A stretch of 50,301 nt of DNA, counting the filler, from an uncultured virus (IMG/VR IMGVR_UViG_2061766007_003888) (lineage: Duplodnaviria; Heunggongvirae; Uroviricota; Caudoviricetes). It is 5 parts of one record of this genome, joined end to end, with 100 filler letters (N's around TTAATTAATTAA, not from the genome) between each part and the next. Parts side by side here need not be neighbours in the genome. Positions count along the whole stretch, not along the records: positions 1 to 8,233 come from IMGVR_UViG_2061766007_003888; positions 8,334 to 10,271 come from IMGVR_UViG_2061766007_003888; positions 10,372 to 29,465 come from IMGVR_UViG_2061766007_003888; positions 29,566 to 42,213 come from IMGVR_UViG_2061766007_003888; positions 42,314 to 50,301 come from IMGVR_UViG_2061766007_003888. One strand, 5' to 3'. How positions within the stretch are numbered: the stretch's first letter is position 1; every line of letters starts with the position of its first letter. The translations under genes and the position numbers were made by a program. The notes under the pieces were generated by a model. That model did not search any database and was not told the DNA's origin. It worked only from the letters and a program-made list of their open reading frames with translations. Below are positions 1 to 50,301 of this stretch, piece by piece.

Positions 1-54
1 GGCTTTCGCGAACAGGATCGTTGCAACGACCTCACCGGCGAAAGGTGGAGGATC

Positions 55-158
55 GTGAACCTGGCCTATAACGCCGCTTTCGGTTTCTACCTGGCGAAGA
101 GGCTCGGTAGACGGTGCCTGCTCGAGGTAAAATCCCTGAATCTTCACGACATGGACGT
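55..158 (+). CDS. Partial N-terminus (GTG start) of the hypothetical protein continued at 5145..5990
   Basis: RRCLLEVKSLNLHDMDV matches 5940-5990 (-); GTGA overlap with the upstream stop. Confidence 0.6.
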
Positions 159-818
159 NNNNNNNNNNNNNNNNNNNNNNNNNNNNNNNNNNNNNNNNNN
201 NNNNNNNNNNNNNNNNNNNNNNNNNNNNNNNNNNNNNNNNNNNNNNNNNNNNNNNNNNNNNNNNNNNNNNNNNNNNNNNNNNNNNNNNNNNNNNNNNNNN
301 NNNNNNNNNNNNNNNNNNNNNNNNNNNNNNNNNNNNNNNNNNNNNNNNNNNNNNNNNNNNNNNNNNNNNNNNNNNNNNNNNNNNNNNNNNNNNNNNNNNN
401 NNNNNNNNNNNNNNNNNNNNNNNNNNNNNNNNNNNNNNNNNNNNNNNNNNNNNNNNNNNNNNNNNNNNNNNNNNNNNNNNNNNNNNNNNNNNNNNNNNNN
501 NNNNNNNNNNNNNNNNNNNNNNNNNNNNNNNNNNNNNNNNNNNNNNNNNNNNNNNNNNNNNNNNNNNNNNNNNNNNNNNNNNNNNNNNNNNNNNNNNNNN
601 NNNNNNNNNNNNNNNNNNNNNNNNNNNNNNNNNNNNNNNNNNNNNNNNNNNNNNNNNNNNNNNNNNNNNNNNNNNNNNNNNNNNNNNNNNNNNNNNNNNN
701 NNNNNNNNNNNNNNNNNNNNNNNNNNNNNNNNNNNNNNNNNNNNNNNNNNNNNNNNNNNNNNNNCCACGGCGCCACATGGATCGTCGGTAACATCGGGAA
801 CCTCGTGGGGTAATCCCG

Positions 819-950
819 ATGTCGTGTACCGCGTACGACATGTGGCTCGACGAGTTCGCCCGTAAACTCGACATGCTGAACCGTACGCTCGCAGACAAGA
901 GCATGACTGTCGGACTGGACTGCGCCGCCTATTTCAGGGACAAGTCCAGG
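819..950 (+). CDS. Partial strain-variant copy of 41237..41539
   Basis: MSCTAYDMWLDEFARKLD near-identical to MSCTEYDMWLDEFARKLD. Confidence 0.7.
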
Positions 951-1791
951 NNNNNNNNNNNNNNNNNNNNNNNNNNNNNNNNNNNNNNNNNNNNNNNNNN
1001 NNNNNNNNNNNNNNNNNNNNNNNNNNNNNNNNNNNNNNNNNNNNNNNNNNNNNNNNNNNNNNNNNNNNNNNNNNNNNNNNNNNNNNNNNNNNNNNNNNNN
1101 NNNNNNNNNNNNNNNNNNNNNNNNNNNNNNNNNNNNNNNNNNNNNNNNNNNNNNNNNNNNNNNNNNNNNNNNNNNNNNNNNNNNNNNNNNNNNNNNNNNN
1201 NNNNNNNNNNNNNNNNNNNNNNNNNNNNNNNNNNNNNNNNNNNNNNNNNNNNNNNNNNNNNNNNNNNNNNNNNNNNNNNNNNNNNNNNNNNNNNNNNNNN
1301 NNNNNNNNNNNNNNNNNNNNNNNNNNNNNNNNNNNNNNNNNNNNNNNNNNNNNNNNNNNNNNNNNNNNNNNNNNNNNNNNNNNNNNNNNNNNNNNNNNNN
1401 NNNNNNNNNNNNNNNNNNNNNNNNNNNNNNNNNNNNNNNNNNNNNNNNNNNNNNNNNNNNNNNNNNNNNNNNNNNNNNNNNNNNNNNNNNNNNNNNNNNN
1501 NNNNNNNNNNNNNNNNNNNNNNNNNNNNNNNNNNNNNNNNNNNNNNNNNNNNNNNNNNNNNNNNNNNNNNNNNNNNNNNNNNNNNNNNNNNNNNNNNNNN
1601 NNNNNNNNNNNNNNNNNNNNNNAATACCAAACCAATTTTTACTACAAGTCATGACTACAGTATCAAGGCCATTACGGACAAGTTCAACAGGGACAATCNN
1701 NNNNNNNNACTTATTACCGAACTTAACAACTTCGAGTCCGTACTCGATTTCGAACTGAACCTGTAGCTATGGGCGAGACTCGTGTTGTCAC

Positions 1792-1799
1792 CATAAATA
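1792..1799 (+). promoter_or_regulatory. T4-type late promoter-like box CATAAATA, 4 nt before ATG 1804 (copy at 2160-2167)
   Basis: One mismatch to TATAAATA; same 4-nt spacing as three other sites. Confidence 0.55.
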
Positions 1800-1803
1800 A
1801 GAC

Positions 1804-1910
1804 ATGAACAATATCGTAGTCAATCCCGAATCTAATCCCGAACTGGCGAAATACCTGGATAAAATCCTGTCCGGGTTCGAATCAAGCTTCGACTGTACGC
1901 GCGACAACTG
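1804..1910 (+). CDS. Hypothetical protein, partial N-terminus (MNNIVVNPESNP; copy at 2172)
   Basis: ATG after late-like box; truncated by gap. Confidence 0.6.
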
Positions 1911-1920
1911 NNNNNNNNNN

Positions 1921-2134
1921 TGCGGATTCGAAATACAATGTGAACCTGTCCATACACAAAACTTTTACAGTCATGGAAAAGAACGTGTACTTCGCTACCG
2001 ACGACGAACTTACGGACTGGTTCGACAGGCACAGTCCCGTAAAAATCATCGAGTCGTTGGCGGAACAGACCCGTAAGCTCGTTACCGAGCTTAACAACTT
2101 CGAGTCCATACTCGATTTCGAACTGAACCTGTAG
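1921..2134 (+). CDS. Hypothetical protein, paralog family C, partial C-terminus
   Basis: SPVKIIESLAEQTRKLVTELNNFESILDFELNL aligns with the C-termini of 3867 and 4307. Confidence 0.65.
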
Positions 2135-2373
2135 CTATGGGCGAGACTTGTACCGTTGCCATAAATAAGACATGAACAATATCGTAGTCAATCCCGAATC
2201 TAACCCCGAACTGGCGAAATACCTGGACAAAATCCTGTCCGGGTTCGAATCAAGCTTCGACTGTACGCGCGACAACTGNNNNNNNNNNGCTTATTACCGA
2301 GCTTAACAACTTCGAGTCCATACTCGATTTCGAACTGAACCTGNNNNNNNNNNNNNNNNNNNNNNNNNNNNNN

Positions 2374-2719
2374 CGGTCACATAAACCGCGAGTTACGTAC
2401 CTTCCTGGTACGCGAGGGCGAAATCCCCGAACTGGTAGAAGGACTTTACAGGGTCGATTCCTGGAGGGGTTGGCTCGACGAGGGCGATTTCACGGACGAG
2501 GAGCTCTCGCTTATCGAAAAACGTTACGGGGGCAACAACAGGTACAGTCTCGAACAGTACGTGGAATCGTTACCGGAACGGGAACAGGAAGAATACCTGT
2601 ACGTACCCCACCAGTTCCTGATCCTCGACGATCTGATCCTCGACGCCGCGAGTTCAATGTTCGACTGTAAGAACTCGAAGTCCAGGTACTATGACTGGGA
2701 CAAGAATCTTGTCTCCTGA
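2374..2719 (+). CDS. Hypothetical acidic protein, partial C-terminus
   Basis: Open frame HINRELRTFLVREGE...YYDWDKNLVS* read by hand. Confidence 0.6.
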
Positions 2720-2727
2720 CCCCGCGT

Positions 2728-2955
2728 TTAGCAATTGTCGTTTGTCCAGAGAAAATTAGCCGTGGCCTCGATCCATGCTTCCTGTGTCTTATATTCGTTC
2801 TCGCGAAGAAATTCCTTATGTATCGCGGTGCAGGTACAGGTAAGATCCCATCCCGGCGTTTGTAACAGGGTCTCGACGTAATCGGCCGACAAGTGTTCTT
2901 TGCGCCCGTGTTCGCCCGGGAAAATCCCTTCGAGAAGTTTCTTCCGGACTTTTTC
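2728..2955 (-). CDS. Hypothetical protein, partial C-terminus
   Basis: Open frame EKVRKELLEGIF...FLWTNDNC*, convergent with the previous gene. Confidence 0.55.
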   Translation of the reverse strand, partial: EKVRKKLLEGIFPGEHGRKEHLSADYVETLLQTPGWDLTCTCTAIHKEFLRENEYKTQEAWIEATANFLWTNDNC

Positions 2956-2965
2956 NNNNNNNNNN

Positions 2966-3380
2966 TCATTTCCGTATAGTTCATAAGTATTTTCCCGGCT
3001 GTAGGCATAATATCCTTGAATATTTTCTGGGGTGAACCCTTGTCCAGGAGCATGGTCCTGGCCTCGTCCAGGGTCAGGTACACGTGATATTCATAGTACG
3101 AGCACATGTTTGTACCCACAATACACGTGAATACCAGGGGTTTTGACTGTTCATTGCCCGGGACACGATAAGCTATTTCGAGATACAGCCCGATTCTGTA
3201 AGTATCGTCTAAGGGCTTGATCCATACGAGCCTGCTCCGTCGATCTAGTTTGTACGGATTTTTATAAGTTATTTCGCTCTTGTCAGGTTTTGAACTTGCA
3301 TGTAATTGCATATAAAATAACGATATGTCGTGCAAAGTATCGTTGGATGGAAATTGCTCTTGTTCTGTAGCTGTCATCAT
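2966..3380 (-). CDS. Strain-variant copy of 3867..4310 (partial)
   Basis: Near-identical translation. Confidence 0.75.
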
Positions 3381-3597
3381 AGCTGTTCTATCGTGAAAGT
3401 GTTCACGGTGTTGTTCATGGCAAAAATCAACTGTCTCACTGATTCATCCATCGCGTCGNNNNNNNNNNNNNNNNNNNNNNNNNNNNNNNNNNNNNNNNNN
3501 NNNNNNNNNNNGATGTAGTAAAAATCGGTTTGGTACAGTGTCCAAACGTGAATTGCAATTTTATCGGAGTTTTAATTAAGTTACCTCNNNNNNNNNN

Positions 3598-3855
3598 TTC
3601 GTTAGATATGGTATAACGGTCGTTGTAATCCCACTTGGCGGAAGTATTCATCGTATAACCGACAAGTTTTTTATACGATGATGTGTTCGTGTTCGCGACC
3701 GTACTGTCGATGGTTATGTAATCGTTCGTATTCAGGTTAGTTACGGTANNNNNNNNNNCTTTTTTATATGATGATGTGTTCGCGACCGTACTGTCGATGG
3801 TTATGTAATCGTTCGGATTCAGGTTAGGTACGGTAGTAATGTTGTTCGTAGCCAT
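3598..3855 (-). CDS. Hypothetical protein MATNNITT (fragmented; continued at 9970..10271)
   Basis: GAGGT RBS; overlapping variant fragments. Confidence 0.65.
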
Positions 3856-3866
3856 GTAATACCTCG

Positions 3867-4310
3867 TTATAACTGTTCCAGGTCAAGTATATTGTCCATT
3901 TCCGTAAAGTTCATAAGCATTTTCCCGGCTGTAGGCATAATGTCCTCGAATATTTTCTGGGGTGAACCTTTGTCCAGGAGCATGGTCCTGGCCTCGTCCA
4001 GGGTCAGATACACGTGATATTCATAGTATGAGAATGAGTTCGTACCCACAATACACGTGAATACCAGGGGTTTTAACTGTTTATTGTCCGGGACACTATA
4101 AGCTATTTCGAGATACAGCCCGATTCTGTAAGTATCGTCTAATGGCTTGATCCATACGAGCCTGCTCCGTCGGTCTAGTTTGTACGGATTTTTATAAGTT
4201 ATTTCACTCTTGTCAGGTTTTGAATTTGCATGTAATTGCATATAAAATAACGATATATCGTGCAAAGTATCGTTAGATGGAAATTGCTCTTGTTCCGTAG
4301 CTGTCATCAT
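3867..4310 (-). CDS. Hypothetical protein, family C, ends LEQL
   Basis: Complete ORF, ATGA-coupled to the upstream gene. Confidence 0.85.
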   Translation of the reverse strand: MMTATEQEQFPSNDTLHDISLFYMQLHANSKPDKSEITYKNPYKLDRRSRLVWIKPLDDTYRIGLYLEIAYSVPDNKQLKPLVFTCIVGTNSFSYYEYHVYLTLDEARTMLLDKGSPQKIFEDIMPTAGKMLMNFTEMDNILDLEQL

Positions 4311-4729
4311 AGCTGTTCTATCGTGAAAGTGTTCTCGATGTTGTTCATGGCAAAAATCAACTGTCTCACTGATTCATCCATCGCTTCAAGAATTTGTCGG
4401 GGATTGTCCCTGTTGAACTTGTCCGTAATGGCCTTGATACTGTAGTCATGAAATGTAGTAAAAATCGGTTTGGTGCAGTGTCCAAACGTGAATTGTAATT
4501 TTATCGGAGTTTTAATTAAGTTACCTCTCTTGCAAGAAAGAGTGGAGTAATAGTCATCGCCGTATGTTTTTTTCCACGCGTAACAGAATGAATGTATTGT
4601 TAAGTCAGGATTATACTTCGTACATATACGTGCGAAAAATTTCTGTATCCTGCCTTCGCTTTTCGTACACGAATCATCTATAATGATGTCATCACAATCT
4701 TCGTACATTGACAAGTCTATATCGTCCAT
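4307..4729 (-). CDS. Hypothetical protein, family C, ends IEQL
   Basis: Complete ORF; variant copy at 10372..10573. Confidence 0.85.
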   Translation of the reverse strand: MDDIDLSMYEDCDDIIIDDSCTKSEGRIQKFFARICTKYNPDLTIHSFCYAWKKTYGDDYYSTLSCKRGNLIKTPIKLQFTFGHCTKPIFTTFHDYSIKAITDKFNRDNPRQILEAMDESVRQLIFAMNNIENTFTIEQL

Positions 4730-4732
4730 GGT

Positions 4733-5134
4733 TTAAACCCTTATGCAAAAGCTGTCGATTACGTCCTCGAGGGCCATGTTTTCGATTTTCTGGCGTATGC
4801 ACGAGAAATAGTCGTTCAGGTCTATGTCCCCGTAACAGGGCTTGTTATTTTCCCTGTAACAGATCTTGGCTGAAATATCCGTCTGGGCCAGTATGGTCCC
4901 GGCCATGATACAGGCGGAAATTATCGAGGCCATGGGTATGATCCTGCCCGTACCCAGGTATTTCAGGAAGTATTCCTCTATCTCTTCCTTGACCGGATCG
5001 TCGTTGTTCGCCTGTACCGTAATGAAATAGTCATCCCGTCCAGTACTGATTACGAGCTTCGCGTGACCCTCGATCATGTTCGAGAAGAACGCTTCCAGGT
5101 GAAGCTGCCCGGCATGTAGTTTTTCGAACTTCAT
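4733..5134 (-). CDS. Hypothetical protein
   Basis: Complete ORF in a tightly packed operon, GAGG RBS. Confidence 0.8.
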   Translation of the reverse strand: MKFEKLHAGQLHLEAFFSNMIEGHAKLVISTGRDDYFITVQANNDDPVKEEIEEYFLKYLGTGRIIPMASIISACIMAGTILAQTDISAKICYRENNKPCYGDIDLNDYFSCIRQKIENMALEDVIDSFCIRV

Positions 5135-5144
5135 GGCGCTATCC

Positions 5145-5990
5145 TCACAGGCTCGTTTCCAGATCGATCAGGTTGTCGATGTTGGTCTTGTCCATACAGG
5201 ACTTGTTCACGAACGTTTCGACCTTGTCGAACAAGGTCTTGAAATCGAGCTTGAGCATGGTCTCGATACCGCGAATAGCGCTCGTCCTGAGAGCTATTCC
5301 CATGATATAAATCTCGAACGTATTGTTCACTACCCCGAACTTGAACGTGAACTTGTTCCTGAACGAGTCATAGTTCTCGCTACTGTCGTAATACGGGTAA
5401 AAACTGTACCCTCGTCCCGTGGCCAGGGGAGGAGTATCGGTATAGGTCATGTTCCATTCGCTGTACTCGAAGCAGTAATCGCCCCTGTCGTTCGCGTAAC
5501 ACATGTTACTGTGGGTACAGTCGTACCTGCTGACCACGTAGTTCGAGGCGTAGAGGAACATACGTTCCATTACCGAAAGGTCATGTTCGTCGATTCTGTT
5601 CCTGTCATATTCGGGGCAAATATCGTTACTGTCGATATAGTCCACCACGTCCTGTTCCGACTTGAGCTCGTACTTGATTCCACGGAGCATGGACACGACA
5701 GTATCGACCACGTTCTTTCCCGAGTCTTCGACCGCGAATTCGGCCATGGCGAATATCTCGTCGAAATCGAAAGCTTTCAACTGTTCGGGGATAGGGGTAT
5801 CGTCCCGGTCGAAATCCAGGGTACGTACCTGTCCGGGCCCGATTACGAAATTCAACTGGCAGGGACGGGTAAAGCCCGTACCGAATATCTGGTTCATTTT
5901 AACCGTGATGAGCCTGATACCTTTCTTGCTGAGGACGTACACGTCCATGTCGTGAAGATTCAGGGATTTTACCTCGAGCAGGCACCGTCT
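5145..5990 (-). CDS. Hypothetical protein of about 300 aa (true start lies in the gap)
   Basis: Long ORF; N-terminus seen at 55..158 and 10834..10887. Confidence 0.8.
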   Translation of the reverse strand, partial: RRCLLEVKSLNLHDMDVYVLSKKGIRLITVKMNQIFGTGFTRPCQLNFVIGPGQVRTLDFDRDDTPIPEQLKAFDFDEIFAMAEFAVEDSGKNVVDTVVSMLRGIKYELKSEQDVVDYIDSNDICPEYDRNRIDEHDLSVMERMFLYASNYVVSRYDCTHSNMCYANDRGDYCFEYSEWNMTYTDTPPLATGRGYSFYPYYDSSENYDSFRNKFTFKFGVVNNTFEIYIMGIALRTSAIRGIETMLKLDFKTLFDKVETFVNKSCMDKTNIDNLIDLETSL

Positions 5991-6000
5991 NNNNNNNNNN

Positions 6001-6273
6001 TTCGGGGGCTTTCTCGTCCTCTTCCCTGTAAAGTTCTATGGCCTTGTCCACTCCCGCCAGGACCAAGTCCTTGTCCAGGTCGAAAGTCTCGCACAGTCCC
6101 GAAAGCCGTTTCACGAGTATGTCCGTAACGTGGTCCACGTCCTCGGGCCTGAAACCGCGTCTTTCGCCCCATGTATGGTCCATCGCTTCGCGACACTTGA
6201 AAAACCGGCTGACGAATTCCTCGTCGTCCGTTATACCGTAGAAATCGAAATATTTCGTGACCTTTGCGTCCAT
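6001..6273 (-). CDS. Hypothetical protein MDAKVTKYF, leaderless, partial
   Basis: TATATT-7nt-ATG; variant copy at 10884..11153. Confidence 0.7.
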
Positions 6274-6523
6274 AACCCCGAATATAACTAATTCGCGNNN
6301 NNNNNNNAAATCCAACATGAAATAGGGACGTGCCGTCGAGGTACGGGTCTTTCGACAGGGCGGACCGGCTGTCCGGTAGGCGGACATTCCGGCCCTACTG
6401 GCGTCGGGTTTATCGTCGTTATTACCCCATAACGTCGGCATTCCCGACGCCTTTCCTGACGTACCGGGGGGCGCCCCGGGGGGCCCTTTTTGGCCCTGGA
6501 TGCCGACACCCCNNNNNNNNNNA

Positions 6524-6667
6524 CAGGAAACCGTCAACAAGGTCTACGGTTCGAAGTACAAGCCCACGCCCGTGCCGACCGTCAAGGCCGCCAAGATGAC
6601 CGCGGCCGACTACGAGAAACTCGGCATCAGCAAGGACATCTTCGTCAAGGCCTACAGAATCTTCAAG
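6524..6667 (+). CDS. Fragment, variant of 41947..42213
   Basis: QETVNKVY...KAYRIFK shared. Confidence 0.7.
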
Positions 6668-6694
6668 NNNNNNNNNNCCGGGAAATTTTTCCGG

Positions 6695-6790
6695 GCGGGC
6701 AGGTATCGGGCAATCTATTGGATATATAGCGGGTAGGTATCGGGCAGGTATTGGGCGAGTATCCGGCAATCGGGACATATATCGGGACAC
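6695..6790 (+). repeat. Cluster of imperfect GGTATCGGGC-like direct repeats
   Basis: ggtatcgggca twice, ggtattgggcg, agtatccggca, atcgggaca twice. Confidence 0.5.
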
Positions 6791-6956
6791 GGCGTCTCGA
6801 TTGGTATATAGTTTTCCCGTATCGGGGCGTTTCTGCCCCCCGGGCGGGCCTGTTTTTAAAAACGGTCCGGTTTGAAAAATTTTTTACCGGAAAATTTCGG
6901 CCCGGGGCGCGAAAAACGGGCTTACGATCCGTTCCCGTATTTCTATATTGTCGTAC

Positions 6957-7126
6957 ATGAACTACGATATGGTCTATATGATAACTGGGATTGTTCCCTA
7001 TTCCGGCGGCGAGCGTTGCGTTATCGCGGTATATCTCGACAGGGACCGCGCCGTGGCCCGCATGGACAAGGAACGCATGGATAACTATTATATCGATATT
7101 TCCATGGACGAATACGGGGTCGACGG
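6957..7126 (+). CDS. Small hypothetical protein, leaderless, partial
   Basis: CTTACG-17-TATATT-7nt-ATG; MNYDMVYMITG. Confidence 0.65.
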
Positions 7127-7449
7127 NNNNNNNNNNGGTTTTCCCGTATCGGGGCGTTTCCGCCCCCCGGGCGGGCCTGTTTTTAAAAATGGTCCGGTTT
7201 GAAAAATTTTTTACCGGAAAATTTCGGCCCGGGGCGCGAANNNNNNNNNNTTAGGGATATGGATATCGGCGAATGCATGCATCGGCTCGAGGGTTACGGG
7301 TATACCGTGAAGGGGCGTACGTCCGACAGGCTTTTGATGGACGGGTACGGCCTGCGTGTAGGCGTGATCGTGGTCGAAGGCTCGGTCGCCGGGATAGATT
7401 GCTATATGTTGAAGGACGGGGAAATTGATGCNNNNNNNNNNCTAGGGAT

Positions 7450-7788
7450 ATGGATATCGGCGAATGCATAAATCGGCTCGAGGGATACGGGTATACCGTG
7501 AAGGGGCGTACGTCCGACAGGCTTCTGATGGACGGGTACGGTCTACGCGTAGGCGTGATCGTGGTCGAAGGTTCGGTCGCCGGGATAGATTGCTATATGT
7601 TGAAGGACGGGGAAATCGATACGCTGCTGGGGACTACGGCCGTATATCCGTCGCTCGCCATCAGGTATAAGTGGGTCGACGGGATCAGGATGGACGATAT
7701 GTTTTCCGTGCTCGGGAAGCGGTCCGGCGCCGTTATGGAGTTCGCCAGGATGAAGACCGAGTGGTATATAGACCAGCTGGAAGGGTGA
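7450..7788 (+). CDS. Hypothetical protein, paralog family A, ends IDQLEG
   Basis: LEGYGY motif; variant copy at 7259..7431. Confidence 0.8.
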   Translation: MDIGECINRLEGYGYTVKGRTSDRLLMDGYGLRVGVIVVEGSVAGIDCYMLKDGEIDTLLGTTAVYPSLAIRYKWVDGIRMDDMFSVLGKRSGAVMEFARMKTEWYIDQLEG

Positions 7789-7795
7789 CGGGTAT

Positions 7796-8152
7796 ATGGA
7801 TATCGGCGAATGTATGGATCGGCTCGAGGGATACGGGTACGCCGTGTCGGAACTGATGACGCGGAGGTGGCGGCGCAGGAAGGTGTATATGGACGGGCAC
7901 GGGCTGCGTATCGGGCTGTTCGTGGGCAATAATGGGGCCGTCGACACGATAGACTGCTACCTGCTGGATAACGGGAGCTTCGGCAGGCTATTGGGGTCTA
8001 CGGCCGTACATCCGGGAAGCGGTATCGGGCGCTGGTGGGTCGACGGGATCGGGATGGACGAGATGCTTTCCGTCCTGTCGGAGCCGGGGAAGGCCGTCAT
8101 GTGGTTCGGGACGATGAAGGCGGAAGAGGATCTGGGCGTACTGGAAGGGTAA
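7796..8152 (+). CDS. Hypothetical protein, family A (tandem paralog of 7450)
   Basis: Shares MDIGEC..RLEGYGY, IDCY and WVDGI. Confidence 0.8.
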   Translation: MDIGECMDRLEGYGYAVSELMTRRWRRRKVYMDGHGLRIGLFVGNNGAVDTIDCYLLDNGSFGRLLGSTAVHPGSGIGRWWVDGIGMDEMLSVLSEPGKAVMWFGTMKAEEDLGVLEG

Positions 8153-8277
8153 GCGATATGATAGGCGAAAACGACATAGATATGCTGCGGCTGTATCTGG
8201 CGCGCTTCGGCATGGAAGACCCGTGGAATCCGANNNNNNNNNNNNNNNNNNNNNNNNNNNNNNNNNNNNNNNNNNNN

Positions 8278-8289
8278 TTAATTAATTAA
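8278..8289. other. Artificial scaffold linker (six-frame stop TTAATTAATTAA in N runs)
   Basis: Identical 12-mer between N runs here and at 10316, 29510 and 42258. Confidence 0.95.
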
Positions 8290-8383
8290 NNNNNNNNNNN
8301 NNNNNNNNNNNNNNNNNNNNNNNNNNNNNNNNNGAGTTCCCGCGAGACACGGATGTAATTCTGGTCTAGTTCTTCTTTCTTGT

Positions 8384-8780
8384 TCACGGGAGTTCCTCTA
8401 TGACTTTCGCGTTCATCATGTTCTCCAGCCTCATCCGCAGAGTATTCGCTGGACCTCGGACTACCCGTATGAAGTCCTCGAACGGTATGTTGGCATACTT
8501 GAATAGGGCATTGGATCCGGTCGACGCGAGTGCGTCGATTGGGTGCCCAGTCGACGCGATATAATGGAATAGGGAAGCGGGTCCTATGTCCGTGTCGGTC
8601 AGATCGAGACGGTACACCCGGTGGCCCTCGTAATATACCGTCACGCACATGTTCCCCGACGTGTACTGCCTGGCAAAGCCCTGNNNNNNNNNNACCCTGG
8701 TACATCCTTGTCGACGGTGACGCCTTGTACCCGTATTTGCGGAGTTCTCTGTCGACATATTTCAGCGAATATGTGTACAT
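8384..8780 (-). CDS. Hypothetical protein, family A, ends IEELP (gap inside; variant at 47244..47507)
   Basis: ELRKYGY...RMRLENMMNAKVIEELP. Confidence 0.75.
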
Positions 8781-8781
8781 G

Positions 8782-9054
8782 TTAGTCCAGTGCCTCCAGT
8801 GTGTCGAGGACTTTCTGGTTGTGCAGGACGGTCTCGAACGTCCTTTCGTCTTTCTTGATCCTGGTGTAGTTGTACGGTATTCCGTCGATATTTATACAGC
8901 TTTCCGGGTATCTGTCCCACAGGTGGACTAAGACGTAAAGCCCACCGGACATGAAGCTGACTGCATAACCCGACCACGGCGGCATGCAGCGCTCGAACTC
9001 GACATTGGTCACGTCGCGGAAATACTTTTTCGAATCCTGATCGTATATAATCAT
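8782..9054 (-). CDS. Hypothetical protein, ends LEALD
   Basis: 90 aa, ATGA-coupled; variant at 9181..9297. Confidence 0.8.
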   Translation of the reverse strand: MIIYDQDSKKYFRDVTNVEFERCMPPWSGYAVSFMSGGLYVLVHLWDRYPESCINIDGIPYNYTRIKKDERTFETVLHNQKVLDTLEALD

Positions 9055-9293
9055 TCTAGCGTCTCCAGCGCCTTCCTGTTCACCTCGTTTTCCAGTCTCA
9101 TCACTATACCGCTCGGCGGCCCCAGGATTATTTGTATGAAGTCCTCGAGCTCGAGCGACTTGCCGGAGTANNNNNNNNNNGTGCCCGCCGGACATGAAGC
9201 TGACCGCATAGCCCGACCACGGCGGCACGCAGCGCTCGAACTCGACGTTGGTCACGTCGTGGTAATACTTTTTCGAATCCTGATCGTATATAA

Positions 9294-9671
9294 TCATTCC
9301 AGTGTCTCCAGCGCCTTCCTGTTCGTCTCGTTTTCCAGCCTCATCACTATACCGCTCGGCGGACCCAGGATTATTTGTATGAAGTCCTCGAGCTCGAGCG
9401 ACTTGCCGGAGTACCTGAATATTTCGTTGTTACTGGACGTCGCGACATAGCGTTGGAGGGGCTTTCCGAGGTCGTCTTCGTCGAAGTCGAGAATGTCGAT
9501 GCTTTCAATTATGGGCCCGAGCGCCGTTTCCTCGTAACATACGTGTATGTGCATGTTCCCGGCACTGTACAGCCTGATGAAGCGAGCTCGGCCCATGCGG
9601 TTCGGCGGGTACGCGACGTAACCGTATTTTCGGAGTTCCTTATCGAGATATTTCATCGAGTACATGGGCAT
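9294..9671 (-). CDS. Hypothetical protein, family A, ends LETLE
   Basis: ELRKYGY, YVATS and RLENETNRKALETLE. Confidence 0.85.
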   Translation of the reverse strand: MPMYSMKYLDKELRKYGYVAYPPNRMGRARFIRLYSAGNMHIHVCYEETALGPIIESIDILDFDEDDLGKPLQRYVATSSNNEIFRYSGKSLELEDFIQIILGPPSGIVMRLENETNRKALETLE

Positions 9672-9672
9672 G

Positions 9673-9819
9673 TTATTCCAGCGCCTCCAGCATGGTTTCT
9701 AGTTCCTGCCGGTCCCGTTCCATCTTCTCCTCCAGGAGCTTCCTGTATATGGGGCTCGCTACATATTTCTTCCTGAGCCGTTCCATTTCGGCGAACAGGC
9801 CTTCCGGGCTGGCGTGTCC
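9673..9819 (-). CDS. C-terminus of the family B protein begun at 48525 (ends LEALE)
   Basis: GHASPEGLFAEMERLR overlaps 48843-48892. Confidence 0.7.
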   Translation of the reverse strand, partial: GHASPEGLFAEMERLRKKYVASPIYRKLLEEKMERDRQELETMLEALE

Positions 9820-10315
9820 NNNNNNNNNNACGTGGTTTCTAGTTCCCGTCGGTCCCGTTCCATCTTCTCCTCCAGGAGTTTCCTGTATATGGGGCTCGCG
9901 ACGTATTTTTTCCTGAGCCGTTCCATTTCGGCGAACAGGCCTTCCGGGCTGGCGTGTCCNNNNNNNNNNCGGACAGGTTCACGTTGTATTTCGAATCCGC
10001 GCTGGAAGGTGTACCCTTCAGCCTGATCTGCAGTGAATACCCCATTATGTTCCTGGACCAGATAAGGCCCGAGGCGTAATTCGGGTAATCGCCCCCGTAT
10101 TTATCGTGGAGCTCGTTCAACAGGTCGTTAGATATGGTATAACGGTCGTTGTAATCCCACTTGGCGGCGGTATTCGACGCGTAAGTCGATATGACTTTTT
10201 TATACGATGCAGCGTTCGAGCCCGTACTGTCGATGGTTATGTAATCGTTCGTATTCAGGTTAGTTACGGTANNNNNNNNNNNNNNNNNNNNNNNNNNNNN
10301 NNNNNNNNNNNNNNN

Positions 10316-10327
10316 TTAATTAATTAA
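10316..10327. other. Artificial scaffold linker
   Basis: TTAATTAATTAA between N runs. Confidence 0.95.
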
Positions 10328-11201
10328 NNNNNNNNNNNNNNNNNNNNNNNNNNNNNNNNNNNNNNNNNNNNTCTTGCAGGAAAGAGTGGAGTAATAGTCA
10401 TCGCTGTACGTTTTTTTCCACGCGTAACAGAATGAATGTATTGTTAAGTCAGGATTATACTTCGTACATATACGCGCGAAAAATTTCTGTATCCTGCCTT
10501 CGCTTTTCGTACACGAATCATCCGTAATGATGTCGTCGCAATCTTCGTACATTGACAAATCTATATCGTCCATGGTTTAAACCCTTATNNNNNNNNNNNN
10601 NNNNNNNNNNNNNNNNNNNNNNNNNNNNNNNNNNNNNNNNNNNNNNNNNNNNNNNNNNNNNNNNNNNNNNNNNNNNNNNNNNNNNNNNNNNNNNNNNNNN
10701 NNNNNNNNNNNNNNNNNNNNNNNNNNNNNNNNNNNNNNNNNNNNNNNNNNNNNNNNNNNNNNNNNNNNNNNNNNNNNNNNNNNNNNNNNNNNNNNNNNNN
10801 NNNNNNNNNNNNNNNNNNNNNNNNNNNNNNNNNGCCGAGTCTCTTCGCCAGGTAGAAACCGAAAGCTGCGTTATAGGCCAGGTTCACGATTCTCCACCTT
10901 TCGCCGGTGAGGTCGTTGCAACGATCCTGTTCGCGAAAGCCNNNNNNNNNNNNNNNNNNNNNNNNNNNNNNNNNNNNNNNNNNNNNNNNNNNNNNNNNNN
11001 NNNNNNNNNNNNNNNNNNNNNNNNNNNNNNNNNNNNNNNNNNNNNNNNNNNNNNNNNNNNNNNNNNNNNNNNNNNNNNNNNNNNNNNNNNNNTGAATTCC
11101 TCGTCGTCCGTTATACCGTAGAAATCAAAATATTTCGTGACCTTTGCGTCCATAACCCCGAATATAACTAATTCGCGGCAATCCGTAAACCCCTACGGAC
11201 G

Positions 11202-11233
11202 AAAAAAGACGGGATCCGTTACCGAATCCCGCC
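11202..11233 (-). terminator. Intrinsic terminator
   Basis: GGCGGGATTCG-GTAA-CGGATCCCGTC then T6. Confidence 0.8.
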
Positions 11234-11312
11234 CGGTGAGGTCAAAAACCGGTTCCCATACGCGGCAAGGTGTTTGGGGTTAGTAAAAGGTTGGGCCGCG
11301 TACGGGAAGTTC

Positions 11313-11432
11313 TCAGATCCCGAGCACCCCTTTCGCGAACGTCCCGAACAGGAGAACGGCGGGGAAACTCGTGGCCATCGCGGCGACAAAAATTACCGCG
11401 AAGAGAATTATTGCGAAAAGTATCATCTTCAT
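11313..11432 (-). CDS. 39-aa hydrophobic membrane peptide, leaderless
   Basis: MKMILFAIILFAVIFVAAMATSFPAVLLFGTFAKGVLGI; ATG 6 nt after TATATT. Confidence 0.65.
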   Translation of the reverse strand: MKMILFAIILFAVIFVAAMATSFPAVLLFGTFAKGVLGI

Positions 11433-11438
11433 GTCTAT

Positions 11439-11467
11439 AATATAGGAAATTTCCGGAATATCGTAAA
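11439..11467 (-). promoter_or_regulatory. Early-type sigma70 promoter
   Basis: TTTACG-17-TATATT. Confidence 0.75.
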
Positions 11468-11490
11468 CTTGAAGATTCGAGTTTTTTACG

Positions 11491-11760
11491 TCAGATTTCC
11501 ATCTTGTCGAGGTCGTCGTCGATCATGAAACCGAGCGGGTTCGGGGTATAGTAGAACTTCAGGCCCTTCTCGTTCACGACCGTCTTCTTGTAATCCTTCT
11601 TCAACTTGTCCTGGTAACGCCAGGTCAGTCGAACCTTCGCGATAGTGTCGTTCTTGAAGTTCCCCTTCACGGTGACGACCATGGGCGTGACCGTCCCGTT
11701 CATAACGTCCTTCACGTAGACCGTCGCTTTCGCCATGTACTGTTTCTTGTCGTAATTCAT
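11491..11760 (-). CDS. Hypothetical basic protein
   Basis: Own promoter and AAGGAG RBS. Confidence 0.8.
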   Translation of the reverse strand: MNYDKKQYMAKATVYVKDVMNGTVTPMVVTVKGNFKNDTIAKVRLTWRYQDKLKKDYKKTVVNEKGLKFYYTPNPLGFMIDDDLDKMEI

Positions 11761-11841
11761 AGTATAGACTCCTTACGGGCTATAATATAGTAAAATACAT
11801 GGAATTCGTAAACGCCCGTTTTAGACGAAAATTAAAACAGG

Positions 11842-12069
11842 TTACTTACAGATTTTCGAAACGACACTATCCCACAGTTTCATGCCTGCGTCCATTTCGG
11901 GCGAAGATTTGCTATCGTCCATATTATACTTGTAATACATCTGGTTGAAATCATCCCAGTTGACGTAATTGGCGATAAATGCGACCATGTTGCGTTCGTC
12001 TTCGGTAAGGGTTACGGTCTTTTTGCCCTTGCACTTGTTATTTTCGGGTTCCGGAAAACCAGGAATCAT
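11842..12069 (-). CDS. Hypothetical protein (paralog of 23479..23643)
   Basis: Promoter cassette with GAGGT RBS. Confidence 0.8.
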   Translation of the reverse strand: MIPGFPEPENNKCKGKKTVTLTEDERNMVAFIANYVNWDDFNQMYYKYNMDDSKSSPEMDAGMKLWDSVVSKICK

Positions 12070-12146
12070 GTTTGACCTCGTTTGCTATCGTTATGTTGTA
12101 AATATAGGAAAATACGGAAATAAGTTCGATAGTTATCGAACTAATT

Positions 12147-12428
12147 TTAAACAAGCGTTACCTTCGTTTCCGTGGCTGGCTCGAATGGGGCGATCGAGTA
12201 CTTCATCTCGAACTGTACCTTCATCACCACGAGGTTCTGCACCGGGAAGTTCTTTTTGAGGTAATCGACCGTGCGTCTCGCACCTTCCTCGCACCCGAAC
12301 TTCATCGCCCATTCCGGGCCGGTACAGTACTCGATATGCTTGGTCTTGGCGAAAGACCACGACTGTACCGCCTTTCCGCCGGCGGCGGGATTCACGACGA
12401 TGTAATGGATTACGGTATCCTTTTCCAT
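12147..12428 (-). CDS. Hypothetical protein (variant at 13742..14015)
   Basis: Complete ORF, GAGGT RBS. Confidence 0.8.
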   Translation of the reverse strand: MEKDTVIHYIVVNPAAGGKAVQSWSFAKTKHIEYCTGPEWAMKFGCEEGARRTVDYLKKNFPVQNLVVMKVQFEMKYSIAPFEPATETKVTLV

Positions 12429-12437
12429 GAAGAACCT

Positions 12438-12860
12438 CTAGATTCCTTGGTCCGGTCTGTGATCAGGTTTCCAGTAATTGACCTGTTCGCATCCTTCATC
12501 ATAGGAACGTTCGGTTTCGTATCCCATTTCATGAAAGACTTCTTCGGCCTTTTTCGCCTCGTCATCCGTATGGAACGATAACGTACCGTTTTCACGGTTA
12601 TATTCGGACTCGACATAGCGCCTGACATCTTCTTCGGCTTTTTTGACTTGTTTTCTAATAAACCGGTCACGAATTTCTTTTTGCCATTTTTGAATTAGGT
12701 ATTTTTCAATATCCTCGTAGACCTCGGAGTATTTGACATACTTCGGATCGTCTTCTTCCTTGATACCCATCTTCGTGAGAATCGTATCGACTACAGAATC
12801 CAACGCTTCGTCGACCGACGAATCAATCATCCTGGTGTAATCTTTTAAATCTGTTGCCAT
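12438..12860 (-). CDS. Hypothetical acidic protein present in only one strain variant
   Basis: Own promoter cassette; absent between 14025 and 14015. Confidence 0.8.
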   Translation of the reverse strand: MATDLKDYTRMIDSSVDEALDSVVDTILTKMGIKEEDDPKYVKYSEVYEDIEKYLIQKWQKEIRDRFIRKQVKKAEEDVRRYVESEYNRENGTLSFHTDDEAKKAEEVFHEMGYETERSYDEGCEQVNYWKPDHRPDQGI

Positions 12861-12942
12861 ATTGACCTCTTTGATATTTCAAATATAGAAATATCTGAAT
12901 ATTCCGTAAATATGAATATTTGAAATTTTTGTAAAGAAAATC

Positions 12943-13308
12943 CTACTTACAGAAATACTGGTAGCGGGTCTTCTCGATCTTGCGCATCCTGTTCTCGTCC
13001 GGTTCCAAGTCCTTGAGGTGTTCAGGAAGATTCTTCCATTCCTCGATGTTCTTTTCCGCGGACTTGGGACCGATACGGTGCCAGCCGTCGTGAGGACCGG
13101 CCCAGTCGTTCATGTCCTTCTGCTTCTGGTACTTGATCGGGGTACAGGATTCCTCGTCGTAACCTTCCTCGTCCTCGTAGATCTTGATAAGTTGGGCGTG
13201 TTCGCGTGCACGACGCTGCTGCTTGGTATCGTGCTTCCATTTCTTCATTGATTTGTGGGAAACACAATCACACGGAAACTTGTAAACTTTGCGGTAGGAA
13301 CGACTCAT
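12943..13308 (-). CDS. MSRSYRK-type basic phage protein
   Basis: Promoter cassette; divergent allele at 14025..14390. Confidence 0.8.
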   Translation of the reverse strand: MSRSYRKVYKFPCDCVSHKSMKKWKHDTKQQRRAREHAQLIKIYEDEEGYDEESCTPIKYQKQKDMNDWAGPHDGWHRIGPKSAEKNIEEWKNLPEHLKDLEPDENRMRKIEKTRYQYFCK

Positions 13309-13357
13309 AATATGACCTCTTGTTTATGTCTATAATATAGTAATTTANNNNNNNNNN

Positions 13358-13664
13358 TCCACATAATCAGGCCGGCGATTGCGGCAATTGTTTCGCGGCG
13401 TTCGAACAGTACCATGTCGAAATCAGGGCGCGACATGCAATATTTGTTCATGAAACTACCGCCGACAAATCCACAGGCGATCATTTCAAGAACCGCAATA
13501 TCCACAAACGAACGCATGAACTTCATCATGAACATCATTCCGATAACCAGTCCAATCATGCGTATACCCTTCATCTGACTACGGTGAAAGAAATAACCGA
13601 AAATACCGAAGAATGCGAAAGCGACACTGTAGTTCTTACGGGCAGAATCGGAAAGAAGAATCAT
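13358..13664 (-). CDS. Multi-pass membrane protein, partial
   Basis: About four hydrophobic segments; promoter cassette. Confidence 0.7.
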
Positions 13665-14024
13665 GTTTGACCTCGTTTGTTATTGTTATATTGTAAATAT
13701 AGAAAAATACGGAAATAAGTTCGATAGTTATCGAACTAATTTTAAATAGGTGTTACCTTCGTTTCCGTGGCCAGCTAGAACGGGGCGATCGAGTACTTCA
13801 TCTCGAACTGTACCTTCATCACCACGAGGTTNNNNNNNNNNCTTGAGATAATCGACCGTACGTCTCGCGCCTTCCTCGCACCCGAACTTCATCGCCCATG
13901 CAGGATCGGTACAGTACTCGATATGCTTGGTCTTGGCGAAAGACCACGACTGTACCGCCTTTCCGCCGGCGGCGGGATTCACGACGATGTAATGGATTAC
14001 GATATCCTTTTCCATAACGTTTAC

Positions 14025-14390
14025 CTACTTACGGAAATACTGATAACGTGTCTTTTCAATCTTCCACATTTCATTTTCAGTAGGTTCCAAGTCCTTGAGG
14101 TGTTCGGGGAGATTGTGCCATTCCTCGATATTCTTTTCCGCGGTCTTGGGACCGATACGGTTCCATCCGTCATGAGGACCAGTCCAGTCATTGGTACTGC
14201 GGTCCTTCTGGTATTTGATCGGAGTGCACGTTTCTTCGTCGTAACCTTCTTCGTCAACCACGATTCCGTTCATCTGTTCCTTTTCACGTGCACGACGACC
14301 ACGACGGGAATTTTCCTTCCACTTCTTGATACCCTTATGACCAACACAGCAGACAGGGAACTTCGCAACCTTACGATAAGAACGACTCAT
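14025..14390 (-). CDS. MSRSYRK-type protein, allele 2
   Basis: Collinear with 12943..13308. Confidence 0.8.
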   Translation of the reverse strand: MSRSYRKVAKFPVCCVGHKGIKKWKENSRRGRRAREKEQMNGIVVDEEGYDEETCTPIKYQKDRSTNDWTGPHDGWNRIGPKTAEKNIEEWHNLPEHLKDLEPTENEMWKIEKTRYQYFRK

Positions 14391-14458
14391 AATATGACCT
14401 CTTGTTTATGTCTATAATATAGTAATTTATATCATAGACGTAAACGAAAAAGTTAGAA

Positions 14459-14881
14459 CTATTCTTCCTGGTAGACCTCGCCCGTACCGTGGCAGTCGGG
14501 GCAAATCTTCCACTTGTATTCCTGTACGGTTTCTGTACCGTCTTCTTCCCTGTGGTACGAACCGTCGGCTCGGCGGTAATTACCCTGGCACCAGGACGTA
14601 GATACGCAGACGTTACGCTTGCCTATTCCCCCGCAATGAGGACAGGTACAGAGTGTTTTCTTTTTTCTCTTCTCGAAATTCGCGTTCGCGGTACGGAGCA
14701 TCCTGCGGGCTGATTTCATAAATTCCGTTTCTTCACAGTCTTCGTTCTTCGACACGTCATACATACAGTCTGCGACTTCGTTCCGTTCGATTACGCCGAG
14801 TCTTACCAGTTCGTGCAACGTATTCAGCATTTCACTACGGCTCATCCGTTTGAGCATATTCATCGTTTTCTGTGGAATCAT
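14459..14881 (-). CDS. Protein with DnaJ-type CxxCxGxG zinc finger
   Basis: CPHCGGIG ... CPDCHGTG. Confidence 0.75.
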   Translation of the reverse strand: MIPQKTMNMLKRMSRSEMLNTLHELVRLGVIERNEVADCMYDVSKNEDCEETEFMKSARRMLRTANANFEKRKKKTLCTCPHCGGIGKRNVCVSTSWCQGNYRRADGSYHREEDGTETVQEYKWKICPDCHGTGEVYQEE

Positions 14882-14966
14882 ACAATGACCTCTTGTTTAT
14901 GTGTAAAATATAGTAAATCCGTCAGTCCATATAGGAAATTACGTACGAAGTTTTCGGACGGAACGT

Positions 14967-15155
14967 CTAGTATCCCGTAGCGGGATGCTCCTTGCGCCAG
15001 TTACGGATGTTCTCGAAATCGTTGACCTTGTCGGTACGGAGGAACTCGTAGTCCGTGTACTTCCCGATCACCGTTCCCTTCCATTCCTTCGTGTCGTCCT
15101 CGATGATCCAGAACTTGCCTTTCTTGTAGACGATGCATCCCAGGTAAATCTTCAT
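14967..15155 (-). CDS. Hypothetical protein (MKIYLGC, 62 aa)
   Basis: GGAGGT RBS and promoter. Confidence 0.75.
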   Translation of the reverse strand: MKIYLGCIVYKKGKFWIIEDDTKEWKGTVIGKYTDYEFLRTDKVNDFENIRNWRKEHPATGY

Positions 15156-15680
15156 ATGACCTCCGTTATGTACAAAATATAGTAAAATACCGAAAATTCC
15201 GTACAAAAACATTCCGGTTATTTTATCGGTATTACCGCGTACAAATCGCTATCGCGGGTAACCCGTCAAAAAAGATTCGAATATATCGTATATCGAAGTT
15301 CCGGATTTTTCTATATTANNNNNNNNNNATAAAATATAGTAAATCCGTCAGTCCGTACGGGAAATTATGTACAAAGTTTTCGGACGGAACGTCTAGTATC
15401 CCGTAGCGGGATGCTCCTTGCGCNNNNNNNNNNCACCACCGTTTCCGAAGAACTCGACATCATGAACATGGTCGACGACGACTTCAAGATGTGGGGCGAC
15501 CAGCTCGACCTCGAGAGGGACGAATACTATCTCGAGACTTTTAACTACCGCCGCAAGATGGAAGCGATGGGNNNNNNNNNNTAAATTACTATCGCGGGTA
15601 ACCCGTCGAAAAAGATTCGAATATATCGTATATCGAAGTTCCGGATTTTTCTATATTATGTATATACAAGCGAGGTCACT

Positions 15681-16329
15681 ATGTACACTAACTTCAAGTC
15701 TACTACCGTTTCCGAAGAGCTCGACATCATGAACATGGTCGACGAAGATTTCACGATGTGGGGCACTCAGATCGATCTCGAGAGGGACGAATACTATCTC
15801 GAGACCTTTAACTACCGCCGCAAGATGGAAGCGATGGGCTATGTTCTCAATCCGCACTTCGACGAGACTATGTCATGGTGGAAGGAAAAGCACAATGATC
15901 GCCCGTACGACAAGTTCCTCGATTTCGACTGTAACGAATTCGTTANNNNNNNNNNGCTCCAGTGGTACGAAGACAAGCGTAAGGTGATCGCGTTCGGATA
16001 TACGCTGTACCAACGTCTTCTTACCGAAGAGGAACAGGAAGAAGATTACAGGATCTACTGCGAAGAATGGAANNNNNNNNNNTTATGTTCTCAATCCGCA
16101 CTTCGACGAGGACATGTCGTGGTGGAAGGAAAAGCACAGTGATCGCCCGTACGACAAGTTCCTCGATTTCGACTGTAACGAATTCGTTACCCCGGAAGAA
16201 CTCCAGTGGTACGAAGACAAGTGTAAAGTTGTCGCTTTCGGGCATACGCTCTACGAACGACTCCTCACCGAAGAGGAACAGGAAGAAGATTACAGGATCT
16301 ACTGCGAAGAATGGAACAGGGTCGCGTAA
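15681..16329 (+). CDS. Hypothetical acidic protein (overlapping variant fragments across gaps)
   Basis: Promoter cassette at 15651; fragments overlap. Confidence 0.7.
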
Positions 16330-16418
16330 GGAGGTATACCGTGGAAAAAATTCTCGACTTTTTCATCGACATGTTCGGCCTGGATTTCTATATTTGACGA
16401 TGTAAGAAGAGGTTATAC

Positions 16419-16577
16419 ATGAGGAAATACCATATCGTCGCGAAGAAAGGGCTTTGCACGTCCGACATTACGCTCGAGCTCGAGAATAAGGAACACTGGT
16501 TCGCGGATCTGGTTTACAAGCTGAGCGCGTTCGACGTTATGATGGATGATGTCGTACTTCTCGAGAGAATTGCATAA
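16419..16577 (+). CDS. Hypothetical protein, 52 aa
   Basis: CTATATT and AAGAGGT upstream; MRKYHIVAKK. Confidence 0.65.
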   Translation: MRKYHIVAKKGLCTSDITLELENKEHWFADLVYKLSAFDVMMDDVVLLERIA

Positions 16578-16750
16578 TGGTCATTATCTGCACCGTCTGC
16601 GCCGTTATCCTTTTCTTGTGCGGCCTCATGAAGACCATGTCCGGCTACAGCGCCGGGACCGGGATCGGGTGCATGGCCCTCGCGATCCTGTGGCTCCTCT
16701 ACCTCCACGCCGGGGTGGAGTTCACGCCGGAGCTTATAAATAATGTATGA
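16577..16750 (+). CDS. Small two-TM membrane protein, 57 aa
   Basis: TAATG coupling; MVIICTVCAVILFLCGL...ALAILWLLYL. Confidence 0.6.
   Translation: MVIICTVCAVILFLCGLMKTMSGYSAGTGIGCMALAILWLLYLHAGVEFTPELINNV
16735..16742 (+). promoter_or_regulatory. T4-type late promoter box TATAAATA
   Basis: Exact consensus, 4 nt before ATG 16747. Confidence 0.6.
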
Positions 16751-17266
16751 ACTGGGGCGAATACATAGAACGCGCGGAAGGAATCAACGAGGAATCGACT
16801 CTCGAACTCGACGAGAAGCTCGTACGCAAGGACATGGTCCGCGACGGCAAGAAGGTCAAGAGGTGGATTACCACCAAGCCCGGCTGGAAAGTGGAATACG
16901 ACAAGGGCCACAACCCCAGGGAAGTGAAGATCTCGGCCACGGAAAAGAAGAACAGGAAACTCGCCCAGAAGAAGGCGAAGCTCAAGCGCCAGGCCGAGAT
17001 GAAGCTCCTGCAACAGCGCCGTTTGAAATCNNNNNNNNNNTCAGAAGAAGGCGAAACTCAAGCGCCAGGCCGAGATGAAGCTCCTGCAACAGCGCCGTTT
17101 GAAGTCTTTCAGGAAGCGCGACAGGATCGGTCTCGACTACGACAAGGATCACCCCGCCACGGTAACGGCCAGGGAAGAGGGAAAGACGGTCCCGTCCGAC
17201 ATAAGGGGAGCGCTCAGGGCCAAGCTCGAGAAGATGAAGGAAACTCTCAGGGACAGGATCCGATAG
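16747..17266 (+). CDS. Basic protein resembling T4 prohead core protein gp68 (gap inside)
   Basis: Acidic N-terminus with I/L-x-E sites; VRDGKKVK..RKLAQKKAKLKR..RRLKSFRKR..IGL; late box upstream. Confidence 0.5.
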
Positions 17267-17528
17267 TACGGGTCTTGTCCTTCTCGATTCCGACGATGTC
17301 GTAATGCCATTCGGGCATGTTTTCTTTCATGAACGTGTTCATTACCTTCTTCACGGCGGATTCGTCCGACCCGTAACGCTTGAACACGTAGCTCTCGCCC
17401 TCGATATCCACCACGATCCTNNNNNNNNNNGCAGCGGTTTCATCCGATCCGTAACGCTTGAACACGTAGCTCTCGCCCTCGATATTCACCACGATCCTGT
17501 ACCGGTTCTTTTCTTTTTCTTTAGCCAT
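17247..17528 (-). CDS. Hypothetical protein, leaderless (gap inside)
   Basis: TTTACG..TATATT-6nt-ATG. Confidence 0.7.
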   Translation of the reverse strand: MAKEKEKNRYRIVVNIEGESYVFKRYGSDETAXXXXRIVVDIEGESYVFKRYGSDESAVKKVMNTFMKENMPEWHYDIVGIEKDKTRTIGSCP

Positions 17529-17661
17529 GGTACGAATATAGCAATTTCCCCGATATCCGTAAACGGGCGGAACCGGGGAAAAATCGACATATGGGCCCGT
17601 AATTACGGGCCTTGTATTCGTACCCGTAAACGAAAAGGCCCCGTAGAAGGGCCCTTTAACG

Positions 17662-18222
17662 TCAAAATTCGTTGTCTATCACGTATATTCCGTGATCGTA
17701 TCTCATCAGGCGGTTGACCCGGCAATACTGGTAGAAGTACCTGGGCGAGAACCCCATCATGAACGCGACCATGTTCGATACCGCCACTCCCGGGGCCAGG
17801 ATCTGTTTCCTGTCGCCTTTCACGAGTGTACGCATGAAGCTCTTCCTCCCCTCCTCCCTGCAACGGTTCAGGTATATGTCCCTCATCTCGCGGAACGAGC
17901 CGGACGTGTTGACCTTGTACCTGTGGTCGTTCCAGAAGATATCGTCCATGACCTTGAGGCACAGGCCGAACTTTCCCTTCGCGAAGTCGAAACAGAACTT
18001 TCTCGCCTTTTTCTCGTCGTCGAAAGTCTTCCAGGGACCGCGTGTTCCTTCTTCCCCGGATTCTAGCTCGTCGATTATGTCAGGACGGAGTTCGCGGCAG
18101 GATCTCTCCACCTTGCCGTAGAAATCGAACGCGGGGAGCGCGTCGCGATCGATCTCGGTGACGTCCAGCTCGTCGTAGAGCCTGTCCCCGAGGTATTCTT
18201 CTATCTTCCGTCCGAGTTCCAT
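17662..18222 (-). CDS. Hypothetical protein, probable late gene
   Basis: AATAAATA-4nt-ATG (18227-18234); terminator-like hairpin near 17633-17657. Confidence 0.8.
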   Translation of the reverse strand: MELGRKIEEYLGDRLYDELDVTEIDRDALPAFDFYGKVERSCRELRPDIIDELESGEEGTRGPWKTFDDEKKARKFCFDFAKGKFGLCLKVMDDIFWNDHRYKVNTSGSFREMRDIYLNRCREEGRKSFMRTLVKGDRKQILAPGVAVSNMVAFMMGFSPRYFYQYCRVNRLMRYDHGIYVIDNEF

Positions 18223-18229
18223 GTATTAT

Positions 18230-18607
18230 TTATTCCCCACATTCGTCATGAAGATACTTCTCGCATCCACGAACAATTGCTTCGACACATCCGTATCTTT
18301 CTTGCGTATATTTGCAAAGTTCTTCTTTGTTCATATCAAGAACTCTTTGACATTCTTCGTCGCAGTTGGTAGAGCTCGAGGACTCGACAGTCTCGACACT
18401 CGAGCTGGACACGGTCACGACGCTGGAAGAAGATTCGACGACGGTCTCGGAACTGGATTCGATTACCGGTTCGACGCTCGAGCTGGAAAGTTCCGTGACA
18501 TCGGAAGAGGATTCGACGGTTTCGTCCTCGACGAGTACCGGGCTCCATTCTTCGGAAGAACATGCGGTGAGGAAGGCGAAAGCCGCGAGAAGGATAATCT
18601 TTTTCAT
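18230..18607 (-). CDS. Lipoprotein with Ser-rich linker
   Basis: MKKIILLAAFAFLTAC lipobox; repeated ESSS/SSSS; Cys-rich tail. Confidence 0.8.
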   Translation of the reverse strand: MKKIILLAAFAFLTACSSEEWSPVLVEDETVESSSDVTELSSSSVEPVIESSSETVVESSSSVVTVSSSSVETVESSSSTNCDEECQRVLDMNKEELCKYTQERYGCVEAIVRGCEKYLHDECGE

Positions 18608-18691
18608 GTATAACCTCGTTGTTATATTCATAATATAGAAAAATATCCGAATATCGTAAATACGTATATTCGAATATTTCTTATCGGAACA

Positions 18692-18964
18692 TCAGTCCCG
18701 TTTCATCCACCTCGGACCGGACCGGTGCACGTGGATCCGGTTTTCTTCCTTCTTTTCCCTCGCCGACGGGCAGTTCGCGGTCCAGGCGCACGTGTTGTTG
18801 AGCTGGATCCTCGCCTCCCGTTCCGGGGTCCGCATGATCGAGCGGACGGAGTCTTCCCTGTCGATATAGTACCTCGCGTTGGGCACGGTGTCGTTCTTCG
18901 CCTGGAAATTGCCGGCGAACGAAACCGAAACCGAAACCAGTACGAACAAAATCCCGATTCTCAT
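18692..18964 (-). CDS. Secreted hypothetical protein
   Basis: Signal peptide MRIGILFVLVSVSVSFA. Confidence 0.7.
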   Translation of the reverse strand: MRIGILFVLVSVSVSFAGNFQAKNDTVPNARYYIDREDSVRSIMRTPEREARIQLNNTCAWTANCPSAREKKEENRIHVHRSGPRWMKRD

Positions 18965-18965
18965 A

Positions 18966-19040
18966 TCAATACCCCTTCAGCGCGTTGCGGATTGCGACGC
19001 CGGTCCCGCCGGCTATGACCAGGATGGAAATGATTACCAT
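18966..19040 (-). CDS. 24-aa membrane peptide
   Basis: First ATG after the cassette RBS; MVIISILVIAGGTGVAIRNALKGY. Confidence 0.55.
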   Translation of the reverse strand: MVIISILVIAGGTGVAIRNALKGY

Positions 19041-19096
19041 ATCGACCTCGTTTGTTTATATTTCAAATATAGTAATCTATCCCCGTACGGACGAAA

Positions 19097-19360
19097 CTAT
19101 TTCACGTTGTTTTTCTTCGGGTCGAGCCACGATTTCAGTTCCTCGGCGGACTTGAAGTCCTGCGTGGCATAGAGCCAGTCCCTGTCGTAGAACGCGACCC
19201 TCGCGATACACCTGGTGTCGTTGATCTCGTCGAACTCTACGGTCGTCTCCTTACCAAGCCGGATCGATCCGCCGTTCCCGTACTTGTATTTCCTGACTCT
19301 CGCTCCCGGCTTGAACGTACGGACGATAGCGAGCAGTTCGTCTTTCGCGATTTCCAGCAT
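19097..19360 (-). CDS. Hypothetical protein
   Basis: AAGGA RBS, operonic. Confidence 0.75.
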   Translation of the reverse strand: MLEIAKDELLAIVRTFKPGARVRKYKYGNGGSIRLGKETTVEFDEINDTRCIARVAFYDRDWLYATQDFKSAEELKSWLDPKKNNVK

Positions 19361-19369
19361 ATACGATCC

Positions 19370-19534
19370 TTACTGGTAGTTAGGGAACGCCTTACGGAGT
19401 TCTTCCGGAAGAATAAGATGTTTGGCGCCAGACGTCATGGTCACTTCATGATAGGGCTGAAGACTATACGGCCTGGCTATGCTTTCGATATGCTCCGACA
19501 TGATTGTGATGCCGTGGCGGGCTGTTAACATCAT
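19370..19534 (-). CDS. Hypothetical protein, 54 aa
   Basis: Fills the gap in the operon; GGGAG RBS. Confidence 0.55.
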   Translation of the reverse strand: MMLTARHGITIMSEHIESIARPYSLQPYHEVTMTSGAKHLILPEELRKAFPNYQ

Positions 19535-19561
19535 ATTTCAATCTCCCTAATTTCCATTCCG

Positions 19562-19825
19562 TTACTTCACTTTCCTTGTCTCGTTTTTCATTGCCTGCAA
19601 CTGGTCCTCGACGTCCAACTGACGGCAAAATTCCCTGACGTGACGGGAAGTAGTCGTCGAGCAGTCCCACTGCGGGAGGAGTTCGAGTTTCCCGTACGAC
19701 ACCCTGGCGACGGGAGTCTCGTACGACAACAGGGTCTTAATCCCGTTGTCCTCGACCTTTACCAGTGCCTTGTGGTAGAAAGACTTGCGGGAATCGAAGC
19801 GAGCGATGAGTTCATAAAGTTGCAT
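19562..19825 (-). CDS. Conserved phage hypothetical protein (KSFY.KA..L.SY.T..S.TT.RH type)
   Basis: Motif recalled from a common gut-phage family; promoter cassette. Confidence 0.8.
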   Translation of the reverse strand: MQLYELIARFDSRKSFYHKALVKVEDNGIKTLLSYETPVARVSYGKLELLPQWDCSTTTSRHVREFCRQLDVEDQLQAMKNETRKVK

Positions 19826-20119
19826 GATTGACCTCTCTTGTATATTCATAATATAGAAAATTCCGAACTTTCTTATAATAAAAACTTCGATGAATTTTCC
19901 TACAGATTTTCCTCTAGACGTCGATCAGTTCAAGTTCCAGGTTCATCACCTTCTGGAAGGATTTGAATCCTTCCACCTGTTCAATACTGTCAGGTTCCGG
20001 AATAAGGTCGGCTTCGTGCGGATCGTTCGCCCAATCGAGTACTACTTTGTCGTCGACTATCTTCATATTGGCGACATACTNNNNNNNNNNCTTCGATGAA
20101 TTTTCCTACAGGTTTTCCA

Positions 20120-20317
20120 CTAGACGTCGATCAGTTCAAGTTCCAGGTTCATCGCCTTCTGGAAGGATTTGAATCCTTCCACCTGTTCAATACTGTCCGG
20201 TTCCGGAATAAGGTCGGCTTCGTGCGGGTCGTTCGTCCAATCGAGTACTACTTTGTCGTCGACTATCTTCATATTGGCGACATACTGCCCTGTCTTCTTG
20301 TTGCGGACTATCTTCAT
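20120..20317 (-). CDS. Hypothetical protein (variant at 19914..20080)
   Basis: Promoter cassette. Confidence 0.75.
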   Translation of the reverse strand: MKIVRNKKTGQYVANMKIVDDKVVLDWTNDPHEADLIPEPDSIEQVEGFKSFQKAMNLELELIDV

Positions 20318-20981
20318 ATTGACCTCGCTTGTATATCCATAATATAGAAAAATCCGGAAATTTCGTAAACGAAAATATTTAAATATTTTCTAACAAGGGC
20401 ATGCCGCGATAGACGCATTTTAAGGTCTCGTTTATAAAGACCTATTACTTATACTCTTCGATATAGAAACGAGCCCACGAGTCGAATATGGACGAAATAT
20501 AGAGGTATTTTCATGTAATAGAAGAAACGGCCCGCGGGAGGTCGTCCGCAGGCCGTTCGTTCGANNNNNNNNNNNNNNNNNNNNNNNNNNNNNNNNNNNN
20601 NNNNNNNNNNNNNNNNNNNNNNNNNNNNNNNNNNNNNNNNNNNNNNNNNNNNNNNNNNNNNNNNNNNNNNNNNNNNNNNNNNNNNNNNNNNNNNNNNNNN
20701 NNNNNNNNNNNNCCGGTATCCGTGTTCCCGGAGTGGACGTACGTATTCTCGTAGAACACGTCGAGGTTTGACTGGGCGAGCACCGTCAGGTAGAACATGT
20801 CCCCCACGTACATGACCGGNNNNNNNNNNAAAAATATTTGAATATTTTCTAACAAGGGCATGCCGCGATAGACGCGTTTTAAGGTCTTGTTTATAAAGAC
20901 CTATTACTTATACTCTTCGATATAGAAACGAGTCCACGAGTCGAATATGGACGAAATATAGAGGTATTTTCGCGTAATAGA

Positions 20982-21016
20982 AGAAACGGCCCGCGGGAGG
21001 TCGTCCGCAGGCCGTT
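20982..21016 (-). terminator. Intrinsic terminator of the beta-barrel gene
   Basis: AACGGCCTGCGG...CCGCGGGCCGTT then TCTT. Confidence 0.65.
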
Positions 21017-21035
21017 CGTTCGAGGTCAAAATCCC

Positions 21036-21647
21036 CTAGAAGAAGAACTTCAATCCGCAATGTAGCTGGTATCTCGAGGTATTCACCGACGTTTCCACCA
21101 GGTGGGTATTCGCCGCGAGGTAGATGGAGGCGTGGTAGTCGACCCTGAATCCCGCCTCGAACCACCAGTCCAGGTCGTCGACGGAATAGTCGAGCTTGTC
21201 GACCTCGGTATCCGTGTTCCCGGAGTGGACGTACGTGTTCTCGTAGAACACGTCGAGGTTCGACTGGGCGAGCATCGTCAGGTAGAACATGTCCCCCACG
21301 TACATGACCGGGCCTATCGAGAAGGACCATACCCCGTACTCGTCGACCACCATGTCGCTTCCCGGGAAGGTGTTGTACATGTCGTACGTCGCGGAGGTCT
21401 TGGCGTTGACTCCCACGGCGAACCTGTCGGACACGACTGCGAGGCCCTCGAAACCGATTCCTACGCTGCCGGCGAAACCGTCGTAGTGTTTCCCGAACCC
21501 GCCGTGCACCGTGCCGTTGAAGTCGACGTAGGGAGCGGCTTCCCAGTGCCTCGTCTCGGAACCGAACGCCCAGGCTGCCCCCACGAGGAGGAAGAAGACG
21601 ATTGCGACGATGATTGTCCCGCCGTAGTTAACTTCGTATTTCATCAT
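21036..21647 (-). CDS. Outer-membrane beta-barrel protein
   Basis: Signal peptide ending AWA; alternating amphipathic strands; C-terminal YQLHCGLKFFF beta-signal. Confidence 0.7.
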   Translation of the reverse strand: MMKYEVNYGGTIIVAIVFFLLVGAAWAFGSETRHWEAAPYVDFNGTVHGGFGKHYDGFAGSVGIGFEGLAVVSDRFAVGVNAKTSATYDMYNTFPGSDMVVDEYGVWSFSIGPVMYVGDMFYLTMLAQSNLDVFYENTYVHSGNTDTEVDKLDYSVDDLDWWFEAGFRVDYHASIYLAANTHLVETSVNTSRYQLHCGLKFFF

Positions 21648-21994
21648 GTGACCTCTCTTGTTTATGACTATAATATAGGAAATATCCGGATATTATAGTC
21701 AAAAATTATTTCGAGATTATTTCCGGCAAGCCTCTTACTGCTTCTGCCTGACCGTGATCTTACCGTCGTCGTCCTGGACGACTTCCACCGTGATCTTCAC
21801 TGTCTTGACGTCGTACCCGAATTCCCAGCCGTATTCGCGTTTGTCGACGTCGATGTCGAGTTGCGATTCGGCATAACCTTCCAGCTCGGCGAGTCGTTCT
21901 TCCGGTGATTCGTATTCCATACGATTGCTGGAAAGGGGCATACCGTCGGAATAGGATTCGATCNNNNNNNNNNGGCCCTCGATGCCCCCGAAAC

Positions 21995-22282
21995 TTACTG
22001 CTTCTGCCTGACCGTGATCTTCCCGTCGTCGTCCTGGACGACTTCCACCGTGACCTTCACGGTCTTGACGTCGTACCCGAATTCCCAGCCGTGTTCGCGT
22101 TCGTCGACGTCGATGTCGATTTGCGATTCGTCATAACCTTCCAGCTCGGCGAGTCGTTCTTCCGGTGTTTCGAATTCCATACGATTGCTGGAAAGGGGCA
22201 TACCGTCGGAATAGGATTCGATCCAGTCGGCGGTGTAGACCTTGATTTGGCAATCGACTGTCTGTGTCGCAAGAATCTTCAT
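21995..22282 (-). CDS. Hypothetical acidic protein (variant at 21735..21963)
   Basis: Promoter cassette. Confidence 0.8.
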   Translation of the reverse strand: MKILATQTVDCQIKVYTADWIESYSDGMPLSSNRMEFETPEERLAELEGYDESQIDIDVDEREHGWEFGYDVKTVKVTVEVVQDDDGKITVRQKQ

Positions 22283-22363
22283 GTTGACCTCTCTTGTTTT
22301 TATATAATATAGAAAAATGAACTAGTCTTTTAAACTAGTTCAATTTGAGTTTTTTCGACAGAT

Positions 22364-22702
22364 TTACTTCAATTCGAGTTCAACACCGTCTTCATGGTAA
22401 TGGTTCAGCGGGAATGTCACTTCGATGTTCAGTTTAAGTCTTATTACCTGCCAAGTATAGACCAAATCTCCTGATTCAGAAGTCTTTGTCCAAAGATTTC
22501 CGTCTTCGATTTCAATTTTCTTTCCCTTTCTAATGTTCGGTTCCTGATGATCGCCGACCAACGTACTGTTATAATCCTTACGGAGGATTTCAGCAAGGTC
22601 TTGAGGATTTTGTTTTACTGCGATTGAATCGGTTGTTGCGCTAGTACAGCAATCACCAGATTCGACGCGGATGAGTTGGTATGCGATGACTTCGTGTTTC
22701 AT
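22364..22702 (-). CDS. Hypothetical protein
   Basis: Start corrected to the ATG after AAGAGAGGT. Confidence 0.8.
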   Translation of the reverse strand: MKHEVIAYQLIRVESGDCCTSATTDSIAVKQNPQDLAEILRKDYNSTLVGDHQEPNIRKGKKIEIEDGNLWTKTSESGDLVYTWQVIRLKLNIEVTFPLNHYHEDGVELELK

Positions 22703-22782
22703 ATTAACCTCTCTTGTATATTTCAAATATAGAAAATTCCGAATTTTCTGTAAAGAAGATTATTTGAAATTTTTCGCTGGAA

Positions 22783-23088
22783 CTACTGCTTCCCGTTATG
22801 CCATTCCTTCCCGTTTTCGATTCTGTATTCGTCCAAGAGAATCATGGCAGGTTCGTCCTTCTTCATCTCTCTATACCATGTCGGAGGAATAAAGTTCGTC
22901 TTCGGGTACTGTGCTGTATCGTCTTCGCACGGTTCGAGTACGCCGACGTCAGACGGTTCAGGCATATTATTGTCCGCGAATTTGTTAGCCAGTGATTCGC
23001 CGACCATAGGAGTAAGCATGTCGAACACTTCAGACTTTGAAGCTCGTTTGTTGTCCGGGATGTCGAAATTGAAATTGTTTCTTGACAT
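22783..23088 (-). CDS. Hypothetical protein
   Basis: AAGAGAGGT RBS in the tail of the upstream gene. Confidence 0.75.
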   Translation of the reverse strand: MSRNNFNFDIPDNKRASKSEVFDMLTPMVGESLANKFADNNMPEPSDVGVLEPCEDDTAQYPKTNFIPPTWYREMKKDEPAMILLDEYRIENGKEWHNGKQ

Positions 23089-23090
23089 TT

Positions 23091-23387
23091 TTACTTACCT
23101 CTCTTGCTGACAACAGCGAAGTCAAGCCAGCATTCGCGGAGCTGTTTTTGTTCGTCGCTTTCAACTTCAGGATTCAAGTGCTTAGAGTCCTTAAAGGTCG
23201 CATGGTCAAGGGTTTGCTTGTTCCAGTGTAGTCTGGCATACGGGTCGTTGCCAGTTATGCAAAGGTTTTCCTTGATGAGTTCGAACGCAACCTTCTTAAT
23301 CCGCTGGTCGATTTCGCCAGCCAATGCCTTTGCTTCGTCTTCGCTGAACTTCGTGCTCAAAATCTTAATGATGTTGTTGTTTGCCAT
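23091..23387 (-). CDS. Hypothetical protein
   Basis: Promoter cassette. Confidence 0.8.
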   Translation of the reverse strand: MANNNIIKILSTKFSEDEAKALAGEIDQRIKKVAFELIKENLCITGNDPYARLHWNKQTLDHATFKDSKHLNPEVESDEQKQLRECWLDFAVVSKRGK

Positions 23388-23478
23388 GTTGACCTCTCTT
23401 GTATATTTCAAATATAGAAAATTCAGAATAAATGTAAAACATAAATTCTAGATTTTTTGTATTCAGTTAGCTCGATAC

Positions 23479-23643
23479 CTAGCCATTGACTTTTGCCATG
23501 AGATCATCCCACGGTGTTGCCAGACATACGGCTTCGGCTTCAGAGACACCATACATCTGCGAAAAGTCTTCCATATTCAGATAGTTGTTAATGTCGTTGA
23601 GAACTTTAATCTGGTCATCAGTGAGCGTAATTCTTTTTGCCAT
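23479..23643 (-). CDS. Hypothetical protein, 54 aa (paralog of 11842)
   Basis: ITLTDDQ..INNYLNMEDFSQMY..WD versus VTLTEDE..IANYVNWDDFNQMY..WD. Confidence 0.7.
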   Translation of the reverse strand: MAKRITLTDDQIKVLNDINNYLNMEDFSQMYGVSEAEAVCLATPWDDLMAKVNG

Positions 23644-23694
23644 AAGTAATCTCCATTGTTATATTGATAATATAGAAAAATACGGATTTATAAC

Positions 23695-23728
23695 AAAAGA
23701 AAAGACCGGGAAATTAATCCCGGTCTTT
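23695..23728 (-). terminator. Intrinsic terminator
   Basis: AAAGACCGGGA-ttaatt-TCCCGGTCTTT then T-rich run. Confidence 0.8.
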
Positions 23729-23746
23729 CCCTGAGGTCAATAAGTT

Positions 23747-23929
23747 TTACCCGTTCTCTTCGCGATACTTTTTCGCTTTGTTCTTTACCCAGTTACGGAC
23801 GAACTCGTCACCCGGATCGCGACCGATCCTCTCGCCCTCGAGCCATTTCTCCAGGTTGATCTGGTCGACCTGCTTCTGTATGAATTCCTTCTGGGCCTCG
23901 GCTTCGTTCTTTTCTTCTTCCGTACACAT
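23747..23929 (-). CDS. Small DUF4032-like protein, probable late gene
   Basis: I..EKWLEGERIGRDPG....W motif; AATAAATA-4nt-ATG. Confidence 0.6.
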   Translation of the reverse strand: MCTEEEKNEAEAQKEFIQKQVDQINLEKWLEGERIGRDPGDEFVRNWVKNKAKKYREENG

Positions 23930-24004
23930 ATTATATTTATTAACCCGTAATCCGTCGCCACCGGCGGGCGAGCTCTTCCCATGATTCTTCAGGCATGATT
24001 CCCC

Positions 24005-24352
24005 TTACTTGTTGACTGTCCATACTTTCCCGTTCTTCACGTAGATACCGGAGGCGATGGCCTGCTTCGTGAGCTGGCCCGCGTACTTACCGATCTTCTT
24101 CATGAGGATCGCGCTCTGCTTCTCGCTGAGCCACTGCTTCTTCTGGTACTGCTTCGCGAAGCTCGACAGGATGTACGCGTCGGTGCCGTTGAATCCCACG
24201 TCGTTGTGGTGGTTCGTGGATTCCGTCCTCTTCTCGTCCTCGGTCTGGTTGGCGAAGATTTTCATCATCGCCTTGACCGCCTGTTCGGGCTTGCTCGTGA
24301 TCTGAGCGCGGATTGCATTCTGGATTTCGCCGACGGACTTGAACGTGACCAT
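24005..24352 (-). CDS. Conserved phage protein (QT.DE..N.VGF...DA..LSS.A..LS.KQ..KY..QL)
   Basis: Recognisable large-phage motif; promoter cassette. Confidence 0.8.
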   Translation of the reverse strand: MVTFKSVGEIQNAIRAQITSKPEQAVKAMMKIFANQTEDEKRTESTNHHNDVGFNGTDAYILSSFAKQYQKKQWLSEKQSAILMKKIGKYAGQLTKQAIASGIYVKNGKVWTVNK

Positions 24353-24419
24353 ATTGACCTCTCTTGTATATATCAAATATAGCAAAATCTATACGGGCCG
24401 TAAGCAAATAAATCGAAAT

Positions 24420-24455
24420 AAAAAGACGGCAGACACCTGCGCGATGCCTGCCGTC
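24420..24455 (-). terminator. Intrinsic terminator
   Basis: GACGGCAGGCATC...GGTGTCTGCCGTC then T-run. Confidence 0.8.
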
Positions 24456-24474
24456 AGCTCGAGGTCAATAAACC

Positions 24475-24951
24475 TTACCAGTTCGATTCATCATCTTCTT
24501 CGGATTCGTCCGTCGAGTCTCCGGTTTCGACATATTCGATAGTGAAACCCGTCGAGGCGTCGCGCAGCCTGAACGAACCGTCGTTGCCGTCGGTTTCGAG
24601 CGTGACGTTCCCCTTGAATTTGCGGTTGACGTAGCCGAGTTCGGAAAAATTCTTCGATTCGTCGCAGAACTCGAGAGGGATCACGGAGAGACAGCCGGCG
24701 TCGACTCCGTAATTCGCCTCGCGCCCGCCGTAACACCCGTCGCCGTAAGCGGTCGAATCGACGACCATGATATCCTGCTTCTCGAAGACGAACTTGCCGT
24801 CGTTACACCAACGACCTTCCTTCTTTTCTCGTTCCTCGCCCCAGTTAAGCCATTCCTGGTACAGGTCTTCCTTGAGCGCGTAGCACGGATCCCCGAAATA
24901 GAATCCGTTCGGGCAGTTGATGGTTTCGTTGATGCCGGAAGTATTAGCCAT
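24475..24951 (-). CDS. DUF4241-like protein
   Basis: GDPCY, STAYGDGCY and GVDAG motifs. Confidence 0.65.
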   Translation of the reverse strand: MANTSGINETINCPNGFYFGDPCYALKEDLYQEWLNWGEEREKKEGRWCNDGKFVFEKQDIMVVDSTAYGDGCYGGREANYGVDAGCLSVIPLEFCDESKNFSELGYVNRKFKGNVTLETDGNDGSFRLRDASTGFTIEYVETGDSTDESEEDDESNW

Positions 24952-25047
24952 ATCGACCTCTCTTAATCGAACCGAACATCCGGTTCGCGATTAATAATAT
25001 AGAAAAAATTCGAATATACCTTAATCAAATAAATCGAACGTTTCCTG

Positions 25048-25191
25048 TCAGACTTCCCATACGAAGGTCTCGAATCCCCTGTCGAGCCTTTCCCGTTCGG
25101 TCTTTTCCGCCAGGCCGTAGTCTTCCGTCACGAGCACCGTGTTCAACTTGCCGTACTCGTCCCTGCTGTAAACCTTGTAACGTCTCTTCAT
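25048..25191 (-). CDS. Hypothetical protein, 47 aa
   Basis: TAATG coupling and AAGGAG RBS. Confidence 0.65.
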   Translation of the reverse strand: MKRRYKVYSRDEYGKLNTVLVTEDYGLAEKTERERLDRGFETFVWEV

Positions 25192-25466
25192 TATACGTGC
25201 TCCTTCACGGCGGACAGGAACTCGCCGTACCACCTTTCGAGATTCTCTTCGAATTCTTCAGCTGTCGGGCACTTGAATGTCTTGTCCCATACCATATAGA
25301 TGATACGGTTCTTTCCGTCGTCGTCGGCACTGAGCCCGTCGTCCGCGAGGCCGTTCAGTTCGTAATAGTTCTCGAGCCGGTTCACCACGTAGTCGGCCGC
25401 GGCGCCCGGGATATTGTCGCTCAGCTTGATTTCCATCGTTTCGGTATTGACTTCGAAATTCTTCAT
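25191..25466 (-). CDS. Hypothetical acidic protein
   Basis: AAGAGAGGT RBS. Confidence 0.8.
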   Translation of the reverse strand: MKNFEVNTETMEIKLSDNIPGAAADYVVNRLENYYELNGLADDGLSADDDGKNRIIYMVWDKTFKCPTAEEFEENLERWYGEFLSAVKEHV

Positions 25467-25485
25467 ATCGACCTCTCTTGCCCGG

Positions 25486-25563
25486 TTACTTCCTGTTGTT
25501 CTTCGGGTTCGTCACAGCAATCGCTATGCTCACCACCGTTACCGCTATACCGAAATAAACCAT
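25486..25563 (-). CDS. 25-aa membrane peptide
   Basis: MVYFGIAVTVVSIAIAVTNPKNNRK after promoter and GGAGGT. Confidence 0.55.
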   Translation of the reverse strand: MVYFGIAVTVVSIAIAVTNPKNNRK

Positions 25564-25650
25564 ATCGACCTCCGTTCTATATCATTAATATAGAAAAATA
25601 CGGAACTTAGACGGTTTAAAACTTAAGGGATAAATCCCGTCGGATACCCC

Positions 25651-26022
25651 TTAACGGATTCTTTCCCACTCGAACTTGACGTTGTCGATGAAGATTTCCC
25701 AGGTACGCTCCCTGATCGGGAAGTTCGTGTCCGACAGGTCTGGACCCACGGGGACGAGTCTGTTTCCCTTGGTTTCGAATGTGAAGGTCATCTCATTGTG
25801 GAGTTTCCCGTTATCGACATGGAGGGTCACGGAATCGTATTCGCAGAACGAGAGTGAACCGAAACGGTCGACAACCTTCTTCTGGTAGACGGTGACGGTC
25901 TCGCCGTTGGATAGGTTGAATTCCACCAGCGTAATCTCGTTCGTCTTCTCGTCGGCGTCGGTCTTGATGCCGGTAAGCTGTGCCGTAGTCTCTTTCTTGC
26001 CTTTTGTCAGCGTAATGAACAT
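25651..26022 (-). CDS. Hypothetical protein
   Basis: Promoter cassette. Confidence 0.8.
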   Translation of the reverse strand: MFITLTKGKKETTAQLTGIKTDADEKTNEITLVEFNLSNGETVTVYQKKVVDRFGSLSFCEYDSVTLHVDNGKLHNEMTFTFETKGNRLVPVGPDLSDTNFPIRERTWEIFIDNVKFEWERIR

Positions 26023-26090
26023 GATAACCTCCGTTGATGCTTTAAATATAGAAAAATCTGGATTTATCGTATAGATATTAATCCGGGTTT

Positions 26091-26441
26091 TTAACTTAGT
26101 GCATCTATCGCCCTCATCGTTTCCCTGTTCTTCATTTCCAGGTACGTATCCGTGAACTTCTTGCCCGTATCGCGGATAAACTGCTCTATCTCGTCCTGTG
26201 ACATTTCCTCTTCGGCAATGTAATTAACCGCCTTGCCGTCGCTGTTCAACCAGCCATCGCTGTCGATATACGCATTTTCGAAAAAGTCGTCGTCGTATTT
26301 GAGCAACGTTCCCTTACCGTAGACGGTAGGCCTCCATGCGGAATTCGCGTAAACGTATCCCGTAAAATCCCTAGTCGGCATTTCGAGTATTCCCTCGTCC
26401 ACGAGCTTGACAAGGGTATCTCTGTCGACCTTGACTTTCAT
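26091..26441 (-). CDS. Hypothetical protein, ends IDALS
   Basis: ATGA-coupled start MKVKVDRD. Confidence 0.75.
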   Translation of the reverse strand: MKVKVDRDTLVKLVDEGILEMPTRDFTGYVYANSAWRPTVYGKGTLLKYDDDFFENAYIDSDGWLNSDGKAVNYIAEEEMSQDEIEQFIRDTGKKFTDTYLEMKNRETMRAIDALS

Positions 26442-26761
26442 TGCTGTCCCATGAAAGCGTTCATGAATTCCTGTTCGCTCTCGTTCTGCTCTGCGGTAAG
26501 GACGAGCGCGTCGACCATCTTCGGGATGAACGTGGGGTCGCCCGACATCGTGAGCGTCATCATCGCGTTCAGTTCGTCGGTCAGAGAATCCGTGTCCAGC
26601 ATCTTGTTGAGGCATGCGTCGGGAATCACGCTGCTGAAGTTACGGCAGAGCCTGTCATAGAGTTCCGCGACTTCGAGGAGCTTAGATTTGCCGTCCTTGC
26701 AGATCCTGGAGAAACGGTAGGCGTCCTTGAGATAGTTACGTACGACGAGTTCGAATTTCAT
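26438..26761 (-). CDS. Hypothetical protein
   Basis: Promoter cassette; start MKFELVV. Confidence 0.8.
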   Translation of the reverse strand: MKFELVVRNYLKDAYRFSRICKDGKSKLLEVAELYDRLCRNFSSVIPDACLNKMLDTDSLTDELNAMMTLTMSGDPTFIPKMVDALVLTAEQNESEQEFMNAFMGQQ

Positions 26762-26831
26762 ATAGACCTCTCTTGTATGTCTATAATATAGAAAATTCCG
26801 ATTATTCCGTAAACCGTTATATAGTCGATTT

Positions 26832-27416
26832 TTATCCCAGAGCACCGTCAATCGTACGTTCCAGGCCGTCGTTCCGCAACTGCAGCGTATGCTGGTTGAT
26901 TTTCTGCTCGATTTCCTTGTAGAATTCCGGCATGTTCGACTTCTTTGTGTAACGACTAATCAGTTCTGCTTCGAAATCGCGCCTGAATTGTCCGGACGTA
27001 AAGTATTCCACGTTGTCGATGATTTTGGGAATATTATATACAGAGTCGCTTCCTATACGCGTAATGGGTTTCCCGTCTATTGTTTTGCCGGAATAGACAT
27101 CAACATCCCGTAACGTAGTATATTCGCTTCCGGTCAATTCAATCGCTATATATTCATTTATTCCTTCATTCTCTACCATGTTGACGCGGACGCTGCCGAC
27201 TCTATAGCCGAACGCGTTACGGATTTCTAAATGTACGGTGTTGAACTCCCCGCATGTTTTCCAGATTTTGAAATACCGGGAATACAGGTCCGTCGCCAGT
27301 TCTACCATGTATTTCAGGAAAGACGCTTCGCACGACTTCTTGGCGTCGGTGCATTTCTTGGCGTAGCTTAATGTTTTCTTAATCTCTTTTTCGAATCCGG
27401 TAGGCTTAATGGACAT
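26832..27416 (-). CDS. Hypothetical protein
   Basis: Promoter cassette. Confidence 0.85.
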   Translation of the reverse strand: MSIKPTGFEKEIKKTLSYAKKCTDAKKSCEASFLKYMVELATDLYSRYFKIWKTCGEFNTVHLEIRNAFGYRVGSVRVNMVENEGINEYIAIELTGSEYTTLRDVDVYSGKTIDGKPITRIGSDSVYNIPKIIDNVEYFTSGQFRRDFEAELISRYTKKSNMPEFYKEIEQKINQHTLQLRNDGLERTIDGALG

Positions 27417-27486
27417 ATTGACCTCTCTTATATGTCTATAATATAGAAAAATCCGGAATTTATGTAAACATATACACGACGGGTTT

Positions 27487-27819
27487 TCAATCCAGTTCGC
27501 CTATGCAAGCGACCGGCTTGATGTAGTCAAGGACGCGTTCGATCCAGGGCTTGACCACCTTGCGGAGGTATTTCTCCCCGGGCCGTTCCTTGATGACCAG
27601 CTGTTTCATGACCTTGTTCCTGTCGTCGTGCAACGAGATAATCTGCCTGCAATTGGCCCCGTCGTAAATTCCCTGGTTTTGACGACGGTAATGCGAAGGG
27701 AAACCCAGGTATTTTTCCTTGTCCGACCAGTCCATTTCGAGGTGCAGGTGGAAATCCCTGTCGCTGCCTGACCATACTTCCTCGACCTTGATGGAGTCGA
27801 CGATGGGCCAGGCGAGGTG
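27487..27819 (-). CDS. C-terminal part of the protein whose N-terminus is at 37523..37812
   Basis: HLAWPIVDSIKVEEVWSG..DKEKYLGFP shared. Confidence 0.7.
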   Translation of the reverse strand, partial: HLAWPIVDSIKVEEVWSGSDRDFHLHLEMDWSDKEKYLGFPSHYRRQNQGIYDGANCRQIISLHDDRNKVMKQLVIKERPGEKYLRKVVKPWIERVLDYIKPVACIGELD

Positions 27820-27942
27820 NNNNNNNNNNTGCCAGGTGGACCTTGACTTCGGCGCAGTTCGTGGTATTCTCGACTTTCACCTCGACCGTGACTCCCTTTT
27901 CCTCGAAAATGTCGGTGAGCTTCTGCGGCAGGNNNNNNNNNN

Positions 27943-28572
27943 GGCCAGGTGGACCTTGACTTCGGCACAGTTCGTAGTATTCTCGACTTTCACCTCGACC
28001 GAGACTCCCTTTTCCGCGAAAATGTCGGTGAGCTTCTGCGGCAGGTCGATCATCTCGATGTCGCGTTCCAGCTTCTTGTTGTTCAGGCTTACCCACATGT
28101 TGCGGACGAACTCGATTACCCTGTCATATTCTTTTTCGATGAGGGAGATCAGCCTGTCGCTGTCCTTCATCTCGTCGTCGATCAGTTCGTATTCCGTCTG
28201 TTTGTTCAGCTCGTCCTTGCAGTTACTGCCGAGCTGGCCGAAGATGGAATAAGACGTAATGTTATGGAAAGAACCCTGGATCCTCAGCTTGTTCTTCCTA
28301 TTCCTGGTCTTCCCCTTGGCGAGGTTCAGAGAAACGTTGAAGTGCAGCATTTCGTTCTTGTACGTCGGATTTGTCCCGAGCATGTCCTGCAGGCAGAACC
28401 TCTTGCTCCAGGAAATCCAGTCGGAATCCTTTCCGCTGTGGTGACTGATACCCTGGTCAGAGTTCTTGGTACGGTCAGCGATTACGGATATGGCGGCGAC
28501 CACCGTCCTGTCCATCAGCAGGCTTCGGTCGGATACACTAACCATTCGGCAGCAGATAAATCGATTGTACAT
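27943..28572 (-). CDS. Hypothetical protein, partial
   Basis: Promoter cassette; long ORF. Confidence 0.75.
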
Positions 28573-28626
28573 GATATTACCTCTTGTCTATATCCTTAAT
28601 ATAGAAAAACGGCCTGNNNNNNNNNN

Positions 28627-28717
28627 CGACTGCGTGGAAAAGGTGAAGACGGCCATCGAACGCGAGAAAGACAAGAAAAAGAAGGAACTTCTCAAGATTC
28701 TCGATGTGCTGCAATAA
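28627..28717 (+). CDS. C-terminal fragment ending LDVLQ
   Basis: Open frame after gap. Confidence 0.5.
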
Positions 28718-28806
28718 AAAAATTGCATAATTCCGGGTTTACGGAAATTTCCGAATTGCTATATTTGATTATATCGAAATAAACAGATAACAAGGAGAAA
28801 TCCAAT

Positions 28807-29395
28807 ATGGCAATTACGGCCGAAGATACAATCAAGGGAATCATCGCATCCGCCAAGGCGGGCAACGTCAGCGACCACGTGGTGGCCGACGGGAAGGAAT
28901 CCTGGAAAATCCCGTTCAAGGGTCAGACCTACAAGGTCGTCGTGACGGACAAGCAGGCGAAGACCGGCAAGGCNNNNNNNNNNACAGACCTACAAGGTCG
29001 TCGTGACGGACAAGCAGGCGAAGACCGGCAAGGCCTTCAACAAGAACGAACTGTTCGTCTGCGGCGACGACGGCGAGAAGGTGGTGAACCTCGGCGACTG
29101 GAAGAAGAAGCTGTTCTATACCCTCGTCTACAACCTCCGCGAGGGCAAGGTCTTCAAGAAAATCGACCAGGACCCGAAGAAGGTCCGCGCCATCCGCGAG
29201 GACATGAAGAAGAACCCGGGCAACTACACGTTCACCGACACGTCCATCACGGGCACGTGGAACGGCAAGCCGATCGCCGTCAACAAGGTGGCGAAGACCT
29301 ACAAGTCCGGCAAGACCCTCAACCGTATCACCCTGACCGAATGCGGAGTCGTGACCCTGAAGGGCTCGCAGCTGCAGCACCTGTTCAAGGCGTAA
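28807..29395 (+). CDS. Lys-rich hypothetical protein of about 175 aa (gap inside)
   Basis: AAGGAG RBS; overlapping fragments; strong C/G-ending codon bias. Confidence 0.8.
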
Positions 29396-29509
29396 CCGGA
29401 AAAAACGAATTCAAACATTCGTCCCGGCCCTGTCCGTAATTTCCTATATTGTATATCGTAACGAANNNNNNNNNNNNNNNNNNNNNNNNNNNNNNNNNNN
29501 NNNNNNNNN

Positions 29510-29521
29510 TTAATTAATTAA
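29510..29521. other. Artificial scaffold linker
   Basis: TTAATTAATTAA between N runs. Confidence 0.95.
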
Positions 29522-29758
29522 NNNNNNNNNNNNNNNNNNNNNNNNNNNNNNNNNNNNNNNNNNNNCCAAGGACAAGAAGACGAAAGCGATGGTGGCGAAA
29601 GCCTTCGATCTGATGATCGAGAAGGTCAACAAGAAAATCGAAGCGAAGGAAAAGGAAATCGCCAAGCGCTGCGGCGAGACCAAGTAGAAACACGATATAA
29701 TACCCGGCTCCGTAACCGGGTATTTTTCTATATTTAGAACATAAGCAAGAGGTATTAA

Positions 29759-30022
29759 ATGAAAGTTAAGGAATTCATCAAGAAAATCGACCTGCTCAAA
29801 TATCCCCAGGGCATCACGGTCATGGACGAATGGCAGGCGACGGACTTCGGAGACATCTATACCGGCGGGGACAGTTTTGACGAGGAAATCGTCAAGGAAT
29901 CCGGTAACCTCGAAATCTGCCCGGAGCAGGATCCCGATAATCTCCCGACCGGCATGTACGGCACTGCCATCATCAAGGTACCAGTCGACCAATACTATCA
30001 CAAGGCAGATATAAAGGACTAA
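29759..30022 (+). CDS. Hypothetical acidic protein
   Basis: Promoter cassette. Confidence 0.8.
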   Translation: MKVKEFIKKIDLLKYPQGITVMDEWQATDFGDIYTGGDSFDEEIVKESGNLEICPEQDPDNLPTGMYGTAIIKVPVDQYYHKADIKD

Positions 30023-30152
30023 ACGATGGTTCACGTCAAGTTCAAGTACAGGGACGAATTGTCCCGCGGGAAATGGAACGAGCAGGAATGTCTCGTCCGT
30101 TCCGTCCAGGAATGCAAGGAAATCTACGGGCTCGACCAGTGNNNNNNNNNNA

Positions 30153-30302
30153 ATGGTTCACGTCAAGTTCAAGTATAGGGACGAATTGTCCCGCGGGAAA
30201 TGGAACGTGCAGGAATGCCTCGTCCGTTCCGTCCAGGAATGCAAGGAAATCTACGGGCTCGACCAGTGCGAGCACGAGATACTGGAAGTAAAGGAAGTAT
30301 AA
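30153..30302 (+). CDS. Hypothetical protein, 49 aa (variant at 30026..30141)
   Basis: MVHVKFKYRDELSRGKWN. Confidence 0.7.
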   Translation: MVHVKFKYRDELSRGKWNVQECLVRSVQECKEIYGLDQCEHEILEVKEV

Positions 30303-30309
30303 TAGGGGG

Positions 30310-30337
30310 TTGACAAGCGAAGTAAAATTACTATATT
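30310..30337 (+). promoter_or_regulatory. tRNA promoter
   Basis: TTGACA-16-TATATT. Confidence 0.7.
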
Positions 30338-30346
30338 TGAAACAAC

Positions 30347-30419
30347 GGACGGATAGCTTAATGGTGAAAGCGACTGACTCATAACCAGCTGACTCCGAGT
30401 TCAAGTCTCGGTCCGTCCA
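30347..30419 (+). tRNA. tRNA with CAT anticodon (Met or Ile2), no encoded CCA
   Basis: Acceptor GGACGGA/TCCGTCC, D arm GCTT/AAGC, loop CTCATAA, T arm CCGAG-TTCAAGT-CTCGG. Confidence 0.88.
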
Positions 30420-30421
30420 CG

Positions 30422-30454
30422 AAAACCTTCAGGTAATGCTGAAGGTTTTTCTTT
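30422..30454 (+). terminator. Intrinsic terminator after tRNA 1
   Basis: AAAACCTTCAG-gtaatg-CTGAAGGTTTT. Confidence 0.8.
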
Positions 30455-30523
30455 TATATTAATTCTATATAACTTCCGGATATTTTCNNNNNNNNNNGAA
30501 AAATAAAACCTATCTTGACAAGG

Positions 30524-30552
30524 TTGACAAGAAAAAGAAATAATGCTATATT
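30524..30552 (+). promoter_or_regulatory. tRNA promoter
   Basis: TTGACA-17-TATATT. Confidence 0.8.
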
Positions 30553-30561
30553 GATAGCGTT

Positions 30562-30635
30562 GGATGGATAGCTCAATCGGTTAGAGCTCCGGACTCATAA
30601 CCCGTAGGTTCTCGGTTCAAGTCCGAGTCCATCCA
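30562..30635 (+). tRNA. tRNA with CAT anticodon (Met or Ile2), no encoded CCA
   Basis: Acceptor GGATGGA/TCCATCC, D arm GCTC/GAGC, loop CTCATAA, T arm CTCGG-TTCAAGT-CCGAG. Confidence 0.88.
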
Positions 30636-30637
30636 TG

Positions 30638-30670
30638 AAAGCCTTCAGGTAACACTGAAGGTTTTTTCTT
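30638..30670 (+). terminator. Intrinsic terminator after tRNA 2
   Basis: GCCTTCAG-gtaaca-CTGAAGGT then T-run. Confidence 0.8.
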
Positions 30671-30716
30671 TATATAATCGGTTTACAACTTCTAAGTATT
30701 TAACTATATTTAGAAT

Positions 30717-30961
30717 ATGATAACGTTAAAGCTAAGATATGATAAGACAGTTTCGTTGAATTCTCGAGTTTGTGACATAGAGAATATATCGATGGCGTTC
30801 AGTAGGGTACTGGACGAAGGGTATATCAATGTGACAAAGAAATGTGTCCCGCCGATACAGATATATACGCCGCGAAACGTGGACCAACGTATTACGTTCT
30901 ATGATTCCGGGCGGAAGATGAAGGAATTTGTTTTGCCGGCGAATTCGGGCGTAAAAACGTT
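30717..30961 (+). CDS. Leaderless hypothetical protein MITLK, N-terminal part (C-terminus at 39583..39864)
   Basis: TATATT-6nt-ATG; sequence overlaps the 39583 ORF. Confidence 0.75.
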
Positions 30962-31244
30962 NNNNNNNNNNNNNNNNNNNNNNNNNNNNNNNNNNNNNNN
31001 NNNNNNNNNNNNNNNNNNNNNNNNNNNNNNNNNNNNNNNNNNNNNNNNNNNNNNNNNNNNNNNNNNNNNNNNNNNNNNNNNNNNNNNNAATTTTCCGTAT
31101 AATAATCAAACGATGATTATCCGTAAGCAGCCAAAACTTCACGGTATTGGTATCTGCACGGCCATTCAGGACTATGCCAAGGCTAACAACGTTGAATGTG
31201 TGGTAATCAANNNNNNNNNNAATAATATAAACGGGAGTTCAAAT

Positions 31245-31553
31245 ATGATACTCAAAGGATTCGATGCCGTCAACGCGCCGTTCTACATAGATACGATGGA
31301 AATCGAGCGTGTCATGCTTTATTCCAATCCCAATGGAAATTTCGTCATCATGCACCAGTCGGATGGCAGCCTGAGCATGTCGAAACATAGTTCCTTGAGG
31401 ATTAACGGGACCGATATCGTATTCGACGGTACTGTGGCTTCCGCGACGAAGATAATCGATATCGTCGGCGAGATAATGATGCTGGAACACGACATGCCGG
31501 ACATCGACGTCGAGAAATTCTCGAAAATCGGGAAGGAAACGCCGAAAAAATAA
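31245..31553 (+). CDS. Hypothetical protein
   Basis: GGGAG RBS; MILKGFDAV. Confidence 0.7.
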   Translation: MILKGFDAVNAPFYIDTMEIERVMLYSNPNGNFVIMHQSDGSLSMSKHSSLRINGTDIVFDGTVASATKIIDIVGEIMMLEHDMPDIDVEKFSKIGKETPKK

Positions 31554-31568
31554 CCATCGAAATAACGG

Positions 31569-31597
31569 TTTACGAAATATCCGTATTTTTCTATATT
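31569..31597 (+). promoter_or_regulatory. Early-type promoter, model copy of the cassette motif
   Basis: TTTACG-17-TATATT then AAGAGGT RBS. Confidence 0.8.
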
Positions 31598-31621
31598 ATG
31601 GATATAACAAAGAGGTAATAA

Positions 31622-32599
31622 ATGAGTGAAAACAAGAACGAAGCAGTCAACGAAAACTACAAGAACGCTCGAAAGCATTGGCCGCAAGAAATCAAAGACC
31701 GTGTTTACGGAAAGATTCTCGAACTTAAAAAGGATCCGCAGGGCAGAACAATTTATGTTAAGACCAATGATGATAGCCGTTGTGGTGATCATGAATTCCA
31801 TATCGGTTACAACTCTGACGGTACTGTGTCCACTGTGATGAATACATATGACCGTGCGGACAAGAAGTCGATGACTTGCGTCAACAACTATGGTGTTAAC
31901 CGTCGAACGACTTTCCGAGAATGTGAAGGAAGTTTCTACTTTGCTGGTGTTAAGCGAAACTCGTGTAAAAAAGCCACAGACACGGATGCTGAACTTCAGT
32001 TTGAAATTGATTCTGAATCCTCAGGTGAAGACCTTACTCCGCAGATTCGAATCCGTGATGTCAAGAACCGCATCGTATTTAGCCAGTCGAAAAGCGGTGC
32101 CATTACGCAGTATACTTATTTGCGTGACTGTGCGGAAGTACTCAGCGATATTTCCTGCATGGACTATAAACAGGTCAAATGTGGTTGTTGCACCAGTATC
32201 GAATCCAGTCAATACCACATTCACTACGAATATAAGGCGAATGACAAGGTTATCAAGTATGCCTGTGAAACGGAAAACGGTGTTTTGGCAGCTGAATACT
32301 TCTTCGACAACGACGACGTCGGTTCGTTCGTTCACGTCATCGACTACAAGAATCAGACCGAATACTGGGCCGAACGTGACTGGAAGAAGGAAATGCCCAA
32401 ATACGGGTGCTACCGCCCCACGAACTACATCAAGCAGGGCGGGGTAAGATTCAACCGCGAAGAAGAATACGAAGCCTACCGCATGGCGCAAGTCACTAAA
32501 GTAAAGGTGCAGAAAGCTGCCAAGAAGATGGCATTTGAAATGATGAGCTGTCATCACATGCCGTTCATGTGGGGCGGGCCGTTCATGTGCGGTGGCTAA
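31622..32599 (+). CDS. Hypothetical protein, 325 aa, Cys/Tyr-rich
   Basis: Longest complete ORF; own promoter and terminator. Confidence 0.85.
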   Translation: MSENKNEAVNENYKNARKHWPQEIKDRVYGKILELKKDPQGRTIYVKTNDDSRCGDHEFHIGYNSDGTVSTVMNTYDRADKKSMTCVNNYGVNRRTTFRECEGSFYFAGVKRNSCKKATDTDAELQFEIDSESSGEDLTPQIRIRDVKNRIVFSQSKSGAITQYTYLRDCAEVLSDISCMDYKQVKCGCCTSIESSQYHIHYEYKANDKVIKYACETENGVLAAEYFFDNDDVGSFVHVIDYKNQTEYWAERDWKKEMPKYGCYRPTNYIKQGGVRFNREEEYEAYRMAQVTKVKVQKAAKKMAFEMMSCHHMPFMWGGPFMCGG

Positions 32600-32828
32600 T
32601 CCGAAGAAAAATATTTAAGACTAGGAGCTTACAACTTCTGGTCTTTTTCTATATTTAGAATATGATAACGTTAAAGGTAAGATACAACAAGACCACTTCT
32701 CTGATTTCCAATGTTTGCGACATAGAGCATATATCGATGGCGTTCAGCAGGGTACTGNNNNNNNNNNAGTTTACAACTTCTAAGTATTTAACTATATTTA
32801 GAATATGATAACGTTAAANNNNNNNNNN

Positions 32829-33072
32829 CGTCGCCCTCGATAAACGGCTTCATCACTTCGCTGTACGCGTCGTACTTCTTCTTGGCTTCGTCGATTTCGT
32901 TACGGATGAAATTATAACGCATGATCAACCTGCCGTAATGGTCGTACGCCTCGGAAATTTTCTTCAGGTTTTCATTCAATCTTTGTGCGTCGAGGAGATC
33001 CAGCTTCCCGATATCCTTGAACGCCTTGTCGCGGATAGACTGGATATCGTTGGGATTGGTGTAATCGTACAT
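32829..33072 (-). CDS. Coiled-coil hypothetical protein, partial
   Basis: Promoter cassette overlapping the end of the upstream gene. Confidence 0.7.
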
Positions 33073-33831
33073 GTGTTACCTCTTTGATTTTTATTAAATA
33101 TAGTAAAGATTGCGAATCTTGGAATAATTTTCTATGTACAAATCTTCCCGGCAAATCCTGTAGTTCGCTTCGTACATGTCTACCCAATTCTTTTCCCCAT
33201 TCGCGACATGCCTTATGGAGTCTNNNNNNNNNNTAAGAAGAAGTATGACGCGTACAGCGAAGTGATGAAGCCGTTTATCGAGGGTGACATAGAAGACCGC
33301 ATTTCCGCACTTGCGTCCCGTACCTGCGTCTCGATTTTCNNNNNNNNNNCGGAGGTTACGGTATGCGAAGTATAGCATGCATCCCTGCCGTTCCTCGTCA
33401 GTAAGTTCGATATGGATTGTCTGCCTGCTATCGAGCCTTACTTCTATCAACTTGCCGTAATGGCAGATTACGGCGATTTCCTTTACGATATCGAGCGGGA
33501 GGACATCGCTTNNNNNNNNNNNNNNNNNNNNNNNNNNNNNNNNNNNNNNNNNNNNNNNNNNNTACGCATTACCATGTCGTCGCCGACAACGCGGCTGTCA
33601 TCAACGCGGTCCTCAGGAAGACAATCGAGGAAAAGAAGATAAAAGAACTCGAGAAGACGGCGAAGGCGTGGACGGCGGAACCCGACGGCAAGAAGATCCG
33701 TTTCGCGGTCGACGTCAGCTGGCCAATGAGCCCGCGCGAGATCCAGCAGGCGATCGATGTTCTCAAGAATATTAAGCCGGTAGGCGAAGACGGTCTCGGC
33801 CTGAAGTCCGCGACCGAGGCGNNNNNNNNNN

Positions 33832-34290
33832 GGACGTAACGAATCAATCAACGAAGCCGCGTCCAAGATGCAGGGCTACAACAAGAGTATCGAGGCGAAA
33901 TTCGGGGTACTCCACGAAATCCAGAACCAACTGTACACGCATTACCATGTCGTCGCCGACAACGCAGCTGTCATCAACGCTGCCCTCAGGAAGACAATCG
34001 AGGAAAAGAAGATAAAAGAACTCGAGAAGAAGTCGGCACAGGCGGCGGAACCCGACGGCAAGAAGATCCGTTTCGCGATCGACGTCAGCTGGCCGATGAG
34101 CCCGTGCGAGATTCAGCAGGCGATCGACGTTCTCAAGAATTTTAAGCCGGTAGGCGAAGACGGTCTCGGCCTGAAGTCCGCGACCGAGGCGCTCGAGTCT
34201 TTCAAGAAGGGTCTCGAGAGCACTATCGCGGAACATACGCCTGTCATCCAGAAGGGGACGTTCTTCAAGCTCGGCGACATCGAGATGTAA
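33832..34290 (+). CDS. Hypothetical protein, partial C-terminus (variant at 33563..33821)
   Basis: Open frame with phage-like codon use. Confidence 0.7.
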   Translation, partial: GRNESINEAASKMQGYNKSIEAKFGVLHEIQNQLYTHYHVVADNAAVINAALRKTIEEKKIKELEKKSAQAAEPDGKKIRFAIDVSWPMSPCEIQQAIDVLKNFKPVGEDGLGLKSATEALESFKKGLESTIAEHTPVIQKGTFFKLGDIEM

Positions 34291-34382
34291 ATTTGGGCCG
34301 TACCGAAAATAAAACCGTTAAGTCCGGGAGATTCTTTCTTCCGGATTTTTCTATATTATAATCGTAAACAAGAGAGGACGAT

Positions 34383-34559
34383 ATGTACAGGAGCATGACA
34401 GAACAGGAACTTACCGAAAAGTGTTTCTTCTGCGAGAAGCCTTTCGCCGTGGGGAGCATACGCCGCATGGAACGTGTATTCTTTAAAGGTAAATACGTAT
34501 GTACCGTGTTTTCCCACCCGGAATGCGAGGGCATGCCCGAGAAAAACGAAAACGAATAA
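34383..34559 (+). CDS. Small zinc-binding protein
   Basis: CFFC...HPEC; promoter cassette. Confidence 0.65.
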   Translation: MYRSMTEQELTEKCFFCEKPFAVGSIRRMERVFFKGKYVCTVFSHPECEGMPEKNENE

Positions 34560-34616
34560 TTCGTTAAGCCCGTTACCGGATTTTCTATATTAAGAATATC
34601 AACAAGAGAGGTTAAT

Positions 34617-34889
34617 ATGGCACGTAAAGACTTGAATGACCAATATATCGTTGTCGGCAAGATGCATCCGTTTCTCGGCGTCGACGGTGGCAAAGTTCTT
34701 ACTAAGGAAGAATGGCTGAAACGTTACTATGTGCCGGCTGGTTTCCATTGGTGTTTAGACGGATTAAGCCCTATGAAAGCATTCGAAAAACATGTGGAAG
34801 AAGGATATTTCACAAAGGTAACTCTGAAGAAAACTAAATATACGATTTATCTTACAAAACAAGAAAACTCTTCTATATTTAAAAAGTAA
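34617..34889 (+). CDS. Hypothetical protein
   Basis: Promoter cassette. Confidence 0.75.
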   Translation: MARKDLNDQYIVVGKMHPFLGVDGGKVLTKEEWLKRYYVPAGFHWCLDGLSPMKAFEKHVEEGYFTKVTLKKTKYTIYLTKQENSSIFKK

Positions 34890-35076
34890 ATAAGAGGAAC
34901 AACAATGGATTGGTTAAACGCTAAACAGACAAGGATAGCAGTGACGGCAAATACTGTCGCCGAGTTGATAGATATCCTGAAGACATGCCCGCAAGACTGG
35001 CCGGTACGTAATGCCGACAGCGGTCAGTTCTGCGNNNNNNNNNNGAAATGCCGGTAGAAACACAACGGAGATTAAC

Positions 35077-35240
35077 ATGTTATATACGATTAAAGAATAT
35101 TACGACGCCATGTTGAAGATGGACCGCGGGGTGAAGATTGTCAAGACGGTCAAGCGAGTCGATAAGGAAGGCGAGGAGATCGTCTACAACTGCGGAATCT
35201 ACCTGGATACCGAGCTGAACCTCGAGCAGGCGAACAAGAT
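35077..35240 (+). CDS. Hypothetical protein MLYTIKEY, N-terminal part (C-terminus at 36212..36436)
   Basis: GGAG RBS; overlapping fragments. Confidence 0.7.
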
Positions 35241-35989
35241 NNNNNNNNNNNNNNNNNNNNNNNNNNNNNNNNNNNNNNNNNNNNNNNNNNNNNNNNNNNN
35301 NNNNNNNNNNNNNNNNNNNNNNNNNNNNNNNNNNNNNNNNNNNNNNNNNNNNNNNNNNNNNNNNNNNNNNNNNNNNNNNNNNNNNNNNNNNNNNNNNNNN
35401 NNNNNNNNNNNNNNNNNNNNNNNNNNNNNNNNNNNNNNNNNNNNNNNNNNNNNNNNNNNNNNNNNNNNNNNNNNNNNNNNNNNNNNNNNNNNNNNNNNNN
35501 NNNNNNNNNNNNNNNNNNNNNNNNNNNNNNNNNNNNNNNNNNNNNNNNNNNNNNNNNNNNNNNNNNNNNNNNNNNNNNNNNNNNNNNNNNNNNNNNNNNN
35601 NNNNNNNNNNNNNNNNNNNNNNNNNNNNNNNNNNNNNNNNNNNNNNNNNNNNNNNNNNNNNNNNNNNNNNNNNNNNNNNNNNNNNNNNNNNNNNNNNNNN
35701 NNNNNNNNNNNNNNNNNNNNNNNNNNNNNNNNNNNNNNNNNNNNNNNNNNNNNNNNNNNNNNNNNNNNNNNNNNNNNNNNNNNNNNNNNNNNNNNNNNNN
35801 NNNNNNNNNNNNNNNNNNNNNNNNNNNNNNNNNNNNNNNNNNNNNNNNNNNNNNNNNNNNNNNNNNNNNNNNNNNNNNNNNNNNNNNNNNNNNNNNNNNN
35901 CAACCGACAATGATGATTACTGTAGCCGGGCGGATAAAACCCGGTTATTTTTGTTTATGGAATAATCGGAATTTTCTATATTTAATTGC

Positions 35990-36201
35990 ATGAAGTGCGT
36001 AAGAATCGAATTCAAACACAAGGACTGGCTCCCCGACTACATTGTCGTGGACCTGAACGAAAACCGGGTCAATCGTGAAATCGAGGGGACGTGGCACGAG
36101 GAGCCGTTCCTGGTAAGCAACGGCGGCGGCTCGATGCTGGACCTTAAAGGTACGGACGCGTTGAGTTACGGTTTCGCGAAGGGGAGGAAAGACGCGGAAA
36201 A
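35990..36201 (+). CDS. Leaderless hypothetical protein, partial
   Basis: TATATT-7nt-ATG; variants at 36939 and 37823. Confidence 0.7.
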
Positions 36202-36504
36202 NNNNNNNNNNCTGAAGATGGACCGCGGGGTGAAGATTGTCAAGACGGTCAAGCGTGTCGACAAGGAAGGCGAGGAAATCGTCTACAATTGCGGAATCTA
36301 CCTGGATACCGAGCTGAACCTCGAGCAGGCGAACAAGATGATCGAGGAATGGAACCGTAACCCCGAGCCGAACTGTACCTATTCCGTAGAGCCTGTCCGG
36401 ATCAAGCGGGGCGTCCAACTAAAAATCGACGATTAAATTCGTCTACGGTTTCGTCGGGATTAACTATATTTAAATCAACAACAATTAACAAGAGAGGTAA
36501 AACA

Positions 36505-36849
36505 ATGGTCAAGTTCATTATCGCGGTCGCCCTGGTCCTCGTCGTCGCGCTCGGCGGATACGCCGTCTATCGCGGTCTCACGGGAGACAACGACAACGCG
36601 GAAAAGGTCGCGAACAAGGCGAGCGAACTTGTCGGCAGCGTAGCGGATACTTTCGCAGACGGCGCCAAGGATATGGCCAAGTCCGTCAAGTCCGCCGGTA
36701 CCGAAGCGAAGGATACGGCAGTCAAGGCCGTCGATTCCGCCAAGTCCACCGTCAAGGCACGGGTAAACGACGTCAAGGCCGAAGCGAAGGAAAAGGCCGC
36801 CGAAACCAAGAAGAAGGCAAAGGAGAAGGTAGACACGATGAAGAAGTAG
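36505..36849 (+). CDS. Membrane-anchored Ala/Lys-rich helical (YtxH/LEA-like) protein
   Basis: N-terminal TM segment; AKD/AKS/AKE periodicity. Confidence 0.8.
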   Translation: MVKFIIAVALVLVVALGGYAVYRGLTGDNDNAEKVANKASELVGSVADTFADGAKDMAKSVKSAGTEAKDTAVKAVDSAKSTVKARVNDVKAEAKEKAAETKKKAKEKVDTMKK

Positions 36850-37170
36850 TAACCGACAACGATGATTACTGTAGCCGGGCGGATAAAGCCCGGTTATTTT
36901 TATTTACGGAATAATCGGAATTTTCTATATTTAATTGCATGAAGTGCGTAAGAATCGNNNNNNNNNNCAAGGTGTACTACAGGACGGGCGACCTCCTGAC
37001 GTACGAGCAGCGCATGGAATTCCTCCGACTGTTCGAAACGGAAAAGTGCGCGGAAGAGATCGAGGAAGCGGTCGACAGCCTCTAGCGCGTATCCGGTAAA
37101 AACTAACGTTCGTTAATTGACCCTTTAATTCCGTATTTTTCTATATTAATAATATACAAGCAAGGTTAAT

Positions 37171-37521
37171 ATGGTTTCTTTCATCAATTCGAAAACAGGC
37201 GAGGAAGTGTTCGGGCAAGTCAAGGGCTGGCACATCGCAGGCACGAATGCCGACAACGATGTCGCCGTCGACATCACGATGGATTGCGGGGTAATCAACT
37301 TTACGATGGACTCTAAATGGGATACTGTTTTAATCTACGCTCCGGACGGACGTACGCTTAAGTACGAGTACGACCGCGAGAAGAAGAATTTCCAGGGAAT
37401 AACCCTCGAGGCGATTAAGTTTACCTACGACAACAAGCGGGTTCCGTCGGATTACGAGGTCACTTACGAAGTATCGAGGAATGACCTCCTCGAAATCATC
37501 CGTTTCTTCATGGTACGCTAG
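37171..37521 (+). CDS. Hypothetical protein
   Basis: TTGACC..TATATT promoter cassette. Confidence 0.8.
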   Translation: MVSFINSKTGEEVFGQVKGWHIAGTNADNDVAVDITMDCGVINFTMDSKWDTVLIYAPDGRTLKYEYDREKKNFQGITLEAIKFTYDNKRVPSDYEVTYEVSRNDLLEIIRFFMVR

Positions 37522-37522
37522 T

Positions 37523-37812
37523 ATGGCGTTCGTCATCAAAATATATGTCCAGTGGATAGACTGGAGAACGGGCAGGTACGGAAAGCCCGTCTGTCACCTC
37601 GCCTGGCCCATCGTCGACTCCATCAAGGTCGAGGAAGTATGGTCGGGCAGCGACAGGGATTTCCACTTGAACCTCGAAATGGACTGGGCGGACAAGGAAA
37701 AATACCTGGGTTTCCCTTCGTATTACCGACATCAAAACCAGGGAATTTACGACGGGGCCAACTGCAGGCAGATTATCTCGTTGCACGACGACAGGAACAA
37801 GGTCATGAAACA
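37523..37812 (+). CDS. Hypothetical protein, N-terminal part
   Basis: ATG 1 nt after the upstream stop. Confidence 0.7.
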
Positions 37813-38262
37813 NNNNNNNNNNCGTCGTGGACCTGTACGAGAACAGGGTCGAGCGTGAAATCGAGGGGACGTGGCACGACGAACCGTTCCTGGTAAGCAA
37901 CGACGGCGGCTCGACGCTGGACCTCACGGACGCGTTGAGTTACGGTTTCGCGAAGGGGAGGAAAGACGCGGAAAANNNNNNNNNNNNNNNNNNNNNNNNN
38001 NNNNNNNNNNNNNNNNNNNNNNNNNNNNNNNNNNNNNNNNNNNNNNNNNNNNNNNNNNNNNNNNNNNNNNNNNNNNNNNNNNNNNNNNNNNNNNNNNNNN
38101 NNNNNNNNNNNNNNNNNNNNNNNNNNNNNNNNNNNNNNNNNNNNNNNNNNNNNNNNNNNNNNNNNNNNNNNNNNNNNNNNNNNNNNNNNNNNNNNNNNNN
38201 NNNNNNNNNNNNNNNNNNNNNNNNNNNNNNNNNNNNNNNNNNNNNNNNNNNNNNNNNNNNNT

Positions 38263-38398
38263 CCCTGAGGTCAGCGTTCGTAAGAACTGCACCGTTGTGA
38301 TTCAGATTCAATTCCACGCCGAGCAACATGTCAATCAGCTTGAACAGGCGTTCATGGACTGCCTTCTTGATCCGGTTGCATTCTTTCGCCGTGTACAT
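38263..38398 (-). CDS. Hypothetical protein MYTAKEC, partial (allele at 38755..38891)
   Basis: AAGAGGT RBS. Confidence 0.65.
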
Positions 38399-38469
38399 TC
38401 GTTACCTCTTGTTTGTGTTCTAAATATAGTTAAATATTCAAATATTGTAAATAAAACCTGTTTAATATT

Positions 38470-38744
38470 TTATTTCAGGTTGTCTATCGCGGTGACGGTC
38501 TTCGCGTACTCGTTGAACGTTTTAACCTGTTCGCCTATGGTGATTAATGCTTTTATGCCGGAATTCGCCGGTAAGACAAATTCCTTCATCTTCCGCCCGG
38601 AATCATAGAACGTAATCCGTTGGTCCACGTTTCGCGGCGTACATATCTGTATTGTCGGGACACATTTCTTTTTCAAGTTGATATGTCCTTCGTTCAGTAC
38701 CCTGCTGAACGCCATCGATATATGCTCTATGTCGCAAACATTGG
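38470..38744 (-). CDS. Allele of the MITLK protein C-terminus, ends IDNLK
   Basis: Near-identical to 39583..39864. Confidence 0.75.
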
Positions 38745-38910
38745 NNNNNNNNNNGCCCTGAGGTCAGCGTTCGTAAGAACTGCACCGTTGTGATTCAATT
38801 TAATTGACATGTCGAGCAACATGTCAATCAGCTTGAACAGGCGTTCATGGACAGCCTTCTTGATCCGGTTACATGCTTTCGCCGTGTACATTCGTTACCT
38901 CTTGCTTGTG

Positions 38911-38929
38911 TTCTAAATATAGTTAAATA
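38911..38929. repeat. 19-bp direct repeat flanking the LbetaH gene (other copy 39531..39549; single copy 38418..38436)
   Basis: TTCTAAATATAGTTAAATA, containing the -10 box. Confidence 0.8.
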
Positions 38930-38965
38930 CATAGAACTTGTATACCTTTATCGAATAGATTTTTG

Positions 38966-39529
38966 TTACAGTTGATCAATAGCCTTTAACGTTTCTTCAT
39001 GTTCCTTGATAAGGATAACCTTCGTATTGCCCTTAATAGTCCTTCCATAAATATTCATGTCTTCGAGGTATACATAGGCATGGTCACAGATAACGGAATG
39101 GACAATAGGACCCGATATATGGTCATCATTTCCACTATCGATATTACATCCAATACCATGGCCTTCGACATGTGCATCGCCAAAGATTTCCGACCTGGCT
39201 ACATCTACACCGCTGACGTATGCATTGCCATAAATCTTCGCCGCAGTAAAAATATCCGACTCGTTATCGATGACCGCGTTTCCATAAACCCTGGCCGAGA
39301 TACGAACCCGGCTTTCACCTTTTATCTTTGCATTACCGGTTACTCTGGCATTGTTTTCGATAGTTGAACCGGGATAGACCCAGCAGGTTCCTCGGTGAGA
39401 CAGATTCTTTTCGTTATAGATATATCCGCCAAGGTCGCCCGCCTTTACATCGTCAAAGTCCTTGAGCGCACGAATCTCGTGCAAGCCATCAGTTGTAAGT
39501 GTCTTTCCAGTAAATTCGTATTTTTTCAT
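38966..39529 (-). CDS. Left-handed beta-helix (hexapeptide repeat) phage protein, leaderless, ends IDQL
   Basis: IRALKDF.DVKAGDLGG.I..E.NLS...CWVY then NARVTG/ARVYGNA repeats. Confidence 0.85.
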   Translation of the reverse strand: MKKYEFTGKTLTTDGLHEIRALKDFDDVKAGDLGGYIYNEKNLSHRGTCWVYPGSTIENNARVTGNAKIKGESRVRISARVYGNAVIDNESDIFTAAKIYGNAYVSGVDVARSEIFGDAHVEGHGIGCNIDSGNDDHISGPIVHSVICDHAYVYLEDMNIYGRTIKGNTKVILIKEHEETLKAIDQL

Positions 39530-39582
39530 ATTCTAAATATAGTTAAATATTCAAATATTGTAAATAAAACCTGTTTAATATT

Positions 39583-39864
39583 TTATTTCAGATTGTCTAT
39601 CGCAGTGATTGTCTTCGCGTACTCGTTGAACATTTTAACCTGTTCGCACACGTTGATTAACGTTTTTACGCCCGAATTCGCCGGCAAAACAAATTCCTTC
39701 ATCTTCCGTCCGGAATCGTAAAATGTAATCCGTTGGTCCACGTTTCGCGGCGTATATATCTGTATCGGTGGGACACATTTCTTTGTCACATTGATATACC
39801 CTTCGTCCAGTACTCTACTGAACGCCATCGATATATTCTCTATGTCACAAACTCGAGAATTCAA
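39583..39864 (-). CDS. MITLK protein C-terminal part, ends IDNLK
   Basis: Overlaps 30717..30961. Confidence 0.75.
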   Translation of the reverse strand: MNSRVCDIENISMAFSRVLDEGYINVTKKCVPPIQIYTPRNVDQRITFYDSGRKMKEFVLPANSGVKTLINVCEQVKMFNEYAKTITAIDNLK

Positions 39865-40092
39865 NNNNNNNNNNAGTGAATTTTTTTTCTGTCATAATTA
39901 TAATATAGAAAATACCGTTCATTACGTAAACGAAAAAGACCGGGATTTTATTCCCGACCTTTCACATCGACGAACCGACCTTATCGAGTTCTTCCACGAA
40001 TTTCTTCACGAGGATGTAGAGGGTGGCCTTCCCGAGGCTCACCTCTTTCTTTCTCTCCATCCTTCCGAGCCAGTCCCTGAGGAACTTTCTCG

Positions 40093-40338
40093 CTATTTCC
40101 AGTTCTTTGTCCACGATACTACGTTGTCCTCGGACTCGGAGGCGAATTCCATCACGTACTGCAGGGCCTCCTTGTCGTCCGACGCGAAACGGATTTCGTT
40201 GTCGACCTTTTCGTACTTGACCTTGTCGATATCGGAATCGTGCTCCCTGTGGAGGTTGCGTCCCCTGAAGTCGTCGAGGCCCTCGAGTTCGTCGTAGGCC
40301 GCGTCCTCGGTGGTATATACGATAGTTCCCTTGTACAT
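40093..40338 (-). CDS. Hypothetical acidic protein
   Basis: Operonic ORF. Confidence 0.7.
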   Translation of the reverse strand: MYKGTIVYTTEDAAYDELEGLDDFRGRNLHREHDSDIDKVKYEKVDNEIRFASDDKEALQYVMEFASESEDNVVSWTKNWK

Positions 40339-40340
40339 CA

Positions 40341-40466
40341 CTACTTCCCCTTCCTGACGACCAGTTCGTTGTTCTCGACCACGAGCATCGGGGCCGAGTA
40401 TTTCTTCGTATCCGCCTGCTTGACGGGCGGTTCGGGGTAGCGGTATCTGTACGGTATTTCGAACAT
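40341..40466 (-). CDS. Hypothetical protein, 41 aa
   Basis: Promoter cassette; MFEIPYRYRYPEP. Confidence 0.6.
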   Translation of the reverse strand: MFEIPYRYRYPEPPVKQADTKKYSAPMLVVENNELVVRKGK

Positions 40467-40651
40467 TGTGACCTCTCTTGTTATGTCTATAATATAGAAA
40501 ANNNNNNNNNNTCCTGCTTGACGGACGGTTCGGGGTAGCGGTATCTTTCCGGTATTTCGAACATTGTGACCTCTCTTGTTATGTCTATAATATAGAAAAA
40601 TACCGACAAGAGGTAAACCCTTTTGCCGGTATAATTCCGGGTCGGGTCCCG

Positions 40652-40774
40652 TTACTTCTTCCTCGGTACGCGGGTGAAATCGGTCCTCGTGCTGAGGATG
40701 ACGGGCTTCACGGTCTCGATTCCGGTAACGAACTTCATACGGTCCATGACTTTCTTGGAAATGTTCCTGAACAT
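40652..40774 (-). CDS. Small basic protein, 40 aa
   Basis: AAGGAG RBS; MFRNISKKVMD. Confidence 0.55.
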   Translation of the reverse strand: MFRNISKKVMDRMKFVTGIETVKPVILSTRTDFTRVPRKK

Positions 40775-40795
40775 GTCTTGTCTCCTTTTGTCGGT

Positions 40796-41143
40796 TTACT
40801 TGAGAAATTCCACGTGGTTCTTGAACGCCTCGACGAGCTGGTCGTCATCGTAGAACGTATTGACTTCTTCCTTGCGGCCGTGCATGTATTCGTTATCGAA
40901 ATGCACGAACATGACGCGGCAGTTATCGAAGATACGGGCGTAGCACCTGTCGAACTGGAGGGTCATGGACCAGTTCTCGTAGCTGCCGGTCCTGACACGG
41001 TCTGTGAACACGTCCGGTTTCATCTCGTTGATTTCGGGAACGGCCACGGCGACTTCGGCATAATGTTTCAACCTTTCGAGTTCGTCCTGGTAGGACTTGA
41101 TCGCGCTCGTCATGCTGCGGGTATCGATTTCGATTTTGTTCAT
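40796..41143 (-). CDS. Hypothetical protein
   Basis: Promoter cassette. Confidence 0.8.
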   Translation of the reverse strand: MNKIEIDTRSMTSAIKSYQDELERLKHYAEVAVAVPEINEMKPDVFTDRVRTGSYENWSMTLQFDRCYARIFDNCRVMFVHFDNEYMHGRKEEVNTFYDDDQLVEAFKNHVEFLK

Positions 41144-41236
41144 ATATTGACCTCTCGTTTATATTCTAAATATAGAAAATTCGGAATAAACCGTAAATGC
41201 CCATATCTAGGAAAATTATCCCGGAAGGACCATGCC

Positions 41237-41539
41237 TTACTCCAGCCGGTCAAGTACGAGTTCCGTACCCATGTTTACCAGGGTTATCTCGGGCCTGTCG
41301 GAATCGAATACCGCCTCGATCCTCCGGGCTATTTTCGAGTTTCTCGGGATCTTGAAGCTCCATAGCCTTTCTACGCCTTTCCAGCAAGTGAGTATCGGCG
41401 GATGCTTCCTGGACTTGTCCCTGAAATAGGCGGCGCAGTCCAGTCCGACAGTCATGCCCTTGTCCGCGAGCGTACGGTTCATCAGGTCGAGCTTACGGGC
41501 GAACTCGTCGAGCCACATGTCGTACTCGGTACATGACAT
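41237..41539 (-). CDS. Hypothetical protein, ends LDRLE
   Basis: Operonic ORF. Confidence 0.75.
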   Translation of the reverse strand: MSCTEYDMWLDEFARKLDLMNRTLADKGMTVGLDCAAYFRDKSRKHPPILTCWKGVERLWSFKIPRNSKIARRIEAVFDSDRPEITLVNMGTELVLDRLE

Positions 41540-41544
41540 CGGGA

Positions 41545-41742
41545 TTACCCCACGAGGTTCCCGATGTTACCGACGATCCAGGTGGCGCCGTGTGCGATGT
41601 TGGACACGATTCCCGTGGCGAGCGCCACGATGGAATTCACCGACCCGCAGAAGGAGTTGGTCACGTGGCTGTTGGTAGTGAAAGCCCCGATGAGGAACAG
41701 AACGACCACTACGACGATGATGACTTTGATTTTTGTATCCAT
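41545..41742 (-). CDS. Small membrane protein
   Basis: N-terminal TM segment; promoter cassette. Confidence 0.75.
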   Translation of the reverse strand: MDTKIKVIIVVVVVLFLIGAFTTNSHVTNSFCGSVNSIVALATGIVSNIAHGATWIVGNIGNLVG

Positions 41743-41946
41743 GGTTGACCTCCGGTTGATTATACCTATAATATAGAAAATCCGGATGTAATATGTTCGA
41801 AAACATTATAATATTTTATTCCGGCATACCCGTATTATATTATAGTCTCGCGGGTACGCCGAATAAAAATCGACATTAAAAAGGGCTTACAAGATATTCA
41901 GAATTTACTATATTATAATCATCAACAGCAATCAAAGAGGTCAGAC

Positions 41947-42213
41947 ATGATTACTTCCTTCAGCTACACCAACGCCAAGGGCGAAACCGCAACCCGTATC
42001 TGCAACGTTGTCCATGAAAGCGAAACCGAAATCCGCGGCTTCGACTACAACAAGCTCGACCAGTCCGAGCAGGAAACCGTCAACAAGGTCTACAACCCGA
42101 TGCGCAAGCCCACGCCCGTGCCGACCGTCAAGGCCTCCAAGATGACCGCGGCCGACTACGAGGAACTCGGCATCAGCAAGGACATCTTCGTCAAGGCCTA
42201 CAGAATCTTCAAG
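41947..42213 (+). CDS. WYL/SH3-like small protein, partial
   Basis: FSYTNAKGETATR..V....IRGFD ... YRIFK. Confidence 0.5.
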
Positions 42214-42257
42214 NNNNNNNNNNNNNNNNNNNNNNNNNNNNNNNNNNNNNNNNNNNN

Positions 42258-42269
42258 TTAATTAATTAA
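42258..42269. other. Artificial scaffold linker
   Basis: TTAATTAATTAA between N runs. Confidence 0.95.
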
Positions 42270-42313
42270 NNNNNNNNNNNNNNNNNNNNNNNNNNNNNNN
42301 NNNNNNNNNNNNN

Positions 42314-42510
42314 CCGCCGATTGCGTATATGTATACCTGATACGCGACAAGTGGCTGGTAGCGTGTACCGAGGCCGGGCGCGGGCTGAACAGCGATAACC
42401 CGCACAGGATTATCGTACTCGATTTCGACGGGCTGATGCGCCTGCTCAGGGGCGGCGAGATGGCGTACAACAACATGGAGAACGAGCTCGTACTGGAGGA
42501 ACTGCGATGA
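42314..42510 (+). CDS. Family A fragment, ends NELVLEELR
   Basis: WLVACTE..FDGLMRLL. Confidence 0.6.
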
Positions 42511-42576
42511 ACTGCGAACTTATTTTTTGGCATATTTCGGCATATGATAAATAAGGACGACCTGGNNNNNNNNNNA

Positions 42577-42835
42577 AAGCCCGCGCGAATGGTATTCGAT
42601 AAACGGCCTGGAAATATCTATCGAAGCCGAACGCGGCAGCGGTGCCGGTGCCGTATTTGTCTACCTGACGCGCGACCAGTGGCTGGTGGCGTGTACCGAA
42701 TTCGTGTGCAGCTCGAACGATAACCCGCACGAGGTTATTATAATCAATTTCGACAGGCTGATGCGTTTAATCAAGGGAGGCGAGATGGCGTATATCAATA
42801 TCGTGAACGAGCTCGTCCTGGAGGAACTGCGATGA
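42577..42835 (+). CDS. Family A fragment, ends NELVLEELR
   Basis: Paralog of the previous fragment; ATGA-coupled to 42832. Confidence 0.6.
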
Positions 42836-43179
42836 ACGATGTCCCTGTCATGTACGAGCAGGTCGATCGGCAGCTGCGCCATTACGGGTGGGCGTACAGG
42901 TTCACCGGGTATACAGACGATTCGCACGACTATGCGAGGGACGGGTATGCCGTTATCGTATTCGTGAATCCCACCGGCCGGGAAGTACGCAATATGTCGC
43001 TGGTCAACGAGTGTGAGAACACGGCTAACTATTATATCATGACGACCGACGAAAAAAGCGGGCTGTTCGATACGAAGGTACCGTACCTGGCGTTCATGGA
43101 TACTGTGTGCGGCGAAAGCAACAGAATGTCCATGCGTATCGAGAACGTGAAAAACCTGATGGCGCTGGAAGGGCTGTAA
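42832..43179 (+). CDS. Family A protein, ends LEGL
   Basis: LRHYGW..YARDGY..RIENVKNLMALEGL. Confidence 0.8.
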   Translation: MNDVPVMYEQVDRQLRHYGWAYRFTGYTDDSHDYARDGYAVIVFVNPTGREVRNMSLVNECENTANYYIMTTDEKSGLFDTKVPYLAFMDTVCGESNRMSMRIENVKNLMALEGL

Positions 43180-43494
43180 TGTTCGTAATGTCAAACTACA
43201 ACTTCGAGTTATGGAAACGGCTGGACAGGGAAGTCACCGGGGCCGGGTTCAGCCAGGATACAGAGGTCGGTACGGCCTATTCGACATGGCACCCGGGCCA
43301 GCGATACGCGAAGGGAGGGTTTTTCCTGGCAATCGACATGGAAGGAATCAATTACGACGGGGCGGTAGCGCTGTGGGACTGTGAAGGCCGCGAGGTATGT
43401 TCCGCGGTGGTCTCGCGGGGTTCCGGCAAGATACTGCCCCTGAAGAAGATAATCCCGCTTGACAGGTTCATGCACGTCATATCGATGCCGCCGG
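43179..43494 (+). CDS. Family A protein, partial (tail ending LEEL at 45532..45717)
   Basis: TAATG coupling; overlapping fragments. Confidence 0.7.
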
Positions 43495-43504
43495 NNNNNN
43501 NNNN

Positions 43505-43867
43505 TACGGTTTCGGTTTCCCAATTCGCGAGTACGGTATATACGTTACGCGGTTCTCCCTTGATTATTTCCGTTATTATTTCCGTCGTTATTCCTGAATA
43601 TCTATTGGTATTGCAACCTTCCTTCGATGTCGCCAAATAACGGCCATCGAGCTGGTCAGTCGAAAAGTTGTCGTCTATTATGTTGACATGTGTCACTGTC
43701 GTATCAGACATTCCAGTTTCGAGTTTATCGTAATACACGTATAACCACAAATTTTCCTTGATGAACAGCGTATATGACTTGCGATCGCGCAGGTCTTGGA
43801 ATTTGCTTTGTTCCCAGCCGTTTTCCGTCAACAGTTTTTTCACTTGCGACAATGTCCCGATATGCAT
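43505..43867 (-). CDS. Family A protein, partial
   Basis: LTENGW..FIKENL..YLATS. Confidence 0.75.
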
Positions 43868-43915
43868 CCTGTAATCCCCTATGCGCGCCTCCAGCGTACT
43901 CTACCATAATAGTAA

Positions 43916-43977
43916 AATATAGTATATATCGCTAGACCCGTCAACCCGTTTACGGAAACGACGGATTTTGCTATATT
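43916..43977. promoter_or_regulatory. Divergent back-to-back promoter pair
   Basis: TTGACG..TATATT on - and TTTACG-17-TATATT on +. Confidence 0.75.
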
Positions 43978-43984
43978 CCGGTAT

Positions 43985-44377
43985 ATGAGACATGATAGAC
44001 ACCCGGAACTACTGTCATTGATGAATTTACAGTCAAGGTTCGAACGCCTGGCCGCGAAGATGTACGGCGTCAATAAGAGCGATACTGTTAACTTCTACAG
44101 CTTGATCCAGGTGGACGGCCCGCTTATCGTGTCGCTCGGCGTACCCCATCCGGAACATGGATATTACGACTGCTGGGCAATCGAGTGCGTCGTCGATGAC
44201 GAAGATGGAATATTCAGATTACGCCTACAGAATTCACCGAAAAGATATTTCCCGTGCCCACAAGAACCGGAAGACGTCCTGAAGGAAATGGAAAAATACC
44301 GCCAGAACTTCCTGCATAAAGGCTACCGCAACATGATCAATAACATGAATGAAAAAATACTGGACGTACTGGACTGA
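43985..44377 (+). CDS. Family B protein, leaderless, ends LDVLD
   Basis: YG..CW..MEKYRQNFLHKGY. Confidence 0.85.
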   Translation: MRHDRHPELLSLMNLQSRFERLAAKMYGVNKSDTVNFYSLIQVDGPLIVSLGVPHPEHGYYDCWAIECVVDDEDGIFRLRLQNSPKRYFPCPQEPEDVLKEMEKYRQNFLHKGYRNMINNMNEKILDVLD

Positions 44378-44386
44378 GGCGGAACG

Positions 44387-44812
44387 ATGAAAGACAAGTT
44401 GGAAAGACTCGAGAAACGATGCATGAAGGAAATCGACCGGCTTTACGGCAATACCGACCTATATTACTACGAGGTATTTATTACGCCGAACCCCAATGAC
44501 AGATTCCTGATAATAAAGTTCGCCGTCATAGATCCGGAAAACCCAAAATACCTGTGCTGGCAAGCCAGGGCGGAAGTACGTCTGTCGAAGAGAGGGAACG
44601 TCATATACGCGACGAGGATACCGTCGAACGAAAAGCCCGCATACAGGAAAGACGGTACCTTCGACGACGGCGTACGGTATATCGACCACCCGGCGAATCT
44701 GAAGCAGACACTGGAAAAACTCGAAAGCTATAGGCAGCACTATCTCCGTACTGGCTACAGGATGCTCCTGAACGAGAATATCGAACAGGCGCTTGATTAC
44801 CTACCCGGCTAG
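44387..44812 (+). CDS. Family B protein, ends LDYLPG
   Basis: YG..CW..LESYRQHYLRTGY. Confidence 0.85.
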   Translation: MKDKLERLEKRCMKEIDRLYGNTDLYYYEVFITPNPNDRFLIIKFAVIDPENPKYLCWQARAEVRLSKRGNVIYATRIPSNEKPAYRKDGTFDDGVRYIDHPANLKQTLEKLESYRQHYLRTGYRMLLNENIEQALDYLPG

Positions 44813-44823
44813 GCGATATCGCC

Positions 44824-45519
44824 TTACAGTGCGTCTAAAGCCTGTTCTATTACGGTATTCGAGACCATAGCGCGGACATTGACCATGTCGCCGAGAACTA
44901 TCCTTACGGCGTTCCCGATGGATATGCCCGTACCCAGGTACCGGTTNNNNNNNNNNNNNNNNNNNNNNNNNNNNNNNNNNNNNNNNNNNNNNNNNNNNNN
45001 NNNNNNNGTAATTCACGTAAAGCAACATATGGCCGTTCTTGTATACCCGATAATATTCGGGATAGTTCGATTTATCCGACTCCCACCCGTGCCTTAAGAG
45101 CATGCCTTCCAGGCACGCGAGCGAATACCTGTCGTATTCCCAGANNNNNNNNNNATAATTCACGTAAAGCAACATATGACCGTTCTTGTATACCCGATAA
45201 TATTCGGGATAGTTCGATTTATCCACCTCCCACCCGTGCCCTAAGAGCATGCCTTCCAGGCACGCGAGCGAATACCTGTCGTATTCCCAGANNNNNNNNN
45301 NCGCGTCTAAAGCCTGTTCTATTACGGTATTCGAGACCATGGCGCGGACATTGGCCATGTCGCCGAGGACTATCCTTACGGCGTTCCCGATGGATATGCC
45401 CGTACCCAGGTACCGGTTTTTATCTTCAGGAGTATTATTGGTCGTCATGACGCAACGGCTGTCGTTCCAGTAACGGGTATCGTTGAGGTACAAGCTCGTC
45501 ACGTCGCCGTCCCTCATGT
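44824..45519 (-). CDS. Family A protein in fragments (start MKNFWEY at 49997 +), ends LDAL
   Basis: LLGHGW..YKNGHM; overlapping variant pieces. Confidence 0.6.
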
Positions 45520-45713
45520 CNNNNNNNNNNCGCGCTGTGGGACTGTGAAGGCCACGAAGTATGTTCCGCGGTTGTCTCGCGGGGTTCCGGCAAGATACTG
45601 CCCCTGACGAAGATAATCCCGCTTGACAGGTTCATGCACGTCATATCGATGCCGCCGGAAAAGATATCCATGGCGGCGGAGAACTGCCTGAACGAGATGG
45701 CACTGGAAGAACT

Positions 45714-46079
45714 ATGATACTGTCAGAGATTTACGACACGCTGGCCGATAACGGGTGGAAATGTACAACAAGTGAACCAGATACGCCGCTGTATATACCG
45801 AAAGTATTTGTAAAAGAACATTTCTATATCGTCGTAACAGTTTTTATGCTTGCGGACATGGGCATACGACTCGTGATGTACGACGGAGATATTTCTACTA
45901 AAACGGCATACCTGCTGGCGACAGCCAGCAACGAGAATGTCCCGGATAGTCTTAAGTTATATAAAGAAAATAAAGAAATACCGTTTGAGAAATTTATATC
46001 GCTTATCAGCGAGGATATTTCACAAATACCGATAGCGGCCGGTAACTATGTAACGGAGAAACTGCTGGAGACACTATGA
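45714..46079 (+). CDS. Family A protein, ends LETL
   Basis: LADNGW..FVKEHF..LLATAS; ATGA coupling. Confidence 0.85.
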   Translation: MILSEIYDTLADNGWKCTTSEPDTPLYIPKVFVKEHFYIVVTVFMLADMGIRLVMYDGDISTKTAYLLATASNENVPDSLKLYKENKEIPFEKFISLISEDISQIPIAAGNYVTEKLLETL

Positions 46080-46420
46080 CGGATTATTTCGGTATAATAA
46101 CTAAATATTTTGACGACAAGCTGGAATACAGGAACGGTTTCTCGAGCCGGTATCTTATTTGCGATACGGTTGTCCTGTGGGATTCCTACCATAAGAATAT
46201 GTGTATCGGAGCCGCTTGTAATTCATATTGGGGTTTTGTTTACAAAGCTCCTTACGCCAGACTATATATCGTGTCGGACAAGCTAGAGCCGGAGGATCTT
46301 GACCCGAGCAAATCTCTGACTATATATATGGACGATATTTGCAAGGCTATCGCTGCCGGCGGCATTACCGGGCTGTCCGCACTGTATGACGTATTGTACA
46401 TGGAGAAGACGCTCCAATGA
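46076..46420 (+). CDS. Hypothetical protein
   Basis: ATGA coupling at both ends. Confidence 0.75.
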   Translation: MTDYFGIITKYFDDKLEYRNGFSSRYLICDTVVLWDSYHKNMCIGAACNSYWGFVYKAPYARLYIVSDKLEPEDLDPSKSLTIYMDDICKAIAAGGITGLSALYDVLYMEKTLQ

Positions 46421-46791
46421 TTCCGTTACTTGCGTACAGGGTAGATTCGGTCTACGACGAGCTGATGCGTTACGGATGGGCACTGATGGACGCGCAGCGG
46501 GCCGGTACGCAGGCAGGGATGGGATTAGAATACTTGTTCAGCGGCGGCGGATTCGATATCTCATTAGTGCAGGCAGATACAGGCAAGTATTTTATTAGGA
46601 TATATAACTATCCGGAAACCATACATTGTCGCCGTATAATAGCGGTTTCGGATACAGTTCCTTCTCATCCATGGGCGGCGATTTTACGGATTTCGACCGG
46701 CGACATGATTAGGTTGCTGTACGGGGACCCGTTGACTTTCGGGTTGCGGCTGGAACAGTATAAGGTTGAGACAGCGCTGGATGAATTATAA
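46417..46791 (+). CDS. Family A protein, ends LDEL
   Basis: LMRYGW..RLEQYKVETALDEL. Confidence 0.8.
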   Translation: MIPLLAYRVDSVYDELMRYGWALMDAQRAGTQAGMGLEYLFSGGGFDISLVQADTGKYFIRIYNYPETIHCRRIIAVSDTVPSHPWAAILRISTGDMIRLLYGDPLTFGLRLEQYKVETALDEL

Positions 46792-46842
46792 CAGGGCCGG
46801 AGACTTACGACTACAGTTTATTGGTTACGGCGCCGTATATGA

Positions 46843-47247
46843 TTATTCCAGCGCCCCCAGTATTTCCCGCAGTTCCGTTTTCCTGCTTTTCGCGTACAGT
46901 CGCCTGACGCAGCGCTGCCTGAGCTCTTCGGCGCGGTCTAGCAGTTCGTACAGCGAGTCGAATCTTTCGATACCGCGGGTTTTCGCCTCGGAGGACGTGT
47001 TGGTCACGACTCGGAGCTCGTGTGGTTTACGGTCACCATCATAGATTTTCAGGGTCGCCGACCAGCATATGTTATTATGGTTGTCGAACGTCTGTATCCA
47101 TGCGGAAGCGTAGTCGTAGTTCGTCCAGTGTTCGACATGGTACGTGAAATTGTCAAACTGGCACCACCGTGTCAGTTTTTTACTGCGTTCCGCAAGTTCT
47201 CGCGAGACACGGATGTAATTCTTGTCTAGTTCTTCTTTTTTATTCAC
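46843..47247 (-). CDS. Family B-like protein (GTG start), ends LGALE
   Basis: ICW..ELLDRAEELRQ; GTGA coupling. Confidence 0.75.
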   Translation of the reverse strand: MNKKEELDKNYIRVSRELAERSKKLTRWCQFDNFTYHVEHWTNYDYASAWIQTFDNHNNICWSATLKIYDGDRKPHELRVVTNTSSEAKTRGIERFDSLYELLDRAEELRQRCVRRLYAKSRKTELREILGALE

Positions 47248-48137
47248 GGAAGTTCCTCTATGACTTTCGCGTTCATCATGTTCTCCAGCCTCATCCGCAG
47301 AGTGTTCGCGGGACCTCGGACTACCCGTACGAAGTCCTCGAACGGCATGTTGGTGTACCTGAACACTTCGTTGTTACAGGTCGTCGCGACATAGTGAAAT
47401 AGGGAAGCGGGTCCTATGTCCGTGTCGGTCAGGTCGAGACGGAACACCCGGTGGCCCTCGTAGTATACCGTCACGCACATGTTCCCCGACGTGTACTGCC
47501 TGGCAAANNNNNNNNNNNNNNNNNNNNNNNNNNNNNNNNNNNNNNNNNNNNNNNNNNNNNNNNNNNNNNNNNNNNNNNNNNNNNNNNNNNNNNNNNNNNN
47601 NNNNNNNNNNNNNNNNNNNNNNNNNNNNNNNNNNNNNNNNNNNNNNNNNNNNNNNNNNNNNNNNNNNNNNNNNNNNNNNNNNNNNNNNNNNNNNNNNNNN
47701 NNNNNNNNNNNNNNNNNNNNNNNNNNNNNNNNNNNNNNNNNNNNNNNNNNNNNNNNNNNNNNNNNNNNNNNNNNNNNNNNNNNNNNNNNNNNNNNNNNNN
47801 NNNNNNNNNNNNNNNNNNNNNNNNNNNNNNNNNNNNNNNNNNNNNNNNNNNNNNNNNNNNNNNNNNNNNNNNNNNNNNNNNNNNNNNNNNNNNNNNNNNN
47901 NNNNNNNNNNNNNNNNNNNNNNNNNNNNNNNNNNNNNNNNNNNNNNNNNNNNNNNNNNNNNNNNNNNNNNNNNNNNNNNNNNNNNNNNNNNNNNNNNNNN
48001 NNNNNNNNNNNNNNNNNNNNNNNNNNNNNNNNNNNNNNNNNNNNNNNNNNNNNNNNNNNNNNNNNNNNNNNNNNNNNNNNNNNNNNNNNNNNNNNNNNNN
48101 NNNNNNNNNNNNNNNNNNNNNNNNNNNNNNNNNNNNN

Positions 48138-48525
48138 TGTGAGAGCCGACACGATCGCCGGGTACATGTACGGCGGGGATTTCGACAATCCGCTGCACAC
48201 CTACTCGTCGTACTTCGCAGCGTACAATAACTATATAGTGGTGCGTATCGGCGTCGACGATCCCGTACGGGAAAACATGTTCTGCTGGACCGTGATCGGG
48301 GAGATCCACCTCGAGGGCGTGCCCAGGTACTTCGTGAGGCTCCCGCAGTCCGAGCGCTCCGGATGGGTTAACGGCAAGTACGACAACGGCGTGAGGGAAC
48401 TGCCGTGCCCGCAGGACGTCGCTGGCATGCTGGAGACCATGGAAACATACAGGAAGGAGTTCCTCCGTACGGGCTACATGGAAATCGTCAACAGGGAAAA
48501 CATGAAGATACTGGAGGCGCTGTAA
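48138..48525 (+). CDS. Family B protein, partial (N-terminus at 50068..50284 -), ends LEAL
   Basis: YGG..CWTVIG..METYRKEFLRTGY. Confidence 0.8.
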
Positions 48526-48892
48526 TGTGGCAGTACTCGAAACTGGAAGGTGTCAGGGACGAGCTCCGCCAGCTGGCGAAGTCCGCGTACGGCGACTTCG
48601 GCGGAGACATGAACACGTTCGCGACGGTCGTGTCGCACTATCCCATAAGGCCCCGGGTCAAGGCCGAGCTCGCGGTAATCCACCCGTCGGACACGAGGAT
48701 GAACTGCTACGTCGTGATCGGCGAGGCGTACTTCGACGACGGCGAGTCGGAACCCAGATACGCGGTCAGGCAGATGTACTTCGCAGGCGGGACATACCCG
48801 CTGAAATCGGATGACATAGTCCGGACAGAACCGGTACCGCTGGGACACGCCAGCCCGGAAGGCCTGTTCGCCGAAATGGAACGGCTCAGGAA
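48525..48892 (+). CDS. Family B protein, partial
   Basis: TAATG coupling; AYG..HP..CYVVIG. Confidence 0.75.
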
Positions 48893-49185
48893 NNNNNNNN
48901 NNTGCGCTGATCACGTTCAGCAGCCTCATGTAGTCGCCACGCAGGTATTCCCGCCTGTACGCCTCCATCTTGTCGACCATCTCCAACGCCGACGATACAT
49001 CAACTGAACCGACGAGGGTGTTACCCCATACGTGGTACTTCGGTGACATGTCCGGGTTCAGCGACACCTGCCCGACCGTACGGTACACAGCGTACCCTAC
49101 CACCGGGTGCATGACGGATATGACGTACGTCATGGCGGGGTCGAGGTCCCAGCCGGAATCGTACGACTCGTAGACNNNNNNNNNN

Positions 49186-49590
49186 CGCGCTGATCACGTT
49201 CAGCAGCCTCATGTAGTCGCCGCGCAGGTATTCCCGCCTGTACGCCTCCATCTTGTCGACCATCTCCGACGCCGACGATACGTCAACTGAACCGGCGAGG
49301 GTGTTGCCCCATACGTGGTACTTCGGTGACATGTCCGGGTTCAGCGACACCTGCCCGACTATACGGTACACAGCGTACCCTACCACCGGGTGCATGACGG
49401 ATATAACATACGTCATGGCGGGGTCGAGGTCCCAGCCGGAATCGTACGACTCGTAGACGCAGGTAGTATCGCCGAGGACGTTTTTGTACTTGGCGGTAAT
49501 CTGGTCGTCGATTTCCTTTATGTACTTGCGGAGACTGAGGCGCAGTACCCTCGGATCCCGTGGCTGGATTTGCTGTATTTCCTTGGACAT
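49186..49590 (-). CDS. Family B protein, leaderless, partial (variant at 48903..49175)
   Basis: MEAYRREYLRGDY. Confidence 0.75.
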
Positions 49591-49597
49591 ATACGCG

Positions 49598-49659
49598 AAT
49601 ATAGCAAAATTCCCCAGTTCCGTAAACGGGTTGACGAATCTGGTGTTTTATTCTATATT
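49598..49659. promoter_or_regulatory. Divergent promoter pair, inverted paralog of 43916..43977
   Basis: 19-bp identical core at 49618..49636. Confidence 0.75.
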
Positions 49660-49667
49660 CCGGTAAT

Positions 49668-50000
49668 ATGGCGAAGAAGAGAGTATATACGGCAGAATAC
49701 GTTAAAAATGTCCTTACCAGGGCCGGTTGGAAATATGCATCCCGTATCTATGTCAGGGACGGGTACGGGATCAGCTACCATTGCGTTTCCGGACAGGTAA
49801 CTGCGCTGACCATGTATACGACCGACCGGTGGGTGGCCACGACGATGGCAGGTTTCAAAGACTCGACCTCGATGAAGTTTGACCATTACGGGATACCCGT
49901 AGGCGTGATGCTCGACGCGGCCTGTTCCGGCGGCAACGGGCAGATGGAAATAAAAATCGCCAATTATTCGAACATGCGCACCCTGGAGTCGCTAGGATGA
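49668..50000 (+). CDS. Family A protein, leaderless, ends LESLG
   Basis: LTRAGW..YVRDGY..WVATT. Confidence 0.8.
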   Translation: MAKKRVYTAEYVKNVLTRAGWKYASRIYVRDGYGISYHCVSGQVTALTMYTTDRWVATTMAGFKDSTSMKFDHYGIPVGVMLDAACSGGNGQMEIKIANYSNMRTLESLG

Positions 50001-50067
50001 AGAATTTCTGGGAATACGACAGGTATTCGCTCGCGTGCCTGGAAGGCATGCTCTTANNNNNNNNNNA

Positions 50068-50284
50068 GCCCGCCCTCGAGGTGAATCTCCCCGATCACGG
50101 TCCAGCAGAGCATGTTTTCCCGTACTGGATCGTTGACGCCGATACGCACCCCTATATAGTTATTGTACATTGAGAAGTACGACGAGTAGCTGTGCAGCGG
50201 ATTGTCGAAATCCCCGCCGTATATGTACCCGGCGATCGTGTCGGCTCTCATGGCTTCCTTCTCGAGGATGTCGCGCCCCGTCAT
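50068..50284 (-). CDS. Family B protein N-terminus (allele of 48138)
   Basis: ATGA-coupled to an upstream gene ending ALEVLE. Confidence 0.7.
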
Positions 50285-50301
50285 TCCAGTACCTCCAGCG
50301 C

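Follow-up and report, generated by a model that had tools for sequence, protein, structure and literature searches.

A shared C-terminal motif, the predicted end of a helix, in fast-diverging small proteins of an uncultured phage

The window (the whole 50,301-nt stretch analysed, from an uncultured virus of the Caudoviricetes) chains at least five contigs, includes 4632 N in total and holds strain variants in duplicate, and 10-N blocks interrupt several of the tail-carrying genes, leaving fragments (Table 1). Each C-terminus of the type [LIV][DE]xL listed by the initial annotation was found at its stop, from 3867 through 50000, as was LEVLE (50281), and the Gly variants that it had claimed are present at stops 8152, 27487 and 46843, with the acid present again at position -1 or +1 (counted from the last Leu as position 0). 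The reported gap at 11.5-25.6 kb also held, with zero matches from 9673 to 26091. Among stop-to-stop frames of at least 40 codons without X in the last 8 residues, 29/652 ended in [LIV][DE].L.{0,2}, versus 3.97 predicted from the internal rate, while pseudo-C-termini gave a mean of 2.9 matches (sd 1.7, maximum 13, 2000 draws) and a comparison locus from an unrelated phage gave 1/147, which confirmed the common C-terminal motif and its enrichment over both internal sequence and another phage. As four pairs among the 29 frames are near-identical duplicates (3377/4307, 9051/9294, 8384/47244 and 38470/39583), there are 25 distinct carriers. About 7 of these have the short 4-residue motif alone (9673, 28717, 37085, 38470/39583, 38966, 40796 and the register-ambiguous 8782), and may partly reflect chance. 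Net negative charge was found in 17 of the 22 carrier proteins checked, and on a clean 5.5-kb contig (L002) the tail or a variant of it was present on 11/13 genes, nine recognised by regex and the family F and B′ variants by eye.

Table 1. Carriers of the C-terminal motif and related features, with positions along the window unless marked otherwise.
Position	Strand	Feature	C-terminus	Remarks
3867..4310	-	family D2 gene, 147 aa	...NILDLEQL	
4307..4729	-	family D1 gene, 140 aa	...NTFTIEQL	stop overlaps next start (ATGA)
ending 3377; 10316-10573		family D1 extra copies		near-identical fragment (3377); 5′ copy (10316-10573)
7450..7788	+	family A gene, 112 aa	...YIDQLEG	
7796..8152	+	family A gene, 118 aa	...DLGVLEG	Gly variant
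8234..8333		contig linker N44-TTAATTAATTAA-N44		again at 10272-10371, 29466-29565, 42214-42313
8384..8758	-	family A gene	...NAKVIEELP	10-N block cuts 5′ part; stop overlaps GTG start of downstream B′ gene
47244-47507		near-identical 3′ fragment of family A gene 8384..8758		
8782..9054	-	family F gene, 90 aa	...HNQKVLDTLEALD	
9294..9671	-	family A gene, 125 aa	...NRKALETLE	duplicate 3′ fragment ends 9051
9673..9786	-	short ORF, 37 aa	...MLEALE	short motif only
26091..26441	-	family H gene, 116 aa	...NRETMRAIDALS	tail HMM 11.0 bits at C-terminus
26832..27416	-	194-aa gene	...TIDGALG	weak Gly-type variant, membership uncertain
27487..27735	-	82-aa gene	...ACIGELD	weak Gly-type variant, membership uncertain
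38470..38715	-	family E gene, 81 aa	...TAIDNLK	near-identical copy 39583-39828
38966..39529	-	beta-solenoid protein, 187 aa	...EETLKAIDQL	phrog_5070/7964; weak Pfam YdcK repeat
41237..41539	-	family G gene, 100 aa	...NMGTELVLDRLE	masked copy 819-1766
42316..42510	+	family C gene fragment	...NELVLEELR	
42578..42835	+	family C gene	...NELVLEELR	10-N block cuts 5′ end; stop overlaps next start
42832..43179	+	family A gene, 115 aa	...NLMALEGL	modelled: pLDDT 86, terminal helix 96-114
43507..43855	-	family A copy		body-only HMM; C-terminus lost in 10-N block 43495-43504
44021..44377	+	family B gene, 118 aa	...NEKILDVLD	
44387..44812	+	family B gene, 141 aa	...NENIEQALDYLPG	modelled: pLDDT 77, helix 105-137
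44824..44946	-	3′ fragment	...NTVIEQALDAL	
45487..45717	+	family A′ gene, 3′ fragment	...NEMALEEL	5′ part 43179-43494
L002 2575-2946		family A′ gene, full-length form		
45714..46079	+	family A gene, 121 aa	...TEKLLETL	
46417..46791	+	family A gene, 124 aa	...VETALDEL	
46843..47247	-	family B′ gene, 134 aa	...LREILGALE	Gly variant
48138..48525	+	family B gene	...NMKILEAL	5′ part masked
49668..50000	+	family A gene, 110 aa	...NMRTLESLG	
50281..50301	-	last six codons of a gene	...ALEVLE	fragment at window edge; stop overlaps next start (ATGA)

The motif is the end of a 17-residue C-terminal unit, h-x-h-x-N-x2-[NT]-x2-h-h-[DE]-x-L, and matches to the full unit are confined to 0-2 residues from the C-terminus, with none internal in the window. 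Counted by eye in the 17 correctly registered of 18 seed tails, Asn occupies position -10 in 14/17; position -7, where an Asn ahead of the motif ('N-x3') had been described, indeed has Asn in 10/17, and Thr in a further 4. Relatives of family A form only 28 clusters at 50% identity among 1.84 billion representatives, and in all 28 of these outside clusters, one broken sequence excepted, the profile matched up to the protein's own C-terminus. The motif is kept by distant relatives from other samples, and across 26 family A representatives from outside the window no 17-column stretch is better conserved than the tail (2.1 bits, versus 1.5 elsewhere). An HMM of the tail alone, derived from sequences outside the window, gave 18 weak matches outside family A, 13 of which reach to 5 residues or fewer from the end of their ORF, with about one expected, and the top 17-residue match in the whole window that was neither a seed nor a duplicate was the C-terminus of the beta-solenoid protein. 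The presence of a common C-terminal element that reaches past one recognisable sequence family is supported.

A body-only HMM assigned 12 or more ORFs, some of them fragments, of the window to family A, and by hhalign family C is a remote relative of family A (probability 72%, E 3.3e-5, 75 columns), with family B matching A over the last 34 columns only (probability 54%, E 1.2e-4). The predicted structures of families A (H8-17, five strands, H85-92, H96-114) and B (H2-19, five strands, a single helix H105-137, modelled from an 8-sequence alignment) have helix, five strands and helix in common order, and in both models the tail is the predicted end of the last alpha-helix, at pLDDT 88-90 in A and 54-71 in B. 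No sequence link to family A was detected for families D1, D2, E, F, G and H (family F body by hhalign, probability 1.7%), so that a single superfamily is established for A, A′ and C only, and suggested for B. The 'three apparently unrelated paralog families' of the initial annotation are nevertheless largely one superfamily, a result close to the inherited structural helix that the annotation had itself set against its reading. None of the 116 window ORFs had a Pfam match above the curated cut-off, the diverged paralogs fall into no family of Pfam or PHROG, and their fold matched none that is known. Among 48,161 chains, the VIA lists of the A and B models have entries in common (7emf_Q, 4h62_Q, 7zhm_D, 3nct_A, 4jpd_A, 9vz0_I, 4l9c_A and 6w1s_I), all with Z <8, which fits the relation suggested between the two families.

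Two cases suggest that the tail is somewhat portable. The beta-solenoid protein ends in a short version of the motif (3.4 bits only with the tail HMM), which is retained in four close relatives, conserved down to 54% identity, and missing from the three more distant phage homologues examined, a comparison with LbetaH homologues that the initial annotation had called for. Secondly, one natural gene is a chimera of a family B body and a family A tail, joined in frame and in register, although this swap is a single event.

The tail could simply be an inherited structural helix, with all strong carriers being diverged paralogs in which it is conserved only because it caps and packs the fold, and the solenoid and short-motif cases due to chance. 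The common order of elements in A and B, the homology of A and C and the low score of the solenoid tail all fit this explanation, which we consider unlikely yet the most serious competitor. The high pLDDT of the family A tail fits it too, being consistent with a helix that packs against the domain it belongs to. It accounts less well for the polar identities (Asn at -10, Asn/Thr at -7, acid at -2), which are kept as the bodies diverge beyond recognition, for the return of the acid at a neighbouring position in the Gly variants, or for conservation of the solenoid tail among relatives. Furthermore, the family B body tolerates a foreign tail, and its own tail prolongs a 33-residue predicted helix with falling confidence, as if past the domain.

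The initial annotation proposed a library of variable domains sharing one docking helix, of which the common element and the solenoid carrier were upheld, with the exchange between families in its favour, whereas the unrelated families, the clamp analogy and the hub were not. We rate as improbable a portable docking or sorting tag that would direct unrelated domains to one hub, such as a clamp, a protease adaptor or, for co-injection, the inside of the capsid. The tail-bearing solenoid body with its tailless homologues, the in-register swap, the C-terminal placement of the weak HMM matches and the F, D, E, G and H bodies without detectable similarity to A are as such a tag would predict; however, one superfamily accounts for most carriers, the models make the tail part of the last helix of the domain, with no flexible linker, and no hub (clamp, portal or protease) or other partner was recognised by Pfam among the 116 ORFs of the window. 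The 0-2 variable residues past the last Leu also count against a tag, as they indicate that recognition is not of the free C-terminus. The capsid targeting sequence of T4 internal proteins is N-terminal and cleaved, and the cargo-loading peptides of encapsulins are extended rather than helical; both resemble the tail as short terminal peptides on variable small proteins from hyperplastic loci, but the tail is C-terminal, predicted to be helical and without a link to a shell.

The choice between Glu and Asp at position -2 follows gene layout, with Glu in 12 tightly spaced and 3 other genes and Asp in 0 and 12, respectively (p=3.7e-5). In 12/15 Glu-type tails the downstream start lies within +4 nt of the stop and is preceded by GGAG(G) at 6-8 nt, with stop/start overlaps of the ATGA, GTGA and TAATG types in the coupled arrays, and the choice can be attributed to codons -3 to -1 (CTG GAG G..) doubling as the Shine-Dalgarno site of the overlapping next gene. 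Ribosome-binding sites in this phage are strong and of the GAGG type, with GAGAGGTYAAYATG found 7 times where 0.13 were expected. Where the genes of an operon are translationally coupled, the ribosome-binding site of one can be embedded at the 3′ end of the gene before it; the arrays described here are alike in having GGAG(G) for the next gene within the last four codons and an overlapping start and stop, and differ in that the site overlies a conserved protein motif and decides only between Glu and Asp. That the Glu codon is part of the next gene's ribosome-binding site had been overlooked in the initial annotation, and our literature search found no paper devoted specifically to amino-acid bias at C-termini.

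This coupling raises the prospect that the next gene's Shine-Dalgarno site and start impose the motif, which as sole cause is largely refuted and in our view very improbable, as the 12 distinct Asp-type tails (GAY, without a Shine-Dalgarno site) keep the extended motif with no coupled gene, conservation reaches upstream past any Shine-Dalgarno site by 30-40 nt, and distant relatives share the motif. The conserved Leu at position 0 is encoded by the synonymous codons CTG, CTA, TTA, CTT and CTC, which, with the Asp kept at -2 in uncoupled genes, supports protein-level selection on the tail, as judged from codon usage. Hardly credible are sliding-clamp-binding peptides, as the C-terminal epitopes of T4 gp43, gp55 and gp33, likewise short, hydrophobic, acidic, found on several different proteins and interchangeable (compare the one swap here), are tethered by a divergent, probably unstructured and flexible linker in the passages of PMC2988020 that describe them, whereas in this phage conservation also covers the 13 residues before the motif, which belong to a continuous predicted helix, the 25 small carriers have no assigned function and are not polymerases or sigma-like factors, and no clamp gene was seen by Pfam among the 116 window ORFs.

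The reading that we favour, with about even confidence, is that the motif is the conserved C-terminal helix end of a fast-diverging, undescribed phage accessory family, with a probable shared contact surface. Such a family resembles the lineage-specific multigene families of large phages, with tens of diverged small, mostly acidic paralogs in head-to-tail arrays, no Pfam or PHROG family, no known function and one short helix conserved while the rest diverges, but differs in that the tail is also found on a beta-solenoid protein and swapped between families. Its members are small (80-150 aa), mostly acidic proteins, predicted to fold into a helix at the N-terminus, an antiparallel sheet of five strands and one or two helices at the C-terminus, and are encoded in tight, translationally coupled tandem arrays, where an overlapping next start sets Glu versus Asp. 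Recombination within the arrays may move the tail, as the B-body/A-tail chimera and the short version on the solenoid protein suggest. Since the last 17 residues, including the three polar positions, have been kept while the bodies diverged past sequence recognition, the conserved helix face probably represents a shared contact surface rather than mere packing, one that would serve either a common partner or the association of paralogs with each other.

Within the 652 stop-to-stop frames of the window, 29 ended in [LIV][DE]xL within 0–2 residues of the C-terminus, against 3.97 predicted from the internal rate, and in 2,000 sets of pseudo-C-termini such endings averaged 2.9 per set and never exceeded 13. 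In a comparison locus from an unrelated phage (L001), 1/147 frames had a motif ending. The motif is real; four of the 29 frames are between-contig duplicates, leaving 25 distinct ones. The initial annotation had described it as a C-terminal tag shared by apparently unrelated small proteins, and had proposed a docking or sorting helix, with binding to the T4 clamp as a precedent. The C-termini that it listed were all found at their coordinates, an enrichment over internal windows and other phage DNA was present, and the reported gap was borne out, with no motif between 9.7 and 26.1 kb. The motif-free part (11.5–25.6 kb) contains pairs of paralogous small genes, one of which (19914/20120) has the C-terminus ...NLELELIDV.

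The motif is the end of a 17-residue unit, h-x-h-x-N-x2-[NT]-x2-h-h-[DE]-x-L, hereafter the tail. Residues were counted by eye in 17 correctly registered tails of a seed set of 18, aligned on the last Leu (position 0), and showed Asn at -10 in 14/17, Asn (10/17) or Thr (4/17) at -7, hydrophobic residues at -14, -12, -4 and -3, and an acid at -2. A position-matrix scan of 47,447 positions in all frames placed every strong match 0–2 residues from a C-terminus, with none internal. On a helical wheel, positions 0, -3, -4, -7, -10, -11 and -14 fall inside a 120-degree arc, with the acid at -2 pointing away from it. Gly variants (LGVLEG, LGALE and IGELD, plus IGELG from an outside relative) have an acid at -1 or +1 instead. 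Since the tail is acidic, it is unlikely to be an amphipathic membrane anchor, and the 0–2 variable residues beyond the last Leu make a C-terminal degron or PDZ-type ligand unlikely as well.

Gene numbers have to be read against the make-up of the window, which holds 4,632 N among its 50,301 bases. Four N44-TTAATTAATTAA-N44 blocks are artificial six-frame-stop linkers, and the window is therefore an artificial chain of at least five contigs. Beyond these linkers there are approximately 55 blocks of 10 N and nine larger masked stretches, which interrupt many genes. Near-identical versions of genes are present on several contigs, and at some 10-N blocks two slightly differing variants of a gene segment adjoin each other head to tail. 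Strain variants seem to have been strung together in the scaffolds, apparent tandem duplicates flanking a 10-N block may be assembly products, and per-genome copy counts are inflated because duplicated strain variants are chained in this way. No DNA similarity was found among 50,697 phage records, none of 116 ORFs of the window had a Pfam match above the cut-off (sub-threshold matches only), and the few PHROG matches among 88 ORFs were to families of unknown function, so that the window is uncharacterised phage DNA, built of small genes. It contains no structural genes. A 114-aa Lys/Ala/Glu-rich protein with a hydrophobic N-terminus had sub-threshold Pfam matches to SpoIIIAH-like proteins and apolipoprotein repeats. 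A 65-aa protein with a Gly/Ile/Asn-rich end (...HGATWIVGNIGNLVG) adjoins family G, one of the tail-bearing gene groups, on three contigs and may be a small membrane protein.

Positions of features in the window and, where stated, in the outside metagenome contig L002
Feature	Position	Strand
Linkers N44-TTAATTAATTAA-N44	8234-8333, 10272-10371, 29466-29565, 42214-42313	
Two gene variants joined at a 10-N block (example)	8782-9297	
Near-identical copies between contigs	8384 region and 47244 region	
Near-identical copies between contigs	4307-4729 and 10316-10573	
Near-identical copies between contigs	819-1766 and 41237-41539	
Cassette GAGAGGTYAAYATG	20315-20328, 22280-22293, 22700-22713, 23385-23398, 24350-24363, 27414-27427	-
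Cassette GAGAGGTYAAYATG	34606-34619	+
Family B/B' genes	44377, 44812, 48525, 46843	
Family B gene resembling P0040 of L002	44387-44812	
Family C genes	42510, 42835	
Family F gene	8782	
Family E 81-aa protein	38473-38715, 39586-39828	-
253-aa ORF opening like family E	30792-31550	+
Beta-solenoid protein, 187 aa	38966-39529	-
114-aa array gene without canonical tail	46076-46420	+
Same gene in L002	2231-2575	-
114-aa Lys/Ala/Glu-rich protein	36505-36849	+
65-aa Gly/Ile/Asn-rich protein	41545-41742	-
Copy of the 65-aa protein	55-813	+
Copy of the 65-aa protein	10585-10887	-
Paralogous pair, motif-free region	12147-12428/13728-14015	
Paralogous pair, motif-free region	12943-13308/14025-14390	
Paralogous pair, motif-free region	19914-20066/20120-20317	
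Paralogous pair, motif-free region	21735-21920/21995-22282	

The largest group of tail-bearing genes, family A, encodes proteins of approximately 110–125 aa whose N-terminal helix ends in G-[YW] and whose tail has the form M-R-h-E-N...A-L-E-x-L. A word-based search returned 11 close relatives only, and when 1.84 billion representatives were searched exhaustively with an HMMER profile, only 28 clusters were obtained at E<=1e-3 (72–136 aa). These have the same tail, with the profile matching up to their own C-terminus in all but one broken sequence, and in 26 of the outside sequences no 17-column stretch is more conserved than the tail (2.1 bits vs 1.5 elsewhere). An HMM built from the bodies of the same 26 with the tail removed found 12 ORFs or fragments in the window (E<1e-4). 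In hhalign comparisons, A aligned with C over 75 columns (probability 72%, E 3.3e-5) and with B/B' over the last 34 columns only (54%, E 1.2e-4); B and C matched in the tail only (22 columns, 3.6%), and there was no link between A and F (1.7%). For families D1, D2, E, G and H, which are single genes or pairs, the body-only HMM detected no similarity to A. The body-only matches and the A–C alignment tie diverged copies together beyond the motif, as in a paralog expansion, and the description of the carriers as unrelated families sharing a tag was in this respect overstated. The first 56 residues of an 81-aa protein of family E also open a 253-aa ORF, which beyond a masked stretch has another, tail-less C-terminal part; module shuffling or a scaffold join may account for this.

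Searches of viral contigs for related loci yielded a single spurious locus (L001), with no match for families C and F or for a 267-aa gene, and searches of genome contigs found none. BLAST clustering of the stop-to-stop frames was left out, since it was dominated by alternative-frame matches between duplicated contigs. Keyword searches of the literature returned no published description of the family, which is no proof of unpublished status. Among known systems, these undescribed, rare phage proteins come closest to the lineage-specific multigene families found in large phages.

Structure prediction with AlphaFold2 gave a confident model for family A (11-sequence alignment, pLDDT 86, pTM 0.82), consisting of a helix (8–17), five strands and two helices (85–92 and 96–114), with the tail forming the entire last helix. 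The family B model (8 sequences, pLDDT 77, pTM 0.73) has a helix (2–19), five strands and a single 33-residue helix (105–137), with confidence dropping to 54–71 in the tail. The order of elements is identical, and A and B probably share a fold, as far as these models go. VIA-align against 48,161 chains returned for both models two-layer sandwiches with terminal helices, such as the Med17 C-domain, the TriTu immunity protein, PsiB and CyaY/frataxin, but only at Z-scores (3.4–4.8 for A, 4.8–7.5 for B) in a range that the tool classes as common. Foldseek found nothing in the PDB at E<=1e-3 for either model and only weak matches in BFVD, to uncharacterised actinophage proteins (TM<=0.52); ESM Atlas scores were below 0.9, with structural rows near TM 0.5 and no family above the bar, and no PHROG family matched any of the alpha/beta carriers in the set of 88 ORFs. 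The probable common fold points to no known function.

If all carriers had one fold, the tail could be an inherited structural helix, and for A and B the models agree with this. It does not extend to a 187-aa beta-solenoid protein ending in EETLKAIDQL, the body of which matches phrog_5070/7964 (E 1e-37) and weakly the YdcK repeat, and is unlike the predicted A/B sandwich. The ending ...E-T-[LM]-x-A-I-[DE]-x-L is conserved in four close relatives of this protein, of which the most distant has 54% identity over the C-terminal 68 residues, and the three more distant phage homologues compared (Acidovorax AP1, Streptococcus CHPC919 and ctn9Y15) have a different C-terminal domain, in agreement with the suggestion that homologues in other phages might lack the tail. 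The beta-solenoid tail scores only 3.4 bits against the HMM of the family A tail, which leaves the relatedness of these two tails unproven. Furthermore, a tail-only HMM from the outside sequences gave 18 weak matches outside family A in the window and two outside loci (L002 and L003), with 13 ending <=5 residues from the ORF end, against approximately one expected. Finally, L002, a metagenome contig of 5,524 bp without N, contains a family B gene (P0040) with 79% identity to one in the window, in which the last 16 residues and the DNA beyond them come from a family A gene. Both frame and register are maintained across the joint, with Tyr at -15 in both, and the two tails have little DNA similarity at this point, which makes an assembly artefact through a repeat unlikely. 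By these three results the tail is not entirely inherited. The swap is one event, but demonstrates that a B body with a foreign tail is maintained in nature; some portability is real, and this part of the portable-tag proposal stands.

The comparison with T4 holds as background. In PMC2988020, gp55, gp33 and gp43 are described as having short, interchangeable, hydrophobic-acidic C-terminal epitopes that bind the clamp, attached through a divergent, probably unstructured linker. Here, too, the 29/652 frames end in a short segment of hydrophobic and acidic residues. That linker, as described there, has no counterpart here, since the 13 residues upstream of the tail motif are conserved, predicted to be helical and continuous with the domain. 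In T4 the carriers are replication and transcription factors, whereas the present ones lack Pfam matches and have PHROG matches without known function, and no clamp family was found by Pfam among the 116 ORFs. Terminal cargo-targeting peptides (the T4 CTS and the encapsulin CLP) are a further candidate comparison, in which the tail would direct loading into a shell.

The tail-bearing genes occur in arrays: in L002, 11/13 genes packed end to end over 5.5 kb have the tail or a variant. Many stop codons in the arrays overlap the next start (ATGA, GTGA or TAATG), and the L-E-x codons CTG GAG G.. place GGAG(G) 6–8 nt ahead of the downstream start. The phage plainly uses GAGG-type sites, since the nearly fixed ribosome-binding cassette GAGAGGTYAAYATG occurs seven times in the window (0.13 expected), once ahead of each of seven genes; translation of the upstream frame through it reads '..REVNM'. 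When 27 distinct tails were counted across the window, L002 and L003, those with Glu at -2 had a downstream start within +4 nt in 12 cases and not in 3, and those with Asp in 0 and 12 (Fisher p = 3.7e-5). From these counts, the choice of Glu or Asp at -2 is set by the ribosome-binding site of the downstream gene. We rejected the possibility that the whole motif is a nucleotide by-product of such sites, because the motif is complete in Asp-type tails, its conserved Leu is encoded by five synonymous codons, and conservation reaches 30–40 nt upstream of any such site. Nothing specific on C-terminal bias from embedded ribosome-binding sites was found in the literature by keyword. A 114-aa array gene without canonical tail, ending in ...LYDVLYMEKTLQ, is translationally coupled to both neighbours. 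The dual coding is a clean case of a conserved protein motif with one codon position dictated by the downstream gene's ribosome-binding site.

The carriers, of which 17/22 checked have a net negative charge, are probably a fast-diverging family of small accessory proteins, produced together from coupled arrays. Their bodies vary freely, with one face of the last helix (including polar Asn, Asn/Thr and an acid) held constant across families, and this difference suggests a shared contact rather than packing alone, which could be with a common partner or in association among the paralogs. It is a rather unlikely extension that the helix is a portable address label, exchanged in register by recombination within the arrays, through which small proteins of different structure, forming a recombining library, plug into a common receptor; the library could comprise the alpha/beta sandwiches, the beta-solenoid and others, with either a host hub or the inside of the capsid (for co-injection with the DNA) as the receptor. 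The data document a rare, previously undescribed family of phage proteins for which a confident model is available, and show one natural case in which paralog families exchanged a tail in register. Should the helix be a common contact surface, it would provide a handle for pulling down its partner, and the family would represent a compact natural case, within a phage accessory arsenal, of many variable heads attached to a constant handle.
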